A stretch of 63,509 nt of DNA, filler included, from Kipferlia bialata (taxonomy: Eukaryota): assembly GCA_003568945.1 (NCBI GenBank). It is 4 parts of 4 records of this genome, joined end to end, with 100 filler letters (N's around TTAATTAATTAA, not from the genome) between each part and the next. Parts side by side here need not be neighbours in the genome. Positions count along the whole stretch, not along the records: positions 1 to 18,543 come from BDIP01000472.1; 3 more parts are not named here. The stretch is one strand, 5' to 3'. This document shows positions 1-63,509 of this stretch, piece by piece. A model generated the notes under the pieces. The model had not been told where the DNA came from and made no database searches. It was given only the letters and a program-made list of their open reading frames with translations. Position 1 is the stretch's first letter, and the number at the start of each line of letters is the position of its first letter. The position numbers were made by a program, and so were the translations under genes.

Positions 1-51
<51 letters not shown>

Positions 52-720
52 ACCAACGGCATACGCACACACACATCTATATATATTAATATATCTAAGT
101 AACATATGTACAGGGACACCATCTTGAGGTTGAGGATAGCAGTTCTTGCATTGTAGGCTTCATCTCATTATCTATATCAGATACACATGAACTTGTGGCA
201 CACAAGACCACAAAGAGGACTCATACGACCACACATACATACATATTATCAATACTAATACCAGGTAAATGGGAATATGTTGCTAACCTTGGCTTCAGCT
301 CGATTCCCTGCTGTGATAGAGAGAGCCTTGAGAAATGAAAGGCTGAATGATATGTGTTTTTGCCTATAAGGGTGTAGAATATGAAGTGTGCAAGATGTCT
401 CTACTCCTGTCACAGTGTGCTCAGTCAGACGACTGCTGTGCTTACTGTCTGTCATGTATATATAGAACAGTATATACAAACGAGTAACAACGACGACACA
501 ACACACCCAGAGGTCTCAACATACACCCCCATAAGCCGATCAATCTATTGGTGCAATCAATGGAGCATATAATAATCGAACCAATGGCAAATTAACACTG
601 CTATTCTAGGAAGGACTATGAAACTATAAAAACAAGTGAATGAAGACTATCAATTCACTATCAAAGGTTGCGTTGCTAAGAGTACTATATAACAACGACG
701 GCGAAACTCTCTCACAGTGT

Positions 721-3183
721 CTAGTGACTAGAGCGTGTGCACACCTCCTCCACCGGTCCAAGTGTCTCCACCACCTCCACCTCCATATCCTCTGAGGCTA
801 TATCCACTGGAAGAAGGGACTCTACACTACCCTTCTCTCCCTCTCCCTCTGTCTCTGTCTGTTGGTGCTTCTCCCTCCTCTGTCTCCAGCAGTTGATGAG
901 CGAGACTACAATGCTGAATGCAACAACTAGGACCAGGCTGACATACAGGATGTCCCTTCTGGCAAGGGCGGCCCAGGAGGTCCTAGGAGTAAGATTACGT
1001 AATACCATGAGAAAATTCTGCATGTATACTTGTACGTAGATACAGAATATTCAAAGAGGCCTGAATGTGAGATAACCCTCGTCGGACGTATACATAAGTG
1101 TGGAGTATAGGAATGAAGTATGGAGACAATGATTAAGTCGAATACGTACTTGTGGTAGAACCCCTGTATGCTCCTCTCCCCCTGGATCATGCCCTGGCCT
1201 GGGGGTCAGTCACAAGAAGTACTCATCGGTTACATAGAGTATGGACTAGAATACATATCCAAGTGTCAACCTCCTTCACATGCTATTGTGAGACCAAGCC
1301 CCACTGTATAAGTCTCATTACTATACCTGCCAGAAGTGTCAGGAAGTATTCCTCGGTTGTGTAGTAGCTGATGTAGGACTGCCTGCTGAGGAATGTCTCT
1401 ATGCTCAGGACAGGCTCAGAGACAGACTTGGATACTGTACTGTCTGTACTGTCTGTACTGTCTGTACTGTCTGTACTGTCTGTAATATCTGCACTGTCTG
1501 TACTGTCTGTACTGTCTGTATCAAGTGTCAGTCTGAACACCCTGGCCCCAGAGTGCACGGCACGGTACGAGGAGAAGTCGGTCTTGCCAGCTGGGTTTGA
1601 GAGAGGTATTGGTGGATATATAGTGACACTATTACAATATGTATAACATTTATGTATATCAATAGGAGGAGAAGTCAGTCTTGCCAGCTTGGGGTTAGGT
1701 ACTGAGGGATAGGGATAGGGGAAAAACAATTATAGTTACTCTTCTGATAATATTCTACTATAAACAGCAGTGCATATACTAGTAACATATGTGTATGTAT
1801 TGGATCCATACTCACCGTAGCAGAGGGACACTGGCCTGTCAGCACTGTCAGGTTGCACAGCCAGGGTGGTCTCCAGACAGTAGTTGTTGAGGTGGTCTGG
1901 GGTGAGAGACATTGTGGTATATGTACATACAGAGAGAGGGTGAGTAACCTGTAGATGTGGATGAGATGGTCTCTGGGAGACAGGTGAATAGCGGGTGAAA
2001 ACGGCACTGAGAGAGAGAGAGAGACATGTTTTTGGCATGTGACGTACCATGTCCCACACTGAGTACCCATGCATTGCCCATGGCATCTAGCAGGGCATCA
2101 AGCACATCTAGAGGTGAGGGATACATACACATACATACAAATGTGTATATATAGTCACAGAGAGAGAGAGAGATTCATCCAGCGGGGCACACTGGAGAGA
2201 GTATCGGATGGCCATACAGGCATCATTCTCACGTACCATTCTCCTTGGACGACCAGCACACATCCTCGCCCATCTTGCCATAGAACCTGAGATGAGGGAC
2301 TTCGAAGACGAAATGAAGTGGATATGTGTGAGCACATAACGTAGAGTATATATCACGAATCACGTACGCTGTCTCTGTGTCATCGTCTGGTGTCCACTGG
2401 GCGGTGGGGACTGACGTGAGACAAACACAAATGTAATGTAGTACTACCACTCCTATGACTATCTACAGGGTCCATCATGCTTAGAGTACACAGTAAGTAT
2501 ATATATATATATATATATAGTATCCACGTACTGTGCATGAAGCCCATGCTGGGTGGTATGGCCCCACTGACTGGGTCTGTGTAGGTGGATATGACATCAC
2601 GCACCCAGGACACCTGAGAGGTGAGAGAGATGTGTGCCTGGAATTGACTTTGATATTGTATCACCTATATATATAAATATATATATGTATATGACATCTC
2701 GAACCAGGAGACCTAGTGGAGAAGAGAGAGCCACGGAATATACAGAGTATCTATACATAGGCCAACTACACATGGGACCTGTGTATGCTCCAGACACCCC
2801 CATCTGGTAGCCTCTCCCTCGCACCAGTAGGAGTGGGTGTCGAAGGCCCAGACAAGGGCACCCACGGAGTCTGGGGTTAGTATATAAAGAAAACTATTGA
2901 ATATACATCTCTATCTCTAAACATATTTTGTCGTAAGTAGAAAATATTACTCTTGATATGATATATACAGCCACTCACACTGTTTGAGATGAGTATATAT
3001 ATAGATCATATATATACTAAAGAGACATACGTGTATATATACATATCTACTTGACCCTGCCTCTGTCATGATGGGTACACGCCCATCTCTCTCTCTCTCT
3101 TAGATCATATATATATACATGAAATATATATATAGTTACCCACCAGCCCCAGCCTCTGTCATGATGGGAGCCACATATTATCA

Positions 3184-3219
<36 letters not shown>

Positions 3220-4140
3220 ATATTTACATATCTATATCCATACCTGACCCTGCCTCTGTCATGATGGGCACCACATAGTCAGAGCCACGGCCCTGGGGGT
3301 GAGGGCGTGATCACAAAGCAGTATCTATGAAAAGACTATTGTGTATAAATGTAATATTAAAATGATCGCACCTCCGTACTGTCTGGTACTCCCATAGTCC
3401 CTAGGAACAGTGTCTCTGGGTCATCTCCTCCACACTCATCAAGCAGGGTCTGTAGCAGTTCCTCCCTTGCGTGAGGAGAGCTGAGTGTGGTATAAAACAT
3501 TCAATATACACATAGTATATATCATACATACATACAATATAGTATATTCACATGCGGTACCTCCACGTGTATGGTATCTCCCCTGCTGCATCACCCCTGG
3601 CCTTGTCGGACTCGTGGTTGCCTAGGGGTTAAGAGGTTATACAAACATTCACATACATACTATAAATATATATACATATATATATATGTAGTGTGGTGCA
3701 TATCGATAATGGAATATATATAAGGAACTCACCGAATGTGACCATGTATGGCAGTCCCAGCTCCTGTGTGACATACTGGCACACACGCACATGACCTGTC
3801 TTGCACTGGGGGTGAGGGGAAGCACCGTACATAAACAAGTGTATATAACAAATACACACACACACACATACACACACATACATATAGATAGATAGATAAA
3901 GAGAGATAGAGAAAGAGATACACAGAGAGCCCTATGTATAGATGCAGCTTAGTAAGCCAGAATGACTACCTGAGTGGTGGTGGACCCTGTGTACACGTCA
4001 AAAGAGAGGGATAGAGAGAGAGTAAGAGATACCGGCACATATATATTCATATCAACAATAGATACACAGTACCTGAGTGGTGGTGGACCCTGTGTACACA
4101 TCCCCTGTCACCACAACCATGTCGGCATCATACATCTCAG
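721..4140 (-). CDS. Calcineurin-like metallophosphoesterase, Dcr2/plant PAP14-16-28-29 type, with C-terminal TM helix (about 14 exons; 5' end with DxH motif missing)
   Basis: The spliced exons give the family motifs in order: DMVVVTGDVY (4073-4140), LPYMVTF|GNHESD, LVWAFDTHSY..WGCLEHTQ|VSWV, SMGFMH|IPTAQW, GEDVCWSS, VLSVGH|DHLNNYC..LCY|AGKT..GARVFRL. The last exon 721-982 encodes hydrophobic ILYVSLVLVVAFSIVVSLI and ends in TAG. Intron phases are consistent. Confidence 0.88.
1432..1520 (-). repeat. 9-bp tandem repeat (CTGTACTGT) encoding (Asp-Ser-Thr)n inside a phosphoesterase exon
   Basis: About 9 imperfect copies; the ORF track reads TDSTDSTDSADITDSTDSTDSTDSTDST. Confidence 0.9.
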
Positions 4141-4712
4141 CTGGGGGTGAGGGAGGATATCAATAATGAATATATATACATATATATATTTAGGGAGAGA
4201 GAGAGAGAGAGAGAGAGAGACGGAATAATAATGTCACCACAACCATGTCGGCGTCATACATCTCAGCTGAGAGTGAAGGATAGTATATATATCAGAGAGA
4301 GAGGATGGGGAGGGGAAGAGTAAGGATATACTATCATACATCTCAGCTGGGGGTGAGGGATTTATCATATTATGGACAGAGAGGGAGAGAGGGAAGGGCA
4401 GAATGGAAGAAGGGAGGATACTATAACCATTAGTGTCTCGCCATCATACACCCCATCTTGTAATATAGAGAGACAGAGAGAAGGGTGTCATTATAGAGTG
4501 CAGGTATTATTTGGAATGAGAGAGAGAGTTGGGGAGGCGAACGGGGTAAGGGGGGGGGGGGGGGAAAGGGGGGGGGGGGGGGGGGACTCTTCCAAGAAAA
4601 GAAAGAATGGGAGGGTGAGGAATACTTCAGATAAACAGAGAGAGATAGAGAGACATTGAGAGGTAACTGCACGGGGAGACACTGCTATACATATATACAT
4701 ATATATATATAC

Positions 4713-5559
4713 CTGGGCTAGGGGGTGCATCTGGGGCACCAACACCTGGGGACATGCATGCCTCAGACACCTCTGGGGGGTGAGGGGAGGACGCGCACAG
4801 ATATACACATTCCCCACTATATAACATGGATACAATACCTCTGCTGATGGGCTCTATGGGCATCTCCCCGTTCTTGACCGCCTCCTCCTGCTCTCTCTTC
4901 TCTCTCTCTGCCTCTCTGTCCCTCTCAATCTCAGCAGCTATCACCTGGTCCACTACTCCTAGAGTTAGAGGTACTATCAGTACTATTGATATATCCAATG
5001 TGTACTATGACATATAATGTGTACATGTCCCGCTCAATCTCAGCAGCTATCACCTGGTCAACAACGCCTGCAGCGTCAGTACTCTCATTAATAGCACTCT
5101 ACATCCTAGACAAATGACTAATATATGGGAATATGAGTGTATACGTACCTGTCTCTGCCATCTCGAGGTATATACACTATGCTATTTATAGTGTGTATAC
5201 TATGAACGCTATCATTTATATATACTAATATACTGTACCCTACCTGTCTCTGCCATCTCGATGTATGCCGGGTGTCTGACCACATCCCTCATGTCACCCT
5301 CAACCACGTTGGAGGGCCTGAGGGTTAGTAGCATTAAGGTATATGTATATGTAGCTATACTAGTGTACACATATCCATAGATTAGTGTGATATAGAAACA
5401 TTTCCCTCATATCACCCTCTACCACATTGGAGGGCCTAGGATAAGGAATACATGTGACCACTCAAGACACAATATGTATAAATGTACTACTTGTATACCA
5501 TACCTAGACTGCCTGCCCTTCTTGAGCACTGGCTTCGGTGCATGGGCAGGGGGCAGGGG

Positions 5560-5597
<38 letters not shown>

Positions 5598-8500
5598 ATA
5601 TAAATATACACATATACCTTGACTGCCTGCCCTTCTTGAGCACTGGCTTGGGTGCATGGACAGGGGTATGTATATATATATATATATACTATACTAATGG
5701 TATACCTAGATTGTCTGCCCTTCTTGAGCACTGGCTTCGGTGCATGGGCAGGGGGCAGGGGGAGGTGGAGCCTCACCCAGTGCCTCTTGGACAGGAACAC
5801 GGTCTCACGCACAAGGGACCTGGAGGTAAGGACTGAACATACATATACATGTATGTATATACACATAGTCACGCACAAGGAACCGGGAAGTTAGATATAT
5901 GTTCAAATATGTATATATATATATATACCTTAACCTCTCTGGCTCTGCGTTGATCTCCTGCACTGTCTCTGTTCTGAGTGACACAGTGGGGGGTGCGGCA
6001 AGCATGTCAGGAGGGGGATCCAGGGACCTAGGGGTAAGGGAGAGAGGAAGGGGAAGAGAGTGAGGGGAGAGCATGTCGGGAGGTGGGTCCAGGGACCTGG
6101 GTTCTTCAAGCTATATGTACGACTATTCAATATACACACACCTTGCCCTCAGCAGCAGGCACCCGAGTGTCTCCATGGGCCAGTTGTGGTCACGGTCGGC
6201 CTGGGTCACCTGGGGGTGAGGGGGTGTAGATACATAGACACAATGAGTATACATAGTACTGTATACACATTCAGCACAATAGCACTCACCGCCCTATCAT
6301 TATTGCAGTCATCAGTATATATATGCGTATATAGTTGTGTACATACCGCCCTGTCATTGTTGTAGTCGAATGTCCAGTGTGTATAGAAATACGAATCTCT
6401 ATATTCATATATAATGTATATAGAATATATAATATATATAATGTATATATATTATACTACTAATACTCACCGCCCTGTCATTGTTGTAGTCGATGTCCAG
6501 AGGCACTGTGGGCAGAGTGACACCCAGCAGAAGGTGGGTGCACACATAGGACACAGCGTATCTGGCAGTAAGCATATATGTATATATACAATAGAGTATA
6601 TATATATATATGTGTATATATATAGATATATATTCATATACAAGAGTGACACCCAGCAGAAGGTGGGTGCACACATAGGAGACAGCATATCTAGGGTGAG
6701 CATATATGTATATATTTATATATATACATCTGGATTGACCACATACCTGACACTCCCACAGTTGTGCCTGGCTACACAAGTACATGTGGAAGAGAGTGAG
6801 GGTACGAATATATGATGGAATACCATACATGACACTCCCACAGTAGTCTGGTTTAAATACAAATATTTTATATACCATACCTGACACTCCCACAGTTGTG
6901 CCTGGCCACATATGCTGCATACATGGACAGGAATGTGATGGGGGGCATGTGGCCTAGGAGGGCTAGGCACTGAGGTTAGAGTGAGACATATAGAGAGAGG
7001 GTAGAGAGAGAGAGAGAGAGGTGGGGGCCAAAGATGCTTATGTACTAAAGTGGTAGGTACAATGATACGCCTGATATATATATATTGGAATATTGACAAA
7101 TACACTGCATACCTGGTATATGGGGTGCACTGAGAGTGCCCCCTTGATATATATGAATATTTATAAATATTTATATTAATTATAATATAATATACAATTA
7201 CTACAATAGTTTACAAATAAATATATATAATTAGTATGCATAATACCTGGTATATGGGGTGCACTGAGAGTGCCCCCTTGAGGGCCAGGTCAAGGGCATG
7301 CTTCCTATCCTCTCCTTCTCCGTCTCCCTCTGTCTCAGTCTCCACACCAGGTGGTTCCATCAGGGAGGCATTGCTGCCAAACAGCACAGACAGAAGAGAG
7401 TCGTCACCTAGAGTAAGGTCCTGGGACTCCTCGCCCTCAGAGGCACTGGGGTGAGTGTATATAGATAGTAATATATATATACACACCACTCAATCGTTGA
7501 CACATGTTGTGTATATGTAGATATACCTCTCCTCACCCTCAGAGGCACTGGGGTGAGTATAAATTGCAACACACTACTCAAATGTCCACATATATATAAT
7601 AATACAAATACTAACGTGTGTGTGTGTAATAGTACAATACCTCTCCTCGTCCTCTGGCTGTATGAGCTGGGCACTGGGCACATGTATATATATACACAAC
7701 AATATACAGTATGTATATATAGTAGTACCTCTCCTCATCCTCTGGCTGTATGAGCTGGGATGGGCTGAGTATGAGGGTGGGCAGAGGGAAGGGCCGGGTG
7801 GTCAGGTGCCGGAGGCCACGGACCTGGGGTGAGGGTACTGATACAAATATATCACTTATGTATAAATACATATATATACTCACCTCTGACACCAGGTGTA
7901 AGGTGCTGTTATGCAGTCTGACAACAAATTTTCAAATGTATATAAGACTTATATATACATATATGCATATACCTCTGACACCAGGTGTATGGTGCTGTTC
8001 TGCAGTCTGAGGAATGCAGCCAGCAGTGCATCATGGCCCCTCTTGGACTGACACATCATGGACTGGTCGCCCTATGATAAGTCTATCTATATTAATATGT
8101 AAATATATATATGTATGTATATATATATAGAGAGAGAGACACTCTTGGACTGGCACATCATGGACTGATCACCCTAATAATTGGGATATATACGTATACA
8201 TATAAGACATCATGGACTGGTCGCCCTGAGGGTTAAGTATAAGAGTGATATGTATATGGGGGGGGGGGTAATACTGATTACGTAACTCAGAGATATGAGT
8301 AACTACCTGTGTCTTTGGCGCCTTCTGAGTCTTCTGCCCCTTCTTGGCCTTGCCACCCTTCTTGGGGGTGTTCTCGGTCTTGGCTGGGGTTAAGGATACA
8401 TATAGTACAAATACACATATAGTATATATCCATATGCACCCACCCTTGGCTGCCTTGGGGTCGTTGAGTTCCATGATGCTCTTGTCCACCAGACGCTGCA

Positions 8501-10159
8501 TGTACCTAAGGGGTGAGAGGGGCATATTCTATACAATCGTCAATGCATAGATGGATACATAGTACAAGGGTGAGTGTATGCATACTATGTACATTCGCTA
8601 CATTCGCTACATTCGCTACATTCGCTACATTGAAGAATACAATAATATCCTCACAAACCTCTCGGCGCTGTCCCTCTCCTTGACAATCATGCGCACAGAG
8701 GCAATGCCCTGGGGGTCAGAACACTAAGAAATCAAACACATTACTATTAAGATACTAGGGTATACACACACACACATATATATATATATATCCTAGTAGG
8801 GTATGGGCACTGAGGAAATGCCCTGGGGGTCAGACCACTTAGAGCACCACTATATATATACACAACTATCGCTCTACCAAACCACCCTCTATATCAATCA
8901 ACAAATGTATGAACTCACCGAGGCCAGCTTCCTGAGTCTCTTGAGGTATGGTAGAGCAGCATATATTCATCTGGATGTATATGTATATATGTATGCATAT
9001 ATATATATATCTACTCACCGAGGCCAGCTTCCTGAGTCTGTTGAGGTAGAGCAGTGCTGTCTGGGGCTTGGACAGCATGGAGAGAACACACTCCCGCTCG
9101 ACATCGGGGAATCTAGGGTAAGAGGTAGAGTACATATATAGAGGGAGGGGGGCATGTAGAATAGAATAGAAAGAATGGAGAGGACACACTCCCTATGGAC
9201 ATCGGGGAACCTGATGGATAAGAGAGAGAGATTCATCAGTATAAAGGCACGACACACTCCCAAGTATATATAACATACCCTAGGATATCCCAGAGTCTCT
9301 TTATGGATGCCACTGTCCTGGCCAGTGGATACATTGTATATATGTATATAGTACATGTATATATATAGTATATACATACCCCAGTATGTCCCACAGTCTC
9401 TTGATGGATGCCACTGTTCTGGCCAAGGTATATATATTGTATATATATATATATATATAGAAGAGTATACATAGTATATACTATATACAGTGATATATAT
9501 AAACACACCCTAATATGTCCCACAGTCTCTTGATGGATGCCACTGTCCTGGCGAGAGGTGAGACAGCACGCATCTGGAGGGTGCCACCCTGTCTGGAGCT
9601 AGAGGTTAGAGAGGTATATATATAAACAGAGACAGAGAACAACGGGTAATACATATGCAGGGTGAGAGTAACATGTATAGGGAGGGTACCACCCTGTCAG
9701 GAGCTGGGTCAGCATATTAATATATATATACTTGAGAGAGAGAGGGAGAGAGAATATGTCAAGAGATGGTCACCATACCTGGCCCTGGTTGCTCTGCCAC
9801 TGACAGGTCTGTTGGCAGTGATATAATACCATATATATGAAAACTCTACATTATACTTTACATATACTATAATGTAATATACCTGGCCCTGGTTGCCCTC
9901 CCGCTGACAGGTCTGTTGGCAGTACGAGAACTGGCACGGGAGGTGGATCTGAATGGTGAATATATAGAGAGCACACACATATATATGTATATACATAGAT
10001 ATAGATCACCTGAATGGAGTTGTGACGTGGTCCCTGACCGATGACCCCACCAGCTGTGTGTCCTGTCTCTCTCTCTCCCCCTGCCGCTTCTGCTTGCCAG
10101 AGGCGTTGAGGGCACTGCGGGGGACGTGATAGTCTCTGAGGTGAGAAATAGATGAAAAC

Positions 10160-10193
<34 letters not shown>

Positions 10194-10248
10194 CAGAGGC
10201 ATTGAGGGCACTGCGGGGGACATGATAGTCCCTGATATTAGTTGCAGT

Positions 10249-10289
<41 letters not shown>

Positions 10290-10724
10290 ACAGAGGCATT
10301 GAGGGCACTCCTAGGCACGTGGTAGTCCCTGAGGGTAGTTGCAGATATATACAAATATATATATGAATACATATGTATACAGAGGGTGTGTAGGTGTATA
10401 TATATATACCCACCGTGTGTGCTTCATGCTGCCGCGAGGTCTGCCCCCTATATATACACATATATGATACACAATTAATGTATATATACCCTTACTAATC
10501 CCTGTACCTTGTGTGCTTCATGCTGCTGAGGGGTCTGGCCCCTGTCCCGGCCTGGGACCTGGCACCGGACCTGGTCCTGGACGAGGCACGGTCCCTGGGG
10601 TTAGTGTCAATGTATAGTATATACGTATGGAATAATACAGAAAGCGAACATCTGAAATATATAGAGACAGAGAGTTCTATGACCGAGGAGGCACGGTCCC
10701 TAAAGGTAAGTGTCAATGTATATT

Positions 10725-10769
<45 letters not shown>

Positions 10770-11864
10770 TACACTGCCCTGGTCCTGGAGGAGGCACGGT
10801 CCCTGGGGGTTAGACATGTATGTATACATGTTACCGATTATATATATATATATATATATATACCTAAACACTAGATCAGTAGCACAGGCCTAGTATGTAT
10901 ATATCGTGTACACTACCTCATAGTGAGTGATGCCGCCATGCTTGGCTTGACATTCCCTCTCTTGACAGGGGTATCAGTCACACCTCGGATGGGGACAGGG
11001 ACATCGCCAATGCGCCTGGCATTGGGGATATAATAGAACAGAGATAGAGTGTGTGAGTGAGAGAGGGAGTCATTGAGAGAGAAAGAAGGGTACCAATGTC
11101 ATCTTATCAACATGGATGCAAAACACAGGTCATAGGAGGGATACAGATACTGAGGAATGATATATAAAGACAGGGATGTGTCACTGACTTAGGAAGACTA
11201 GTATATGGGATATGTAGGGGTACGGTAAGGGGAAGAGACCCCCATGTAACAATGATACATGTGCTTGTTAAGTACAAATACATATCATCACATATTCACA
11301 AAGGCACTAAAGAATTGCACACAATAGGAAGTAGCTATGAATGTAGTCAGTGTGGAGTGTCATTGCACAGTACCCATACCTATCAAACACCAACAGAGAT
11401 GCCGGAATGTCCACTGGCCCAGGCACAGCCTCCAGCTGGTCATGCACCTCTCTCTCCATCTCCCTCTCCCTCTCCCTCTCGGGTCCCACCAGCCCCAGGG
11501 GGTTGGGGTCGTGTGCCCTGCGTGCTGACCGGGTCCCTGGCCTCCCACTCCGGCCCCTCTCCCTCCTCTCTATGGCACCCACTCTCCCTCTGTCTCTCCT
11601 GGTGCCTCCCCTGGTCACGGGTCTGCCCCCACGTCCAGTGGAGGTACCAGTCGCACCAGAGCGTGTCCTAGGGCGCCCTCCCCGGCCCCTGCTTGCCTTC
11701 CTGCTGCTCCTGCTCCCCTTCCTGGCAAAGAAGTCGGCCAGGGCAGGGTCACGCTTGGGGTTGTACTGCACAAGCCGGTCAGTCACCTTGACAGAGTTGT
11801 CAAAGCCAGCCTCACGGGCCGCTATGGTGTCTATGTACGCCTCATAACTGCGGGCACGCGACAT
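4713..11864 (-). CDS. Hypothetical protein, about 19 exons, Arg/Gly/Ser-rich N-terminus followed by a helical region; 3' end not found
   Basis: ATG at 11864 (MSRARSYEAYID...), first exon 11380-11864. A phase-consistent exon chain follows, e.g. LARTVASIKRLWDILG|FPDVERECVLSML, SLVRETVFLSKRHWVRL, GVVDQVIAAEIERD, EVSEACMSPG (4713-4772). The LWDILGFPDVER segment loosely recalls CCDC87/MAP65-type helices (weak). Confidence 0.75.
8590..8630. repeat. 9-bp tandem repeat ACATTCGCT x4 (intronic)
   Basis: Directly visible in the sequence. Confidence 0.85.
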
Positions 11865-12200
11865 ACGAGCGAAAAAGTGGCTCGGAAATGAAAGTGTGCT
11901 CACAGCTGTTCGGTAGGAACCTCTACCGCTACCAGTCGGTCAAAGACGACGATTAGCCCGCACTGGTGTGTTACCACGCAGAACTAGGCTCCCCTGACTC
12001 CGGTATGGCCTGAAAGGAAGGACCAAAATCTGATACTGAATTTATGAAATCGGACCCTTGCTGGTCTGCTTTTCCATTCACTCTCCCCCTCTCTCTCTCT
12101 CTCACTCTCTCTCACACACTATCCTTCCTCCTACTGACACTGGCGTCCTCACAAGTGCATAGGTGGAAGTGACATAAATGTGGTCTCCCTCTCACCCCAG
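11865..12200. promoter_or_regulatory. Short head-to-head intergenic region, probable bidirectional promoter
   Basis: A minus-strand ATG at 11864 and the first clear plus-strand exon at 12201 are under 340 bp apart. The start exon of the plus gene is not resolved. Confidence 0.4.
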
Positions 12201-12820
12201 GCATCCCTCACTGCACTGGAGTCCAAGCACGCCAGTCTCAATGAGAGGTATCACGCATGTGTATAATGTCATCAATGAGTGCACTCATATATGTATTCAT
12301 TTGTATGTGTATTCACTCTAGTATTAGTATTTGTTTACCACATGCACCAAGATGGTTATGTGTATAGAAGGACATATAGTGTTACCCTTCTCTGTGTGGA
12401 CTCCGGTGTCCTGTGTGAGACTTCATACTCTGCCACTCTTATATTTTATTGTACTGACCATAGATACTCTGGTGTCCTGTCTGAGCTGACTGGCAAGTAC
12501 ATGCTCTCATATACTTCTCTATAGACTCTATCTACGTTATATATATGTGTATATTCTCTACCTCTATCTTACCTCAGATACTCCGGTGTCCTGTCCGAGC
12601 TGACTGGCATGAGGGCAGAGTGGGACCAGAGGGAGAAGGAGGCACAGAGGTATGTACATATATATGTATATGTATATATAGTGATGTAGTATGTATAGTA
12701 TTTATATATATATTTGTGTGGCATGATGGAGAAGGAGGCACAGAGGTATGTATCTATATGTATATATATATATAGAGAGAGAGAGAGAGGGAGAGAGAGA
12801 GAGATATGTAGTATGTATAG

Positions 12821-12862
<42 letters not shown>

Positions 12863-14002
12863 GTGCATAGTGGGACCAGAGGGAGAGGGCACGGACTAAC
12901 ATAAATATACTGACCCCCAGCAATGCCCGTGCCCTCCAACAGCTCAAGAGGGAGAACGAGGATTTGAAGAAGAGGTATATATCAACATTACCTACACTAT
13001 TAGTGCTAGATATTAAGTATATGTTATATTCGTACAGCATATCACATATTTGTCCTATGCATATTGTCTCACCGCAGGGTGGCTGATAGCAAGGAGTACA
13101 CTCGCAAGCTACAGGCAAAGGTCCAGGGTGAGTGTTTGTGTGTATATTTTGTGCCAACAGAGTGGCATGACTCCCTCTCTTTCTCTCTATCCATATAGAT
13201 AGATTGATACCCTAACCCCCTAGTCCGTGCCCAGCCGAAAGGCATGGCAGACATCTCTCTCCCTCTATTCCTCTCTCTCTCTATATATATATACATGTAT
13301 ATATAAATCACTAACCCCCTAGTCCGTGCCCAACACAGTGGCGTGGCAGACCTCTCTCTCTCTATTTGAATGTAGTGTTACGTATACATATGTATACTAT
13401 GTATATGTTATATATATATATCACTAACCCCCTAGTCCGTGCCCAGCAGAGTGGCATGGCTGACCTCCTTGGCAAGATGCAGCAGCTGCAGAACGATAAC
13501 CAGGTGGGGACAAGATAACACATCACAATGCTTGATATTTAGTGCTGGTCTGTCATATATTTCTTTTGCATATTACTATAACTACTATTTCTACTTTATA
13601 TATTACACGATATACTGTGATATATACTCACCTCCATATACCCATCCTTAGGCCAAGGACGACATCCTGGAGTCACTCACTCGCATACTTCTCATTTAAT
13701 TATAATATGATATATATAGTATTTTTCTACTATTATTCCTGACCCCTTGGCCAAGGACGACATCACTTGATATGTACGATATATTATTCATTCTTGTAAT
13801 ACCCGATTATTCCCGAGTTGTATATTCTAATGTCCAGGCCAAGGACGACATCATCCTGGACCTTTAGATACTGTTGTTATCACCCATATTTACTTCTTAT
13901 TGTATGAATCACTTACCCCTAGGCCAAGGACGACATCATCCTCGAGGTGTAAGTATTATATGCTTGGCACTCAATTTCTATCATTATGTATATATATTAT
14001 AT

Positions 14003-14036
<34 letters not shown>

Positions 14037-14239
14037 TTATACTAATGTCCAGGCCAAGGACGACATCATTCTGGAGCAGGAGGACGAGGTGACAGACCTC
14101 AAGGCAGAGCTCACGGCACTGGCCAACGCACTTAGCAACACTGGTTAGTACATTTGTATATATATGGTTTCTATGTATATATATACACCTCAAGGCAGAG
14201 CTCACGGCACTGGCCAACGCTCTATCAAACACAGGTCAG

Positions 14240-14272
<33 letters not shown>

Positions 14273-15407
14273 GCATGTAGTTTCTATGTATATATATATG
14301 CCTCGAGGCAGAGCTCACGGCACTGGCCAACGCTCTTAGTAACACAGGTTAGCACACATTTCTCTCTCGCTCGCTCTCCGTCTCTCTTTCTCTATTGATT
14401 CGTCTTCTCACTCTTTTCAGAGGCCAATATGGGTCTCTCTGCCCCTCGGTCCCCCATGTCACCTTTCTCTCTATCTCTTTCTCTCTCTCTCCCAATATAT
14501 ATAGATAGATAGATGTCCAATGCCATACCTAACTCCGCAGAAGCTAACATGGGTCTCTCTGCCCCTAGATCCCCCATGTCCCCTGGGGCAGCCAGGCAGT
14601 ATCTGGAGCAGAGTCTCCTTCACAAGTGAGTGTAATGAATGTATATATATATATTAGTATTTATATGTGTATATGTATATATATGAGTACATATCTATGT
14701 ATGTCCACTGGGGCAGCCAGACAGTGTCTGGAGCAGAGTCTGCTGCACAAGTGAGTGTATTATATATATGCACACATTCATATGTATGTATGTGTGCATG
14801 TGTATATGTATGCATTCGTATACATTCTTGATACTCATCCCAGGCTCTCTGTTGCCAACCACTCTCTGGAGAGCATGCGTCTGCAGCTCACAGAGTCAGA
14901 CAGACAGGTATATGCTCTTATATTCTCTCACATTATTATATGATATATACAAGTATACATATATATGTGTATATATGTCATATACATTCAGCTCGCAGAG
15001 TCAGACAGACAGGTGTGTGGATATAGATAGGTAGATAGATGTATTGATACTGACACTAATAGTAAATGAATACGAAGCTATCTCACCCCAGCTGGAGCAG
15101 TCCAAGAGCCGCTACCAGGCCATCAGGGCAGAGTTCCAGGTACATGGAGTGTCTCATTATTTATACATGTATATTATATATATATATATATGTACACTGT
15201 ACATATATATATGTATATATATATATATATATGTGTGTATATATCTTCCAGGCAATCAGGGCAGAGTTCCAGGTATATATTTCAGTGTATATACAATTGT
15301 GTATAATGTGTATACAGTGATATATACACATTCCTACCCATCAGGACAATGCGGCTGACAGGGCCAAGGCCCAGTCCGAGAGGGACACAGCCATGTTCGA
15401 TCTCAGG

Positions 15408-15438
<31 letters not shown>

Positions 15439-17989
15439 CCTTTAGTTTCTTATAGTGGATAGCGGACTATATATGTATGCTGACACCAGCAATGCTCTGG
15501 AGGCTCTGGAGACCCTGGAGGCCGAGAGGGAGAGAGAGACTGCTGCCTGGGAGGAGGAGAGACAGGCTGAGAGGGAGGAGAGAGAGAGAGAGTTAGAGGA
15601 GGCCAGGCAGGAGAGAGAGGCAGAGGTAACGACCGCCATCTATATTGTGGAGTTCTATATAATCATTAACATGTAGATTGAGCAGCACTCCGAGCAGCGT
15701 CTGACTGATGCCGAGTCCCTGATCGCACAGGAGGAGGAGCTGGTGGCACTTAGAGCCAAGCTGGAGGTATATCAATGTATATTTTNNNNNNNNNNNNNNN
15801 NNNNNNNNNNNNNNNNNNNNNNNNNNNNNNNNNNNNNNNNNNNNNNNNNNNNGAGGGCTAAGCTAGAGGTGTAATATATATGATCAATATATAAGTATAT
15901 ATAGTGTATATATATATTCGTGTGATATATTTCTAAACATGAGGAGGAGCTGGTGGCACTTAGAGCCAAGCTAGAGGTATATATATACATACTCACATAT
16001 ACGTTCCGCTATATTATATACTCAGTCTTTTGTCCTAATAAGTGTTTAAGAATTGTACACAGCAACCTATTACCTTGTCCACCGAGGCTGCCCTGCCCTG
16101 TGCCCAGGAGGAGTGTGCATTCATATATATATATATATGAATATAGAGAGAGTTATATACATACATACATATACAGTTAACTCCTAGGATACCGAGGCTG
16201 CCCTCTCCTCTGCCCAGGAGGAGTGTGCCTCCCACAGACACACGGAGGAGACACAGACACAGCACCTGAAGGCAGCTAACGAGGTAGAGTATATATACAG
16301 TGTGACTGTATAAACATATATATACAGTGTGACTATATATAGAGAGAGTGGCATATGTATAGACACACGTAGGAAACACAGACACAGCGCCTGAAGGCTG
16401 CTAATGAGGTAGAGTATATATACTATAGCTACTTCTAGAGAGAGAGGGAGAGAACACCGCGGAGACACAGACACAGCACCTTAAGGCTGCTAATGAGGTG
16501 TACACTGTGTATAGACTATATGGATACTGTAAGTTAATATATGTCTATACTATGTCACTGACATACCTAGGCCCTCGAGGAGCGCCTTGTCCAGATGGAC
16601 GCTGAGCTGGAGGCCACGATGGGAGTACTCAAGGAGAATGAGGAGCAGGTATTGTATTATATAGTTGATGTTTATTAATAGAGAGAGAGAGAGAGAGAGT
16701 ATGAGGAGCAGGTATTGTATATGAATATATATGTAGGGTATTCTTCCTACCTTACCCCAGGGCCAGCGTGACCGTACTCAGTACGACAGTGACCTCAGGG
16801 CCTGTGAGGATGCCAGGGAGAGGGCTGTCGAGAAGGTTGCACACCTCGAGAATGAACTCGAGAAGACCAAGCAGAGGTATACATCTGATACTAATGTATA
16901 TTTTTATATTGTTAATCATTTATATTCTTTATACACTGATTTTTCTATTGATGTATCTATGATTGTTATTGCTCCTGGAGACAGAGCTAGAGAAGACAAA
17001 GCAGAGGTATATATATGTGTGTAAGTATATGGATATATGCCTCTTCTTACCCCAGACTGGGCCTCATGAGGCAGACACTGCTGCAGAGACTGAGGTCCAC
17101 AAAGCCTGCTACTGCTCCTAGGAGAGAGGCCACTCAGGTATAGTACAGTGAAAGATAGAATACAAAGGCTTTAGTATGTAAATTGTGGTGTATATATATT
17201 GTACTGAGTCTACTGCTGCTCCTAGGAGGGAGGCCACATTGGTTGGTATTCCCATTTGTTTAGGAAGTGTGTGACTCTCAGACGAGACTCCTGTATGCAT
17301 GAGTGTACATAATACTCCATCCAATTCTCACCCCTAGGCCCCTGCCCGCCAGTCTGCACCAGTGCAGTCACAGCCGAGGTAAATAGTAATATATATATTA
17401 TAGAAAGAGATATATATAGATAATACATTATGTTAGTGTATGTGCCAGTGCAGTCACAGCCAAGGTGGGTACCTCTATACGTATCTATATTTATTAATAC
17501 ATTTAGTAATATTGATACATATGCAGACTACGAAGTAGCATCTGTGCCTGTCCAGTTCCAGCCAAGGTGGGGTTATATGTAAATGTAAATATTCAGATAT
17601 ATTTGTGTTCCAGCGCACTGTACATACTGCTATGGTACACTATAGGTGTTCATATTAGTATTCTTACCCTAGGCCCAAGTCCCCTGTGACCACTGAGAGG
17701 GTGGTGCATGCCATAGACGCAGAGGGGGGAGACAGGTAGGGGTATTGGTCCCACCTCATATTCATTCTCTCTCTCTCTGCCTCTCTACATATACATATAT
17801 CGCTAACATCTAGGGAGGGTGTCCCCTATGAAATCATGGACTTTGACTTCTCTCTCTCTCTCTATATATATATACATACATGTCTTTAATCTTACCTCCA
17901 GAGAGGGTGTCCCGTATGAGATCATGGACTTTGACTTTGATGGAGACGACACAAACACAATGTCTCTCATGGACCTCGCCAGGGGATAA
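12201..17989 (+). CDS. Long coiled-coil protein (about 19 exons; start exon unresolved)
   Basis: Phase-consistent exons: ASLTALESKHASLNE, NARALQQLKRENEDLKK, AKDDIILEQEDEVTDLKAELTALANALSNT, NALEALETLEAERERE, ALEERLVQMDAELEAT. The last exon EGVPYEIMDFDFDGDDTNTMSLMDLARG ends at TAA 17987-17989. Confidence 0.82.
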
Positions 17990-18002
17990 AGGGTCTAGGG
18001 GG

Positions 18003-18044
<42 letters not shown>

Positions 18045-18543
18045 GATAGAGAGCTCTCTATTGAGACTGGTTGCTGATCTCCATCTCCCCTCTCTCGTTT
18101 AGTGTTATGCACATGTGTCCTTGATGTGCAGTTGTACCACCATAAATATTAATACATACACAGTGGGTATTTGTATGCATTAGGTGTGTTGCACACCTTT
18201 TGACGAAAACAGTGGACAAACTCAAAAAGTTCTCAACCCTTTTTCAATTTGTCATTTGACACATATCTTGCCTGAATCTATGATAGCTTTTCTTCTCTCT
18301 CTTCTTCTATGACTGTCCCCACATCTATCTATATCACTGGTTCATATCGCCAATGCGGAACCTTATTGCTAGAATGAGGCTGAGGGCATGGTTTGGGAGC
18401 GAGTGGACAGCTCTGTTGTTGGTGGGACTAGGTATGATGATGCATTGTATGTACGTGGTATAGTGGAGGACATAACTGGCGATAGTGTCTGTGGAAGCAG
18501 GTGGGGGGGGGGGGGGGGGGAAAAACCCCCAAAAAATTTTTTC

Positions 18544-18642
18544 NNNNNNNNNNNNNNNNNNNNNNNNNNNNNNNNNNNNNNNNNNNNTTAATTAATTAAN
18601 NNNNNNNNNNNNNNNNNNNNNNNNNNNNNNNNNNNNNNNNNN
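18544..18642. other. Artificial contig linker (N run + TTAATTAATTAA + N run)
   Basis: Six-frame-stop spacer flanked by Ns, identical at three places in the window. Confidence 0.95.
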
Positions 18643-18687
18643 NTATACTACACAGTGCATACATACCATTCTTCTAATATGTGTATA

Positions 18688-20860
18688 CCTGCGTCCACTG
18701 CGTTGTGCCACTCACTGGCCAGGGGGCCCTTAAGTAGGTCACCGATGTTCCTGGGTGTTAGATATCCACCATTTCGGTGCAATACAATGGTGATAGTGTA
18801 TATCATTACTATCAATAGTGTACATGTAATGCAGGTGGGCCACTGAGGAGTGTACACCCAGCCCAGCATATACAGTCATACTTTAAATACTGTGACTGTG
18901 TAGGTATGTGTATATACCTTGCCCTCTTAAGCAACTCCACCACAGCCGAGTCTGCCCCATCTGCTGTGCATACATATAGTATACACACAATATATATACA
19001 CTCATAGTGTATACTATATATACGTACCTGGCTCTCTTTAGCAATTCCACCACAGCCGAGTCTGCCCCGTCTGCTGTGCATCTACCCAGTCGGTCGGGCT
19101 CATCCTCAGTGGAGCCTAGGTATCAGGATACAACGCATATATACAAGTAGTCGTTTTGAATGAGTGTATTGATACAATCCAAAGAACATGAGTATGAGTG
19201 GCACTGTTTCGCTGACTTCAATACAAGTAGATAGATAGTCAAGAGTACATTATTATAATCATATACCTAGTAACGATGTGAGTATGAGTGGCTCTGCCTT
19301 GCTTGCTGCCAGTTCACTCAGCCACTGCTCAATGCCCTCAGAGACACCTGGGGGAGTCAGTCACTAATCTAATGAAAACAGTCACTAATATAATGATTAC
19401 ATTCGCTCAGAGACACCTGAGGGTCAGTCACTAATCTAATGGATATATATATAAATATATAGCGCCGCTAGCTAATTGATACTGACACCAATCTACTGGA
19501 TTCTGACTTGGACCCATTGGGAACTAGACCAATTATAATGAGTGCGTTACGGATACCATCGTGTATTGTTACCTAGCCACACGTCAATGTCCAGTTCACT
19601 GGCATAGGTGGCCCCAGCAGGGCCATTCTGACAGGTAAGATAGTCTAGTACAGGAAACTCCATCAGCTAGCAAGAAGTGACATACCATAGGTGTGTATAC
19701 CTCTGTACTACGGATAGCGCATATAAACATGTATATATATGAATGTCTCTGGGCGCGCATACCTCTGTGTGTGATACCGCAGCCACTGTGGTTGCCTCAC
19801 TGCCCCTGACATTAAGGGTGTAGAGAGGGAATACAAAGGGTGTAGAGAGGAATATTGAGGCTATGCACAGAGAGGATGGACAAAGGTACATATACTAGTG
19901 TTGGAATGACCATAACAAGAGTTTAGATACCTATATATACATATACATATACCTAGATACATCTGAAAGTGTTGGTGGGAACTCCACTGTCTTCTGGTGG
20001 GCAGGGGCGGCCTGAGGTTAGTATATATACATAGAGAGAGAGAGAGAGAGATGGAGATGTAACTATATATATATATATAGAGAGAAAGGATACTGTCTTC
20101 TGGTGGGCAGGGGCGGCCTGGGGTCAGTGTATATGAATCTCCGTGTAGAGGAAGATAGAGAGGGAGAGAGAGGGATGCTCCAGTCTTCTGGTGGGCAGGC
20201 TTCATACAGGAAGACAGAGCGTATGTATCTAAGTAGTACCGTTGGAGACACGTGTGTACATAAATTCATGGATATATATATAATACATATGGAGAGAGAT
20301 AGACAGAAATATAGATGGTACCTTTGCAGTTGGTGACACTTGGGTGGACACGGGGACTGGGGTGAGTATAGAACTAGAATCAATCTCTGTATTTGTAGTA
20401 AGTACGTTGGAATAATCATGATCCATCGGCATAATGTACAATTAATGGGTATAGTACCTGGCGTGATGCGTCTCTTGGCCCCTGGGGTGGCACTAGTGCT
20501 CAGCTGGCTCTGGGGGTCAGGTACATACAACCCTATACGTTGTGACTGTACATATAGTATACATGTAAATATCAATACCTTAAGATCCAACAGAGAAGCT
20601 CTGAGAGCACTAATATCATACATTAATATCCACAAATATTTGCAAAGTATCATATAAAATACCTGCACATGCAGTGGCCAGAAGGGGACAGGTCACATAC
20701 ATACACACGCATATATATATATATATATATATATATACGTATATATGTATATATATATAAGTATACTAATACCTGCACGTGTAGGAGTGATGCCCTGACC
20801 GTGGCCAGAAGGGGACAGGTCACATGGAGCAGAGTGGCCTCGCTACATGGTTAGCTAGAT

Positions 20861-20898
<38 letters not shown>

Positions 20899-23800
20899 CA
20901 GGGTTATATAGAGGCAGGAGTAGAAAGAGATATCCACCCAGGTAATTCACCACACAATATCATTATATCTATATATACAAAGAGATATAGATAGGGATGG
21001 AGAGAAGGACACACTACCTAAACACCACGTTCTCACAGACCCTGGGCAGTGACACCCTGTTGACTAAAGGGTCTAGGTAGGCACGGTTGGTGTTTCTCTC
21101 ATAGGCACTGAGGACGGAGCCTATTGGTCAGAGTAACTAATATATCAATACACGTACATATGTGAGACAGTCCCCGAGGCATAACAAGTCACCTTGCAAA
21201 GTACCCTTTCTTAATACATATCCTCATCGCAACAATATTGTGGTCTTAAACAAGTGATTGAATAAACACTCAAAATATATATTCATATCAAAAACAGATT
21301 CATATACTAAGCAACGTGAACCTGTGACATCTCTCTCTGAACTCATATTACTTTTGTACACGTATTCCACTATACATAATGTATACGTATATTTAAACAA
21401 TTCTTGTACCTGTGACATCTCTCTTTGCACTGCTCCGTAAATTATTGATACCTAATGCTATACTTGCAGTAAGTATATATATACACTTAAAGTAAGTAAA
21501 TATATACACTGATATTGTACCTGTGACATCTCTCTTGGCACTGCTCTGGCCTAGAAGGGAGGTGCCCAGGCCTGGTGTGAATACAATATACACATGAAAA
21601 CTATATGCATATATATATAGAGAGAGAGAGAGAGGGAGAGAGAGGGAGACAGAGACAGACAGAGAGAGAGAGAGGTTGCAAAAGCAGGGAGGTGCCCAGG
21701 TCTGGCATTAGAGAGACACCAGTATTCATTAGTAGTAAATATACATATGTCTGCTGTGTAATGTTATATCTGTTAAACGAAGTACCTAGCCTAAGACTGT
21801 CAATCTCTGACAGTAGCACTGCATACTGGACCAGACAGGCACGGGAGGCACCCTGAAGTCATTGGATGGAGGTCATAAGATAAAGGATATGGAAATACTT
21901 ACAGTTATGAGTACTACAACTCTTGAATATGTAACATATAGAGTGACACACAACATAAATACACATATATACTACTACACATATACCTCCTTTGGGTCTC
22001 TCATGTACTCTGACAGGGCACCCAATATATAAACGTGCTATATATATATATATATACATATATATATAAATACTGAATACAGATCATATATTTCACTGAT
22101 ACCTCCTTTGGGTCTCTCATGTACTCTGACAGGGCACATATACATATACTAGTATACATATACATACATATATATTTACACATATACACAAATAAATATA
22201 TATATATATATATATATACGTATACTACTACACACCTCCTTTGGGTCTCTCATGTACTCTGACAGGGCACTCCTAGTGGACACCAGGATGGCCTAGAGTC
22301 ATGCATCAACAATAATTAAGTATCGTATACATAGAAGTGTTCTAACATGCATTGCACTTTAGATATACATATGACAGTGCACTCCTAGTGGAAACCAGGA
22401 TGGCCTAGAGTCAGACACCAAATACTAATTAAGTATAGTATATACATAGCAGTGTTCTAACATGCATTGCACAATATATATACATATGACAGTGCACTCC
22501 TAGTGGACACCAGGATGGCCTAGGAGTGAGATGCATAATATACTATGGTACTGTAAACATATATGGACTAATAAATATATACATAAGACAGGGCACTCCT
22601 AGAGGACACCAGGCCTGAGGGTAAGGATGTATACATATAGCTATACATCCTATGTATACATGAATACGTGATAAGGAGAATATGGCTTCCGGTGGTATTG
22701 GTTAGAGGGACACGATAACCTGTAGACACATTCATATACAAAATACTTCTAGTTGCACCTGCAGTGTTGGGGAAAAGGCCCTCACTCCAAGGGCCCTGTA
22801 CAGCTTGGTCAGGCTGGAGGTGAGAATACATTGATAGTATCAATATACTATAATAATATATTAATAGTAATAAGAGTATATATTAACATATATTAATAAG
22901 GGCCCTGTACAGCTTGGTCAGGCTGAGAGTGAGATACTAAAAGATATATCGTTTGGGTAGCGATATTGCTACTACCACATAATGTGTATTCAGCCCGAAA
23001 CAGTTTTGTCAGGCTGTTACAGTACCTCAGTAGGGCTATGGTGCTTGGGAACCTCATCAGCAGGGCATAGAGGGAGACAGGCAGGGCATCCTGGTCCTGA
23101 CTGAAGGCCTGATACAATGAGACTAATCTACTGGTACCAGAGAGGGAGTATATATACGAGTGTACATGTATACATGTGTATGTGTATACATGTATATATG
23201 TATATACTAATACACATACCTGCAGTGTGCAAGGAAGGGCTCTGAACTGGTCAGACCTAGCTGGGGGTCAGATGTAAACATGTACAAACATTTATGTAAA
23301 AGAGAAGAGTCAAGACTAATCCAACGATCCTGTACATGGTGCAACCATGGGTACACACATACGTATATTTCAATACATAAATACTCACTCTGTCTTGTGA
23401 CTAGTCCAATGATCCTGCACAGGATGCACCCGTGGATGAGGATGTACTGGCCAGTGCTGAGTGTAAGTGGTGTAAACACATATACCCAAAAATAAATGTG
23501 TATATATGTGTATATACAGAGATAGAGAGAGAGAGAGAGAGATGCACACGTGGATGAGGATGTACTGGCCAGTGCTGAGGTCAGCGGTATATAGATAGTA
23601 TAGGGGGGCAGATGGAGAGAGAGAGAGGATCAAAGGATGAGGATGTACTGGCCCAAGTGTTGAGGGATATATATATATATATATATATATATTCATATAT
23701 TCACATATATACCCACCCACCCACATACACACAAACACACATACATATAGATAGAGGGAGAGAAAACCAGGGATCAGAATCAACTGTGTGTTATACGTTC

Positions 23801-26071
23801 CGAAATTGCTTCTCCATCGTGCACCACCCCCATACACACTCAATTGAACATTTCCATAATAGTTGGTATGTAGTATGGTATGTAGTATGGTATGTAGTAT
23901 GGTTGAATGTAGAATGTGTGTCCATACCTAGAGTGCTCTGCCTCTGCCTGTTCCAGTGCCTGAGGTGAGATATGTGAACAAGACAATCCGATTACATATG
24001 AAATATCTGTCTATATATATACATACCAGTCCTCGGCTCCAGTGCCTGACGGTGGAAGACTACACTCATATGTACATAGTATATGAATGGTATATACCCT
24101 CAGTGAGATAATATGTATATACTATACCTGCACTAAACACGTGCACAACTGCACTGTGAGGTCTGATGCAAACCCCTGGTGCAGAGAGGGGGCCAGGCTG
24201 GATATGACACTGAAGAGCCTAGAAGTAAGTTGCAAACATTAGCTAGAGATGCTAAGAAGTAATATATCAATAGAATATGTACACTATTATACATTTGTGT
24301 CTAAATGTGTAATCATGTGGTAGAGAGGGTGCAAGGCTGGATAGGACACTAAAAAAACTGAGGAGTCAGTAAAATACTACTTAGAAGATTCACATAATAT
24401 ATGTACCTATCTGCCGCTGCATCCGTGGCACAGTGCCCATACTCATGTCTAGTGGGACCCATCAGACGCTCCTCCATCAACCTGATGTTAAGGGTGTAGA
24501 GGGAGAGAGAGAGAGAGAGAGAGATGAAGCTCCTCCACCAATATAGCAATAAGGGTGTAGAGGGGGAGAGAGAGAGAGGACTCCTCCATCAACCTGGCAA
24601 GAAGGGTGTAGAGGGAGAGAACCGTGGCGGTGCATCTCTGGATCCAAACAGTATCTATGTAACTGTATACACTCACCTCTTTCTCGACATGGCACTCTGG
24701 TCGATATACTCATTTCTATCTATAATACTAAATACTACTGAATACTACTAAATACTACTAAATACCACTGTATACACTCACCTCTTCCTCGACATGGCAC
24801 TCTGACCGCCCTCGCTGTCTGGTGGTCAATAAGAGTCAACAGGAGATATACATACTTGACAATGACAGGGCTGCCCTGTGCGTCTCTGCCACCAGTCTCT
24901 CTCTCTCTCCCTCTCTCTCTCTCTATATATATATATATACATACCTAGAAGTGATATGGCCGCCCTGTGTGTCTCTGCCACCAGTCTCTCTCTCTCTCTC
25001 TCTCTCTCTATGTGTATATATATATATAAATATACTTATATACCTAACAGTGATATGGCTGCCCTGTGTGTCTCTGCCACCAGTGTCTGTATCACGGCAT
25101 TGGACCACTGGAGAGTGTCCTAGATATTATGGGAGTGGAGAGAGAGAGAGAGAGAGAGAGGAGTAATGTTGTCAGTATATAGAGGGAAGAGAGAGAGAGA
25201 GGTAATGTTAGACCACTGGAGAGTATCCTAGAATATAGAGGGAAGAGGGAGAGAGCGGAAGTAAGATATACCTCATTAGTGGTAGAAGCACTATTGTATG
25301 AGTATAAAGATCCTAACCTGCATCTTGAGTCTCAGCAGGATGAGGGACCTCTTCTCAGGGTCCTGGGGGGTGAGTGACAATAATACATTCATGTATATAT
25401 GAATAATAATAATAATGTGTATATATATATATACACGTCTAAACCCTTCTCTGGTCCTGGTGAGTGAAATCTCCCATTGAACTACAAATGTGTATACCAT
25501 ATAGGTAGCAAAGAGACACAGTTATACCTCCATTCTGCATGCCCCAGCCACCAGTCTGACCTCACTGTCAAGGGCACGGGTCATCCTAGGGTAAGGGTAT
25601 ATATATATATACACCATATAGCACACGTCTACTATCACTCTATATATCTCTTTGACCCGACTGTCAAGGGTCATCATCGGGTGTTACGACCAAACACATA
25701 TACGATAATACTACTAATGAATTTGTATATTATAGATTTGTATATACATATGAATATAGACCTCACTGTCAATGGCACGCGTCACCAAGCGAGATAAGGC
25801 AAAGGGGAATACAAATATACATATATAGTGGAGTACATAGAATACACATTTATACAACGTCAAGGGAACGGGTCATGCCAGGGGGTTAGCACTCATCTGA
25901 ATTCAATTCACAAATATTCATTAGCCAGATATATATATACATATATATATTTATTCATATATCGCAAGTGAACTCTCTGTACCTAGGTAGGGTCGGCACT
26001 TGGTAGAACCTCCTCATATACATTACAAACCACGAAACAACAATAGTGAATATATAAGTTGTAGTTATACC

Positions 26072-26109
<38 letters not shown>

Positions 26110-28967
26110 ACTGTACCTAGGCAGGGTCGGCACTTGGTAGAAGCCCCTGTTGGACTTCCTCTCAGTGCCTGGGTCAGCATGACATCGATATACCAATACT
26201 ATATAGACATTTACACTACTATTACATACACATATACTATATATATGTAGATAGTACCTGTGCCCTGGAACGGGTGTATGATGGTGGGCAGGAGAGCACC
26301 GACAGGGGTGGCCTGGATTGTAAGAAGAGAAAGAGAGACAGAGAGAGAGAGAGTCCGGACAGGGGTGGAGTGGATTTTGAGAAGAGAGATAGACAAGGAG
26401 AGAGGGATGGACACAGATAGAGAGCGCCATCTGGGTGGGCAGAGAGAGAGAGAGAGAGTGCGGACACGACTGGTCTAACGGCAGGAGACACACACACTAT
26501 CTCTAAGTATAGCTAGGCCAGTGACTACTCTCTCCCCCCCTCTCTCTCCATATATATATACGTATTCATATATAGTTATATGTATACCTGCTCCTTACAC
26601 ACCCCAAGTGCTGTCTGGGCCAGTGACTGTGCAGTCTCAGAGGGGCAGATGACTAGATCAGTGTCTGTTATTAGTATTGTATATATTTAATATATACATA
26701 GAGAGAGAAAGAGATAGCAATATATGTATATATATATAGAGAGAGAGAGAGAGAAAGAGAGAAAGAGAGACTGTGCAGTCTCAGATAGAAATATGACAAG
26801 GTCGATACATACTGTAAGTAGTTGTATATTAATATAGAGAGAGAAAGAGTGTGGGAGAGTGAGTCCCACACTCTTCCAATGGACTAAAGAGTGGTTATAT
26901 AGAAACACTATATATACATATGGTGAAGTACCTGGAATGGGGCCACAGTAACTGGCGGCACACTCTCTTATAGCTGCACAATATTCAGTTATTGATAGAT
27001 ATAGATACACATACAAGTATATGGTATATATACATATGGTGAAGACCCTGGAATGGGGCCACTGAAACTGGCGGCACACCCTGCCAGTGCACACAGAGAA
27101 TAGATATAGATATATATGTACTAGTATATGGTATATATATATAGTATATAGTACCTGGAATAGGTCCTGAATAGCTAGCCGCACACCCTGCCAGTGCACA
27201 CAGGAAATATAGTAAGAGATACTTATAAAATATATATGTATATATATATATATAGTATATAGTACCTGGGATAGGACCACTGTAACTGGCGGCACACCCT
27301 GCCAGTGCACACAGACAGTGGAGAGGGAAGGGACAGAGGAACCTGAGTGAATTGGTGTAGGGGGAGAGGGGGGGAGAGAGGGTACACAGAATGTGCAGGG
27401 GGAAAGGACAGAGGAACCTAGGTATTAAGGGTGTAGAGGGAGAGAGAGAGAGAGGGGGGGGGGTACACAGACAGTGGAGGGGGAAGGGACAGAGGAACCT
27501 AGGTATTAGGGGTGTAGAGAGAGAGAGAGAGCACTGACGGTGTATAAGGAACGGCATCAGACTTAGAAAATGGATAGAGGATAGAGGTTGACAAAGAGAA
27601 CCCAAGTTGTAGTTGTGGGTGGTGTAGATATGAGTGAGTTACATACCAGCTGATGATGTGACCAAAGAGTACACCCACTGCCTCATGGGGTATGGGGGTG
27701 GGGGTGCTGGGTATGTCACTCTTGGGACCATTGTTACTGGGATGAGATTACTTAAATACATATATATATATGTACACTTATATATATATACACAAATGTA
27801 TATATGGGGGTGCTGGGTATGTCACCACCGCTGCCCTTGGGACCAGACATGCTGGGATGAGAATATACGTATACACATCCAACCTATTCAGCTATATTTA
27901 CATACCCAATTGGCATCATGCACCCAAAAATAGATGAATATTACAATTATACAATAAATACACACAGCGTCACAATATATGTATTGTTTGTCTTAACATA
28001 TATGAATTCATCCATACCCAAATGGCATCATGGACACACACACACACAAATATATATACATAATACCCCATAGATATAAATCTATATACATATATATCTA
28101 CATCCATACCCAATGGCATCATGGACACACATATATACCCATAATACCCCATATACATATATATATATATATATAAATGTAAATATACAAGTAGATATCC
28201 AAGTGTATATCCATACCCAAATGGCATCATGTATGAATACATATTCATATCTTCCCCATAGATATATATGTATACATACTAATTACACAACCCATACCCA
28301 AATGGCATCATGGACACATCCCCCAGTCCACCCACAAAGGACAGAGGGTCATCAGATGCAGTGGCCTGACATAAGGACCATTTATATGTATATACACATA
28401 TACTATATTATTATACAAAGGACAGGGGGTCATCGACAGGGGCAACAGTAGTCTGAGGTGAAAAGCACTATATATATCAATGTATACTGTATGATTATAT
28501 ATTCAAGCCCACAAAGGACAGAGGGTCATCAGAAGCAGTGGCCTGGTATTAGAACTGTAAATAGAAACTCTTAATATCTATATATTCATTTACATTGGTA
28601 TATACTGAATAGAGATAAAGAATAGTCCATCAGAAAGGACCGGGGGTCATCAGAATGCGGTGGGGGCCTGACATAAGCACGATACATCTACACTAAATAT
28701 GCGTGCAAATCACAACTTACGTTGAAGGGTGTAGTTTGGAAGTGGCTACACAAAGTATGATTATACATACGATTATATACTAAACATATACACTATAAGA
28801 GCAACATACTAATTCGTGAATATGTGTATAGTATTGAGTATACTGCATAATAACACACTATACTTACGTTGAAGGGTGCAGCTGGGAAGTGGCTGCTTGT
28901 GGTACTTGGTGTGATGTAGTCTCTGAGGAAGAGTTCCCTAAGGGCCTAGGGTGAGAGAGAGGGAGAC

Positions 28968-29001
<34 letters not shown>

Positions 29002-30367
29002 AGACTTAGTGATGTAGTCTCTGAGAAACAGTTCTCTACGGCCCTAGGGTGGGTATGCACAAATGTATAGAAAGAGAGAAGGAGAGAGAGAGTGTGTGTG
29101 TGTACCTTTGCAAGTGTGGATGAGTCAAAGTCAGTGGTTTCCGGGGTGGAGCCATCCTGCCTGGGGGTAAGCAGAGATGGGCGCAACATGCAAAGAAATT
29201 GTAAGGCGTATAGTATAGAGTATGTGGAACGATGTATTTACCAAAATACTGTTGCAATCAGTACAGTGCCTACACATACACATACACATATATATGTACA
29301 TTATTGTGGTTATATATCCCTGCACAGTATCCCCCTGGCTGCATATGTCACTTGGCATAGTATATATGTGTATATAGGCATATATGTATATACATACGAA
29401 CATATACACATATATACATTTATGTATATATATATATATATATATACATATATACCTGGACAGTATCGCCATGGCTGCATATGTCACTTGGCATAAAAAT
29501 ATATGAGTGTATATGTGTATATGTGTATACTTTTACATACATGTACTATATGTGTATACAATACATGTATTACCTGCACAGTATCCCCATGGCGGCATAT
29601 GTGACTTGGGCTGTGAAGTGCAGACGGTTCACCTGCCATTATTGGATGTAGAGGGGGGGACGGAGAGAGCGGGAAGGTTAGACACAGAGTACAGTAGCTC
29701 AACGTGACATTATCGGGTATTCAAATATACATATTCCACACTGTATGCCACCCCTCTCTCTCTCTCTCTCGCTGAATATACTAATATAGACACACATGTA
29801 ACACACACCATAGTTAGCCCCGCTGTCTCACAACTCTTTCCTTCTCTGCATACGTATACATATATCTGCTAATGTGTATATATTGACACACCTTATTGTA
29901 AGCCCCACATGCCTCACTACCGCGACCAAGGCCCTGAAAGTGAGGGTACTAACAATCCGACCACACCGTATTCACAACACATAATTACACTTATTCACAA
30001 AAATATACATGGTATATATATATATATATACATATATATGTCACTTGATCACTGACCGATATACACGACTCAATGGTCAAGAATGAAAAGAATCAATATC
30101 CGATACATGTATGTGGGTCGAACCGAATGCTCTTTCTCTCTCTCTCTCAATTAGCGAGATAGAGTAGTATATATTCATGCTAAATATACCATACCTGTGT
30201 ATGTGGATCGAACCCGAATGAGAAACTGGCAGGACGCTGGGGATAAGAGAGGGTAGAAAAAGGGAGAGAAAAACTGGCAGGACGCTGGAGATAAGAGTGT
30301 ATAGAGGGAGGGAGAGAGAGAGAGAGAGAAAAAAAAAACTGGCAGGACGCTGGAGATAAGAGAGGGT

Positions 30368-30422
<55 letters not shown>

Positions 30423-30598
30423 AAGACAAGAGCGGGACTCAGTAATTGACTGGTCTACGGAGTATGGAGAGAGAAGAATGAGAGTTCGTATATAGTTCAG
30501 AATATATATATTGGTGTGTAGCATATACCTTATTGAGCGTCTCTGATGCTGGGCTGTGTATGACATCGGAGGAGCCACTGAGATAGTCAATGGTGGAC
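18688..30598 (-). CDS. Large hypothetical, probably alpha-helical (HEAT/ARM-like) protein; about 33 short exons, truncated at both contig ends
   Basis: Continuous phase-consistent chain from STIDYLSGSSDVIH (30528-30598) through VNRLHFTAQVTYAAMGILC, FLCPFPLHCLCALAGCAASYSGPIP, LFSVISSLAPSLHQG, AFSQDQDALPVSLYALLMRFP and GASRACLVQYAVLLSEID to NIGDLLKGPLASEWHNAVDA (18688-18750). No family recognised. Confidence 0.78.
22268..22522. repeat. Tandem duplication of a roughly 115-bp unit made of an exon 5' end, its acceptor and intron sequence
   Basis: CACTCCTAGTGGACACCAGGATGGCCTAG...ACATATGACAGTG is repeated, with intron sequence also shared between copies. Confidence 0.85.
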
Positions 30599-30908
30599 TG
30601 AGGATTAGAGAGGGGGGTCGTGTGTGTTAGAGAGAAGGAGAGAAAGGGAGAGGGAGGGAGAGAGAGAGGAACCACTGAGACAGTCAATGGTGGACTGAGG
30701 ATGTGAGAGAGTTATATATAGAGAGAGAGAGTGTGTGTGTGTACGATGGAGAGAGAGAAGAGAAAGAAACTAACAGGCAGTCAATCATGGAATGATGTAT
30801 GAGAGGCAGTGAGAGAGAATGATAGAGTGGGTTTGAAACAGACAGAGAGTTTGAAAGGAGGGAGGGGGGGGGGGGGGGGGGAAGGGGGGGGGGGGGGGGA
30901 GAGAGAGA

Positions 30909-31008
30909 NNNNNNNNNNNNNNNNNNNNNNNNNNNNNNNNNNNNNNNNNNNNTTAATTAATTAANNNNNNNNNNNNNNNNNNNNNNNNNNNNNNNNNNNN
31001 NNNNNNNN
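30909..31008. other. Artificial contig linker
   Basis: N run + TTAATTAATTAA (30953-30964) + N run. Confidence 0.95.
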
Positions 31009-31070
31009 ATACCCACCCCCCCTCCCCCCCCCCCCCCCCCCCCTTCATCTTGTTTCCCCCCTCACCCCAG

Positions 31071-34000
31071 TGAGTATGTAGTGGTGTCCTTCGGTCAGGC
31101 CCTAGTACTGATCAATGCCACATCTGGAGAGACAGTGCAGCGGTACCAGTGCAACAATGCAAAGGTATATATACCATGTATTGAGAGTGAGTATACAAGG
31201 GTATATGTATACCCCCTCCCTCACCACCCAGGCCCACATCACGGGTGTGTCCTTCCTCCCATCGTGTGTGGGTGAGTTTGTGACCTGTGACACAGGGGGT
31301 GTGCTGACGAGGTGGAGTGTTGCATCCCAGTGGCACTCAGAGGTCATGGGGGCATTGAGGGTGCCTATGCAGGTGGGTGGGGGTGTATATATGTAGCATA
31401 TCACATGTATATGTAGTATATCATCTGTAGTGCAAATTGTGTATAGTAGCGTACACTCGTACACTCCAACCCCAGGGTGTCGTTGCCATCTCTGTGAGTG
31501 CGACCAGTGAGATCAGTGCCCTCTCCCCCAGTGCAGGCCCAGACACAGAGGGTGCAGTCAACAACCTCCTACTGAGGCAGAAGGATGGGGGTATGGCTGT
31601 GTACTGTATGCAGCAGAGGAGGGTGGTCTATAGGGTGCCCCCTGCACACCAGGAGACAGTGTTCTGTGTCGCATCGTGCCCGGCTGACCCTAACCTATTT
31701 GCCACAGGTGCGCTGATGCCATGTATATGTATCATATGTATCAGCAGTGGCCGTCGTTATTAACTTCCGTCTCTCGCTTACTCGTGCATTCACCCTCAGG
31801 TTCATATGACGGCACTGCCCGTATATGGGACGTTGAGGTAAGGCGAATAGGTTCTACTAGTCTCTCTCTCTCTCTCTCTCTCTCTCCCCCCCCCCCACCT
31901 CCAGTCCATGTCTCTCAAGGCCGAGTGTGGGACAGTCATTCAGACCAGGAAGACAGGGTCCCTGGAGGCTCTAGGTGAGTGGGTGTTGAAGAGTCTCTAG
32001 ATTGTGTAGCGACTTCTTACCGCTGTCTCTCATCCATCACCTCTTACCCATCTCTGCCACTCTCTCTCTCACCCCAGGCGAGGTCTCCACTGTCTTCTCG
32101 GTGGCCTTCTCCCAGTGTGGCAGGTACCTGGCCACCGGTGACTCCACAGGCAAGGTGTCTGTGTACACCACTAGAGGCGTGGCCCTATCCTCCGTCCAGC
32201 ACCACTCAGGCCCCGTCTACTCCATGCGCTGGGTAGGGGGTGGTAAGTGTGCAGTGGTGCCTAGAAGCAGTGGCCCCAAGTCCCCGGCCTCCCCCAGGGG
32301 TGGGGTGGCAGCTGACACTGGCGTCATAGTCACAGCCTCTTTTGACTGCACAGTCGGGTTCCTCAGCTTCTCCCCCGACCCCGTACCCACCCTACGCTCC
32401 CTGGGCTGCATCCACACCCCCAAGCCATGCTTTGGGGTGGCTGTTTCACCCCTAGGTCTCACAGCTGTCTCACAGCAGAACGGGGAGGTACGTGTACCCA
32501 TGGCGGGTGTGTTGGGGTGATTGATACTACTCACTGATAACTAGTTTGTCTGAGGTACTTACTGTCAGGTGCTTGTGTACAAGTTCGATCCTGTGAAGGC
32601 TCTGTCCATCGCAGACAGCGTCCACTACCCCTCTCCCCCTGGTGCCTCTGGCCCTTCATCCTTCCCCACCTCCCCCACGAGTGTTATATCCACACACAAG
32701 TCGAGGGTGTTCTGCATTGAGTTCTCCCCCCACCATGGCCATATTCTGGCAGTTGGGTCGGATGATGCGTCTATATCAGTCCATGCACTCAGCTACGACG
32801 GGAAGGTGGGGTGGATAGTATGTATATATGTACTATATCACAGTACATGAGTTCTATGCGCCCTCCTTCTCCTACTCATCCTAGGACAGCAGCCGTGTGT
32901 GTGCTCTGAATGGCCACACCAAGCGTGTCCGTCCCCTCCTCTTCCACCCTGCCCTTCCCCATGTCCTCATCAGTGGTAGCTGGGATGGGACAGTGCGGGT
33001 ATGGGACTATGCCAGTGGGACATGCCTCCACACAGACTCACACTCTGCAAGGTACACACACTCTCCCTCTCTCCCTCTATTTATCTCCCTCCCTTCCTGA
33101 TCCCAGCCACGTGTATGGTCTGGCCGTCCACCCCGATAAGCCGTTCTCTGTCCTAGTTGCTAGCAGAGACCTCCTCCTGCGGGTGTTTGATGTACGGTCA
33201 GCCACCATCGGGGGTATCAGCCCCTATGCCGCGTGTGTCTCTGCCGACACCCCCAGTGATGTCCTGTCCTCTGTGCTCATGGATGCACCAGACGTAAGGT
33301 ACAGTCAGTGTATATATCATATATATATTACATATTTATTTATATATAGCATACTAATACCCATTCTGCCACTCATGATCAGGCAGATGAGGGCGTCTGT
33401 GGCAGGCAGGGGCTTCCCAGGTGCCGCCTGGGAGGGTGTGACTGGGGTAGGGGCTGGGAGGCTCAGCAGGTCGATAGCTGCCGCACCCGAGCCCGACCAG
33501 CTGGCCGCCCTTCTCGGGTACTTCCACCCCTCCTGTACCCATGCCCCTACCCTGGTGGTTGAGAGTACGGCCCATGTCTCACTAGACCAGTACAGAAGGT
33601 GGGTATCTATTAGCAATGTCTACCTCTGCCAATGGCCCCTCACCCCAGCTACTGTGCCGCCATCATCGCCCATGGGGTCAGGAGCATGCGTGCCCCCTCT
33701 ACCTGTGGGGCTGTGGTGCTAGACCCCGAGGAGGAGAGGAGACAGAGGGAGGGAGATAGGCTGAGGCGGCAGCGGTCTCCAGCCCGTCCCAAGTCCCCAA
33801 CCACTCCCCTACCCCCTGTCAAGAAGACCCTACCCCCCATCAACGCTGGGGCATCCGGGTCTCTCTCCCTCGCCCCCCTCTCCAGGTCCCCTGGGGGCCC
33901 AGCCCTCAACCCCATGTCTCCCCTCTCCCTAGACCTCTCTAGGCCCTCCTCTTCCACTGCGAAGCCCATACCCACTGGCACCTCTACCAATGTCACAGAC

Positions 34001-35635
34001 AGCGCCATAGACAGTGAGGAGATTGACTCTCCCTCCTATGTACTTCAGGCACTCGAGAGCCTTGTTCCAGACCTCCCACCCAGGGGGCCTAGCAGGCTGG
34101 TCCACCTACTCAACGTCTGTCTATCCCTATGCGTGGCATCCTTCGATATGCACTCCCTCCTCGAGCTCCTGTCTCTAGCAGGACAGCCCACCCTCGCTCT
34201 CTCCCTTGCCCCCATCTGCGTGTGGCCCTATGCCGCCCCTACCCCCTCTGTAGACGTGGAGAGGTACATGGGGGGGCCCTTCACCCCCCTCCCCAGTATA
34301 GTACAGGCAGCTAGGCTCCTGGCTGTGGGACGCGTTGCCGAGTCCGTCAAGGCCCTATCCGTAACTCTCTCCCACAGACAGTGTCTGGTGCTGGCAGGTG
34401 GCCTCACCTCCCCTGCTAGTGATGCCCTACTCAAGGGTGCCTCCCCCGAGGAGAGAGAGGCTCTGGCTGTGCAGTATGTCACGGGTGCAGCACGGGAGAT
34501 GTGCACAGATGGTCAGCCCATAGCAGCTGCGGCCCTTCTAGCCGTGTACCCCCCCTGCAGACAGGATGCCGTCCGTGTCCTGTTAGACTGTGGCCATCCC
34601 ACACTTGCCTATGTCGTGGCTACTGGCCTAGAGGATGACCTGGATGCAGAGGTGGAGGGGCAGCTCGGCGTGGTAGTGGAGGCCCACCTGGCATGTGCCG
34701 AGTATCTATATGCCACTGGTCTAAAGGAGAGGGCTGTGGAGATTGCAGAGGGTCTGTCTCTCTCTAAGCCTGAGTCTGACGATATAGTTGGGGTGGGTCT
34801 CTACCTGCGCTGGCTGCGTCTGCAGACCTCCCGTCCCCTGACCCCTGTCCCTTCTAGCCCAGGTACCCCTGCTGCCTCTCTCCCCACCCCCTGTGCTGCC
34901 ATGACCCCCCCTCTCTCCCTGGAGGAGGTGGGGGAGAGAGACTGGGTGGGGCTGGGCAGGTGTGTGCTGCAGTACATACAGGCAGACAACCTCCCTGCCG
35001 CTGTGCGTACTGCTCTCACAGCTGCTGGGCAGGCCGTCTCTGTCGACAGGACCCATGCTCTGACATCATATGTGGCACCTCTCACGGATGAGCCCAGAGA
35101 GCCCTTGTCAGTGTGTAACCTGGCCCCCGGTGCCCTCGCTGTCATAAGGTGCCTGTGGGGCACAGACATCACCACGGCCACATGTGCCGAGGAGCCACAG
35201 CTGACACTACTCTCTGCATACCTGGGTGGTATTGCGGCATATGAGCTGGGCAGTATCGGGGCTGCCCAGGTACTGTTCAATCGTGCTCTCTCTCTTGCGA
35301 AGCGCCTCCCGACCCCCGAGGCTGGCACCCCTGCCTCTTATGTCTCCAAGACTGACATCACAGTGAGACTGGCCGGGTGCGGCATGAGGCAGGGTAGCGT
35401 GGAGGCAGAGAGTGACCTGAGGATGATGGCCAGTGGTAAGGCGCACTCCGCCATGGTGTCTCTGATGCTTAAGCACGGGGCGCCCCCTAGTACAAGGGAG
35501 AGGGGGATGCCCATGGCCAACCCCTTCGCTAGGGGGGTGTCCACCTACGAGGACGTCCTGTCGATGGAGACGTCAGTCTTTGATGGTAGCATGCACACAT
35601 ACAAGTGCGGGTGCCCCTCAGTGGACTACAAGTAG
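31071..35635 (+). CDS. WDR17: WD40-repeat protein WDR17 ortholog (5' truncated at contig start; about 11 exons)
   Basis: HQETVFCVASCPADPNLFATG|SYDGTARIWDV, HKSRVFCIEFSPHHGHILAVGSDD, LNGHTKRVRPLLFHPALPHVLISGSWDGTVRVWD and HVYGLAVHPDKPFSVLVASRD match the WDR17 repeat series as I recall it. A long helical C-terminal exon 33649-35635 with an NPF motif ends in TAG. Confidence 0.82.
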
Positions 35636-36277
35636 AGGGACCGGAAGGGACTCTCTCAGTGAAGGAGTCATTGGGGAATTGCGGCAAGCGAAGCCAATTC
35701 AAATATATATTCCCTTGCTGTCCAGATTGTTTTCATTGTAGCATTGTTTCTGTTACTGTACAATGTACAGTGTACATGTCCGGAGTGATTTCTCTACGTG
35801 TTCATAACGCTATCGTTGCATATCTATCATTCAAAGAGTATGAAAGGGGTTCTGTTTGGTGTTCTTGACATGAACCATAAGTTATAGACAAAATGCACTT
35901 ATACGCAATAAGTGACTTTTATGTGGTTGTTGCATCGGAGGTGAAAAGTGTGATTCTCGATCGGGTGGAAGAAATACTGTGGTCGCAAGCGTCATTTACT
36001 CAGGTGTCTATCGAGACTGTGACATGGACTAGAGCGTCACTATGAGTAATAGTTTAGCTCTCAGCTACCGCATAAAGTATCTCCAATGGTCCTTCATATA
36101 TTAGTATCAGTATCAGTATCGTGATTCGCTTATCTATTTGCTGCTAATGTAACTGTGGCAGTTCCACCCTTTGCGCAATACTGAGCTTACTTTGTGATAA
36201 TGGTGGGAACTTCTACCAGCATATTGCCAATCAAACTGAGTGCAGCTGTAGTTCCTACACTGTAGGCTACAGTGGCA

Positions 36278-37544
36278 CTAAGTTACAACGAAGGCCAACG
36301 AGAGCAACTCATCTAAGGCCTCGAGGTCAATGTCGGCCACTACTATGGCCCCATCGTGTATCAGTACAATGGTGGTGGGGTTAATCTGTAGGCTATTAAT
36401 AGTGGACATGTTCCAATCGTTCCAATCGGGTTGGTGCCAGGCACCGTGCCTAACGAGGCCCCGGATCGAAGTCTCCACGGGCGACAAGGCCCCAGATACA
36501 GGATCGAGTACTACCACCTCGTCATAGTGGAACATGAGACAAACTGCGTCTTTGAGAATCGCATATGTGTCACAGTACTCAGAGTCCGTGGCAATAGGCG
36601 AGAACCCTGAGGAGGGGGAGAAGGACAGGATGTGCTGTGAGCCCTCATCTGAGTTGTCGGGAAGAAGACAGCATACCATGTCCCTGTAGACGAAGTTGAG
36701 AGGCGGATCTCTGTCCTTAAACATGTCTGGCACGGTGTAAGGCAGTTGCTGCCACCTATCCAAACTGGGATCAAACTGCCAACAGTCATCGGAACGGGTC
36801 ATAGATTTCTTGCAGTACCCAGAAGTTCTGGAATTTGGTCTCCAGTAACAAGCAGTAACTCCACCTGCTACTATGAGAGACCCCTCTACACACCCTAACA
36901 TGGATTCGGTGCGAGGGCAGGGCCAGACCGCACCGTCCCGGTGTGGTACCATGCGCCACTCCAAGGTGTCGAGAGATAGGACCCAGAGATCAATACTCTC
37001 TAGGGTCACGTCTCTGGCTAATCCTGGTGGATGCTCTGTAATCTCCGCTCTTGTCACAAGAGAGTACAGATGCCACATGTACTGGGTACCAGTTCATACG
37101 TGTCTCCCCAGTCGGGTACAGGTAGAACTGTCCCCTCTAGCGATAGGTCAGGAAGCCATGTGAAGAGCTTGAGCCTATGACGTGAGACAGAGGGTTGGTA
37201 GTGAAGACGTTTGACACCTATCTCAAATGACGAACAGCATAAGCAGACACTCTCTTAGCTACTACACTCAAGGGCATATATGGAAAGTAACAGAGAGAGA
37301 TGTGGAGAAATACTAATGAGGATGACTTCTATACACTGAGTGAACGATACTATGGATACCACAGCGTCTTCTACACTTTTCTCGGTTGAATACAACAAGA
37401 CAAACACTACCTTGTGGGGTGGCGGAACTCTGCTAGGACAGTGTTCAGGCTGACATAGTGGAGGTTGGCAATGCCCTCGTAATCCTCCAGAGAGTGAGTG
37501 GCCACTACTTGGAACAGGTCAGGTGCTGTAACGGGTAGCTGCAT
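36278..37544 (-). CDS. Kelch-like beta-propeller protein, 2 exons, with an apparent frameshift near 37075
   Basis: Kelch-type segments LWVLSLDTLEWRMV, WPCPRTESMLGCVEGSLIVAGG and CWQFDPSLDRWQQLP. Exon 1 (37411-37544, MQLPVTAP...) joins in phase to LKLFTWLPD..., but the frame shifts before HLYSLV. Confidence 0.65.
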
Positions 37545-37926
37545 CGACGCTGTTGGTGTGCTGAGGGTAAATAAGAGAGATCGGAACACACCATTCCCAC
37601 AGACCACTTGATCCCGTGAAGGGATCCCATCACTGTAGAGCAAACATAAATACAGTATACCATATATAATGTACTACAGTGATCTACTCACCGTAAAAGA
37701 GACTCTGTTACGTATATCTGTGATACTTCCGGTTGGACATGTATGTATCCTCTAATGAAGAGGCCAATTGGTACGAGTGTTCCTCTATTGAATATGTAGC
37801 ATTACCCTGGACATGTATCAACTGACATGATTAGAAATGGTAAATTAAGGCCTGGGTACCACTGCGTAGTACTGAGGGCTACTGGCGAAAGCAAACGACG
37901 GCAGATGTAGAGATTGGAGAGTCGCC

Positions 37927-40900
37927 TCACCGCTTGAGGATATCAGCGATGGTGGCGTTTGTGGTAGTCTTGGCCGACTGGGAACTCATACCGAGACCCC
38001 CCATCTTAGCTATCAGTGACTGCATGCCATCGGCCTCTGTCCCCACAGGTGCAGACCCAGGGGGAGACAGGCTGGTCTTTGCAGGCCTGGGTGGTGCTTT
38101 CGGTGCAACACTGGATGTCTCAGGGACACGTGGCCTAGCATCACCCCCTCTGGTTTCTCTAGAGTCTCTCGCAGGGGGTCTAGGTGGGGCACGAGGCTGG
38201 GCCTTTGGTGCACCACTCGATACACTACTAGAGGTGGGTCTAGGTGGAGCAGTCGGCTTCTGGACTACCCTATTGGGCTCAACCATGCCACTTCTCTCAG
38301 CCCTACTCAGCTCTCTGATGCCACGCAGCATAGCCCAACTCTCCCTACTCTCCCACCCAGACACATTTCCTACCACCACCAAGGCCTTCCTCGCTCTAGA
38401 CAGGGCCACCACCACCCTAGCACTCTCGCAGCTGAAGGCCGTAGGGGTAGGGGAGCAGAGGGAGAGGATGATTGCATCCGCCTCCAGGCCCTGGTACTCA
38501 TCGATGGTGGCAGCCCTCACCTCCTTAGTGTCCACACCCGCTGAAGATAGCATGCGGGACACAAGTCTGGCCTGCTTGCGGTATGGAGATAGGACAGTCA
38601 CCGATGATATCCACCCATCCTTGCTAGTCAGGATGGTCTCCACCAGTGCCACACACTCTCTTGCCTCCTGTTCATTCTCCTCCCTGCACCCGTTCCTCCC
38701 CTGTCTGATCCTTATACAGCTGACAGGGGGCAGAACCCTGGACCCACGTCTCTCCATCTTGCCTCTGGCTCTCTCCATCTCACCCACCCTGCCCCCGTCT
38801 CTGATTCTGGCAGGCACCTGACCCAGGGACACCAGGAGAGGGGTGTAGGTGTCACGCCACGTGTCTGCCAGCTCAGGAACTGCCCTACACTGTGTATCAA
38901 GTACAGTGACTGGGGCACGGGAGGCTACTAATCTGGGGGTAGGAGGTGGTGTACGATACATATACTATCAACAACAGGTGCTTGAAGCAAGTAGAGTGAT
39001 CTGGTTATCCCTTACCTGTGCAGCAGACTGAAGGACGCCCTAGCCCTACAGGCCAGAGAGGCATCCCTAATCAGAGGGGGTAGCTGAAGAGGGTCGCCTG
39101 GGGTAAAGTGGGGGGGGTCATGTACACGAGGTATGGTGATACTATAGCATGGTTGTGATCTATCAATATTATGTACCTAGTAGAAGGGTGTGCTTGGCAC
39201 ATGCTGACAACAGAGGCACAAGCTCGAGCTCTGGTATTCTGGCAGCCTCCTCTATGATCATGAGAGAGGGAGGACATCTGCTGTTGAGCAGACCACATAC
39301 AGACAGAGAGGAGACGGTACCGGCCATGAGACTGACCCTGTCGGCAACGTGCTTCCTAAATGCCCCTCTTCCCTTGCCTAGTAGGTTGAGAGTGGCCCTA
39401 GCCATATGGGCATCCTCAGGGGAGCAGCTAGGCAGGGGTTTGGCTGTTCGGAAGGGAGAGAGGTCGTCGAAGGGGTGGGACCGGTTGACTGAGAGGTGGC
39501 CTGTGTATGGCTCTAGGTCGTCCAGCACGGCCCCGACCCATGCCTCCTCAGACTGGGGGTGGATACCGCTCTCCCTCGTCTGTCTCCAGCCCCCACCTAC
39601 CCTCAGGGCACTCACCCCAGACAGCCCCATCACACTCTCTAGCATATGGTCCACAGCCCTGTTGGAGTGGGCACATAGGACTAAGGGGCCTCGGTTGGAG
39701 TGCCGCAGGGGTTCTCTCAGCAGGTCCCTGAGCCCTGGCCCCCCTGGTCTGGCCTGTGCCCTGAGGTATAGGGCAGATAGGGTGGCTGCAGTGAATGTCT
39801 TGCCACACCCAGGGGGGCCAACAATGACAGAGACGGGGTAGTGGAGAGCACGCACAATGGAGGCAACCTTAGTATGAGACCGTTAATGTATATATTGCAC
39901 ATCGGAGGTGGAGTTGATGATAAAGAACACGGAGAAGAGACGAAACAATGGGTCTACTAACCTGTGCCCCTGTGAGTGCGGGTGCCGAGGGCTCAGGGGG
40001 AGGCACTGTGACACCCAGGGTGGGCCCTCCCTTGATAGATAGGGTGGCCATCCGGTGGGTCCCTCCCTCTGCTGGTCCTGTGGACAGAGACACCTGGGAG
40101 GAGCGGGCACCCCTTCCCCCCCTTTCTACCCCTGCCTCTATGGCTACAAGACCCTCAGACAGTGGACCGACACCGGTACCAGGCATAAGGGGAGAGAGGG
40201 AGAGAGAGAGGGGGCTTGGGTCGGGTGTAACCTCTGGGGAGTAGAGCCAGGCCGGCAGGGGAGGAGGTGAGGACGCAAAGCCTCTAGTCAAGAGCAGTGT
40301 ACGCACATGGTTGTGGAAGAATGGGGGCATGATACCCACGTAGTATGCGTTCCCACTACCACCCCCGTCCTCCCTCCTGCTCTCTATCTTTCTGATCATC
40401 CTCTCACACTCCACATCGTGTGGGGCAGCGGGTGACAGGGAGACAGACAAGTCGAATGAGTCAGCATGCCTCTCCCTTTCCCACTTGCTTGTAGCTAGAC
40501 CTATACCACTCACAAGGCCGTCACTGTCGGTGCTGACAATCACTACATACCCGTCTCTCTCTCTCTCCCTCGGGTGGCCCCTGCCTCTCCCCCTCTCCCC
40601 CTCTCCCTCCTGGTACAGTCTCTCCACACAGAAGGTGTCACCTATGCGATCTGTGATCCTAAGGGGTAAGGGAGCAGTATGTTCATCCGTACACCTTCAC
40701 AGGATTACTTCCCCATTCACACCATATACATACTCATGGATTGGTACCCACCTGTGCCACTTCTCCGTGCTCCTCATAGCCGTACTGCCAACGTCGGAGT
40801 CAAGTTCCATGCCCCTCTCCCTCTCTCTCTCCCTCTGCTCCTCTCCCCCACTTGTCCACCCAGACAGTGCGTCTGAGAGAGTGTCTGTGGCAAATAGGAC

Positions 40901-42772
40901 ACTAGCCAGCTCTCCCATCACCCTGCAGTATAGGGCAGGGGAGGAGGGACCCGATATGGAGAGTAAGGGGAGTCTAGAGGCATAGTGCTGACGCAGAAGG
41001 GTGGGGGAGAGGATGGTAGAGGAAGAGGCCACGATGGTGCTGTCTGCGCCCTGCCCTCTGTCTCTCTCTCCCTGACCCTCTGCCTGTGCCATTGAGTCAG
41101 CTAGGACCAGCAGTTCAGTACTGGGGTAAGGACAGATGCATGCCAAGACAGTACTAATACAATGGTATATGATACACCCACCTCAGCACCCCCCCCTCCC
41201 CTGTGTGTCCATAGGCCACGGCCTGTGTCCTTAGCACCTTGGACAGGGGGTGACTGGCCCCAGCTACAGCCTTAGATAGAGACCCATCTGCGGCATCAGC
41301 CTGGCCCAGGGACACTAACAAGGCACGCACAGTGGCCACTAGTACCCTATGTGATACAGGTGCAACGAGAGAGGTACCAGAGGGAGACTCGGGCAGCGGG
41401 GATGGCTTCGCACTTGCCCTCACTGCTGGTTCCACCAGCTGTCTGAGTAGGAACTCATAGAGAACCCCATCCCTCTCCTTCTTCACAGTACGTGTCTCTA
41501 TGCCTGTCTGATCGGCATAGTACCTTGTCCAGTTGGCCCCTAGCACACCACACACATCCCTAGCAATGTCCTGGGAGGGGTGGTGTGGGGTGTCTGTGGC
41601 ATTGTCAGACATGACAGGGGCTGGAACAAAGGGAGCAGCGGAGAGAACAGACTCGAGGAGAGTGGCACTGACAAGTCTGGGTCAGAGGGAGAGAGAGAGA
41701 GAGAGAGGACAAAAGCACTATACTATAATCTACCAAATACCCACCTGAGAGTTGGTGTGGCCAGGAATATACCCTTCCCTGGCCTGCCGCTGTGCCTGCA
41801 TGCAAAGGCAGCCCCTAACAGGGCAAGAGCAACGGCATCTCCGAAGGGTGAGGGGGGTACCTCCCTATCACCCAGTGCCCTACCATGCTCTGATGCACTT
41901 GGAGACACATCTCCCAGGAGGTCCACGGGGTCCCTCCCTTCCCCTGCTGGGTGTACTAGGTATAGACATGCTTTGCAGAGGGTGTGGGAGACACAGGCTA
42001 TGGCAGTACAGAGACCAGTCCCACTGAGGGAAGAGAAGGGACCATCTTGGGAGGGAGACTCACCGGAGTCAAGCCGCCTCTGCCTCAACAACACCTTGAG
42101 ACACATGGACAGTTCACTGATGCATGTGCTGAGGTGTCTGTCGGCCAGACAGAAGACAACATCTGATGAGGAACGGGACTGGACTCTATCGGTGGGAGGG
42201 AAGACGGGGGGCCACGTGCTACGCTGACGACTAGTGTTAGAGAGGTAAGGAGGGATGAGGAGAAGGGAATATAGAAGGGAGAGTGGGAGAGAGAAGAGAC
42301 ATGGAAGAAGAGAGGAAGAACACAGTAGAGAGAGAGATATATATATTGAAGATGTGTGATTGAGGGGGAGTACCTATCAAACTCTGTCCACATTGTGGTT
42401 GTTCTGAATCCCTTGATCTGGGATGCCTAGTGAGTGAGTGAGGGCGGTACCTATGATGACAGCGGTATTGACTGTATGTCGGAGACCTCTCTTATACTAC
42501 ACAGACAACCACTCACCACGCCTCCGACATCTCTGCTGGCAAGGCCAAGCGCACTAGCCACTGCCTGTTTGAATCCAGTGGGGTCCTGGTATCAGTGACA
42601 TCATATACAGAGAGGGGGGAGGATCGCGTACCCAAATGACGAATCACTATACACCCACCTCCATGGCTGTCACTGCATAGAGACTGAACAGGCCTAGGGT
42701 GGCATTGACACCACTACCAAGGGCAGCGTCCCCAGCACTGTCCCTGACCCATCCTGTGAGACTGCTAGCCAT
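37927..42772 (-). CDS. AQR: Aquarius (IBP160)-like SF1 Upf1-family RNA helicase
   Basis: Motifs VIVGPPGCGKT, AHSNRAVD, IIEEAARIPELELVPLL, GDPLQLPP(15 aa)SLL(12 aa)LDTQCRA, NEQEA, LSPYRKQ, TIDEYQGLEAD and VVALSRAR. The EEAA..E.E..PLL and LDxQxRA motifs and their spacing fit Aquarius (from memory: MEEAAQILEIETFIPLL; QLPP-15-SLF-12-LDAQGRA). Probable ATG at 42772. Confidence 0.72.
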
Positions 42773-43089
42773 ACAGGATGTAGAGAGAGAGACATTGTGA
42801 CTCACAATGTGAGTGTCCGATTCTTGACCCTCAATCAATGACCCATTTCATTGCTCATTCACTCTCTTTGCCTGATGAAGATCGGGGTCAGTAGTGGATC
42901 TCAATACCAGATGATAGGACAGCAGGCCAAGAGGACTGCTATTGTAGGTCAGACAGATGTATCTGAGGGATAGGTTCCCTTATGAAGACCATACCTATAT
43001 TGAAACAGTGTCACACATATCGATATGCTAACGTGTCTCTCGGTTCACTGGATGCACCATGTACTCCCTTAGCATTCATACTCACTCAG

Positions 43090-43306
43090 GTGCGGCGTAT
43101 GCCCTGCTCTACGGTCTCTTGTGCCTGCAGGTTAGTGTATGTTGAGTATAGAATTTGGTGCACTGTCTATTGTACGATATGTTGGAGTGGTCTTGAACAT
43201 ATCATCCCCTCACTCACTCCAGGGAGCTAACTACAACCCCTGCCTGGCTCTTGTCGCCACTACATTCCCTGAGGCCCCCGATGCTCTGATATCCCTGTCC
43301 TCCACA
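43090..43306 (+). CDS. Two exons of a hydrophobic, possibly membrane/MFS-like protein, truncated at a poly-G tract
   Basis: ctcactcag|AAYALLYGLLCLQ|gttagt and ctcactccag|GANYNPCLALVATTFPEAPDALISLSST|gtatgt join in phase. Confidence 0.4.
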
Positions 43307-43377
43307 TGTATGTATTCAATTGTGTATGGTTAGTGATGATTATAGGGGGGGGGGGGGGGGGGGGAGGGAGGGGGGGG

Positions 43378-43432
<55 letters not shown>

Positions 43433-43844
43433 AGTGGAGGGAGAGAATGGCTATGAACCATACTACACTCCGCCATACCATGAGTGTGCGATAGAGAGAA
43501 CATGTATACCGTATAGAGACAGAGAGAGAGAGAGAGAGAGAGAGGTGTTAAGCCGCGAAGTGCATATCATTCACAATGAGAGAGTCCACTCTCACAAGAG
43601 CACACTATGAAAGATAGGAACACCTACATATGCATATAGAGACATGTAGTGAGAGACACGGCCAACGAGTGTCTCTAGGGGTATGACAAGGCAGAGTATA
43701 CACAGAAGACACCATCATACACCCTCGACTCTCTCTCCTCCCAACGTATAACCATAGTATATACGGTACTCTACCATGTTATGCTTAGATGTACCATAAC
43801 TTCATAATATCATACATTACCTTGATGGTTGTAGTCTCTGGTGC

Positions 43845-43886
<42 letters not shown>

Positions 43887-44916
43887 CGCTCGCTCGCTCT
43901 CGCACACTAATGGCGTGCTCCCCTATCACTCGTACACAACTACCCGCTCGCTCACTACGATACCAGGCTCTCAGGTGCAGATCCGGGTTCTGGCGCCTCT
44001 GAAGTGCAAGTTGCGGCAAAAGGAAGTAACATGGTTTTTGGAACCTAGCCCCTTATACCATTCTCTTCGAGATTTGAATCGGAGACAAGCTCTGCACTCA
44101 TTGAAGGGGTTTACTCCAATAAATCGTCTCTCTCTCTCTCTCTCTCATTGACTTGTGTCCCTCTGAGTCCCTGTCAAATGCCAGCTAGAGAGAATCAGTG
44201 CTCAGCGTGTCCCATAGACAAGGAGAACAGCAGGGGTGAGAGAGTATTGATTCTTTAGGCAACCTGCTAGTATGCCGTCTACACGCTATCACTCACCCAG
44301 CGATATCCACATTGACACTAATGTAACATTAGTAATGTTGACTGATGTTGACTATTGTTGACTATTGTTGAAGGTGTACACACAGATAACAAGGTACGAC
44401 AGTATTATGAGATTTGGGCCCCGATCAATCCATTCAGAGACATCTTGTTCTTTCGCTACTATGGTGCACCACAGAGACATTTCAATATACTCCCAGAAAC
44501 CAAAGGAACCAACGCTGGGAGAAGCCAGGCTCGCTGCAGCCTCTATCTGATGAGAATAGAAATAGAAAGAATAATACGAGGACAGGGGAGCAGAGAACTG
44601 ATCCATACTACTCTTAACTATAGAGATATAACTGAATTTATGTGCTAACTGACAAGGTAATGTAATACAATAAATATATCATTGAATAGTTGTAAGACTT
44701 GCACATTCACAGTTACAGGTCCACTTTTGATGTATTAGTCACGCCAGCCCACAGTATTCTACCATACTTACCATTGGTAAGTTACCAACATTCACATCAG
44801 AGGCTGTTCTTCATGACCATAGGGTGGTTGGGAATAGGGTTTCAAAAATATAGTAAAATGCTAATTCTATATAGAAATGAGCTGAGTCTGCAATAAGGGT
44901 GTAGTAGAATCACCCA

Positions 44917-45016
44917 NNNNNNNNNNNNNNNNNNNNNNNNNNNNNNNNNNNNNNNNNNNNTTAATTAATTAANNNNNNNNNNNNNNNNNNNNNNNNNNNN
45001 NNNNNNNNNNNNNNNN
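44917..45016. other. Artificial contig linker
   Basis: N run + TTAATTAATTAA (44961-44972) + N run. Confidence 0.95.
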
Positions 45017-45053
<37 letters not shown>

Positions 45054-45069
45054 TACACCCTTATATCAG

Positions 45070-45400
45070 CTGCTGCCCATGACATTGAGCATACTGGAGT
45101 GAGCTCAGATCTGCTTACAAACGTCAGGTATTGAGATAGAGAGAGAGATATAGAGAGATGATTACAAACGTCAGGTTAGAACGAGTAGAAAAAGTGATAA
45201 AGTCAGCGTTTCATATTAGTAATACGACTGTATCGTGACACTTTAACCCTCAGACACCCCCTGTACCTTGTATACACATTCATTTCTAGTATGTCACTGA
45301 GGTATACTCTAACCCTCAGACACCCCCTGTACCACCTGTTTGGCAGCACATCCACCTTTGAGAAGTTCCACTGCATGCTTGGACTCTTCACACTGAGGTG

Positions 45401-45438
<38 letters not shown>

Positions 45439-46210
45439 CTCTCTCTCCCACACCATACCCTTAATCTTGGGAACATCGGTGTGTTTGACACCATGCCCTA
45501 TGACATCTCTCTCTCTCTCTCTCTTACTCTCTCTCTTATACTTATTCCCAGGTACTATACATTTCCCTATGACAAGAGTGACCTCTCTCTCTCTCCCTGA
45601 ACCCTTATTCCCAGGTACTACAGTGTGTTTGACACCATGCCCTCCAACGAGAGCAACTACTGCCAGGCCCTCTTTGAGACACTAGTCCTGGCCACAGACC
45701 CCAAGGTATAGTATATATAGTATATATATATATATAGTATATATATATATATACGTATATACTGCCACTGACCCCAAGGTATAGTTGCACGACTAATACT
45801 AGGACAAATTCTATCAAGTGTTAGTATCAGTATCAGTATCAGTATCAGTGTCTATACGAGTACCCCAAGGTGGAGAGGACTCTGCTACCGAGTTGTATTG
45901 GCACTTGTACATTGAATATATGTCTGCTCTCTCACCATATCGTGTGTCGTCAAGCGTGAAGGAACTCTTACAGTATATCCCGGGTACCTACTATCAATGT
46001 ATATGTTAGAATCTCACCCCAGAGTGTCTTCTCCAGTATGGATATCTATGCATATACACAAATATATATATATGTGAATATATATACATATATGTACATT
46101 TATGTTTGTACCTCCCCCCAGAGTATGTTCTCCAGTGTGGATGAGATGGCACTACTATATATACAATATATATATATATATACTATATATACTATATATA
46201 CTATATATGC

Positions 46211-46246
<36 letters not shown>

Positions 46247-46354
46247 ACATACATATGTATGTATCTCACCCCAGAGTGTCTTTACCAGTATGGATGAGAT
46301 GGCACTACTATATATACAATATATATTTATATATACTATATATACTATATATGC

Positions 46355-46396
<42 letters not shown>

Positions 46397-48583
46397 ACAT
46401 ACATATGTGTATATCTCACCCCAGAGTGTCTTTACCAGTATGGATGAGATGGATATCTATGCACATATATATCTATACATATATATATCTATATCTATAT
46501 ATATATAGTATGTATCTCACCCCAGAGTGTGTTCTCCAGTATGGATGAGATGGCAGCTCTAAGGGTGGAACAGGGGGGTACGGTGTGATCTACTATAGGA
46601 TAGTATAGTATATATAGTACTATATAGTTCTATGTTTACATATACCCTTAAATGTGAGTAAGTGTTCTATCTGAATTTAGGGTGGAACAGGGGGATACGG
46701 GGTGATCTATACACTATTACTGTCAATGTATACATTTAGATACGTATGTATTGGTGAACTATGGTGGCATACTATATGAGTGACCAGGGGGGGTACGGTG
46801 TGAGCTTCATGACATTATTACCAATACAGTTATGTATATATAGGCATATGCGTACAGGTGATCTATCAGTGCTGAGCCCTAAGAGTGGAACAGAGGGTAC
46901 CATATTGAGCTGAACTACATGGTATATATTTCTTCTCCTCTATGTTTGCTTGTCTTTATAGACTGAAACACTAACCCACCAGCTACCACTTCAGTTACAT
47001 TAATTACCTATGACCTCAGTATATATATGTATATATACATATATATCCACTAGCCGTCTCTTGAAATACTCAGATAAGACGTATCACTAACCCACCAGCT
47101 ACCACTTCAGAGCTACAGGCCAGCCTTCTCACCTCCATCATCAGAATGGCAGACATATCAAACGCATCAAGGCCATTTGTTGTTGCAAGGTACGTATTCA
47201 TGTATATACATATAGTATAGCTTATAACTGATTGTGTATGTACTCTAATCTGCAGTGTACTTACTGGTAGTTAATCCTCAGTTTCAGGACCCGCTCTTTC
47301 TTAGTACTTGGACGTTTTGATATGGATTATTATGTAATATCTACACTCCAGGACTCACCCACAGGACCCACTCTCTGAATATGATGAGGGAGTTCTATAT
47401 ATAATATATCAATGNNNNNNNNNNNNNNNNNNNNNNNNNNNNNNNNNNNNNNNNNNNNNNNNNNNNNNNNNNNNAACTATTTCTACTATTGAACAGTCTG
47501 TTCTACTCCTCACACAGGACCCACTCTCTCAATGTCATGAGGGAGTTCTTCAAGACAGGCGACATCGAGGTATTTGTTGTTTCTTTGTTGATTGACAGTT
47601 GTTTATATGTTGATTGGGACACTGAGTAATGATTGTCTCTAATGATTATTTCTATATGGCATAATGGAGTTCTTTAAGACAGGCGACATCGAGGTATATT
47701 GTTTCATCTCTACTATTTATTGTTTCTATTCAGTAAGTACTCTCTGTTGTTTCTATTCAGTTTCTACTCTCTATCATAACCATTCAGTTTCTCTCTACTC
47801 GCTCCCTCTAAACATTAATCCTTTAGATTAGATTAGATTAATCCTTTGGCCTGGAGATGGGTGCCTTTAGAGATAGGTCAAAGGGTGTTGTGGAGATCAG
47901 AAAGTGCCAGGTATCCACCTCTATCATTTCGTCTTCCTATTTCTTTGCAATGTATGATTACTCACTCACTCCTTCAGACCTCCTTCGTCGACTATGTACC
48001 TATGCTGGTTCTTGCACAGTGATTCAACTTACTATATATTCATTTATAGCATATCTATTATTGTGTCTCACTCACTCCTTCAGACCTCCTTCATTGACTA
48101 TGTTGTGAGACCGTTCGCCGTGTCCTTCAGAGACTATGCCTCCTATATAGAGACGGATGGTGGCAGTGGTGAGTATGTAGGGGGTGCTGCACCAGATGTC
48201 ACTAGCTCTGACTGTGACAGCAGTGAGGGAGAGAGTGAGAGTGGGGGTACTGACACCCATGGGGTAACACACTCCTTGTCCAGTCTGCTGGACTCGATGG
48301 TTGGGGTCATGGAGCAGAACAAGGTACTGTACTGTTGACATGTATGTCACTTCTATCTCTTACAGAGAGTGACCAATGAATTTGTGAGTATTGTACATAT
48401 GATGACAATATCTTCACACTCACACACCAGGAATGGTGGTGTTGGAATACCACTTCAATATATATTACATATGTATATGTATACCGATATACATTTGTGT
48501 TTGTACTCACATCCCAGGAGCTGTGGTGTAGTATAGAGGCTGAGGACGCTGATATCATTGCTTGCCTTGACCTATCCGTCTAG
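45070..48583 (+). CDS. Class I 3',5'-cyclic nucleotide phosphodiesterase, C-terminal part of the catalytic domain
   Basis: AAHDIEHTG, HPLYHLFGSTSTFEKFH, LVLATDP, IIRMADISNASRPF, MREFFKTGDIE, KCQ|TSFIDYVVRPF and NK|ELW are PDEase_I motifs in order; stop TAG at 48581-48583. Confidence 0.9.
46014..46552 (+). repeat. Five tandem copies of acceptor + exon start (CTCACCCCAG|AGTGTSTTY.CCAGTATGGAT) separated by microsatellite
   Basis: Copies start near 46014, 46113, 46264, 46413 and 46512; only the last continues into a full exon. Confidence 0.85.
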
Positions 48584-48899
48584 ATCAGTGTAAGTTGAAT
48601 GGATCGTTGTACCATTCGCAATTAGAGTCCAGATCAATGTGACTTGGACGTAGATAGAGAGTTGTACTGTCTCATTTTGACAGTGTATCTCTCACCCATA
48701 TACTTTTGTAATTTTATGTCATCTAGAGACTGTATCACCTTTATGATACCAGTTAGAGAGACATCGTACGCCATCTATGAATAGATTATATGTCGTGGAC
48801 TGATGTCCAGTTGGTCACTGAATTACAGTCATTCAATGACTCATTTTCTGGAATTTCTCATTCTTGAATTCAATCGACATTCAATCGACACATTTTCAA

Positions 48900-50867
48900 G
48901 GGATGAGGGGTCTCTGCAACATATGGCTACTTAAGCATCTCCTGTCTTCTGCATAATGACCTGAGGGTCAGACTGGTGTATGTACATGTTATAGTATTAT
49001 TACGACTCATTGATCAGCTGCCCCTTGGAAAGTAAGAAAGAATAGATCTCATTATTACATGGTCCATGTACGTACCTCTCTGACATCTTCCACTGACTCT
49101 CTGGTGTCCCATGGCATGGAGCGCACAGGGCCCTATGAGTGAGTGCTAATGTAAACAATGATCATTGTAGTCTGGGACTCACGTTCTGTACTTCTGAAGT
49201 ACAATACTTCAGTACTCAGAGTGTATTTGGTCATTGGTCATTAAGTCATAGCAGTACGAACCTTGTGTCTCCTCCATGACCCACCTCTGGGGTGATACGT
49301 CCAGACACACCTGTGTGATCAGCAACTCTGATTCATCCTATTACTAATGGACACATACTTGACTACTTCCTTCTTGGGTCTCGAGTATACCCTCAGAGGT
49401 TAGCTGAATAGGTCCCCACCTCACAGACGGATCAGCCATGTCTGTCCCTGAGAGATAGAGAGTGCCCCTATCCTCACGTGCCTGGCAGTGTGAGTGTATG
49501 TATATACATACACTATGTACGCTGTGTTCTGTGGTATATTGAATGGGCCATTTATAGTGTCAGGCTGACATTGTCAGCACCTCCTTGACCCACATAGGTG
49601 GTGGACTGTGCATCGTTATGTCTAAGGTGTGCCAGCTGATGGTTAAGAGACAAGAGATACAGTTGCACAATGAAGGTGGTGGGAAGTAGTACGTCTCGCC
49701 GAAACACGTCCCTCGTCTATGAATACATACAAGGTGGCGTATGTATTCACATATTATCCAGTGAGTGACCATTACTAATACCTCCTCTTCTGGATGCTGT
49801 ATACAAACACGTCTGTGTTCACCGTCTGGGAGTGATAGCGCTTGTTGATGCCACCACACACGTAGACACAGCTGCGCACCCTGGGTGTGAGAGGTCAAGT
49901 GTCACTAACTGATAAGATATCACACTATACTGTCTAATTGATTGCCACTCTGGGGGTGAGAGTCAGGTATTGTAATAGCAGGGGTATATTTCTAAGAAAT
50001 TGACGAGTCTTAGAGAGAGCACTGTTTATGAGTCGTATAATATGACCCTCACCTCACTGTGAAGAAGTCTGTCAGAGTTGATCATGTATATGATGGGTCA
50101 TATAGAGAAATTCTCTAAGAGAACACTGCATTATATACGATTCATTTGGGTGTCGTATACTATGACCCTGTGAAGAAGTCTGTCAGAGTTGATCATATGT
50201 AAATATTTGACAAATGTATTATATCTGTGCCTTATAGAGAACACTGCATTGCATATGATTCATATGTACTACAGATTATGTAGAGCGTGCCATATGATAC
50301 GGCCCTTACGGTTAGGGCCTTACCTCACTGTGAAGAAGTCTGTCAGAGTGGATGGGACAGGGCACTCGTGATCAATAACCTGGGGTGGGAGGGAATATTC
50401 ATCATATATCCAACACAGGTACACACACATATGTATACAACGCTCTTCCCTTCTCTATGAATGTCCCATCGTACAGCCTAGTGATGTGCACACACAGCCT
50501 GACACCCCAGTGCGTGGCTATCAACAGGGCATGGCGGGGGCCAATCTGCACCAGGGCCTGTGTTTAGAGACCAAGAATACTACTTAAAGATAGATTGGTG
50601 AATTGTGTGAGACTGAGCGAGACTGAGAGTATATAGTTTACTCTCTACATAGTCCGCCGATATTCAGCGGTGTTGTGCAATAGAGTATATTCCACTGTAC
50701 ATGTGAATGTGTGGCCGGAGTACCAATAACACTATATAGTTAGTATAGTGTATACACTGTCAGTGAGTGATATATACCTGTGGATGCGTGGCCGGGTGTG
50801 CGTGTGTGATACGTGAGACATCAAGGAGAGAGTAGGCAGAGAGAGGGCCGGTATCTGTGTGTGTCAT
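48900..50867 (-). pseudogene. Degenerate kelch-like gene
   Basis: ATG at 50867 (MTHTDTGPLSAYSLLD). Exons include ALVQIGPRHALLI, VRSCVYVCGGINKRYHSQTVNTDVFVYSIQKR|SWHTL and VWTYHPRGGSW. One donor looks missing or mutated (AAG|ggaaga, about 50450), and there is a stop or frameshift near 49560. Confidence 0.45.
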
Positions 50868-52375
50868 TGGCTTAGATACCACTACCCTAGTGGTAATAGA
50901 TATGAAGTCTTAGAGTCTCTGCGATAGCGGTATCAAGCACTCTCAAGGATGAAGAGACACATCAATGGGTAGCTTGTATGCCATGTGCTACTATCACACA
51001 CAACACCATCTTTGGTCGATGCTCAGAGTTTTGAGTAGCATATTGCAACCATGTTTGAGAGAACCTGGCCACCATGTATATCAGAGGGGTCTTAGCGTAC
51101 TATTGATTTGAGGGTGTCATTCGTAAGTTCTGGTCCAGAATCTGTAATTGTCCAGAATCTGAACAACTTAATAACCATCAATTGAATAGATTCTATTCTG
51201 GCCGACAGCTGATACCATCAGATTACCATTACGAAACGCCTAACAGTAGCAAAACCCTGAACGCTTGGGTTATGTAAAACATAGTATGCTCAACATACAC
51301 TAAGATAGCCGTGAGCAGCTACTCTTCTTTCTTGTCCTTGTCCTTCTGACTGCCTTGGAAGTCCCACCTGTAGAAGGAAGGGTGGTTCTAAAGTGTCAGA
51401 ATACACTGATTAGACAATCGGTCACATACATCAACAGGAGGAATAGTCAGTATCATTCAATGCATATTCGCTGTGTCATACCACACTATATACTGTATAT
51501 GGGTAACAGGCAAGCTATGAGTCCTCATACTAGAGAATAGCGCTAAGCGATTAGGTCAACAGTGGACATTAAGAGTCGAAACTAGTATAGTTACGTGTAC
51601 CTTCTGTTGAATGGACCACTTCAGAAATGGAGAGTGGGTGTTGCATGTCGACACATGAGTGATGCTTGGAAGGGGCGGGAACCCATTCTCACCAAACTGA
51701 GAGTAAACACGATACTTTTGAAGGTTCAATGGATAACTGTATAGTGAACTTAGTACTGTGTCCTACCCTTTGTCCGGCGTGATATCTTGGTGGCTTTGCT
51801 ATTGACGAAGTATCTGACTCATCACGGTGATGAGTCTCATCACCCATGTATCGGGACATAAGTGTTACAGAATCGGTGGCTGTACAGAGTACGCTTTGAG
51901 TTCGTAAGAGATATTTGTATCCGTAGCTCCAGTATACCAGACCATCATATATACAGTTGAGGATTTCAAAGGAAGCATTGTTTTAGAGCGTTTGATAAGA
52001 CCGTAACTTACGGTCACCGTAAGACACCTGCAATAGTTGCGGTGAGATATAATATGATTGAAGTAACTCATTCAGAAATGAGCTACAGTAACTGTCTGAC
52101 CTAGACAGGTCAGTGTGAAGTATAACTCATAACGTAACAGTGGCTACTGCTTTGTCAATATCCGACAGATTGTTGCATACTTTTCCAGCAATAGATAGTT
52201 AGGAAGTGAACCCACTCAGCGACATGTTCTATCCTCTTCCCCATAGTCCCTCTTCAACCGAACAGACTCATTCACTCAAGAGAACATTCAATCTATCCCA
52301 ATAAGACTCTCATTGTCAATAAGAGTGACCGTATTCTATCCTGAATGTTGTGATTCTGGGGCCACTTAATAGTAC

Positions 52376-55343
52376 TCAACTCATACTCACACCCCCTAGC
52401 TCCTCGTAGCCAATGTCAAGCCCCAGCTCCCTGACCCTCTCTAGGTCGATGTGCAGGATGTAGTTGCCTCTGTCCCATCTGGTGTAGTCATCAGAGGGCC
52501 TAGGGTTAGATATTCGAATAGATGATAGTGATAGAGGGCCTAGGGTTAAGAGTCGATTAGATATGAGATGTACGTATACTCAGTGATACTGATACTGATA
52601 CTGATACTGGTATACCATACCTCACAATGTCCACTAGGTAAGACGTCTCTGTCAGCTGGCAGCAGTGCTTACACATGAAGTCCGTAGAGACTAGCTGCTG
52701 CCACTCCCCAGTCACTCTGTCAATCAGCGATAAGAAAAGGTGCTCTCTGCGGCCCTCTGGTGTTGTCCTCTTATCCGTGTGGGCAAACATGAGGGTGTAG
52801 TAGTTGCCGAAGGGTATAGGACCAGGGCCAGAGAGGGTGTATGTGTCCTGGGTACCACAGGGACAGGGTATGCCTACCCATCCACCCTCCATGGTGAACC
52901 TGGTATGGTGAGTATGTGATATATGCAACATATACTATATCCACTCTCTAAGTAAGGTATACTATTAAAAAGGCACAAGTATTATACTTTCTCATGAAAT
53001 ATACTTGTGACAAGTATATTTCATGATAGAGCTCATATACCATATATATGAGTCATATACGAACTCATATTAGAGTAATAATGTAATGGTAGTGGAAACT
53101 AACCTCTGGCATGGTGGAACCTCTCTCTTGCCAGTGAATACCCCAACATACACGAGAGCGTCTGCATCTAGGTAGACAAGAGGCGAGGGCACGGGGTCAA
53201 AGAGATCTCTGGGGGCTGATATTGGAGTCTAACAGAGAGTCTAACACAGAGTCTAATGTAGACTGATTCTTAGTAAGACTCTCTGTGCGGAAACTGACAA
53301 GATAATAGTATCACACCATGTCAAACATACTATGATAGTATGATACTATCTAATATATGTAATAGCTGATATTGACAAGTTCATAGTATGTATTGTACGC
53401 ACCTACAGGGAAGAGCGGACGTGATGGTAGCTGTGTCCACTGCTCAGTGTCAGTATCGAGTAGATACATGTCACCAGTGTAGCAGAGAGCTAGTACTTGG
53501 CCTTGGAACTTCATCAGTACCTACGTGTGAAGGCTATATACTGGATCTAGCAGAAATGTATGAGTCTCTCGACACATATATATATACAGTACATCATTAT
53601 GTATGTATACCTCGACGGGGGACTGTGGTCCATTATCTAGAGACACCTCAGTGCTGGTCTCTGAGGTTAGATCATTTATACCATGCAATACATGCTGTAC
53701 TATGTATACTGGGTTCCTACCTGTTGCCATGTCCCACTTGTCCATCTTCCGACCAGTATCCATACTATATATATGTATTCTCTATGTATAGTACAAACTT
53801 TATTCTGCCATTCCACCTGTTGCTATGTCCCACTTGTCCATGGTTACAGTGCCCACACAGTTGACTGGCTCTCCAATGGAGTACAGGGTGGAACCTGTTG
53901 TAAGCTATCAATGACCGATAGTCTATCGATCATTGAGCGGAGAATTGCGATGTATGATACTGTCACTGACTGCCTCTCCGATGGGGAAGAGGGTGGATCC
54001 TGGAGTGCCACCATAATTCATCCACTTATATATATATATAGGTGTGTTGTTTCTACACGTATCCCATAGAGCTATGATATAGTCTATATCATAGAGAGAT
54101 CCTCTGAAAGGATACACAATGTTGAGAGAGACACAATATAGTCATCAAATATATATGCAATACTGTGCATATATATATCATAGTCATAAACAATATGTAC
54201 CTGTCACTATGAATTGATATACTGCATACACTGTGTATACTCTACTTTCAGTCTCTATAGTAAGAATACTATATATCTGAAGTACTATATACTATGAGAT
54301 ATTAGCCTAATATCATATTTGGTACCTGTCACAATGAATTGGTGGGCCTTCTGCCAGGCACCGTATATGTTCTCCACACATCTTTCAATGGAATCACTGT
54401 CCTCCGTCTTAGGGAGGGGCGGGATCTCATGCATCTCAGGAGTGCCTGGTATCAGAGTTTCAGACTGAAACTTTCAGTCCACGAGTGTCAGATACATAAT
54501 GTGTATGCTTATGTGACAATTGTTATGTCAATGTGTTCTTAATGTATCAATAATTCATTAAGACAACTACTTCGATTTATCTACACACAGACACATACAC
54601 ATGCAAATACAATGTATATGTATTAGTATGTATATGCATTAGTATGTATATTATACATGCATACACTACACGTCAAGAAGAAATGAGAGATAGTATCACT
54701 CAAAGATATAGCCTATATCTCTGGTATTGGGAGATAGATATATAGATATGTACATGTCTGTCACAGATATTACTTGTCCTCTGAGTGTGTACTGACTCGA
54801 CAATGTCGAGTCGACATACAGTAACTACATGCCGTATATATGGAGAGAGAGACTGAATGTCAGAGACTTGTATATACCTTCTCCTGTGAGTGTGTACAAT
54901 TATATATACATATATGCATATATATATATAGCATGTGCACTAACACTAGGTACCTTTCACTATGAATTGATATAGTATCAGAGACTTGAATATACCTTCT
55001 TCTGTGAGTGTGTACAGTTCCTTCCCTACAGCCACCAGGTTAGGCCTGACATATCTCGCATACTTCACATCAAAGGGAATGTCAACCTGAGTGAGTTGGA
55101 GTCAAAGAAAGGGGGCAGGAGGGGGAAACATACAGTGAGTTGGATGAGATATAAAGGGGGGGGGGGGGAGGAGGGGGGGGGAGCAACATACAACGTGCAG
55201 TCTATATACACTGGTATATGAGTTCTCTCTCTCCATATCTATACCTCCTCCAGTCTCAGACACGACTTATCCTGCGCCTGTCCGTCTATGAGACTCTCGT
55301 ACAGACACACAACAGGCAGGCCTTCTGTGAATCTCCGAAACAT
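52376..55343 (-). CDS. Divergent kelch-like/beta-propeller protein (about 9 exons)
   Basis: ATG at 55343 (MFRRFTEGLPVV). Exons include LVAVGKELYTL, STLYSIGE, GDMYLLDTDTEQWTQLPSRP and LIDRVTGEWQQL. The C-terminal YILHIDLERVREL resembles IVVADIDLEALDEL of the 36278 gene. Confidence 0.65.
52992..53026. repeat. Perfect inverted repeat, 17-bp arms with a 1-nt loop, in an intron
   Basis: TCATGAAATATACTTGT-G-ACAAGTATATTTCATGA. Confidence 0.95.
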
Positions 55344-55859
55344 GAGTATAGAGAAGATAAGCCTTCAGTCGACTGCTCTCAGATACGGAGATTCGTAGAG
55401 TCGGATGTTTTTGGTCTCAAACCCTTTTCTCCCCTTTGTCTGTACACTTAGCAACCATGTTTTATACACAGGCCACCATGCGCATCAGCCATACTATAGT
55501 ATATCAATGGGTTGAAGATGTTTTTTTCAAGTAGAGCAAACTTTACTTAGTAAACCATCTATTTCTAGTGACCCATGATGCCATCAATGATTCAGTTCAA
55601 GAATAACAATTATTAACGACTGTCCTGTTGCTAGTTTGATTGTGTGTTCGGGGCTCTCTGAATGATCGAAAACTATCATAGTTATACTAAGTAAACTCGT
55701 CAAGTAAAGCTACTTTGATGTCACCCTCCTGCATTGATAGCATAATACACACATCTATTACACAACTGTACAGCCTTCATATGATTGGACCACCTATCCA
55801 ATATCTAAAGAATATATCACAAGGGATCAAAGAGCAGTATCCTCCCTCTCTCTCACTCC

Positions 55860-56076
55860 TTACTGCTCCTGGTTCTGCAGCTCTGCCTCCTGTACCACAG
55901 GCACCATCATGGGGGCCTAACATAAGCTTATACATACATACTAATATACCCATATATATATGTATATACTCATATGTATTTCAATCTCGTACAGTAGTGG
56001 AGGGTACCATCATAGGGGCCATGGGCATGGGGACTAGGACAGTCTGGGGCACAAGGACAACGGGTGAGGCAATCTG

Positions 56077-56115
<39 letters not shown>

Positions 56116-56270
56116 CAACGGGGGAGGCAATCTAAGCATTAGTATTTATACATATATATATAGAGTGGCACAAGGACAACGGGGGAGGCAATCTAAGCGT
56201 TAGTATTTATACATATATATGAATAGAGAGAGAGAATGGGGCACAAGGACAACGGGGGAGGCAATCTGGT

Positions 56271-56304
<34 letters not shown>

Positions 56305-59300
56305 GAGAGAGAACTATTATGGGGGACACGGACAACGGGGGAGGCTATCTGATTTCAGAGAGAGTGTGTGAGAGAGAGAGTACATTATCCTACCTGACCA
56401 GGGAGCATCTGCACTGGCTCTGGTGTTCCCTCTCCCTCTCCCTCAGAGTTGTCAGCAGCAGCCTCCATGTCAAGGCCTAGGCATCAGGTTTAGTATACGC
56501 ATACTACATACATGTAATTCATATTGACAAATATTATACTGACATAGATTCTATGTATACATATACATATAACACATCGACTTGTCAGCAGCCTCCATGT
56601 CCAGACCTGGGTGTCAGCACGGATATGTATATACACTGAATGATAACTAAATAGGTATACCTATCAGTATTAACGTCACAGTCTAGGCACACAATAATCA
56701 TAGAATCAGATATGTACTAAAAGAGACTATATATAGTATATACGATCACATACCGTCTACCCCCTCCTCCACAGCGTCAGGGACAGTGTCAATGGGGGAT
56801 GAACAGTCGACTACAGCACCGGGGGCATCCTCCTTAGACTGCTTGGGCTAGGGGTTAGGGTATGAATATCAATATATATATATAAGCTACTAATATATAT
56901 ATATGATTGATGACTGCTTGGGCTAGGGGTTAGTATATGTATATATGTAAGATACCTACCTCCGACACAGAGAAGCTTCATAACCATATATATGTCTCTA
57001 TTTATAAAAAAACTATAAAACTATCTATAATTATATAGCTATCTATATATACCTTGGTGATGTGCCTGTATCCAAAGTACACATATATTAGTATATACCT
57101 ATGTGAGGTGTATGTACTCATATATATATCTAGATATATATATATATTTATATATATAATGTGTATACCTTGGTGATGTGCCTGTATCCAAAGTAGCCTC
57201 CGACACCCAGGCCAAGGACCACAATGACAATGACAGCAATGAGGATGCCTGAGAGGTTAAGACACAAATGATACATAATTCACAACAACGAACAAAAAGT
57301 ACTTGAACACTCACCGTTTCCGCCCTCCCCTGGTGGGTTGGGGTTGACCTCGACCTCAACAGAGTCAGAGATGGCAAAGCTGGGGTTAGGAACCATATAC
57401 AATATATCATCTACTAATATATGCTCTTGACATACTCATTTACTCATATACAAAAACATATGTATGACCTCGACCTCAACAGAGTCGGAGATGGCAAAGC
57501 TGGGGTGAGGAACCAGTACCATCTGTACAACTATCCTATACATATACCTCATGTCTCCCTCGATGACTGTGTCTCACAATGTAATATATGGACCAACATA
57601 TCCATATATCTTCTACATTTAGTATCCATACCTTGTGTCTCCCTCGATGGCCACTGCGTATGTAGCTGGGCCGGCATCATCAAGGAACACACTAGGGGTA
57701 AGAGAGAGAATAGGGTATGCATTCTTATGAATAGAGAGATGACTATTGGGTGTTGGACCCGAAGCCTAACATATCTGATATGTCATATTGTGTCATATTA
57801 TGTTACATATCATACCTGGCGACCAGTGCTGAGCGTGCAGCGTCCCAGATGAAGGTACCCACGTTGGACCAGCCAGAGCCTGAGGGTATTAGTATCTATA
57901 CATTGTATCTATACACTATATATATATACATTGTATCTATATACTATATATATTATATATAAGTACTGCCAAAGGGTGATGGATGGAGGGGAAGAGAAAG
58001 AGAGAGAGAGGGAAGACTGATACGACGTCTCCCTCAGCCATTTTGAGGTATCGCGCTCTCTATCTCAGTATATTCAATTAATTACACACGTACCTGTAAC
58101 AGTGAGTGTGACGTCTCCCTCTGCCTTGATTGCATAGGTGGCAGAGTCAGTATATGTATACTAGTATATATATACATATGTATATATGTATACATACCAG
58201 TGACAGTAAGGGTCACATCTCCCTCTGCCTTGGTTGCATAGGTGGCAGAGTCGGTGGGCTCGCCAATGACATTGCCATAGATGTCTAGCAGGGTCATGAC
58301 AAAGTCATTGTACTCCTGAGGGTAAGGGCTACTGTATTGATAACACTGCATTGTAGTATACATTACTATATATTCACATATATACATATTGCCCTTGATG
58401 TCTAGAAGGTCCATGACAAAGTCATTGTACTCCTAACAGTTAGGGTATCATAACACTATACAAATATATGCATATAACACATAGACGCATGTAATATATA
58501 TTGGCAGGGTAGTAGAGAATTGATAGATGTCCAGAAGAGTCATCACAAAGTCATTGTATTCCTGAGGATAGGGGTCAATTAGGGACACTATAACAATAAC
58601 ACTATACATTGAAGTATGCATTATTATATGTATATAATAGAGAGAATGTATACAAGAGAGTATATATAGTGATTGTTATATACAACTCTACATATGTGTA
58701 TAGGACCATATATATCTGTCCTTCAATGTACACATGACACAGGAATTATGACACAATACACTACCTGTGCCAATGGGTTCTCTGGGATCGCTCTTAATGA
58801 AATATATGTCTACACATATATGTATATGTACATATACATCAATATATACACAAGTGGATACATATCTATATATACCTGAGCCACTGGGTTCTCTGGGGGT
58901 GTGACTGTGGTGTCACTATACTACTCTCTCTCTCTCTATACATGTATCCATCTCTCTCAATATATACACATATTTAGATTGTATACCTGAGCCACTGGGT
59001 TCTAAGTATGAAATTTATGTATACACCTATATGTATATGTATATATACTTGTATATATAAACATATATTGCATACCTGGGCAACTGGGTTCTCAGGTGGT
59101 GTTACTGTGGTGTCTGCGGCATCGGCAGCAGCAGTCTCAATGATGATAGAGCCTGTGGTATAAGAATGTGACTCATAAATATACAAGACCCATATATATG
59201 TGTATATTAATATATATATATATATATATATATTCAGTTGAGGCTGAGAGTTAGGCAAACACCAAACCACACACATGTATCCACATAGAAATATGCAATA

Positions 59301-60948
59301 CGTATACATAAGAATACGTATATAGAGGAATACCTGCGTTGGCGACGAACGGTGTGCTCTGGTTAGAGTACCCGACAGAAAGAGTGTAGACACCGGACTT
59401 GTACTGAAGGTAAGGTCTACCATACATACACTCTGACACATGATATATAAAATAGTAGAGAGGGCCTAAATGTAGGTATGTGTACTGATAGACGGGGTGT
59501 AGACGCCGGACTTGTACTGAAGGTTAGGCCTAACTAACTATATATATAGGCTAGTAATTCTCAGTCACACAAAGTAATATGAGAATAATAGGCCTAATGA
59601 GTCTTAGCGCCGAACAACTCATTTTATAAAAATAGAAGAATTATAGACGAAAATATTAAATACATATACATTGAACGTCTATACCTTAAGGGTGTTGCTT
59701 CCGATCACTGTGTAGAGGTCTGTCGAGCTGTTGAAGGAGGGTGTGATGGTCTCGGTGTAGGTGGCACTGGTGAAGGTGACCTGATATAAGAATACAATAC
59801 ATATATGGTGATACACACACACACACATACATATATGAGTATATATATAAGTATATATACAATAGTTGGCACTGGTGAAGGTGACCTGAGGGTAGTATAT
59901 GAATATATACATATATGTATATTTATAGAAGGAGTATAGAAGATGTACATGTATTCCCATAAGTCTAAGGTGGCACTGGTGAAGGTGACCTGCAGTAGGA
60001 TACACAACATATTCAATTCACATATATGAAGACATATATGCATGTACAATATATATCTCAAGGTTGGAGTTGAATAGACGTTGTAGGACACCAGGGCCAT
60101 AATACACAATACACAATACATGTATATGTATATATATGGGTGTGTGTATATGAATGTATGTGTATATTTGTACACAATAGATACCTCAAGGTTGGAGTTG
60201 AATGTCAAGAGCATCTCAGTGGCGTCGTAGAGACCCAGGGTGAAGGAGAAGCTGCGACCAGCCCTGACATAAGGGTGTAGAGAGAGAGAGAGAGAAGGAG
60301 AAGCTCCGACCAGCCCTGACAGTAAGGGTGTAGGGAGACAGATAGAGAGAGAAGGAGAAGCTGCGACCAGCCCTGACATAAGGGTGTAGGGAGGGAGGGA
60401 GAGAGAGAGGGAGAAGTAGAAGGTATAATGGGTGTAGAGAGAGAGAAGTGCAAGGTGTAGGGGTTATGTATATATGTGTGTAGAGAGAGAAAGCGTACGT
60501 GGGGTTGGTTGGGAACGAGATCTGCACGGTGTTGGCGGTGTCTCTAGCCGGTTGGATGTTGCCAATATACTCCCAGTCACCACTGTCGTACAGGCTGTCT
60601 GCGTCGGGTCCCACATGGAAGTACCTACGGTTAGGCAGATATTGTATATATTATATGTATTAGAGACATATATTATAAACATATCCATACATAATATTGA
60701 TCATGAATACTGTCGGGTCCGACATGGAAGTACCTGCGGTTAATCCCGGTTAATTATATACACAATATTCAATACTAAATATATACACAATATTCAATGC
60801 TAAACATTGTCATATATTGCAAATGTATGATCTAAGTGATGGACATATATGCCTTCTTAACAACTGCAACATACATCCCCTATAACTCCTAAACTAATAT
60901 ACTGACGTAGAAGTAGCTGCGGTTTGACGAATCTCGCTCTCTTGCTCG

Positions 60949-60984
<36 letters not shown>

Positions 60985-61761
60985 CCCTCCCTCTTTCTAT
61001 AATACTATATATATACATATATATGTATATACATACTCACACGAAGAAGGCGTCTGTTGAGGTCACGGGGACGCTGGCCTCGTATAAGGCTGATGGTTAG
61101 TAATAGTAATTAGTAATGACATGGGTGTAACTATGACTGAATTGACGTGATGGTTGCTAGTGTAAACTGACATCCAATGATGCCTGAATGGGGTAGGTCC
61201 TCTCTTGATATGTATACAGTACCGTATGTAAACAGTACACTCCCTATTAAGCATCCAGAAACCCATGTAAGGAATGAATACAACATCACATATACTTCAA
61301 TATTTACATGTATCGATTAATAGATGCACTCACTTGGGTCCTCAGTTGACTGTATAGCGGTGACCTTCTGCTCATTGGCAGTGCCTGGGGTGGGTAACAA
61401 GACATCTAGTTAGTATATATACATTAGCTAATCGAATATATATATCCTAATATAAACATATATATTATAGTGACCTTCTGCTCATTGGCAGTGCCTGGGG
61501 TGGGTAAGACATATATATATACAATAATATATATATATACTAATATAAATATATATGTATATATAGTAGTGACCTTCTGCTCCTCGGCAGTCCATAGAGT
61601 AAAGACAGTAATTAATGAAAACAATCAATAGTGTAGTATCGAACAGTACATTTGAATATATATACATATATCTATCTATGCCTACTATACATGCCTACGT
61701 GTGCCCAGGCCTGAATGACAACCGAGTGGGTCATATAGTTAAAGTACTCATCCTTCACCTG

Positions 61762-61801
<40 letters not shown>

Positions 61802-62033
61802 CAGATAGAGAGAGAGAGAGAGGCATACATGAGGTGGGTGAGGAGAAGACCAGGGGATGACGGAGAGGGAAAAGAGAGAGAGACACCACTATTGTTATAT
61901 ATAGTAAGAAATCTGCGGAAAAGAGAGGATTGCTAACACAATTGTTATGTGTATTGTGTTCATGATACTGATACTGATACTGACAAGTGTTATTGTGGCA
62001 CTGTAGTATCGTGTTGTGTGATATCTGTTCAAG

Positions 62034-62074
<41 letters not shown>

Positions 62075-62211
62075 TATATATATACATACACACACACACA
62101 CACACATATATATATGTATCATTGTGGCATATGAAAATATCATAATACACCAAAACATCAATATGTAGACAATTATATACATTATGATAGCAGCATTCAG
62201 TAGATTCATAC

Positions 62212-62254
<43 letters not shown>

Positions 62255-63228
62255 TAGACCCGTACCCTGGCACCAACGATGGTGTCCTCATTGGCGTACT
62301 TGTATGTCGCTGAGGTCGCCATGACAGGCGAAGTGGAGTTGATCACTGTTATTAATTATAATAACATATTATTAGTTATATATTATAATACATAATAATA
62401 CAGATAAATAATGTATGACAGGCGAAGTGGAGTAGATCACTGAGTGTTATAGTAAATAAAGAAAAAAATATATATGGACATTGAGAGAAAACTCAGGGCA
62501 CTAAGCTTATATATATATATATATATTATATATACCTGATGAACTGAGGGATGGTGTGACGTCGTCATCAGTCATGAAGAGGTCACCGTTAATGTGGATC
62601 TTGACTGAAGGTGAGTGTTACTTATAAGACTCATCTTATGACGAATACTACAAGTAATATAACGGATACAACAAGTAATATAACGAATACTACAAGTAAT
62701 ATATCGAATACTACAAGTAATGGGTATGTAGTCAATGTGGATCTAGACTGGATGTGAGGGCTATACACAAAACAACAGCATTAGTAATGAGAAACAGTAA
62801 TTACATGTTGTATAGTAGTAATAGTGGTGTAGCAATATAAGAAAATTGAATCAAACACTATAGTGAATAAACAAATATAAATACACAAATATATACTGTA
62901 CTAAAACACCTGTGGAGCGTATCGATCTGGGTGTGTAGACTAAATACACATATATATTCATATGATATATATATACCTGTTGCAGAGTGTACCGATCTGG
63001 GTGTGTAGACTAAATACACATATATTCATATGATATATAACTACCTGTCGTGGAGTGTACCGATCTGGGTGTGTAGACTAAATACATATATATATACACA
63101 TATATATACATACTTATACATAGTATAGTTTATAACACCTGTTGTGGAGGCTACCGATCTGGGTGTGTAGAGGGTGCAGTCCCACTGCTGTGTGGCAGAG
63201 TTGTAGGTGGCGGGGTAGGGGCTGCAAT

Positions 63229-63264
<36 letters not shown>

Positions 63265-63451
63265 CTTGTGGGAGCATTCAGGGGTTAATACAATATATAC
63301 TATATACACTATGTATATGAATATTCTACTTACGTTTCCACGTCTGTGACAAAGGATTCGTCGACCCATGTGAACGTGACGGTGTATGTGTCAGTGGAAT
63401 CAATGGTACCAGAGGCAGTCTTGAGGAGGAGGGACATGGTCACCTCAGTAT
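55860..63451 (-). CDS. Type I membrane/surface protein with Ig-like (filamin/invasin-type) beta repeats, one TM helix and a Pro/Met-rich tail; 5' end beyond the window
   Basis: About 21 phase-consistent exons. Thr/Ser/Val-rich beta strands with AGRSFSFTLGLYD, LLDIYGN and VKDEYFN motifs; TM segment ILIAVIVIVVLGLGVGGYFGY followed by RHITK (57169-57248); stop TAA at 55860-55862. Confidence 0.8.
62640..62722. repeat. 21-bp minisatellite, about 4 copies
   Basis: ACGAATACTACAAGTAATATA-like units. Confidence 0.8.
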
Positions 63452-63468
63452 CTGGGAATAAGGGTGTA

Positions 63469-63509
<41 letters not shown>

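Follow-up and report, generated by a model that had tools for sequence, protein, structure and literature searches.

Introns in a stretch of the genome of Kipferlia bialata, a free-living protist, contain partial copies of the neighboring exon, and the locus raises the question of how these half-exons came to lie there and what they were while they diverged. The window analyzed comprises 63,509 bases in four contigs. An unselected scan of exons against introns over the whole window identified 142 half-exon copies (echoes), which together with their spacers occupy 15,234 bases, or 24% of its length (Table 1). The models of genes A, B, C, Z, F1, and F2 are our own predictions; only gene D is independently annotated, and its model includes the annotated protein letter for letter with no echo used as an exon. 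All 11 echoes quoted in the initial annotation were recovered, at the same positions or a few bases away. Its statement that most multi-exon genes of three contigs are affected was partly right: echoes are present in 76 of 128 modelled introns, but there are four contigs, the third being echo-free and the others having echoes in 76 of 112 introns.

Table 1. Genes, echoes, and example stacks in the window (positions from its first base)
Feature	Span	Strand	Introns with echoes	dN/dS	Echoes	Echo range	Echo positions or remarks
Gene A (own model, 24 exons, 853 aa open frame)	11864-3548	-	16/23	0.11	29	3970..10802	3970-3999, 4232-4266, 5026-5067, 5149-5171, 5403-5435, 5504-5559, 5618-5666, 6070-6096, 6290-6310, 6347-6377, 6643-6690, 6747-6776, 6829-6847, 7113-7147, 7529-7547, 7641-7671, 7884-7921, 8142-8173, 8207-8225, 8919-8957, 9169-9210, 9279-9328, 9380-9423, 9661-9703, 9779-9819, 10194-10231, 10291-10328, 10414-10449, 10778-10802
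Gene B (own model, 19 exons)	12201-17989	+	14/18	0.23	25	12398..17849	12398-12419, 12464-12495, 12716-12745, 12855-12899, 13147-13172, 13224-13255, 13323-13354, 13652-13666, 13750-13765, 13838-13860, 13923-13946, 14187-14234, 14301-14347, 14421-14464, 14701-14750, 14989-15012, 15245-15272, 15937-15976, 16078-16118, 16361-16408, 16454-16497, 16974-17006, 17207-17241, 17424-17464, 17814-17849
Gene C (own model, 36 exons, occupies contig 2)	30597-18689	-	24/35	0.25	46	18918..30694	18918-18971, 19177-19213, 20092-20117, 20183-20205, 20674-20698, 21322-21343, 21410-21435, 21683-21701, 21987-22021, 22103-22137, 22372-22404, 22487-22519, 22587-22618, 22898-22922, 23304-23350, 23541-23574, 23635-23657, 24322-24357, 24677-24713, 24856-24905, 24945-24994, 25208-25227, 25759-25786, 25859-25877, 25983-26014, 26766-26808, 26932-26966, 27048-27104, 27155-27203, 27379-27417, 27465-27498, 27805-27825, 27906-27926, 28018-28038, 28109-28129, 28217-28231, 28415-28446, 28508-28542, 28624-28664, 28721-28747, 29009-29043, 29320-29355, 29456-29491, 30105-30129, 30268-30284, 30666-30694
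Phosphodiesterase-like gene (own partial models F1 and F2; label from weak Pfam PDEase_I match, E 0.046, under curated cut-off)		+			11	45154..47997	45154-45174, 45471-45499, 46023-46043, 46122-46151, 46275-46304, 46425-46452, 46679-46694, 46875-46897, 47365-47396, 47642-47693, 47978-47997
Gene D (annotated protein P0002, GIQ81716.1, KIPB_002720)		-	13/20	0.26 (range 0.12-0.56)	24	56111..63077	56111-56131, 56167-56192, 56230-56265, 56320-56348, 56586-56606, 57053-57079, 57465-57499, 58094-58151, 58388-58432, 58523-58561, 58876-58914, 59487-59516, 59863-59885, 59968-59989, 60057-60075, 60281-60315, 60346-60372, 60712-60733, 61470-61494, 61562-61593, 62415-62439, 62907-62939, 62977-63009, 63045-63077
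Gene Z (own model)		-	3/9		4	1663..3192	1663-1687, 2686-2712, 3051-3078, 3144-3192
Partially modelled exons (reading frames less certain)		-			3	50053..54901	50053-50082, 50164-50193, 54878-54901
Echo-free contrast contig (third)	31009-44916	.	0/16		0		WD40 gene and SF1 helicase gene; introns 50-103 nt
Stack	26905-27342	-			3		Exon 27342-27266 and three tail echoes
Stack	10010-10340	-			2		Exon 10135-10010 and two head echoes with identical cut base
Stack	14096-14360	+			2		Tail of exon 14053-14143 and two tail echoes

Echoes are 15–58 nt long, with one to four per exon side and a maximum of five per intron, in agreement with the one to five copies per intron claimed earlier. Each comprises a median 43% of the exon length and one splice site, with one fused exception. 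The splice dinucleotide, AG or GT, is retained in 114 of the 142 and lost in 28, so that the claim of a splice site kept by every copy holds for the majority. Acceptor-bearing heads lie upstream of the exon and donor-bearing tails downstream in 141 of 142 cases, and tails precede heads in all 15 introns with both kinds. Approximately 103 nt are gained per echo, the unit length being centered near 100 nt with a spread of 40–160 nt. With exons longer than 300 nt left out, scores of at least 14 were obtained for 96 of 242 exon/adjacent-intron pairs, compared with 12 of 2669 pairings across different genes and 8 of 2529 pairings within one gene but not adjacent.

The differences between exon and echo resemble those of coding sequence. 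Mismatches in the unselected set of 142 are distributed 80:63:235 by codon position, and distances between mismatches, computed without any reading frame, are 3-periodic (334:181:139). The dN/dS of exon versus echo is 0.18–0.21 (bootstrap range 0.14–0.27). For simulated dead duplicates subjected to the identical detection procedure, mean values were 0.49–0.60 and none of 120 runs fell below 0.35, while a captured-allele simulation, with parameters chosen by the analyst, gave 0.20. The earlier suggestion that these pieces diverged under protein-level selection is thus upheld, and dN/dS without pair selection, proposed as its test, is not near the neutral-duplicate value within the window. The eight hand-picked pairs behind it, reported as 41 synonymous to 1 non-synonymous codon differences, recount as 40:1; the silent excess extends to the unselected set but is weaker there, at 207 synonymous versus 133 non-synonymous differences, three of the latter being stops. 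Serine AGY/TCA switches account for 2 of 143 aligned serine codons. For the 28 echoes without a splice dinucleotide dN/dS is 0.40. At silent differences the G/C base is more often in the exon (95 vs. 55). Silent differences increase toward the splice site (87/333 vs. 56/344) and second-position differences toward the cut (p = 0.0008); the gradient of first plus second positions by echo halves is not significant (p = 0.26). Echo replacements are slightly conservative (p = 0.06).

The intron attached to an echo is usually unrelated to that of the exon, as had been noted: just 6 of 130 exon–echo flanks, and 5 of 56 echo–echo flank pairs, lie above the 99th percentile of unrelated flanks. Flank homology fades 10–15 nt from the acceptor. 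Eleven pairs chosen for high flank score, in which the flanks can still be aligned, have mismatches at 16% of flank bases and at 6% of codon positions 1 and 2. Ordinary tandem duplication across the splice site, followed by neutral decay, would explain the side rule without further assumption, and some whole units with alignable spacers are present; it is exceedingly improbable given that the observed dN/dS lies under all 120 simulated values and that even near-identical echoes have unrelated flanks (among 18 echoes at least 97% identical, none has a flank above the 95th percentile). Of the features of a simple tandem duplication, the side rule is seen (141/142), whereas a co-duplicated intron and a neutral dN/dS of about 0.5 are not.

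Cut ends are abrupt, identity past the cut being 0.19–0.25 versus 0.21–0.23 for borrowed flanks. The abruptness described in the initial annotation is confirmed, but not its placement at (AT)n/(CT)n: dinucleotide repeats occur in 24 of 140 junction 12-mers versus 21% elsewhere in spacers, which also speaks against rejoining specifically at microsatellites. (CT)3 is mildly raised at junctions (11% vs. 6%). Spacers have an A+T content of 0.72–0.77, compared with about 0.65 in intron cores, and are polar, with (CT)4 counts of 120 versus 15 and (GA)4 counts of 0 versus 38, mirror-symmetric about the exon. Complex 14-mers common to spacers of different genes number 33 within the 63 kb, versus 37–53 in five Markov simulations; the exception to this lack of sharing is one short acceptor cassette that recurs in unrelated genes.

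The order of echoes within stacks bears on their history. Among 33 triplets, those changes that only the nearest echo carries fall 10:12:28 by codon position; 27 of 49 are silent, compared with a neutral expectation of 26% (p = 3e-5). Third-position differences from the exon number 50 for the nearest echo and 44 for the second, so that proximity does not bring greater similarity. A common cut is found in 22 of 64 sibling echo pairs (chance 14.5%), 7 of these 22 also having a common junction flank; siblings hold diverged copies of one junction. The four-gamete test gave 1 incompatible pair of just 5 site pairs. These data fit a branching pool of functional versions better than successive duplications in cis. 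In stack 26905–27342, the nearest echo differs from the exon at seven codons, all silent and one a serine AGT/TCA switch, despite having the same intron flank; the two farther echoes have the codons of the exon but a different flank, forming a mosaic. The two head echoes of stack 10010–10340 differ mutually at six bases, all silent, and the tail echoes of stack 14096–14360, with a serine AGC/TCA switch, have a common junction flank and different donor-side introns. The alternative offered previously, in which exon end and echo undergo unequal exchange, gains support as a follow-on step from the common cuts and junction flanks, the differing splice-side introns, and the mosaic stack.

Repair in cis would have a broken exon end re-synthesized with errors from the sister chromatid, together with new low-complexity filler, and selection keeping silent versions; the rate of evolution of functional exon ends would then be several times that of frozen echoes, and divergent alleles would be unneeded. 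The A+T-rich, polar, mirror-symmetric spacers, the early loss of flank homology, the single recurring cassette, and the growth of divergence in the direction of synthesis are all consistent with this, and de novo synthesis is proposed for new Daphnia introns in a passage of PMC4202315. We nevertheless regard it as unlikely, since silent changes predominate among those found in the nearest echo alone, rank does not predict divergence, seven all-silent codon differences are too many for a single error-prone event, and the exon holds G/C more often at silent differences. Alternatively, the donors could be homeologs, or a second homolog after hybridization or long asexual divergence, instead of many segregating alleles, with an otherwise identical mechanism. 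A large polymorphic population would be unnecessary, and k-mer peaks are reported to indicate a diploid K. bialata (PMC5874029). However, one exon side can carry as many as four echoes, the flanks of which are mostly unrelated, and rank gives no age order; the supply must therefore have exceeded two versions, and donors of this kind are distinctly unlikely.

The tandem arrangement could also have arisen in silico, a short-read assembler having stitched divergent haplotypes or strains together. The published genome is Illumina-built and fragmented, the word 'clonal' is absent from the main text of its paper, and unit length centers near 100 nt. Yet an identical run at the cut end reaches 55 nt in none of the 142 echoes and 33 nt in six, unit lengths are spread, and tails come first, the reverse of a linearized bubble. 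Echoes are not working alleles, because 28 have lost the splice site and three codons are stops; siblings carry diverged copies of one junction, and the published assembly agrees in size with the k-mer estimate, coverage having a single peak. These tests, made within the window, argue against an assembly artifact, which we judge very unlikely. It is likewise very doubtful, perhaps slightly more so, that echoes function now, as alternative splice sites or by being swapped in through programmed deletion between direct repeats; of the latter, which the initial annotation had raised, no evidence was found in the window. Splicing at the nearest echo would leave a product in frame and free of stops in just 8 of 82 cases, protein P0002 requires no echo, and decay is evident in the splice-less class, against which stand the many retained dinucleotides, the slightly conservative replacements, and the fused head-plus-tail piece (7547-7527), 21 nt in frame with both splice sites.

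On balance, we consider it somewhat probable from the sequence that echoes, stacked away from the exon, are once-functional exon ends displaced by repair that copied, from a divergent allele, an exon end together with approximately 70 nt of intron and was completed by rejoining without homology. A break inside a short exon would leave one end to invade the conserved exon of another allele, copy past the splice site into unrelated intron, and drop off, whereupon the released end would be end-joined to the other broken end. Because the copied end is joined to the other broken end, the gene would stay intact and the old half-exon would turn into intron. Shared junctions and mosaics suggest that exon ends and existing echoes would then undergo unequal exchange or conversion, by which echoes would be multiplied, refreshed, and sometimes reinstated. 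Echoes left unrefreshed would decay, a pattern visible in lost splice sites and gained stops. Of the displaced-end interpretation first put forward, selection during divergence stands and a branching pool is added, rejoining at microsatellites in particular is not supported, and the repair pathway is conjectural.

Dmc1 and polymerase theta are the likely enzymes, judging from gene content, because K. bialata has both and lacks Rad51A and Ku; the lists in part of PMC8516963 (Supplementary Data 2) give Dmc1, Spo11, and PolQ as present and Rad51A and Ku70 as absent. According to a passage of PMC6719624, Dmc1 tolerates mismatches. Displacement from divergent alleles requires large standing diversity with unalignable introns; two metagenome scans contained no other K. 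bialata strain as a source of donor alleles. Several observations sit uneasily with it. The A+T-rich polar spacers could be freshly synthesized filler instead of copied allelic intron, the 11 alignable-flank pairs taken alone fit a dead copy, the mosaic stack couples saturated silent divergence with a nearly identical flank, and the dN/dS range of gene D, the sole independent annotation, takes in 0.5.

Single steps of this scheme are known. One-sided invasion, an aborted homologous repair finished by end-joining, was reportedly described by Belmaaza and Chartrand in 1994; like MMBIR, it is known from isolated events during gene targeting or in disease-related rearrangements. Both leave one homologous end, one non-homologous junction, and a local duplication, and the echoes have such a homologous end and abrupt junction by the identities past the cut given above. 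In contrast, echoes occur at about one unit per intron, centered on splice sites, with a signature of protein selection in the leftover. Mutually exclusive splicing of tandem exon duplicates likewise involves neighboring exon copies of low dN/dS, but these are whole, expressed exons with both splice sites, whereas echoes are half-exons with one. In transformable bacteria, homology-facilitated illegitimate recombination admits divergent DNA that is anchored by homology at one end and joined illegitimately at the other, as here, but depends on DNA uptake and involves neither introns nor a displaced half-exon. Internal gene duplication with intron gain was reportedly treated by Gao and Lynch in 2009.

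Intron gain by tandem genomic duplication, discussed in part of PMC3443670, similarly produces short intragenic direct repeats covering splice sites along with exon sequence; its copies start identical and create new introns, while echoes add no intron, carry an unrelated one, and show coding-like divergence. Template switching in MMBIR is a related repair route (a section of PMC4888836). The Daphnia introns ascribed to break repair (part of PMC4202315) share A+T-rich DNA and repetition of the adjacent exon, but their 4–12 bp repeats flank a new intron, whereas echoes stack within existing ones. Introners, families of near-identical elements in a portion of PMC9860276, are also intron DNA made in bulk genome-wide; sharing of echo spacers between genes, in contrast, is not beyond chance, the one cassette excepted. 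No description of the half-exon architecture was found in the literature searched, and as a genome-wide arrangement it appears new to that extent.

More broadly, and with rather less confidence than even, Kipferlia may undergo genome-wide turnover of exon ends: lacking Rad51 and Ku, it would use mismatch-tolerant Dmc1 and polymerase theta to repair breaks in short exons from highly divergent alleles. Approximately a quarter of the DNA, in the order of 100,000 units if the window is typical, would then be a store of displaced alleles that could be returned to use by recombination. For a lineage in which sex is unproven, the diversity of the population and its genetic exchange would be readable from a single genome. 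Extrapolated from this one window (142 per 128 introns, 124,912 reported introns), there would be about 139,000 units genome-wide, a previously undescribed, transposon-free route to intron and genome growth that may help explain why the K. bialata genome, at 51 Mb, is twice the 24 Mb of Carpediemonas membranifera. Echoes would also allow recombination between divergent alleles to be counted in a fornicate, and would offer a natural view of how repair proceeds when Rad51A and Ku are absent. Because intact decoy splice sites lie approximately 100 nt from the real ones, exon-definition splicing is testable here.

The half-exon copies found in introns, called echoes here, are a genuine feature of the sequence. 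They pervade three of the four contigs, as the initial annotation had described, and diverge from their exons in a coding-like way. Among exons shorter than 300 nt, 96 of 242 aligned to their own adjacent intron at a score of at least 14, as against 12 of 2669 pairings with introns of other genes and 8 of 2529 with introns of their own gene that are not adjacent. At the cut-off used for counting (score 15, after dropping low-complexity hits with fewer than seven distinct dinucleotides), 142 echoes were identified; they involve 71 of 139 exons and occupy 76 of 128 introns. Heads, which carry the acceptor (AG), lie upstream of the exon and tails, which carry the donor (GT), downstream in 141 of the 142; in each of the 15 introns containing both, the tails come first. 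The median echo is 30 nt and the median spacer 72 nt, with an intron gain of about 103 nt per echo. Homology ends abruptly at the cut, the end opposite the splice site. These ends had been placed at (AT)n/(CT)n, but dinucleotide repeats are not enriched there (24/140 vs. 21%), and rejoining specifically at microsatellites was rejected. Compared by eye with its exon, one head echo has an in-frame insertion of 9 nt; the scan caught the inner part of this echo only.

The counts are based on 11 gene models, full or partial. In gene D, a 39-residue exon is a 100% match to database protein GIQ81716.1 (KIPB_002720) of Kipferlia bialata, a free-living fornicate, and the annotated protein, P0002, is contained letter for letter in the model. 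P0002 requires a GC donor, giving a GC-AG intron. Because word-seeded protein searches returned no matches for the remaining models (genes A, B, C, Z, and the partial models), these rest on a gene finder and hand curation; they are predictions whose frames are open and whose splice sites are canonical. The models leave out most exons at 48.9–55.5 kb and a Kelch-like gene at 36.3–37.6 kb. In 95 of 100 training exons a branch motif lies 9–13 nt from the intron end, the branch site being almost fused to the acceptor.

Unselected exon–echo mismatches number 80, 63, and 235 at codon positions 1, 2, and 3, of approximately 1,470 sites each. The 41:1 excess of synonymous differences initially counted in eight hand-picked pairs was closely reproduced (40:1), but the unselected ratio is 207 synonymous to 133 non-synonymous. 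Measured on unselected pairs, as had been proposed for the whole genome, dN/dS is 0.18–0.21 (bootstrap 0.14–0.27), or 0.15–0.18 after trimming cut ends, whereas approximately 0.5 is expected when the copy is dead and the exon next to it stays under selection; simulations of this case, passed through the same detection, had means of 0.49–0.60 (minimum 0.35, 120 runs). The values below all 120 simulations, with the mismatch spectrum, uphold the earlier claim of protein-level selection during divergence. The silent bias persists across score thresholds 13–25 and is detectable frame-free. A lenient mismatch penalty lowers the third-position share to 0.46 because of chance overextension, which added 713 bases with real flanks and 708 with borrowed ones. 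For gene D only, dN/dS is 0.26, with a range up to 0.56, and for echoes without a splice site 0.40. Where the flanks can be aligned (11 pairs), 16% of flank sites mismatch, compared with 30% of third and 6% of first and second codon positions; this flank clock is by itself compatible with a dead copy, which the codon ratio excludes.

Exon and echo must both have been functional through most of their separation. In 33 triplets, changes private to the nearest echo are distributed 10:12:28 over the codon positions and 27 of 49 are silent, compared with 26% expected, while echo rank (order outward from the exon) has no effect on divergence. If exon ends merely evolved faster in cis, these private changes should be neutral and divergence should grow with rank; neither is observed. 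Echoes mostly come with an intron unrelated to the exon's own, even where the coding part is at least 97% identical. The private silent bias, the lack of a rank effect, and the unrelated introns therefore suggest that functional exon ends formed a branching pool in which each had a separate intron. A four-gamete test had five site pairs to draw on, one of them incompatible.

It is very improbable that echoes are an assembly artefact, such as a linearised bubble: long identical anchors are absent at the cut, the tails-before-heads order is opposite to that of a linearised bubble, decayed copies carry stops or are missing splice sites, and diverged copies of a single junction exist. In addition, PMC5874029, whose main text never uses “exon,” “duplicat,” “microsatellite,” or “heterozyg,” reports an assembly whose size matches the k-mer estimate. 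By their defining tests, simple tandem duplication (dN/dS 0.18–0.21, attached introns mostly unrelated), duplicated exons, and Introners were each rejected; for the last, the window shows no spacers copied from gene to gene, one cassette excepted. Intron gain by tandem genomic duplication was reportedly described by Gao and Lynch in 2009, and mutually exclusive exon duplication and, in bacteria, homology-facilitated illegitimate recombination are known systems for comparison. A full-text literature search, with most subscription papers outside its reach, found no description of such half-exon copies. The main text of PMC9860276 does not name Kipferlia; the comparison also drew on PMC6679479, PMC4888836, PMC3443670, and PMC4202315.

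The best reading, which we infer and consider somewhat probable, is allele capture. A break inside a short exon would be repaired from a divergent allele: one broken end would invade, copy across the splice site and on through approximately 70 nt of intron, and then be end-joined to the other broken end, which would turn into the echo. Echoes would later recombine with exon ends. Siblings (echoes of one exon side) have a common cut in 22 of 64 cases (chance 14.5%); in 7 of the 22 the junction flank is also common, several differing splice-side. One stack is a mosaic. Silent differences become more frequent nearer the splice site and second-position differences nearer the cut, the pattern predicted had the splice-side part been freshly replaced. 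A fixed synthesis length received little support (rho −0.19, p = 0.02). The gene lists of PMC8516963, including Supplementary Data 2, contain Dmc1, Spo11, and PolQ for K. bialata, with Rad51A and Ku70 absent, and PMC6719624 describes stabilisation of mismatched base triplets by Dmc1. This gene content (Dmc1 and PolQ, without Rad51A and Ku70) is suggestive in fitting allele capture, and is no test of the mechanism.

Against allele capture, no donor allele was seen, and metagenome scans gave no second strain: 0 of 100 pattern matches to P0002 were confirmed, and the helicase yielded five distant loci from at least 598 matches. Spacers are polar and rich in A+T; fresh synthesis may account for this, or else selection in splicing that disfavours cryptic exons. 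No strand-specific deamination signature was seen.

The echo-free contig (0 echoes in 16 short introns) is GC-rich, with long exons, introns of 50–103 nt, a WD40 gene, an SF1 helicase, and the Kelch-like gene, and is possibly a low-recombination compartment. Elsewhere, an in-frame piece of 21 nt that has both an acceptor and a donor looks like the next exon's head fused to the previous exon's tail, and is a candidate new micro-exon. The acceptor-side cassette consists of a (CT)n tract then CTACACCCTTA, mostly a few bases ahead of AG. It occupies eight independent loci on all four contigs (10 matches vs. 0.15 expected), representing either intron 3′ ends moving between genes or a selected branch motif. 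P0002 has no Pfam match; one exon resembles repeats found in large proteins of other sources, among them one attributed to Nostoc, and may belong to a repeat domain with bacterial affinity inside a membrane-anchored protein. A modelled exon contains a 9-nt tandem repeat encoding (DST)n, and one hexamer repeat is common to three unrelated non-coding places.

Positions of contigs and sequence features along the joined stretch
Feature	Position	Strand	Remark
Contigs	1-18543; 18644-30908; 31009-44916; 45017-63509		spacers between; third is echo-free
Acceptor-side cassette	+45054; -63468, -60388, -60332, -60279, -44903, -27435, -24559, -24498, -19822, -376	as signed	11 places
Head echo with insertion	27805-27858	-	exon 27736-27647
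Mosaic stack	26905-27342		
Candidate micro-exon	7547-7527	-	
P0002	55860-63451	-	
GC donor	61694	-	
9-nt tandem repeat	1417-1538		
Hexamer repeat	45823-45858; 52573-52612; about 61965-61985

Follow-up and report, generated by a model that had tools for sequence, protein, structure and literature searches.

Selection on partial exon copies at splice junctions in Kipferlia bialata

The locus and its six echoes

An exon of Kipferlia bialata is bracketed by six partial copies of its own ends, here called echoes. In one of them, a serine codon near the donor differs from its exon counterpart at all three bases and still encodes serine. The locus raises the question of whether such copies are dead tandem duplicates or lineages that have been under selection, and of how they arose. 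The window is the whole stretch of DNA that was analyzed (63,509 nucleotides, filler included), and all figures refer to four genes within it, named A to D (Table 1).

The sequence-only reading placed four 5' echoes upstream and two 3' echoes downstream of exon 14053-14143, and direct reading and alignment found all six at the claimed positions. The 5' echoes start at 13652, 13750, 13838, and 13923. The 3' echoes end at 14234 and 14347, and GT follows each directly. The exon itself is flanked by AG and GT and belongs to the open chain of 19 exons and 477 codons that forms gene A, the product of which has a coiled-coil look by composition.

The codon run that had been claimed is also present. 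Echo 14189-14234 matches the exon over 10 codons and then reads GCT CTA TCA AAC ACA, where the exon reads GCA CTT AGC AAC ACT. Both encode ALSNT, with a triple-base change in the serine codon. Over its full exon part, this proximal 3' echo differs from the exon by six bases across five codons, and no amino acid is altered. Serine is encoded by AGC in the exon (14134-14136), by TCA in the proximal 3' echo (14225-14227), and by AGT in the distal one (14338-14340). Since the distal echo reads AGT, the switch sits on the proximal echo's own branch. The distal echo has three silent changes near its donor and one K>E change at its inner end. The two 3' echoes have a common upstream junction (14166-14223 versus 14279-14336, 93% identity).

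Intron gain by tandem duplication is reportedly possible when a duplicated AG/GT in an exon becomes a new donor and acceptor. This route is out at the case echo, whose repeated part (14096-14143) contains no AGGT.

Table 1. Gene models and echoes discussed in the text (positions in the window)
Feature	Position	Strand	Description
Gene A	12201..17989	+	19 exons, 477 codons open; 25 echoes used
Upstream exon, gene A	13436..13503	+	Ab initio and hand curation; own 5' echoes at 13212-13255 and 13309-13354
5' echo 4 (distal)	13650..13672	+	Acceptor AG and exon start; 3-nt deletion
5' echo 3	13748..13765	+	Acceptor AG changed to TG; 16 nt of exon
5' echo 2	13824..13860	+	14 nt of intron end and 23 nt of exon; one silent change
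5' echo 1 (proximal)	13921..13946	+	Acceptor score 13.7 versus 3.3 for the exon's own; two silent changes
Complete exon (AKDDIILEQ...ALSNT)	14053..14143	+	Phase 0 to 1; serine AGC at 14134-14136
3' echo 1 (proximal)	14187..14244	+	48 nt of exon end; donor GT at 14235; six silent base changes
3' echo 2 (distal)	14301..14356	+	47 nt of exon end; donor GT at 14348
Next exon, gene A	14541..14625	+	5' echo at 14418-14464 with silent changes only, including AGA>CGG
Gene B	1816..11015	-	31 exons, 868 codons open; echo-rich
Gene B echo	10334-10291	-	Five silent codon changes (six bases), zero replacing, including CGC>AGG
Gene C	18689..30597	-	36 exons, 745 codons open; echo-rich
Second serine-switch echo	27141..27203	-	AGT>TCA (27170-27168); proximal 3' echo of exon 27342-27266
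Gene D	56008..63451	-	20 exons, 530 codons open; echo-rich

Echo anatomy in four genes

Gene models were obtained with a small self-trained gene finder, and the four used here were then curated by coordinates; their exons are predicted. None of the four models has an internal stop. The frame of gene D requires a GC donor at 61694 (-), after exon 61758-61695. Echoes were sought by local alignment of each exon to both flanking introns, with 14 nt of flank counted in the alignment score. The search yielded 154 matches, and the cut-off score was at least 30. Fifteen alignments below 30, one unanchored alignment, and two from an exon with coordinates off by two were dropped. The remaining 136 echoes, at 91 exon ends, were used. 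Echoes within 45000-55400 and below 1816 lie outside the counts.

At least one echo is found in 70 of the 102 introns of the four genes. An echo is a tandem copy of about 100 bp that contains a splice site and 15-58 nt of the adjoining exon. The 5' echoes carry the acceptor and the exon start, and the 3' echoes carry the exon end and the donor. Among alignments scoring at least 30, 138 of 139 are anchored at the expected exon end, as head-to-tail units. Unit spacing has a median of 100-104 nt and unit length a median of 102 nt (sd 22, n=134). The exon part never exceeds 58 nt, including in 24 echoes of exons 95-199 nt long. Unit length grows with the exon part (slope 0.75 +- 0.17), which disfavors a fixed copy-tract length. 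Introns with echoes have a median length of 289 nt, versus 123 nt for those without.

Arrays hold one to four echoes. In 19 of the 20 introns that carry both kinds, the order is nested, with 3' echoes first. The sole interleaved intron contains 7547-7527 (-), where a 5' echo is fused to a 3' echo as an in-frame 21-nt unit with both acceptor and donor. At 13923-13946 (+), a strong acceptor is followed by GT, and a possible in-frame micro-exon of 24 nt is predicted from the sequence. These two are possible exceptions to the one-splice-site anatomy. The echo at 27865-27805 (-) differs from exon 27736-27647 by an in-frame insertion of 9 nt and by several replacing changes, like a diverged allele.

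Adjacent echoes have a common inner end (within 3 nt) in 20 of 45 pairs, versus 19% by chance, which indicates that arrays grow by unequal exchange. Inner ends have a partner splice site of real grade in 4/64 cases, versus 17% of random intron windows, and in 7/72, versus 19%. This scarcity fits a purging of copies that would form an extra exon. Duplicated, mutually exclusive alternative exons are out as an explanation, given the single splice site, the exon part of 15-58 nt, and the scarce partner sites.

The window consists of several joined scaffolds, with N runs around a TTAATTAATTAA linker at ~18545-18643, ~30909-31008, and ~44917-45017. The region 31000-43300 holds a WD40-like gene and the helicase KIPB_002715; its exons are long, and the repeat scan gave no echoes there. 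Dinucleotide repeats are sparse in this region, at 39-51 bases per kb versus 131-154. The long exon 37930-38964 is KIPB_002715, with 100% identity over the 201 residues searched. Another echo-rich gene lies at 45070-48323 (+) and includes young echo-echo duplicates of 69-99 nt with 91-97% identity (46101-46555). From a motif seen by eye, it resembles a cyclic-nucleotide phosphodiesterase; Pfam gave no match for it. Across nine pieces searched against Pfam, nothing was above the cut-off, and the only weak matches were to WD40, for 31990-32517. Protein searches with exons of genes A and B gave no match. In run X2, for which an RNA source is guessed, the word share was 0.21, and 0.18-0.23 is expected for exon words.

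Selection on echo lineages

Exon and echo differ mainly at silent sites. The exon-echo pN/pS is 0.18 (95% CI 0.13-0.25, bootstrap over 91 exon ends), against a null of about 0.5 or more for a dead copy beside a protected exon. Pathway counting gives 0.20-0.27 for kappa 1-3. The low ratio is present in all four genes and is weakest in gene C. Third codon positions hold 195 of the 320 exon-echo differences. Base-specific mutation bias is out, as for each of the four bases differences are more frequent at 4-fold than at 0-fold sites.

Echoes could be ordinary dead tandem duplicates, in which the silent bias reflects the selection on the working exon only and the serine switch arose by chance. Junction-spanning duplicates are known from F7 and CBS, and the echo junctions adjoin dinucleotide repeats in 47% of cases versus 35% by chance. 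Echoes that have no splice dinucleotide also fit, since they look neutral (pN/pS 0.47, with 16 silent and 27 replacing changes). Against this stand the codon changes as a whole, 202 silent and 116 replacing (of 318), where a dead copy allows 39-44% silent. Two tests that are independent of exon protection also reject it at P<1e-6. Between echoes, where the null is 1, pN/pS is 0.27 (CI 0.17-0.42, 35 arrays), and the 0-fold/4-fold difference ratio is 0.32-0.37. Of the changes private to one echo, 45 are silent and 34 are replacing (497/1570 sites), against an expectation of 24% silent (P=4e-10). Given correct reading frames, the dead-duplicate null is refuted for the set as a whole, and dead duplication as a general account is highly improbable.

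Echo lineages have been under selection at the protein level and at their splice signals. The acceptor AG is kept in 59 of 72 echoes (46 expected under the neutral null) and the donor GT in 58 of 64 (48 expected), with P<=0.0005, a count that carries a mild detection bias in its favor from the 14 nt of flank within the alignment score. At four-fold sites of all echoes, there are 38 transitions and 73 transversions, i.e., no transition bias. Its absence is consistent with divergence that is old or saturated, or with an atypical spectrum of mutations.

A serine switch between AGY and TCN is reported to require a tandem two-base change (PMC6872785). The sequence-only reading held that the AGC>TCA switch is very unlikely in neutrally decaying DNA. 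This is borne out by the echo-echo and private-change tests, as selection at some time. Among the 28 distinct multi-base codon changes, 26 alter two bases (23 replacing, 3 silent) and 2 alter all three. These two triples, the only ones in the 136 echoes, are AGY>TCA. The count proposed with the sequence-only reading therefore comes out in its favor within the window, at two serine switches and zero replacing triples. The second switch, in echo 27203-27141, also lies beside the donor, inside a run of seven silent codon changes with no replacing change. With the observed differences placed at random, 0.089 switches are expected (P(>=2)=0.004); once the pre-selected case is set aside, P(>=1)=0.085. 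The serine count alone is modest evidence, and the bulk silent excess carries the result. Either switch could alternatively be one short slippage event retained by selection.

Selection could also act on echoes in present use. Transcripts or rearranged DNA would switch from exon to echo inside the common stretch, and the echo end would be translated and selected. Such present use, which we consider unlikely, would explain together the intact splice signals, the silent excess, and the higher identity at inner ends. It agrees with 15 of the 33 echoes with three or more silent changes having no replacing change. Introns would then hold a living library of alternative exon ends, read by RNA template switching or by frequent DNA rearrangement, an idea that is likewise improbable. 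Most inner ends have no partner splice site, and fewer have one than by chance, so ordinary splicing cannot use the echoes. We know of no mechanism for such exon-to-echo switching in nuclear mRNA. The 136 echoes also bear marks of decay that speak against present use: 4 stop codons, 14 indels in the exon part, of which 10 break the frame, and 19 splice dinucleotides lost. The serine switch marks selection on the echo's lineage at some time and is in itself no sign of present use.

Origin of the echoes and known junction duplicates

Divergence within an echo is graded. In long intact echoes trimmed of their innermost 8 nt, the silent rate falls from 0.47 to 0.35, 0.22, and 0.11 going away from the splice site (outer versus inner half, P=1e-5), and the replacing rate is flat at 0.03-0.02. 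Alignment trimming is out as the source, as the gradient survives removal of the innermost 8 nt. Near-site silent divergence is 0.30 in all intact echoes, and 0.47 raw or 0.73 corrected in long ones. Past the inner end, identity is at chance level (0.18-0.31).

The exon part and the flank of an echo have separate histories. Among 12 echoes that are identical to the exon over 18-33 nt, nine have flanks at the level of unrelated sites, and one has a near-identical flank. Exon-part and flank divergence show no correlation (rho -0.06). A plain slippage duplicate, in contrast, would age as one piece.

One account needs no second allele. The exon end and its echoes would alternate in the working slot of a single lineage by unequal exchange, conversion, and displacement, and selection would filter each copy that is reactivated. 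The common inner ends of adjacent pairs suit such turnover, as does the exon being equally or more often nearer to the distal echo (distal closer in 16 cases, proximal in 9, with 9 ties; not significant). Turnover with displacement, unequal exchange, conversion, and loss was simulated in 28 settings of 120 runs each. The simulated copies coalesced or decayed, giving exon-echo ratios of 0.34-1.6, echo-echo ratios of at least 0.41, and near-site pS of at most 0.15. The observed exon-echo ratio of 0.11-0.18 at pS 0.27-0.30 lies outside all 28 settings of this simple model, which includes neither reciprocal swap nor back-up selection. Single-lineage turnover is thus rather unlikely.

Since the simulation misses the combination of high silent and low replacing divergence, two alleles are the simplest remaining source. 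Echoes may well be exon ends that once worked in deeply diverged alleles and that recombinational repair left in the intron, a proposal that we give about an even chance of being correct. A break would fall within about 60 nt of a splice site, and repair would copy from a diverged homolog. Copying would begin in the exon, the sole alignable DNA, and then enter the non-matching intron allele. The new strand could not re-anneal there, and polymerase theta would join it to the broken end. One allele's exon end would take the working role, and the other's would stay as an echo. Unequal exchange within the repeated part would enlarge arrays and mix alleles. Copies that formed a complete extra exon would be purged; splicing would remove the remaining echoes together with their introns, and these echoes would decay. 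On this view, AGC and TCA would go back to two alleles that both worked and had long differed at this codon.

Parts of this route have been described elsewhere. Failed SDSA followed by PolQ joining yields tandem duplications in C. elegans helq-1 mutants (PMC8654963), and crossovers favor exons in the hyperdiverse Schizophyllum commune (PMC4209137). In the table of PMC8516963, K. bialata is listed with PolQ, Spo11, four Dmc1, five Rad52, and Msh4, and without Ku70, Rad51A, and Brca1; that table has no row for HelQ. The highest within-species synonymous diversity that we met in published reports is 0.20 (PMC4576712). Near-site divergence exceeds this value, so allele capture requires partners at the level of cryptic species, or long-separated homologs. 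Against capture, no second allele has turned up: metagenome scans found no relative, and KIPB_002715, the sole window protein found in the database, forms a cluster of one member. The variation of unit length with the exon part is also unlike a fixed copy tract.

Two alleles could enter the sequence in a more trivial way, if a short-read assembler had placed the alleles of a heterozygous or mixed culture in tandem. Silent differences, identical inner ends, and a ceiling on exon length near a k-mer of 55 would follow, and the echo unit is about one read length. The assembly is described as fragmented and as built with SPAdes from short reads of a monoxenic culture, and the main text of the genome paper makes no statement on ploidy (PMC5874029). 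The word share of 0.93 in run X1 is compatible with such an artefact too, because junction words are just 8% of the stretch. The echo junctions are seamless, however, whereas N runs mark the scaffold gaps in the window. One and the same junction is found in copies that have diverged from each other, namely the two 3' echoes of the case exon, and three other arrays have flank identities of 0.8-0.95. A single exon end can be present in as many as five versions, many echoes carry just 15-30 nt of exon, and the stops, frameshifts, and dead splice sites are unlike working alleles. An assembly artefact is accordingly quite improbable.

If allele capture is correct, the introns of one genome record other, very divergent alleles. 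They would provide evidence of sex or of exchange between homologs, and of extreme diversity, in a free-living fornicate, obtained in one genome and independent of population sampling, and a repair by-product would account for much intron length. The setting is an intron-rich relative of Giardia from a lineage listed without Ku and Rad51A. If echoes are instead in use now, they would represent a new way of making mRNA ends. Two questions become directly testable: what decides which splice site is used when up to five intact ones compete, and how recombination proceeds where exons alone align. Echoes also mislead gene finders, as the ab initio run called many of them as exons.

The genome paper counts 124,912 introns, and its main text does not contain the words 'duplicat', 'heterozyg', or 'ploid' (PMC5874029). 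The accessible text of a spliceosome survey does not mention such echoes (PMC6679479). A literature search, with subscription papers mostly outside its scope, found no description of them in Kipferlia.

The closest known systems are human. In the 37-bp VNTR of F7 intron 7, the units repeat the exon 7 end and the donor, an anatomy like that of 3' echoes (PMC1557585). Only the first donor is used, the VNTR is a single locus, and its donor copies are identical (PMC1557585). The F7 abstract reports no coding selection on the copies, whereas Kipferlia has diverged copies of both exon ends in 70 of 102 introns. The CBS 844ins68 allele is a duplicate of the intron 7-exon 8 junction and corresponds to a 5' echo; splicing uses the distal site and removes the partial exon that lies upstream (PMC2630376). 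Gene conversion between echo-bearing and plain alleles has been proposed there (PMC2630376). As described, 844ins68 is a single young event in which a harmful replacing change sits in the silent copy, contrary to the excess of silent changes in Kipferlia. Kipferlia echoes resemble F7 and CBS in being direct head-to-tail units in which a splice site is joined to part of an exon, but they are not dead duplicates with exon and intron parts of equal age.

The helq-1 duplications of C. elegans are head-to-tail copies of the stretch synthesized before annealing fails (PMC8654963). They range from 100 bp to 10 kb, with a median of about 1 kb, and are not tied to splice sites (PMC8654963). The Kipferlia units are directly oriented, and their median of 102 nt falls inside this range, at its lower edge. 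The C. elegans duplicates are presumably identical at birth; the Kipferlia units, in contrast, are about 100 bp, anchored at splice sites, and diverged.

In Schizophyllum commune, recombination between very divergent alleles favors exons, as allele capture assumes (PMC4209137, PMC4576712). Its synonymous diversity of 0.13-0.20 is below the near-site divergence in Kipferlia (PMC4576712), and the abstracts of both papers report no junction duplications (PMC4209137, PMC4576712). What is new in Kipferlia, relative to the known junction duplicates, is the density of the echoes and the selection on the copies' own lineages.

Follow-up and report, generated by a model that had tools for sequence, protein, structure and literature searches.

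The intron at 14144-14540 of a modelled gene in Kipferlia bialata, a free-living fornicate flagellate, holds, between its outer GT and AG, additional splice sites embedded in copies of the adjoining exon edges, which we call echoes. The first-pass annotation had described a consistent order in this intron and at two further places, namely true donor, donor echoes, acceptor echoes and true acceptor, and had taken the order to imply exon definition or inside-out splicing. The locus raises the question of whether such nesting reflects how the transcript is spliced or how the DNA came about.

Gene models and echo detection

All counts refer to a window of 63,509 nt of K. bialata DNA. The window consists of separate contigs joined by linkers (an N-run, TTAATTAATTAA and an N-run, at 18544-18643, 30909-31008 and 44917-45016), so sequences on the two sides of a linker are not linked. 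Exon chains were built with a self-trained gene finder that masked repeated exons, corrected by hand and verified to be stop-free, giving 118 modelled introns. When run unmasked, the finder took up echoes as micro-exons. The outer GT and AG were intact in all 118 introns after one donor had been reset, and one donor in the G10 model is uncertain. A general repeat search was dominated by TA tracts. For the echo search, each intron was aligned without gaps against both of its flanking exons at a score cut-off of 12, a level attained by unrelated exons in 1.9% of 472 trials. Matches scoring 10-11 were admitted only if they lay at an exon edge and had GT or AG in register. From 164 raw matches 157 were kept, the seven removed being distant from an exon edge or of low complexity. 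Splice sites were scored with matrices trained on echo-free sides. A protein search with exon 14053-14142 returned no public protein for the gene holding 14144-14540, and a search with one G2 exon gave no match. Pfam searches on 15 single exons put a name only to the helicase and WD40 genes.

Table 1. Coordinates of the modelled genes, exons, introns and echoes
Feature	Position	Strand	Description	Support
Coiled-coil-like gene holding the named intron	12201-17989	+	19 exons	modelled
Upstream exon of the named intron	14053-14143	+	30 codons, phase 0 to 1	stop-free 19-exon chain
Named intron	14144-14540	+	397 nt, from the true GT donor at 14144 to the end of the true AG acceptor at 14540	frame test of pairings
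Donor echo 1	14187-14236	+	copy of exon 14096-14143 plus GT 14235	4 synonymous, 0 nonsynonymous codon differences
Donor echo 2	14301-14349	+	copy of exon 14097-14143 plus GT 14348	3 synonymous, 1 nonsynonymous
Innermost GT-AG segment	14348-14420	+	73 nt, ordinary-intron-like
Acceptor echo	14419-14464	+	copy of exon 14541-14584, preceded by AG	4 synonymous, 0 nonsynonymous whole-codon differences
Downstream exon of the named intron	14541-14625	+		stop-free 19-exon chain
Intron cited as second example	58316-59075	-	760 nt; donor echoes end 58987, 58876, 58765; acceptor echoes start 58561, 58432	outer-pair junction peptide in public protein P0002
Exon inside the span cited as one intron	27266-27342	-		acceptor copies 27498, 27417; donor echoes 27203, 26966
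G2, echo-rich gene model	4713-11015	-	20 exons	54 synonymous and 20 nonsynonymous echo differences
G4, echo-rich gene model	18689-30597	-	two chains	exon chains and echo alignment
G7, echo-bearing gene model	45070-48583	+		intron 45706-46525 with one donor and four acceptor echoes
G10, echo-rich gene, KIPB_002720	55860-63451	-		544 identical residues, zero mismatches in aligned blocks

Prevalence, order and anatomy of the echoes

The five sites reported for the named intron (GT at 14144, 14235 and 14348, AG ending at 14420 and 14540) were found base for base. Each donor echo there reproduces the final 47-48 nt of the upstream exon and its GT, and the acceptor echo the AG and the opening 44 nt of the downstream exon; the true sites of the intron have lower scores than all three of their echo counterparts. 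The second example, 58316-59075, is nested as described, with three donor echoes followed by two acceptor echoes. The third, 26638-27646, is not one intron, as it holds the stop-free exon 27342-27266. Acceptor copies precede this exon and donor copies follow it, so that the claimed order fails across the span and holds within each of the two introns.

At least one echo is present in 81 of the 118 introns (donor side only in 28, acceptor side only in 30, both in 23). Donor copies precede acceptor copies in all 23 introns that carry both (P ~10^-10.5 under random order). Without filtering, 27 of 28 introns are nested, and the lone exception is a score-12 match 104 nt inside the exon that lacks an AG. 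Most echoes (143 of 157) come within 4 nt of the exon edge, and thus reproduce the exon-intron border inside the intron. GT or AG is retained in register in 125 echoes: of the edge-reaching ones, 61 of 70 on the donor side keep GT and 64 of 73 on the acceptor side keep AG. The retained sites score much like the true ones, 5.85 against 5.73 for donors (n=61) and 5.71 against 6.39 for acceptors (n=64), neither difference being significant. An intron may hold up to five copies of one exon edge, and its length grows by ~97 nt per echo (r=0.82). Units are spaced ~100 nt apart, a median of 27 nt being exon sequence and 70 nt intron stump. Echo units (157 x 97 nt) amount to about a quarter of the window. 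From the innermost donor to the innermost acceptor the median length is 92 nt, compared with 121 nt for echo-free introns. Among introns of the same genes, those with echoes do not differ in microsatellite content from those without (0.421 vs 0.416), so TA tracts alone are poor predictors of echoes.

The echo load is sharply uneven among genes. The WD40 gene at 31071-35635 (+) and the superfamily-1 helicase gene (AAA_11/AAA_12) at 37845-43285 (-) have no echo in 25 introns; both have long exons and short, GC-richer introns (median 79 nt). The helicase gene is KIPB_002715, with an exon 100% identical to the public protein.

Silent divergence between echo and exon

Across the 157 echoes, 369 of 1395 codons differ from the true exon, 215 synonymously and 154 nonsynonymously. 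The synonymous share is 58%, against a neutral expectation of 23% and values of 14% and 10% in the shifted frames, and third codon positions carry 250 of the 416 differences. The dN/dS between echo and exon is 0.20 (bootstrap CI 0.147-0.275), falling to 0.15 after two breakpoint codons were trimmed. A copy that was born identical and then decayed has a dN/dS floor of 0.5, because the exon changes only silently and the copy everywhere, and the observed value lies below it with p=3e-14. When identical birth and decay were simulated through a similar detector, the synonymous share stayed at or below 47% in 240 runs. The bias is also seen in G10 alone, where the public protein fixes the frame (39 synonymous vs 29 nonsynonymous, p=0.004), and among echoes compared with each other the synonymous share is still 44%. 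Differences occur at 159 of 745 fourfold sites and at 70 of 1395 second positions, so the ratio of the two rates exceeds 4.

Three-way comparison gave a star-like pattern, in which private synonymous changes number 20 in the true exon, 22 in the nearer echo and 24 in the farther one. For private amino-acid changes the numbers are 6 for the exon, against 17 and 24 for the two same-side echoes. Of the private changes of the nearer echo, 56% are synonymous, compared with the 23% predicted by serial duplication (p=7e-6). Arithmetic on these figures gives a silent divergence of about 0.2 when an echo arose, followed by decay of about 0.02-0.03 per site.

Between neighbouring units, the intron parts show an identity of 0.58, against 0.54 for unrelated flanks, and reach 0.8 in 4 of 131 comparisons; among the 33 comparisons in which the exon part is at least 95% identical, one has an intron part of 0.8 or more. 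Past 10-25 nt from the splice site, these intron parts barely exceed unrelated sequence. The donor echoes at 22137 and 22021 (-) are 35 nt each and identical to the exon end, and their intron flanks diverge from the third base, a clear case of separate histories of exon part and flank. Echoes contain 5 stops in all, and pN/pS is near 0.57 in those that have lost GT or AG and near 0.18 in those that have kept it. Judging from the stops, the out-of-frame offsets and the absent partner sites, the echoes are likely not coding at present. Conserved protein and splice signals together with diverged silent sites and unalignable introns is the appearance that two functional alleles or orthologs would have, and since the differences are mainly silent, the echoes are likely pieces of diverged alleles.

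Origin of the echoes

In the reading that we favour, and to which we give about an even chance, the echoes were copied from a diverged functional allele during the repair of intron breaks and are skipped by pairing across the exon. A break would occur in an AT-rich intron, and one broken end would be extended by copying the homologous chromosome, first its intron and then 20-50 nt of the conserved exon. The copied strand would then be end-joined to the uncut intron stump without annealing, leaving exon, donor, stump, echo and donor in series, with the mirror image at acceptors, and the echo would decay neutrally from then on. Because copying at the intron ends retains the stump, nesting would arise without any special order of splicing. 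The same process would account for the anchoring at exon edges, the unit size, the independence of the two ends, the unrelated flanks and the silent bias. Published observations provide some of the ingredients: k-mer peaks suggest that K. bialata is diploid (PMC5874029), fornicates are reported to lack NHEJ and Rad51A and to keep two Dmc1 (PMC8516963), Dmc1 is described as mismatch-tolerant (PMC8682777), and in C. elegans the end-joining of failed SDSA yields tandem duplications of ~100 bp and up (PMC8654963).

Several points count against allele copying. We found no second allele, haplotype or isolate: public proteins P0001 and P0002 form single-member clusters, and searches of metagenome contigs with P0002 and P0001 yielded no confirmed relative among 100 and 89 pattern matches, respectively. 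The published draft is described as having one host coverage peak and a size that agrees with the k-mer estimate (PMC5874029), which speaks against the presence in that strain of two deeply diverged haplotypes; the donor alleles must therefore be past or population-level ones. Moreover, each of up to five copies per intron needs a diverged source of its own, and the low pN/pS of site-keeping echoes also fits selection on a subset.

Such selection is central to an explanation that we consider unlikely, in which the echoes are old duplicates held under protein-level selection that sometimes replace the exon edge, either by DNA recombination or by an unknown RNA-level swap. The star-like silent divergence and the scrambled flanks fit it, as do the low pN/pS of site-keeping echoes, the 8 of 92 longer echoes with at least four silent and no amino-acid changes, and the slightly conservative nature of the amino-acid changes (BLOSUM -0.05 vs -0.44, p=0.02). 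However, stops occur near their neutral share (5 in 154 vs 4%), site-keeping echoes included, and one of the three indels is in frame. Loss of GT or AG is commoner in the innermost echoes (13/38 vs 5/38), the opposite of what collapse onto the inner copy would leave, and there is no enrichment for in-frame or micro-exon use. Frequent recombination would also be expected to wipe out the copies before they diverged. That the echoes are working spare parts, exchanged with exon edges in DNA or RNA so often that protein-level selection maintains the intronic copies, seems to us quite unlikely; if true, it would amount to an undescribed layer between gene and mRNA.

Ordinary mirage formation, that is, head-to-tail duplication of the resident border, neutral decay and selection against interleaved copies, predicts a dN/dS of at least 0.5 where 0.20 was observed, neutral private changes in the nearer echo where 56% were silent, and a ratio of fourfold to second-position differences of at most 2 where it exceeded 4. 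While it explains the anchoring and the order, has a precedent in the lancelet (PMC3087553) and is matched by the few units that share their intron part (4/131), and while slippage in TA-rich flanks could mask flank identity, we regard it as improbable.

Diverged haplotypes of a heterozygous sample, joined in tandem by the assembly, would likewise look allele-like, with silent-only differences and unrelated introns. The draft was built from short reads, and echoes flank N gaps at 15786 and 47415. Sequencing run X1, possibly the source sample, has a share of 0.93 and run X2 one of 0.20; neither is counted as evidence, and as breakpoint-crossing 31-mers make up only 8.7% of the stretch, the X1 value is compatible with chimeric joins. 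Nevertheless, up to five copies of one edge are more than two haplotypes could supply, the breakpoints join intron to mid-exon, a junction absent from any normal allele, and the matches are often shorter than 30 nt. The echo units fill about a quarter of the window, yet the draft size agrees with the k-mer estimate, and the WD40 and helicase genes (G5 and G6) are free of echoes throughout. An artefact of this kind appears rather implausible. Intron birth of the Rogers type, which leaves the copy of the downstream exon start first and that of the upstream exon end last, was rejected because the order is the opposite in 23/23 introns.

Splicing of echo-bearing introns

The claim that the outermost pair is joined despite equally good inner sites held up. 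Among the six single-splice pairings of the named intron, only 14144-14540 leaves the frame open. Compared with a model in which outer pairs are joined, KIPB_002720 agrees at 18 of 20 junctions, including 12 of 13 echo-bearing ones and 59075-58316 among them; the two misses are the uncertain G10 donor and one echo-free intron. The protein contains no duplicated peptide. As K. bialata gene models were predicted with transcriptome hints (PMC5874029), these junctions count as indirect support for outer-pair splicing. Based on frame logic and the predicted protein, the echoes are probably skipped during splicing.

The nested order itself does not carry the implication of a splicing route that had been drawn from it, since copies that arise at either intron end nest by geometry. 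Inside-out splicing is not supported as a general rule either. It depends on donors and acceptors occurring in matched numbers, and these are mostly unmatched: 58 of the 81 echo-bearing introns have echoes of one kind only, intact sites are equal in number in only 10 of 73 introns, and donor and acceptor echoes occur independently of each other (odds ratio 1.01). In the named intron, three donors face two acceptors, so one donor would be left over.

That inner pairs are spliced first, or that echoes serve as recursive steps, and that this explains the nested order, is in our judgement very unlikely. Intact inner pairs, 48-244 nt apart, do exist in 18 introns, and the inner sites are strong. 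Both donor echoes of the named intron end in CAG-GT, one of them passable as an acceptor (score 4.7). Against this, the numbers of donors and acceptors are unequal in 63/73 introns and the two kinds are independent, GT directly follows only 7 of 64 acceptor echoes, and the outer splice motifs are uninterrupted, so inner splicing is not required. At echo ends AG was gained three times and lost seven times. Their mean acceptor score is -2.8, compared with 7.8 for real acceptors, and only 9 of 61 score above 3, on which grounds recursive splicing was rejected. Occasional inner splicing of 14348-14420 is conceivable.

Two other uses of the echoes were discarded. As micro-exons, 106 of 125 have no partner site and 5 of 125 have an in-frame partner, which also speaks against tandem or alternative exon duplication. 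As in-frame alternative sites, 38 of 125 have an offset that is a multiple of three and 9 of 125 are open, with no enrichment.

Exon definition, the other proposal in the first-pass annotation, is a plausible candidate. True exons have a median of 78 nt and 57% GC, and would become ~198 nt long, with sequence of 30% GC included, if an echo site were used. Pairing across the short exon is a plausible fit to this geometry. In keeping with exon definition, the true donor would be whichever comes first downstream of the preceding acceptor, and the true acceptor whichever comes last ahead of the next donor.

Other features of the window

The motif CTCTACACCCTTA has 13 matches, against 0.18 expected, in unrelated introns (e.g. 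19813, 24489, 27426, 45051, 60270 and 63459), some of which are echo copies. It sits after a CT tract, usually just upstream of acceptors, and is possibly a shared branch-point module or a small mobile element. The exons at 2048-4140 (-) carry motifs that we take to recall a metallophosphoesterase, and Pfam gave no match for two of them. G7 presumably resembles a cyclic-nucleotide phosphodiesterase, judging by its motifs, and three of its exons had no Pfam match. The G7 exon near 47857, for which there is no good acceptor in frame, is perhaps damaged or wrongly assembled. Between two echo-rich genes lies an intron-free open frame of 210 codons (11310-11939, -), of which 11385-11858 had no match in Pfam. 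Long poly-G tracts (~4545-4585, 18500-18520, 30860-30900 and 43325-43430), often at contig ends, are possibly sequencing artefacts.

Implications

If the echoes were indeed copied from diverged alleles, the introns of Kipferlia would be an archive of past alleles, and their sequence would be evidence that deeply diverged homologs have recombined in this free-living metamonad. They would also display a visible repair scar in a lineage without NHEJ and Rad51A, and a route of intron growth of ~100 nt per event. Apart from this, the genome is rich in natural pairs in which a true and a false splice site have equal strength and near-identical exon context, and with these exon and intron definition become directly testable using existing types of RNA data. 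A survey of the K. bialata spliceosome reported 87 of 174 proteins and zero snRNA candidates (PMC6679479). Ab initio gene models can mistake echoes for micro-exons.

Comparison with known systems

Recursive splicing uses AG-GT ratchet points. Many Kipferlia donor echoes likewise read AG and then GT; unlike ratchet points, they inherit the AG from exon ends, and have not gained AG or acceptor strength. In fungal stwintrons, an intron-like segment also lies within an intron, and consecutive splicing is conceivable in both cases. However, the inner intron of a stwintron interrupts a splice motif of the outer one, which makes inner splicing obligatory (PMC5639578). A stwintron or other obligatory nested intron was rejected for Kipferlia, where the outer motifs are intact and matched inner pairs occur in only 10/73 introns. 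Intron gain of the Rogers type, mentioned in PMC3087553, resembles the echoes in that exon sequence is duplicated into an intron, there through duplication of an AG/GT site.

The scars of failed SDSA in C. elegans helq-1 are, like the echoes, local direct duplications of ~100 bp or more beside a break. The copy there is expected to match the original and may extend to 10 kb (PMC8654963), whereas Kipferlia units cluster near 100 nt and the copy was apparently diverged at birth.

The closest known structure is the lancelet mirage, known in Adh3, the globins BflGb6 and BflGb9, troponin C and PGBD5 (PMC3087553, PMC3902484). Both are intronic copies of exon-intron borders at either end of an intron, many with AG or GT kept, and of similar unit size; mirages are reportedly harmless to splicing (PMC3087553, PMC3902484). 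Lancelet mirages are, however, minisatellite-like arrays at few loci, with whole units 81-100% identical (PMC3087553, PMC3902484). In Kipferlia, by contrast, 81 of 118 introns are affected, often at both ends of one intron, the intron part is nearly unrelated and the differences in the exon part are mostly silent. The echoes therefore share with mirages the copied border and lack the head-to-tail similarity of whole units. Our literature search, which covered few subscription papers, found no description of this feature in Kipferlia, and the available text of the Kipferlia genome paper gives only a number for introns. Taken all together, what is new here is the prevalence of the echoes, in 81/118 introns, and their silent-site signature.

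Follow-up and report, generated by a model that had tools for sequence, protein, structure and literature searches.

Half-exon echoes in introns of Kipferlia bialata and a deep echo that may derive from a divergent coding copy

The window, meaning the whole stretch of Kipferlia bialata DNA analysed (63,509 nt, filler included), was modelled as six genes with 111 exons and 104 introns, one intron longer than 1,300 nt being left out. One model comes from the protein record P0001; the other five are predictions of a predictor trained on the P0001-based model, whose output was edited by dropping 15 exons that were doubtful or were echoes (exon-like pieces within introns), extending one and adding one by hand. 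Reading frames of the edited models are consistent save at one gap. The sequence TTAATTAATTAA between N runs at 18588-18599, 30953-30964 and 44961-44972 is an artificial linker, and the joins at these three gaps do not demonstrate adjacency. Predicted genes at 745-4140 (minus strand) and 45070-48323 (plus strand) have motifs that we take to resemble a metallophosphoesterase with a DST repeat and a cyclic-nucleotide phosphodiesterase, respectively; Pfam did not confirm these labels, and echoes are present in both. Genes at 31990-35635 (plus) and 37927-42373 (minus) are GC-rich and intron-poor, with WD40 repeats and an AAA_11/AAA_12 helicase, and local repeats are nearly absent from them; echoes accompany short exons and microsatellite introns. 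An intronless, Arg/Gly-rich open frame of 210 codons (11307-11939, minus), with no Pfam match, lies between two intron-rich genes. Unrelated genes also share an intron-end motif, a CT repeat followed by TACACCC(C/T)T(T)A with an AG nearby in most copies (19822, 24498, 24559, 27435, 27516, 45054, 60279, 60332, 60388 and 63468), which is possibly an acceptor type spread between loci.

The 40-residue read-through of one exon has a single protein match, K. bialata KIPB_002709 (P0001), whose residues 75-833 correspond exactly to 37 exons on the minus strand, from 30597 to 18689. The host gene (18689-30597, minus) is modelled here with 36 exons: the P0001 exon at 27498-27469 repeats the start of the next exon and was dropped. 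This upstream echo (27469-27498, minus) sits as an exon in P0001, where it yields a doubled FLCPFPLHC. Residues 1-74 of the record constitute a ketopantoate-reductase-like N-terminus (Pfam ApbA) whose exact 7-mers are absent from the window; P0001 is likely a fusion of two genes. A match to the Codanin-1 C-terminus (PF15296, residues 654-709, E 0.047) misses the profile's cut-off at 14.2 bits vs 27, and the exon of interest falls inside this weak match. The Codanin-1 name is a lead only.

The exon of interest is a live 70-nt exon at 20773-20842 (minus; EATLLHVTCPLLATVRASLLHVQ); it and the next live exon, at 20458-20509 (minus; SQLSTSATPGAKRRITP), are both present in the spliced contig X2 and in P0001. 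X2 is taken as RNA because it joins exons at CT..AC ends. The letters that it carries before 20512 match the live exon, and its coordinates require 259 nt, the summed length of the five exons between 21018 and 19627. The 263-nt intron that separates the two exons (20510-20772, minus) is a mosaic that runs from the donor through TA filler, the near echo, more filler and the deep echo to a last 69 nt and the acceptor. The deep echo (20579-20614, minus) consists of 12 codons that resemble the 3' end of the exon upstream, with its own AG|GTATTG donor and no usable acceptor. From 20614 to 20579 it reads ISALRASLLDLK, then GTATTG; the live exon end, from 20808 to 20773, reads LATVRASLLHVQ, then GTATTA, both in phase 0. 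Translation, phase and donor position are thus as the sequence-only reading gave them, and on re-comparison all five RASLL codons do differ silently. The two segments are identical at 17 of 36 letters, with 8, 1 and 10 differences at codon positions 1, 2 and 3, and at 5 of 12 residues (BLOSUM62 score 26). Third positions are A or T in 8/12 codons of the echo vs 3/12 in the exon, a composition that intron background would produce as well. The near echo of the same exon end (20663-20698, minus) has an identical first part, a 17-nt deletion, two changes in its last 11 letters, both at silent positions, and a GTATTT donor; the internal deletion had been recognized earlier, although the echo extends to 20698, one letter beyond the limit then assigned. 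Pfam profiles found no match in read-throughs of echo and exon.

An X1 DNA contig covers 20093-20693, deep echo included, with zero differences, although the window may itself derive from X1; its depth is 365, vs 365-413 for neighbouring long contigs. None of the X1 contigs listed bridges the TA repeat before the live exon. An assembly artefact is ruled out for echoes that lie within X1 contigs. The deep echo is not in the assembled transcript, as the single assembled X2 contig uses the live exon.

Is the deep echo an isolated curiosity? Throughout the window (745-63451) there are 138 exon-like matches, in 74 of 104 introns and in all six modelled genes, and 105 of them are anchored at a splice site. 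They were found with a codon-blind local aligner (score at least 28), which 0.8% of 2,644 non-cognate pairs pass. Half-copies exist for 69 of the 111 exons: 53 echoes are an acceptor plus the 5' half of an exon, located upstream of it, and 52 a 3' half plus donor, located downstream; the other 33 are unanchored. None of the 138 pieces is a whole-exon copy. All echoes lie on the same strand as their exon, 2-482 nt away, and donor halves precede acceptor halves in 13/13 introns having both, with 0/13 interleaved. With each echo an intron is 108 nt longer (r 0.86 over 102 introns), the echo-free median being 118 nt. Echo acceptors score 4.8 bits vs 6.4 for real ones and -8.7 for other AGs, and their flanks are 0.56 identical to those of their own acceptor (random 0.37), vs 0.92 for the exonic part. 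A like flank is seen in 1/13 mismatch-free echoes; over all anchored echoes, 5/105 flanks score at least 20 of 30 and 30/105 lie above the 95th percentile of the null, a sign of some residual flank kinship. In 63/105 cases the free end borders a TA- or GA-type repeat. Loss of the anchor is commoner in distal echoes (7 vs 1). The proposal that the distal echo is the more diverged one was not supported (9 vs 16, with 8 ties), and the rank order of echoes does not date them. At 22363-22519 and 62911-63077 the echo units have been duplicated in turn, the copies having similar flanks and an identical start point, which suggests secondary cis copying or carry-over with the donor intron.

Several individual echoes are of interest. 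A second deep echo in the host gene, an acceptor half at 22992-23013 (minus), encodes LTKLFRA where the live exon has LTKLYRA, and 5 of 7 codons differ, 4 silently. A chimeric donor-half echo at 27155-27203 (minus) equals the exon over its first 23 letters and then shows 9 silent and 0 replacement changes, including Ser AGT/TCA. The acceptor-half echo at 27806-27851 (minus) carries 9 nt inserted in frame and differs in its first residues (MSGPKGSGGDIPSTP vs NNGPKSDIPSTP in the exon). The half-exon echo system, present throughout the window, is a larger result than the single deep echo.

Were the donors of these pieces live copies? Mismatches between echoes and exons number 68, 58 and 208 at the three codon positions, with 199 silent and 131 replacement changes, and pN/pS is 0.20 (bootstrap over 59 exons, 0.15-0.27). 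For a copy that never had a function and lies next to an exon under constraint, the ratio cannot fall under 0.5; the observed value departs from this floor with P 3e-16, or P 3.5e-9 at a transition bias of 4, and therefore the pieces likely came from live, divergent copies of the same gene, as judged from the substitution pattern. Four-fold sites show 128 differences vs 31.5 expected from zero-fold rates, a ratio of 4.1 (P 2e-8 against 2), and the flanks are consensus-like but different, both in keeping with a live diverged donor. At transcript-checked exons, 10 echoes have 13 silent changes over 77 sites and 4 replacement changes over 226. Gene E by itself fails to reject 0.5 (P 0.28). A polarized test gave 50 silent and 33 replacement changes, with 18.9 expected; the 0.5 floor is relied on because that test misses isolation of the echo branch if copies differ in birth time. 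Silent distance ranges from 0 to 0.69 across 42 gap-free echoes, and the Ser codon family is switched in two echoes. Third-position differences over all anchored echoes run from exon GC to echo AT in 98 cases vs 48 in reverse, which reflects either decay of the echoes or GC-biased conversion of the live exons.

How might such pieces arise? The deep echo is interpreted as the 3' end of the exon from a formerly coding, deeply divergent copy of the gene, left as a relic by one-sided homologous repair; we put the probability of this at about 0.5. A break in an exon would be repaired from a homolog with matching exons and non-matching introns, so that pairing would occur in exons only. One broken end would copy the homolog's half of the exon, run through the splice site and enter the start of the foreign intron; unable to re-anneal, the extended end would then be sealed to the opposite one through alternative end joining (Pol theta). 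The product would be a whole exon, a piece of foreign intron and a half exon with its donor, and the mirror event would give the upstream form. The exon would be kept whole, and the displaced half exon and intron piece would persist as an echo of about 108 nt per event. Selection would remove whole-exon copies and acceptor-before-donor orders, and the remaining echoes would be tolerated since pairing of splice sites likely takes place across the exon. A partner at near species-level distance would be needed to account for how deep the deep echo is. One-sided repair agrees with the 105 echoes that are tied to a single splice site and have their free end inside the exon. A simple form of the model predicts even divergence along an echo, against which third-position differences are more frequent close to the splice site (83/347 vs 49/344; sign test 29:14, P 0.03), the proximal ratio being 1.7 vs 0.71-1.38 in simulations.

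The repair genes of the organism are pertinent here. According to the available text of PMC8516963, Ku is absent from metamonads, and its K. bialata entries include Dmc1, PolQ, Rad52 and Spo11, with none for Rad51A-D or Rad54. Dmc1 is described as stabilizing mismatched joints in the portions at hand of PMC6719624 and PMC5783719. In mutants of Caenorhabditis elegans, an extended homologous-repair end disengages and is rejoined by TMEJ to give duplications, the homolog being excluded as template (PMC13031629, as excerpted). K. bialata keeps XPF, Rad10, Rtel1 and Msh2 (PMC8516963, available text); these proteins normally prevent such products, which counts against the repair model.

Other explanations have to be weighed against an origin in a divergent coding copy. 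The deep echo by itself may be a coincidence, in which the peptide next to an AG|GTA of the intron happens to look like the exon end and was found while echoes were being sought, although this is improbable, and the window-wide system would stand regardless. Each exon end was scored (BLOSUM62) against every GT or AG site, in cognate and non-cognate introns. Splice-anchored peptide matches, which the sequence-only reading had proposed to compare with non-cognate introns, reach a score of at least 26 there at 0/5,313 AG|GTR and 6/130,226 GT sites; internal AG|GTR sites scoring at least 20 number 37/55 in cognate introns vs 5/5,313 in non-cognate ones. The best score of the live exon end is 18 against 1,173 non-cognate GT sites, and that of the deep echo site is 11 against 81 other comparable exons. 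Phase and donor position agree, and a second echo of the same exon end adjoins. What speaks for chance is an expectation of 0.057 matches per window (score at least 26, identity below 60%, both sides, any GT or AG), nine non-cognate matches of at least 26 among 225,877 comparisons (any GT or AG), one of them, scoring 27, in the same intron (20551), together with the A/T-rich third positions and a gap in identity: the next full-length cognate matches are at about 67-70%, with none between 47% and about 67%. Of the four matches below 60% identity at this score, three are nearly identical, short echoes that reach the 8-codon minimum through padding, and the deep echo is the sole cognate one that holds along its whole length. 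Its 7/12 changed residues compare with a pN of 0.05 for other echoes; it is the far tail of the divergence range of echoes, though separated by a gap. On these scores the deep echo is probably a real relic. That an old tandem copy of the junction, dead since birth, acquired its silent bias from selection on the live exon alone is very unlikely and largely refuted, to judge by simulation and the pN/pS floor: among 20,000 draws of a dead copy given 19 random changes, a score of at least 26 was kept in 0.13-1.8% and no more than one second-position change in 0.01-0.5%, although the minority of cis-like flanks speaks for it, as does the GC to AT excess at third positions, which decay would give. 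Both chance and neutral decay thus fit poorly, and the distant protein-coding donor lineage proposed in the sequence-only reading is favoured; other echoes in the window share the silent bias, some near saturation. A very old allele, its other suggestion, is tenable only if the exon was live for nearly all of its divergence, the old dead copy being rejected. Least probable of all is a selected alternative mini-exon of 31 nt, starting from the AG at 20610 and in the phase of the 70-nt exon. The frame would hold, both lengths being 1 mod 3, and it stays open through the 69 nt that lead to the next exon, but the AG scores -6.5 bits, weaker than 111/111 modelled acceptors, and the X2 contig has the letters of the live exon, although contigs drop rare forms.

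Could the donor instead be a paralog or homeolog elsewhere in the genome, copied ectopically? The ortholog-level distance would suit a paralog, and the assembly is fragmented, into 11,563 contigs (PMC8516963, available text). Such a source is nevertheless improbable, somewhat more so than coincidence, as six unrelated genes all carry echoes and each would need paralogs. No paralog or homeolog with the deep-echo peptide was found in the protein libraries searched, which, being word-based or of representatives, give weak blanks. In the library of representatives, the best 150 of 216 matches all fall in residues 1-123, a weak search in that the 75-833 part of P0001 itself was not returned. Homologs of the host protein were likewise not found: region 600-720 returned P0001 only among 341 candidates, region 640-700 occurred in none of 7 candidates among shorter proteins, 19 matches in solved structures were all N-terminal, and the protein atlas gave no usable match, all weak blanks. 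A metagenome scan gave six loci, all rejected: four, when translated, are read-through of a TA repeat, and the other two match that part of the query alone. A donor sequence thus turned up in none of these protein and metagenome searches. X1 lists no variant letters at a likeness of at least 88% over 18644-23100 (25/30 bins covered), and a 1,236-nt X1 contig is unbroken across five exons. No close second copy of the locus is evident. The same divergent donors may also have acted through another geometry, an idea we consider about as doubtful as coincidence. The break would lie in the intron and the echo would be the incoming piece, made by snap-back priming in the exon and a switch to the homolog, or homologs broken at offset positions would be joined with overlap. 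The greater likeness of the free end to the live exon, the chimeric echo at 27203-27155, which is identical for 23 letters and then saturated, and the many free ends at TA- and GA-type repeats favour such a course; an extra template switch would be needed in most events, and the loss of anchors in distal echoes looks as if new pieces enter beside the exon.

The echoes differ from known types of duplicated sequence. Mutually exclusive duplicated exons are whole, have both splice sites and are spliced in. The deep echo resembles them in its protein-level conservation and saturated silent sites beside a sister exon; in contrast, it has a donor without an acceptor, the AG at 20610 being too weak, and is absent from the assembled transcript. 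Dead junction copies and boundary-spanning VNTRs are unlike the Kipferlia echoes, where 199/330 changes are silent, pN/pS is 0.20 and flanks are not copied. Closer are the Pol theta tandem duplications of C. elegans tnsl-1, brc-1 and helq-1 mutants (PMC13031629, as excerpted), in which an extended homologous-repair end is joined and adjacent DNA duplicated; the setting is also alike, as K. bialata has PolQ and no Ku in the entries available from PMC8516963. Echoes, too, lie head-to-tail beside their source, on the same strand and within 2-482 nt. In the worm, however, both copies are of one haplotype with no contribution from the homolog, and the duplications of the tnsl-1 mutants measure about 25 and 300 kb (same excerpt), whereas Kipferlia has units of about 108 nt at 69/111 exons of a wild genome, with silent-site and flank differences. 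One haplotype, flanks included, as a sister chromatid would provide, does not accord with the pN/pS of 0.20 or with like flanks in only 1/13 and 5/105 echoes. Heterologous recombination of the Dmc1 type also bears a likeness, as invasion of diverged templates can yield templated duplications (PMC5783719 and PMC6719624, in the parts available). It arises on loss of RTEL1, BLM or BRCA1 and is polq-1-independent in worms, and the available text of PMC5783719 does not describe splice-anchored half exons or intron growth.

Among the matches listed in the literature searched, there is no description of a half-exon echo pattern, and echo-driven intron growth is a route not found there. The main text of the genome paper (PMC5874029), as far as available, contains no word starting with 'duplicat', 'heterozyg' or 'ploid'; it reports 124,912 introns in K. 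bialata. If the window is typical, much of the intron length is exon debris from other lineages. The public record P0001 counts the echo at 27469-27498 as an exon, and therefore echoes mislead gene callers. The spliceosome keeps 87/174 proteins, with no snRNA candidates in the available text of PMC6679479, and as echo splice sites are about as strong as real ones, splice-site choice becomes testable in a reduced spliceosome.

A wider reading, offered tentatively and with less confidence than that of the deep echo, is that Kipferlia lengthens its introns with fragments of alleles from other lineages, through Dmc1-only, Ku-less repair that accepts partners up to species-level distance. If this is true, exon ends have been swapped and the displaced halves left behind, the genome is a layered fossil record of lost alleles, the deep echo is the trace of a cross-species donor, and a reduced spliceosome ignores more than 100 strong decoy sites per 60 kb. 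The echoes would then provide a natural test of a Dmc1-only repair system and, from one genome, indirect evidence that a free-living fornicate outcrosses and exchanges alleles very widely or with other species.

Follow-up and report, generated by a model that had tools for sequence, protein, structure and literature searches.

Introns in the 63,509-nucleotide stretch of Kipferlia bialata DNA analysed here (the window) carry partial copies of the ends of adjoining exons, which we call echoes, and the codons that differ between echo and exon are silent far more often than neutral decay predicts. In the extreme case an exon end has been recoded at most of its last codons with no residue altered. 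We consider it fairly likely that echoes derive from exon ends that once worked in another, diverged allele of their gene; recombinational repair is the probable process that stranded them in introns.

A 77-nt exon and its five echoes

The exon that shows the extreme case (27342-27266, minus strand, 77 nt) lies in a predicted gene of 36 exons (18689-30597, minus strand) that has 745 codons without a stop, is cut by the ends of its piece and bears 40 echoes of the anchored set defined below. The host protein may resemble huntingtin; none of the 14 single exons of this gene tried against Pfam had a match. The exon agrees with the gene model and with contig 9 of run X2 (2624 nt), where 27736-27647, 27342-27266 and 26664-26588 are spliced together with no other letters. 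The upstream exon (27736-27647, minus strand) is spliced directly to 27342 at a CT..AC joint that skips 304 nt, the downstream exon (26664-26588, minus strand) is joined directly to 27266 between record letters 578 and 579, and the loose ends of the contig have the sequence of the next exons on both sides. X2 is an RNA run by guess only, and its contig is spliced at GT-AG. The comparison of runs X1 and X2 covers 26575-27760, and the RNA check covers three exons and two adjoining ends. Contig 9 passes over all five echoes of the exon, two at the acceptor side and three at the donor side, and the splice sites used at this exon and its neighbours are the outermost ones. The echoes have zero depth in X2; this reflects a lack of cover and carries no weight as evidence. 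Over a five-exon stretch the chosen frame contains no stops, compared to 2 and 8 in the other two frames, which fixes the reading frame of the exon. Contig and stops together establish which exon is real, in which frame it is read, and that the two acceptor and three donor echoes are skipped. An alternative frame, in which the changes in echo 1 (described next) would fall at second positions, is ruled out by the stops. Upstream of 27736 the gene model and the contig measure 413 and 411 nt, respectively; downstream they measure 1579 and 1968 nt, either because the gene is cut by the piece end or because the model is incomplete.

The 3' end of the exon reads GCC GCC AGT TAC AGT GGT CCT ATC CCA G|gt and encodes AASYSGPIP. 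The nearest donor echo (echo 1; 27155-27203, minus strand), whose end lies 111 nt from the exon end, copies the last 49 nt of the exon up to an intact GT at 27154-27153, and reads GCG GCT AGC TAT TCA GGA CCT ATT CCA G|gt after seven identical codons. Alignment bears out the earlier note's description of this copy: nine bases differ, at 26, 23, 20, 17, 16, 15, 14, 11 and 5 nt from the donor, seven of the last nine codons are changed (including AGT to TCA) and the same 16 residues are encoded, with none altered. When nine random substitutions were simulated, the peptide was preserved in 0 of 400,000 trials. Clustering of the seven changes has a P of 0.006 taken alone, for an echo that was chosen as the extreme case. 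The first 23 intron bases 3' of echo 1 are identical to those 3' of the real donor, so that the recoded patch is flanked by identical stretches on both sides.

Two more donor echoes and two acceptor echoes, also claimed in that note, were all found by alignment on the minus strand. Donor echo 2 (27048-27097; the alignment was extended to 27104, which adds two edge changes) has three silent changes and one residue change in its core, and its GT reads GG. Donor echo 3 (26932-26966) has the three silent changes of echo 2, two residue changes, an intact GT and an intron flank in common with echo 2. Together, echoes 2 and 3 represent a third coding of the same exon end (GGC CCC ATT), with decay. 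One acceptor echo (27379-27417) lies 75 nt upstream of the real acceptor and has its own AG and branch-like motif, three silent changes and two residue changes; the other (27465-27498) lies 156 nt upstream of the real acceptor with one silent change, and its intron flank resembles that of the 27379-27417 echo and not that of the real acceptor. A 217-codon open frame (26988-27638, minus strand) spans both acceptor echoes, the exon and echo 1. An acceptor echo of the upstream exon (27805-27851, minus strand), which is outside the anchored set, starts differently and differs in length by 9 nt in frame, as would a copy derived from another protein variant.

One DNA contig of run X1 (27068-27221), with no other letters, covers the intron-like sequence upstream of echo 1, echo 1 itself and the first part of echo 2. 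X1 depth is 370 on this contig, 321 on the exon piece, and 362 and 418 on the flanks. A (TA)n run between the exon and echo 1 (27222-27264) is bridged by no listed X1 piece, and X1 is possibly the source data for the assembly of this stretch; the placement of echo 1 and the exon on the same molecule is therefore likely rather than proven. In the bin 27175-27214, DNA depth equals that of the single listed contig (the filter omits some records), indicating that no second copy at 85% identity or more is placed there.

Echoes across the window

Exons were taken from a self-trained gene finder, 16 predicted exons that were echoes or weak were dropped, and each exon was aligned to its two introns. 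The window has a GC content of 44.8% and 146 retained predicted introns, or 2.3 per kb; the intron density of Kipferlia bialata is 2.45 per kb in the published account (PMC5874029). We identified 166 echoes on 82 of 156 predicted exons. Of these echoes, 147 end no more than 4 nt from the splice site and form the anchored set on which the codon counts are based, with the 19 unanchored echoes dropped. Echo spacing has a median of 105 nt (quartiles 89-117), the unit being about 30 nt of exon end and about 72 nt of intron end, and echoes stack up to four per exon side. Donor echoes come before acceptor echoes in all 19 introns with both kinds, which is the sole order that creates no false exon. 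Median intron length is 112 nt without an echo and 214, 310 and 404 nt with one, two and three echoes; with about 100 nt added per echo, echoes would be a main driver of intron length. Gene finders are misled by them. Window-wide, echoes are found on 3 of 21 exons of at least 150 nt versus 72 of 135 shorter exons (P = 0.0008), and no intron seemingly born from such a duplication was found in the window.

The whole piece at 31009-44916 has long exons and short introns, and none of its 24 predicted exons has an echo. Genes there include a WD40 gene with a TPR-like end (31071-35635, plus strand), a kelch-repeat gene (36278-37093, minus strand) and a superfamily 1 helicase (AAA_11, AAA_12; 37931-39882, minus strand). 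Predicted translations elsewhere give a long coiled-coil-like gene (12201-17989, plus strand), a Ser/Thr-rich gene with one likely membrane segment (55864-63437, minus strand) and a short Asp-Ser-Thr repeat (1440-1500, minus strand). Atlas searches returned leads only, scoring below 0.9. The linkers at 18544-18643, 30909-31008 and 44917-45016 are identical (44 N, a 12-nt stop run, 44 N) and join separate contigs.

In the 147 anchored echoes, 200 codon changes are silent and 144 change the residue (58% silent), where the expected silent share is 23% under neutral decay and 38% if the exon drifts silently too. All 166 echoes give 219 silent changes and 188 that are not. With one echo per exon side, 153 of 263 changes are silent (99 expected), and the excess persists when both ends are trimmed by two codons (120 to 77) and at a transition bias of up to 10. 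It is gone in shifted frames (48/294 and 34/305). Among echoes with at least five changes, 6 of 18 are all silent, compared to 0.12 expected. Silent counts are overdispersed (P = 2e-5), and the ratio of silent to non-silent changes is uneven by region (61/29, 32/31, 51/35, 11/14 and 45/35). All-silent echoes are located at 9279-9328 and 58523-58574, each with seven changed codons, and at 18918-18971, 10291-10327 and 58876-58914, each with five. An all-silent echo at 14187-14232 (plus strand) shows a second swap between serine codon families, AGC to TCA.

The echoes also differ silently from one another. Comparison of each echo with its neighbouring echo gives 52 silent changes and 53 that are not (P = 4e-9 against 23%), and of the changes confined to a single echo 47 are silent and 43 are not, so the echo lineages themselves evolved under protein selection. 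The silent rate is higher in the far echo 9 times and in the near echo 20 times, the nearest echo being no closer to the exon, and silent and non-silent rates show no positive link (rho -0.21, n = 93). Silent distance is thus not echo age, and both results disfavor the idea that echoes are dated snapshots of a fast-changing exon. Silently different codons end in G or C in 125 of 200 cases in the exon and in 86 of 200 in the echo, with 89 silent changes toward a G/C ending in the exon versus 50 (P = 0.001); this suggests that conversion was biased or that the codons of the winning end were under selection. Stops in echoes number 5, with 4.7 expected.

GT or AG is kept in 126 of the 147 anchored echoes, and the intron flank is homologous to the real flank in 45. 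Even among the eight echoes identical to their own exon, seven have unrelated flanks. Donors on unrelated flanks (n = 42) score 2.15 bits, compared to 1.73 for real donors and -0.73 for other intronic GT; acceptors on unrelated flanks (n = 33) score 2.71, compared to 3.86 for real acceptors and -6.85 for other AG. A branch-like motif is present in 18 of the 33 acceptor echoes on unrelated flanks versus 81 of 1487 other AG. Across the window, such motifs precede the exon start by a nearly constant distance, 7-8 nt in 56 of 82 motifs. This position is as in the fused branch point and acceptor of related diplomonads (PMC6679479).

Origin of the echoes

The silent excess, the silent differences between echoes and the intact splice signals on unrelated flanks suggest that echoes were once working ends in diverged copies, and these copies were most likely other alleles. 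Since alleles would share exons and not introns, a broken end could invade the other allele in an exon only. The invading end would copy about 105 nt through the splice site into the other allele's intron; as that intron would be unrelated, annealing back would fail and the end would be joined to the other broken end. One allele's exon end would then work, with the other stranded in the intron as an echo. Repeated events may build the echo stacks, duplications of a whole extra exon would be purged, and use of the outermost splice sites would hide the stranded ends. The mosaic structure of echo 1 calls for an additional step, the least certain of all: either a deeply diverged donor supplied about 22 nt by short conversion, or both flanks were homogenised later.

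Repair synthesis completed by end joining gives tandem duplications (PMC13031629). In fornicates NHEJ and Rad51A are missing and two Dmc1 are present (PMC8516963); triplets with mismatches are stabilised by Dmc1 (PMC6719624), and in yeast donor mismatches are incorporated up to about 40 nt from the invading end (PMC9477423). Mismatch uptake near the invading end might have produced the short patch in echo 1, and the argument from repair genes (Dmc1, NHEJ) applies only if the host is a fornicate. An allele or relative with the echo codons in a working exon was not found, so we infer the donor. A metagenome scan with a degenerate exon-end pattern gave 0 matches, a scan with another gene gave 597 pattern matches and 0 confirmed relatives, and a search of representative sequences with the exon gave one unrelated chance match, P0001. 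Against the proposed stranding of allelic ends, the 23 intron bases shared by echo 1 and the real donor are contrary to a simple deep-allele origin, the seven changes of echo 1 are clustered, and the G/C-ending asymmetry is seen where two working alleles should be symmetric. The intact splice signals of echoes could also stem from nested splicing, which could preserve them but would not favor silent changes.

The donors could also have been a second gene set since lost (an old hybrid, a genome doubling or paralogues) rather than alleles, with the same copying mechanism, though we regard this as unlikely. A second set would explain the very diverged tail, where three cases have seven silent changes in 16-17 codons, as well as the two Ser AGY-to-TCA swaps, and it fits all codon and splice-signal tests equally. 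However, two sources are too few for the three codings at the end of exon 27342-27266 and for the stacks of up to four echoes per side, silent distances range from 0 to 7 and do not form one class, and the depth at 27175-27214, within the records that pass the filter, is that of one listed contig, with no second copy at 85% identity or more.

Similarly improbable, in our view, is that local duplicates are kept faithful to the protein in place, via an occasional swap into the exon or splicing-in. A swap could take place in the 22 identical nt that precede the recoded patch, and use of the echo 1 donor would add 37 codons with no stop. Echoes in an open frame are more silent (19 silent to 3 not, versus 181 to 141 for the rest; P = 0.006), with 12 to 3 once echo 1 is removed (P = 0.11). 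Three of the 10 open-frame echo sites are at exon 27342-27266, echo 1 among them, and the data leave room for occasional use of echo 1 and for selection through such use. Against upkeep in place, open-frame echoes number 10 of 126 with 11.8 expected, echo spacing is even over the frames (54/53/40), and none of the other six most recoded echoes belongs to the open-frame set. Non-open-frame echoes alone are still more than 38% silent (P = 3e-11), and swapping frequent enough for selection would presumably erase the divergence. Selection for in-frame echo use across the window was rejected on the even frame spacing and the chance-level open-frame count. A joint deleting the 111 nt between the exon end and the end of echo 1 is absent among the listed DNA and RNA contigs, which is a weak point against swapping because contigs drop rare variants.

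The same evidence bears on the suggestion in the earlier note that the recoded copy takes part in recombinational switching. The recoding itself stands, well outside what chance allows, and requires that exon versions with different codings recombined. A switching cassette is unsupported: no deletion joint is listed, a swap would leave the protein as it is, and the silent excess holds equally (181 versus 141) for the 137 of 147 echoes that cannot be read in an open frame. A record of past exchange with diverged copies fits the evidence better than a switch in use.

We find it quite improbable that the echoes are neutral scars, that is, local tandem duplications across the splice site that decay at random, with the exon drifting silently or faster than the introns. 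Scars of this kind are known from the human F7 intron 7 repeat (PMC1557585). Many echoes do decay (the 144 residue changes, and stops near the expected number), almost a third of flanks (45 of 147) are homologous, and the G/C-ending bias on the exon side suits some exon-side change. Nevertheless, 58% silent changes exceed a ceiling near 38-47%, the all-silent class holds 6 of 18 echoes, echo 1, the most recoded of all, shows no decay and lies nearest to the exon, and splice signals survive on unrelated flanks. Neutral scarring probably covers a share of the echoes, not echo 1.

An assembly artefact, with two alleles or strains placed in tandem, is very improbable: the unbridged (TA)n run and the possible use of X1 as source data would allow it, but the junction of intron-like DNA with mid-exon sequence and the link between echo 1 and echo 2 are inside one contig with no other letters, depths are similar and not halved, and the X2 contig has the codons of the exon and passes over the echoes.

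Comparison with known systems and wider meaning

In silent-cassette conversion and in mutually exclusive exons, the copies encode different peptides or are whole exons. Echoes are like both in being coding copies, partial or whole, near an expressed copy. They differ in encoding the same peptide, all 16 residues in echo 1, and in having a single splice site per echo, whereas a mutually exclusive exon is whole, with acceptor and donor. Some phages, such as phage 21 in icd, bring along on integration a substitute end for the gene they enter, and the original end stays behind. As proposed for the echoes, the incoming gene end is silently different and the displaced end becomes a partial duplicate; unlike the phage case, neither an integrase nor a mobile element is involved here, and many exon ends are affected.

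In human F7 intron 7, a 37-bp minisatellite lies across the exon-intron boundary and the most upstream donor is used although the downstream donors look functional (PMC1557585). The repeat units there also straddle the splice site, the outermost site is used and the array is tolerated. F7, however, is one locus with near-identical units, whereas here about half of the exons are affected, at donors and acceptors, with unrelated intron parts and silent codon differences. Local copies that include the intron part and diverge at random, as in F7, are not what we see, given the proportion of homologous flanks and of silent changes. Tandem duplications that start by homologous recombination and are finished by polymerase-theta end joining are, like the echoes, head-to-tail copies that create a single new junction and fall into a narrow range of sizes. 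For echo 1 the junction is inside DNA contig 27068-27221, and the spacing quartiles are close (89-117 nt). The duplications described in that work (PMC13031629) are kilobases long and from repair mutants, whereas echoes come from wild DNA, measure about 105 nt, are anchored at splice sites and have diverged as if allelic. Co-conversion tracts beside the homing cox1 group I intron, as described in PMC3192709, likewise bring a short foreign exon stretch together with intron sequence by break repair. The cox1 intron is self-mobile, has an endonuclease and replaces cleanly; here the introns are spliceosomal (GT-AG, with about 72 nt of intron per unit) and carry no gene, and the displaced end stays. 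The silent excess fits an exon tract from a foreign donor, and the donor was not found. A literature search gave no description of echo stacks, with most subscription papers outside the search, and 'duplicat' has 0 uses in the accessible text of the K. bialata genome paper.

That the outermost site is used where a short intron offers several of equal strength suggests that a reduced spliceosome selects its sites by reference to the exon. More tentatively, the genome may continually swap exon ends and splice sites for those of diverged alleles and archive the displaced ones in introns. The clonal genome would then be a readable record of the alleles encountered by its ancestors. It would show that a free-living fornicate outcrosses and is very diverse (a silent distance of about 0.2 per site), and the process would be a route of intron growth. 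If the proposed origin of the echoes is right, allele diversity and recombination would be measurable from a single protist assembly, it would become testable how repair with Dmc1 only and without NHEJ shapes genome structure, and splice sites would be swapped wholesale with the protein unchanged.

Follow-up and report, generated by a model that had tools for sequence, protein, structure and literature searches.

The closest known system is the mirages of amphioxus, which have been described in Adh3 and in the globin genes BflGb6 and BflGb9 (PMC3087553; the descriptions here and below follow the accessible parts of the articles cited). Mirages are tandem copies of an exon-intron boundary, from either the 5' or the 3' side, and many of them carry the AG or the GT. 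Normal splicing is undisturbed. The units are 81-100% identical (about 150 bp long in the globin genes), they show concerted evolution, they were found at few loci, and they were proposed as a route to intron gain. A coding signature is not mentioned in the accessible text of PMC3087553.

Three other systems are similar in part. In intron 7 of human F7, a 37-bp minisatellite repeats the donor site; the downstream donors are silent and the most upstream donor is chosen (PMC1557585). This is a single locus with short, near-identical units, on the donor side only. If introns are gained by tandem genomic duplication, then exon sequence that was duplicated locally becomes intronic, and the new intron runs from the donor of one copy to the acceptor of the other (PMC3443670). 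Finally, in vertebrates, imperfect break repair by strand annealing yields short linked duplications, which can include exons and splice sites, from a template that lies nearby on the same chromosome (PMC2671141).

The DNA that we analyzed (the window) is 63,509 nt long and consists of four blocks with linkers of N's between them. It is from Kipferlia bialata, a free-living fornicate flagellate. Many exons in the window have copies of one of their ends in the adjacent intron, and we call these copies echoes. In the literature that we searched (mostly open-access texts, with supplements excluded), we found no report of echoes in Kipferlia and no report of silent-site bias in mirages. The accessible text of the Kipferlia genome paper does not contain "duplicat" or "tandem", and in the accessible text of PMC6679479, Kipferlia bialata appears solely in connection with spliceosomal proteins and snRNA searches. 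We counted echoes in four genes, all of which have open frames (109 exons together):

18689..30597, minus strand: the host gene KIPB_002709, with 36 exons, an open frame of 749 amino acids, and 49 echoes
721..11847, minus strand: echo-rich gene A, modelled here, with 34 exons analysed (11015-721) and 34 echoes
12201..17989, plus strand: echo-rich gene B, modelled here, with 19 exons and 25 echoes
56008..63451, minus strand: echo-rich gene D, modelled here, with 20 exons and 25 echoes

All echo counts are for these four genes of the window, and they omit the first exon of gene A and two echo-bearing stretches within 45000-55300. For genes A, B, and D, the output of a small self-trained predictor was curated by hand. 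Gene D needs a GC donor after 61695 (minus strand) to keep its frame continuous, and an exon of gene A (1430-1520, minus strand) contains a coding tandem repeat with a 9-nt unit (DST repeats). The two omitted stretches hold further echo-bearing genes, at 45070-48330 (plus strand) and 49000-55300 (minus strand); in one of the two, a junction is present in as many as four copies near 46000-46550.

The host gene was identified by a protein search: a query spanning the exon at 27647-27736 matched KIPB_002709 from Kipferlia bialata (partial; P0003). Residues 75-833 of P0003 map exactly onto 37 minus-strand exons between 30597 and 18690. The exon that this public model places at 27498-27469 was dropped from our counts because a spliced contig skips it. 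Residues 1-74 of P0003 are a ketopantoate-reductase-like domain (PF02558) with no match in the window, and the block that contains the host gene terminates in a poly-G run (30860-30900). P0003 may be a chimera over a mis-join.

With a score of at least 26, and with low-complexity matches dropped, there are 133 echoes beside 66 of the 109 exons. This is far above chance: 41% of 210 pairs of an exon and an adjacent intron reach this score, versus 0.44% of 11,235 non-adjacent pairs. Echoes are 13-56 nt long. Copies of 5' ends lie upstream of the exon (68 echoes) and copies of 3' ends lie downstream (57 echoes), with 8 inner echoes and none reversed. The exon end that faces the echo is included in 125 of the 133. 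No echo is a complete exon, as each lacks 14 nt or more of its exon. The acceptor is in register in 57 of 71 upstream echoes and the donor in 52 of 62 downstream echoes; the far-end donor is present in 4/71 and the far-end acceptor in 0/62.

An echo consists of one exon end, in most cases with the AG or GT attached, along with AT-rich filler that is about as long as one ordinary intron. Typically, 55-100 nt of filler separate an exon from the nearest echo (the introns of the third block are 55-143 nt), and the offsets between exon and echo are mostly 85-135 nt and multiples of this. As many as four different echoes can lie on the same side of an exon. Each echo lengthens the intron by about 93 nt. 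The exon part is 92% identical, and the intron flank loses its similarity (relative to background) within about 15 nt of the splice site; the flank exceeds the 95th percentile of the null in just 14 of 109 echoes. Some pairs of sibling echoes have filler in common (16/60, with a fourfold/non-degenerate ratio, as defined below, that is still 2.9) or have the far breakpoint in common (23/60), so some units were amplified locally.

Echoes are found in 70 of 105 introns of the four genes, versus 0 of 20 introns in two GC-rich genes with long exons in the third block. This block (31009-44916) is GC-rich throughout, with long exons and short introns. Its genes include a WD40 gene, a Kelch ORF, and an SF1 helicase, and the ORF at 37930-38964 is a 100% match to KIPB_002715 from Kipferlia bialata. 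In this genome, gene architecture looks two-tiered. In a comparison of the window to itself, 123 of the 144 matches are direct duplications within 1 kb, and 31000-45000 has no direct duplications, bar one distant low-complexity match. Random duplication of 110 nt everywhere does not account for echoes, as we found only three weak matches in 6,446 nt of presumed-intergenic sequence, versus about one per 165 nt in the echo-rich genes.

The first-pass annotation of this DNA had pointed to echoes with frame-preserving indels in 27647..28545. The features in and around this interval are, in the order of transcription:

28868..28945, minus strand: preceding working exon, ALRELFLRDYITPSTTSSHFPAAPFN, in the spliced contig and in P0003
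28624..28667, minus strand: upstream echo, with +3 at the acceptor, then +1 (TGA TGA) and -1; just outside the interval
28508..28542, minus strand: upstream echo, collinear with exon 28365 (34/35 nt, a single silent change)
28415..28452, minus strand: upstream echo, TTVAPVDDPLSF, whose acceptor is 6 nt further from the shared core than the exon's; skipped by the contig
28298..28365, minus strand: working exon, 68 nt, ATASDDPLSFVGGLGDVSMMPF, in P0003 and at contig record positions 345-411
28217..28231, minus strand: downstream echo by sequence comparison, 15 nt identical, with GT
28110..28129, minus strand: downstream echo with a frameshift (a 1-nt deletion ahead of the GT); a counter-example within the interval
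28018..28038, minus strand: downstream echo of the 3' end of exon 28365 by sequence comparison, 21 nt identical, with GT
27906..27926, minus strand: downstream echo of the 3' end of exon 28365 by sequence comparison, with GT
27806..27851, minus strand: upstream echo of exon 27736 by alignment, with its own acceptor, +9 nt in frame; depth 0, skipped by the contig
27647..27736, minus strand: working exon, 90 nt, NNGPKSDIPSTPTPIPHEAVGVLFGHIIS, in P0003 and at contig record positions 412-503, with no extra letters
27266..27342, minus strand: following working exon, joined at 27340-27645; its upstream echoes (27498-27465 and 27417-27384) are skipped

Exon 28365-28298 alone has three upstream echoes (28415, 28508, and 28624) and four downstream echoes.

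In this region, splicing skips the echoes. A contig from run X1 (2,624 nt, depth 32), which we presume to be RNA, covers 28947-28867, 28364-28298, 27736-27645, and 27340-27266. The positions in its record are continuous across these four exons, without other letters. Two of the joints are listed with GT-AG ends (28364-28867 and 27340-27645). The middle joint (28298 to 27736) is unlisted, yet the record positions pass from 411 to 412. No splice site other than the outer donor and the acceptor of the exon itself is used at the joints. This one contig skips all of the echoes in the three introns of 27260-28960, and its depth is zero over both 27806-27851 and 28415-28452, although contigs drop rare forms and minor use of an echo would escape. 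The echo at 27469-27498 (minus strand), which the public model annotates as an exon (FLCPFPLHCL is repeated), is also skipped.

The skipped sites are often strong. One intron of 502 nt passes over three echo acceptors, two of which outscore the acceptor in use. Across the four genes, and with matrices made here, the used site is equalled or outscored by 24 of the 57 skipped acceptors and by 32 of the 52 skipped donors. The tolerance of echoes implies that splice sites are paired across the exon (with RNA for three introns).

We considered whether echoes might be exons themselves. The echo at 28452 was rejected as a hidden in-frame exon: it lacks a usable donor (its score is -1.9, versus -0.1 for the lowest true donor), and the contig skips it. 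For the echo at 27851, the only fair donor (3.7) leads to the wrong phase. More broadly, 0 of 133 echoes span both exon ends, so they are not tandem or mutually exclusive duplicated exons. Two short echoes elsewhere, at 7529-7547 (minus strand) and 13923-13946 (plus strand), have an AG and a strong GT (scores of 6.7 and 6.2) and are 21 and 24 nt. From their sequences, these are candidates for in-frame micro-exons; if real, they would be echoes becoming new exons.

Echoes work like mirages in three ways: they are tandem copies of one boundary, they keep the AG or GT, and splicing is undisturbed (in Kipferlia, in the three introns of one contig). Unlike mirages, they lack similarity over the whole unit, as the filler is mostly unalignable. 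They also occur at 66/109 exons instead of a few loci, and the exon part has a strong coding signature. As in F7, the repeated donors are silent, but in Kipferlia skipped acceptors are just as common, and many of these equal or outscore the acceptor in use. Echoes do contain locally duplicated exon sequence that became intronic, but they are not new introns by tandem duplication: the far-end sites are nearly always missing, the contig's joints skip the echo sites, and echoes lengthen existing introns with no added splice event in the contig examined.

To describe the coding signature, we compared each echo to its exon. The 308 substitutions in the 133 echoes fall at codon positions 1, 2, and 3 in counts of 56, 50, and 202, and pN/pS is 0.19. 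The third-position bias is present in each of the four genes. The rate is raised for all four bases, so base composition is not the cause. Across six alignment settings, the third-position share is 57-68%. Fourfold-degenerate sites differ at 126/722 (0.175) and non-degenerate sites at 100/2637 (0.038), for a ratio of 4.6 (95% confidence interval 3.4-6.1; 0 of 5000 bootstraps were 2 or below). In the two wrong frames, this ratio is 0.45 and 0.51.

If a copy were identical to the exon at birth and neutral since, then the ratio could not exceed 2. Simulated neutral copies, with the same aligner, had a ratio of 1.8 and 42-45% of changes at third positions. Because the observed ratio is 4.6, about four-fifths of the fourfold divergence accrued while both sequences were under coding constraint. 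Simulated coding divergence followed by a short decay gave ratios of 3.9-5.4 and third-position shares of 61-67% (with two parameters chosen to fit).

The coding past is not limited to the exon, as the ratio between echoes is 2.7 (with fourfold divergence of 0.175) and 53 of 102 echo-private changes are at third positions. These changes are from sites under at least two echoes, where there are 16 exon-only changes (14 silent) and 102 echo-private changes, although the latter count is somewhat inflated by serial birth from a changing exon. With so few exon-only changes, the exon is not simply fast-mutating. Among non-silent changes, there are 4 stops in 116, versus 4.2% expected, which looks like neutral decay. 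Divergence is nearly uniform among echoes, with a dispersion of 1.14; in simulations, exponentially spread allele ages gave about 1.5 and a fixed divergence gave 1.08-1.09. Since the silent excess is above what the working exon could have contributed (4.6 versus 2), a translated past for the echo sequences is well supported by the substitutions.

The first-pass annotation had instead argued for a translated past from indels, on the grounds that triplet lengths in low-complexity linkers are independent evidence of translation. Its two alignments hold up. Echo 27851-27806 is preceded by AG and reads (G)MSGPKGSGGDIPSTP, versus (G)NNGPKSDIPSTP for exon 27736-27647. In the MAFFT alignment, this echo is three codons longer, with a single 9-nt gap between identical blocks of 10 nt and 21 nt; the first codons after the acceptor differ. 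Echo 28452-28415 reads TTVAPVDDPLSF, versus ATASDDPLSF for exon 28365-28298. Its last 20 nt match at 19/20 positions, and its first 18 nt cannot be aligned to the exon's first 12, so the offset of two codons (+6 nt) is from the position of the acceptor only (its score is 7.7).

These two triplet gaps are real, yet they are weak evidence alone. They are a selection, and frameshifted echoes sit in and beside the interval. With fixed rules across the four genes, 6 of 15 indels that are anchored on both sides are triplets (8/29 overall), and a hand-curated list of anchored indels likewise gave 6/15. The calling of gaps is noisy: substitutions alone lead the aligner to place about 5 spurious gaps per 133 echoes, and the number of gaps called varies from 4 to 77 with the settings. 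The majority of indels between echo and exon break the frame. For 6/15, p is 0.38 versus an expectation of 1/3, 0.06 versus 0.2, and 0.017 versus 0.15; the triplet excess is mild (p = 0.007-0.06) versus a neutral share of 10-20%, a range that we assumed from power-law lengths. Without the two cases from the first-pass annotation, 4/13 are triplets (p = 0.07-0.25 versus 0.125-0.2). In the curated list, three of those four are slips of a repeated codon (GCT, ACA, and ATC), which would be expected from neutral DNA that was formerly coding as well. Also, a triplet gap does not prove that the echo was translated, because the gap may have originated in the working exon, and there any other length would be lost. 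The translated past is supported by the substitutions (202 of 308 at third positions), and as independent evidence the two triplet gaps add little.

How could a formerly translated sequence end up in an intron? Because the copy would have been silently diverged already, the simplest source would be another translated version of the exon. Given the sequence evidence, we lean slightly towards the explanation that echoes are exon ends of other translated alleles, which were stranded in introns by imprecise repair or conversion. A chromosome break would be repaired off the homologous chromosome, where the match persists only in exons. Copying would overshoot into the other allele's intron, and the ends would be joined without trimming. 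One-sided invasion followed by end joining is known from plants and flies. Alternatively, an older tandem copy might be overwritten later by conversion from another allele's exon. The exon end of one allele would be stranded in the intron and would go through a brief neutral decay. Copies of a single junction would be tolerated because the spliceosome would pair the two closest sites across the exon. The +9 and +6 offsets would likely be variants in linker length among translated alleles, and the gaps of 1-2 nt would be decay after stranding. Unlike the vertebrate duplications by strand annealing (PMC2671141), this would require a diverged homologue as the template.

K. bialata is reported to be diploid (PMC5874029), and a source in other alleles requires silent divergence of around 14-16% between alleles. 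The assembly size agrees with the k-mer estimate (PMC5874029, in its accessible text), which suggests that heterozygosity is modest in that strain; this counts against an allelic source. The local amplification of some sibling units, with the bias retained, counts against it as well, as does the lack of a clear excess of triplet indels. For divergence this close to uniform, a hybrid or a small number of distinct lineages is a better fit than a panmictic pool. We identified no other strain or relative in two metagenome scans (which are uninformative about other strains), and P0003 and P0001 are each the sole member of their protein cluster.

The source could instead be a diverged copy that is not an ordinary allele. 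Imprecise conversion would have taken exon ends from a paralogue since lost, or from the other genome of an old hybrid. The near-uniform divergence (1.14, versus 1.08-1.09 with a fixed divergence) and the unalignable filler would be consistent with this. However, with up to four different echoes per exon side, and with 0.175 between echoes, more than two source lineages would be needed. Protein searches found no second copy, although this is weak evidence. We consider this source unlikely.

We think it quite unlikely that echoes arose by ordinary tandem duplication, of the kind known from the amphioxus mirages (PMC3087553), so that each echo was identical to the exon at birth and has been neutral since, with the silent bias and triplet gaps coming from the working exon alone. 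The geometry and polarity of the copies (5' ends upstream in 68, 3' ends downstream in 57, inner in 8, and reversed in none) are what duplication of a single junction would give. The offsets near 85-135 nt and multiples, and the filler that some siblings have in common, also fit. But the ratio would be at most 2 (1.8 in simulation), not 4.6, which largely refutes this explanation, and a fast-mutating exon does not rescue it, given 16 exon-only and 102 echo-private changes. Also, the filler would be expected to match as well as the exon part does, and it falls short of this.

A stronger form of the first-pass annotation's claim is that whole exons were duplicated and both copies were long translated in place, in tandem or as alternatives, until one was cut down to an echo. 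This would account directly for the silent bias and for the in-frame changes in linkers. Exons with echoes lean towards lengths that are multiples of three (26/36 such exons have echoes, versus 40/73 others, p = 0.10), and the two short echoes at 7547-7529 and 13923-13946 have an AG, a strong GT, and such a length. However, the coding phase would have to last about four times as long as the neutral phase. Intact pairs should then be more numerous than echoes, yet not one of the 133 is intact. The lack of any complete duplicate exon makes translation of echoes in place unlikely. Furthermore, 40 of the 66 exons with echoes are of other lengths, with the same bias (127/197 at third positions), and upstream echoes rarely have a far-end donor (4/71) and downstream echoes never have a far-end acceptor (0/62). 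Overall, this seems very unlikely.

An artefact of assembly would fit the length of the longest echo (56 nt), which is near 55, a value among the default k of SPAdes. The published genome is a SPAdes assembly of short reads from a diploid (PMC5874029), but it is extremely unlikely that the assembler stitched heterozygous alleles in tandem, given the reads that any de Bruijn contig requires over each junction, the absence of N's at the junctions we inspected, the presence of four different echoes on the same side of an exon (versus two alleles), the frameshifts and stops that would not be expected of live alleles, and the lack of echoes in the 20 introns of the GC-rich block.

Returning to stranded ends of other alleles, a broader proposal is tentative, and we give it a bit less than an even chance: Kipferlia may routinely swap exon ends between highly diverged alleles via repair, with the displaced end left in the intron. 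In intron-dense genes, much of the length of introns would then be a layered fossil record of past alleles that can be read in a single genome, and this unicellular metamonad would splice by exon definition, past stronger and nearer sites.

Copies that span a junction have so far been curiosities of a few animal loci, but in these four genes they accompany 61% of exons. Differences in intron length are in large part accounted for by echoes (r = 0.80), and the silent bias of echoes contradicts a plain model of duplication and decay. They mislead gene prediction, as the public model counts the echo at 27469-27498 as an exon, and they are a natural test of splice-site choice. The setting is an intron-rich fornicate that has been invoked in arguments for ancestral intron richness. 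If echoes are stranded alleles, then a single assembly would archive the diversity of a population along with a mechanism of intron growth.
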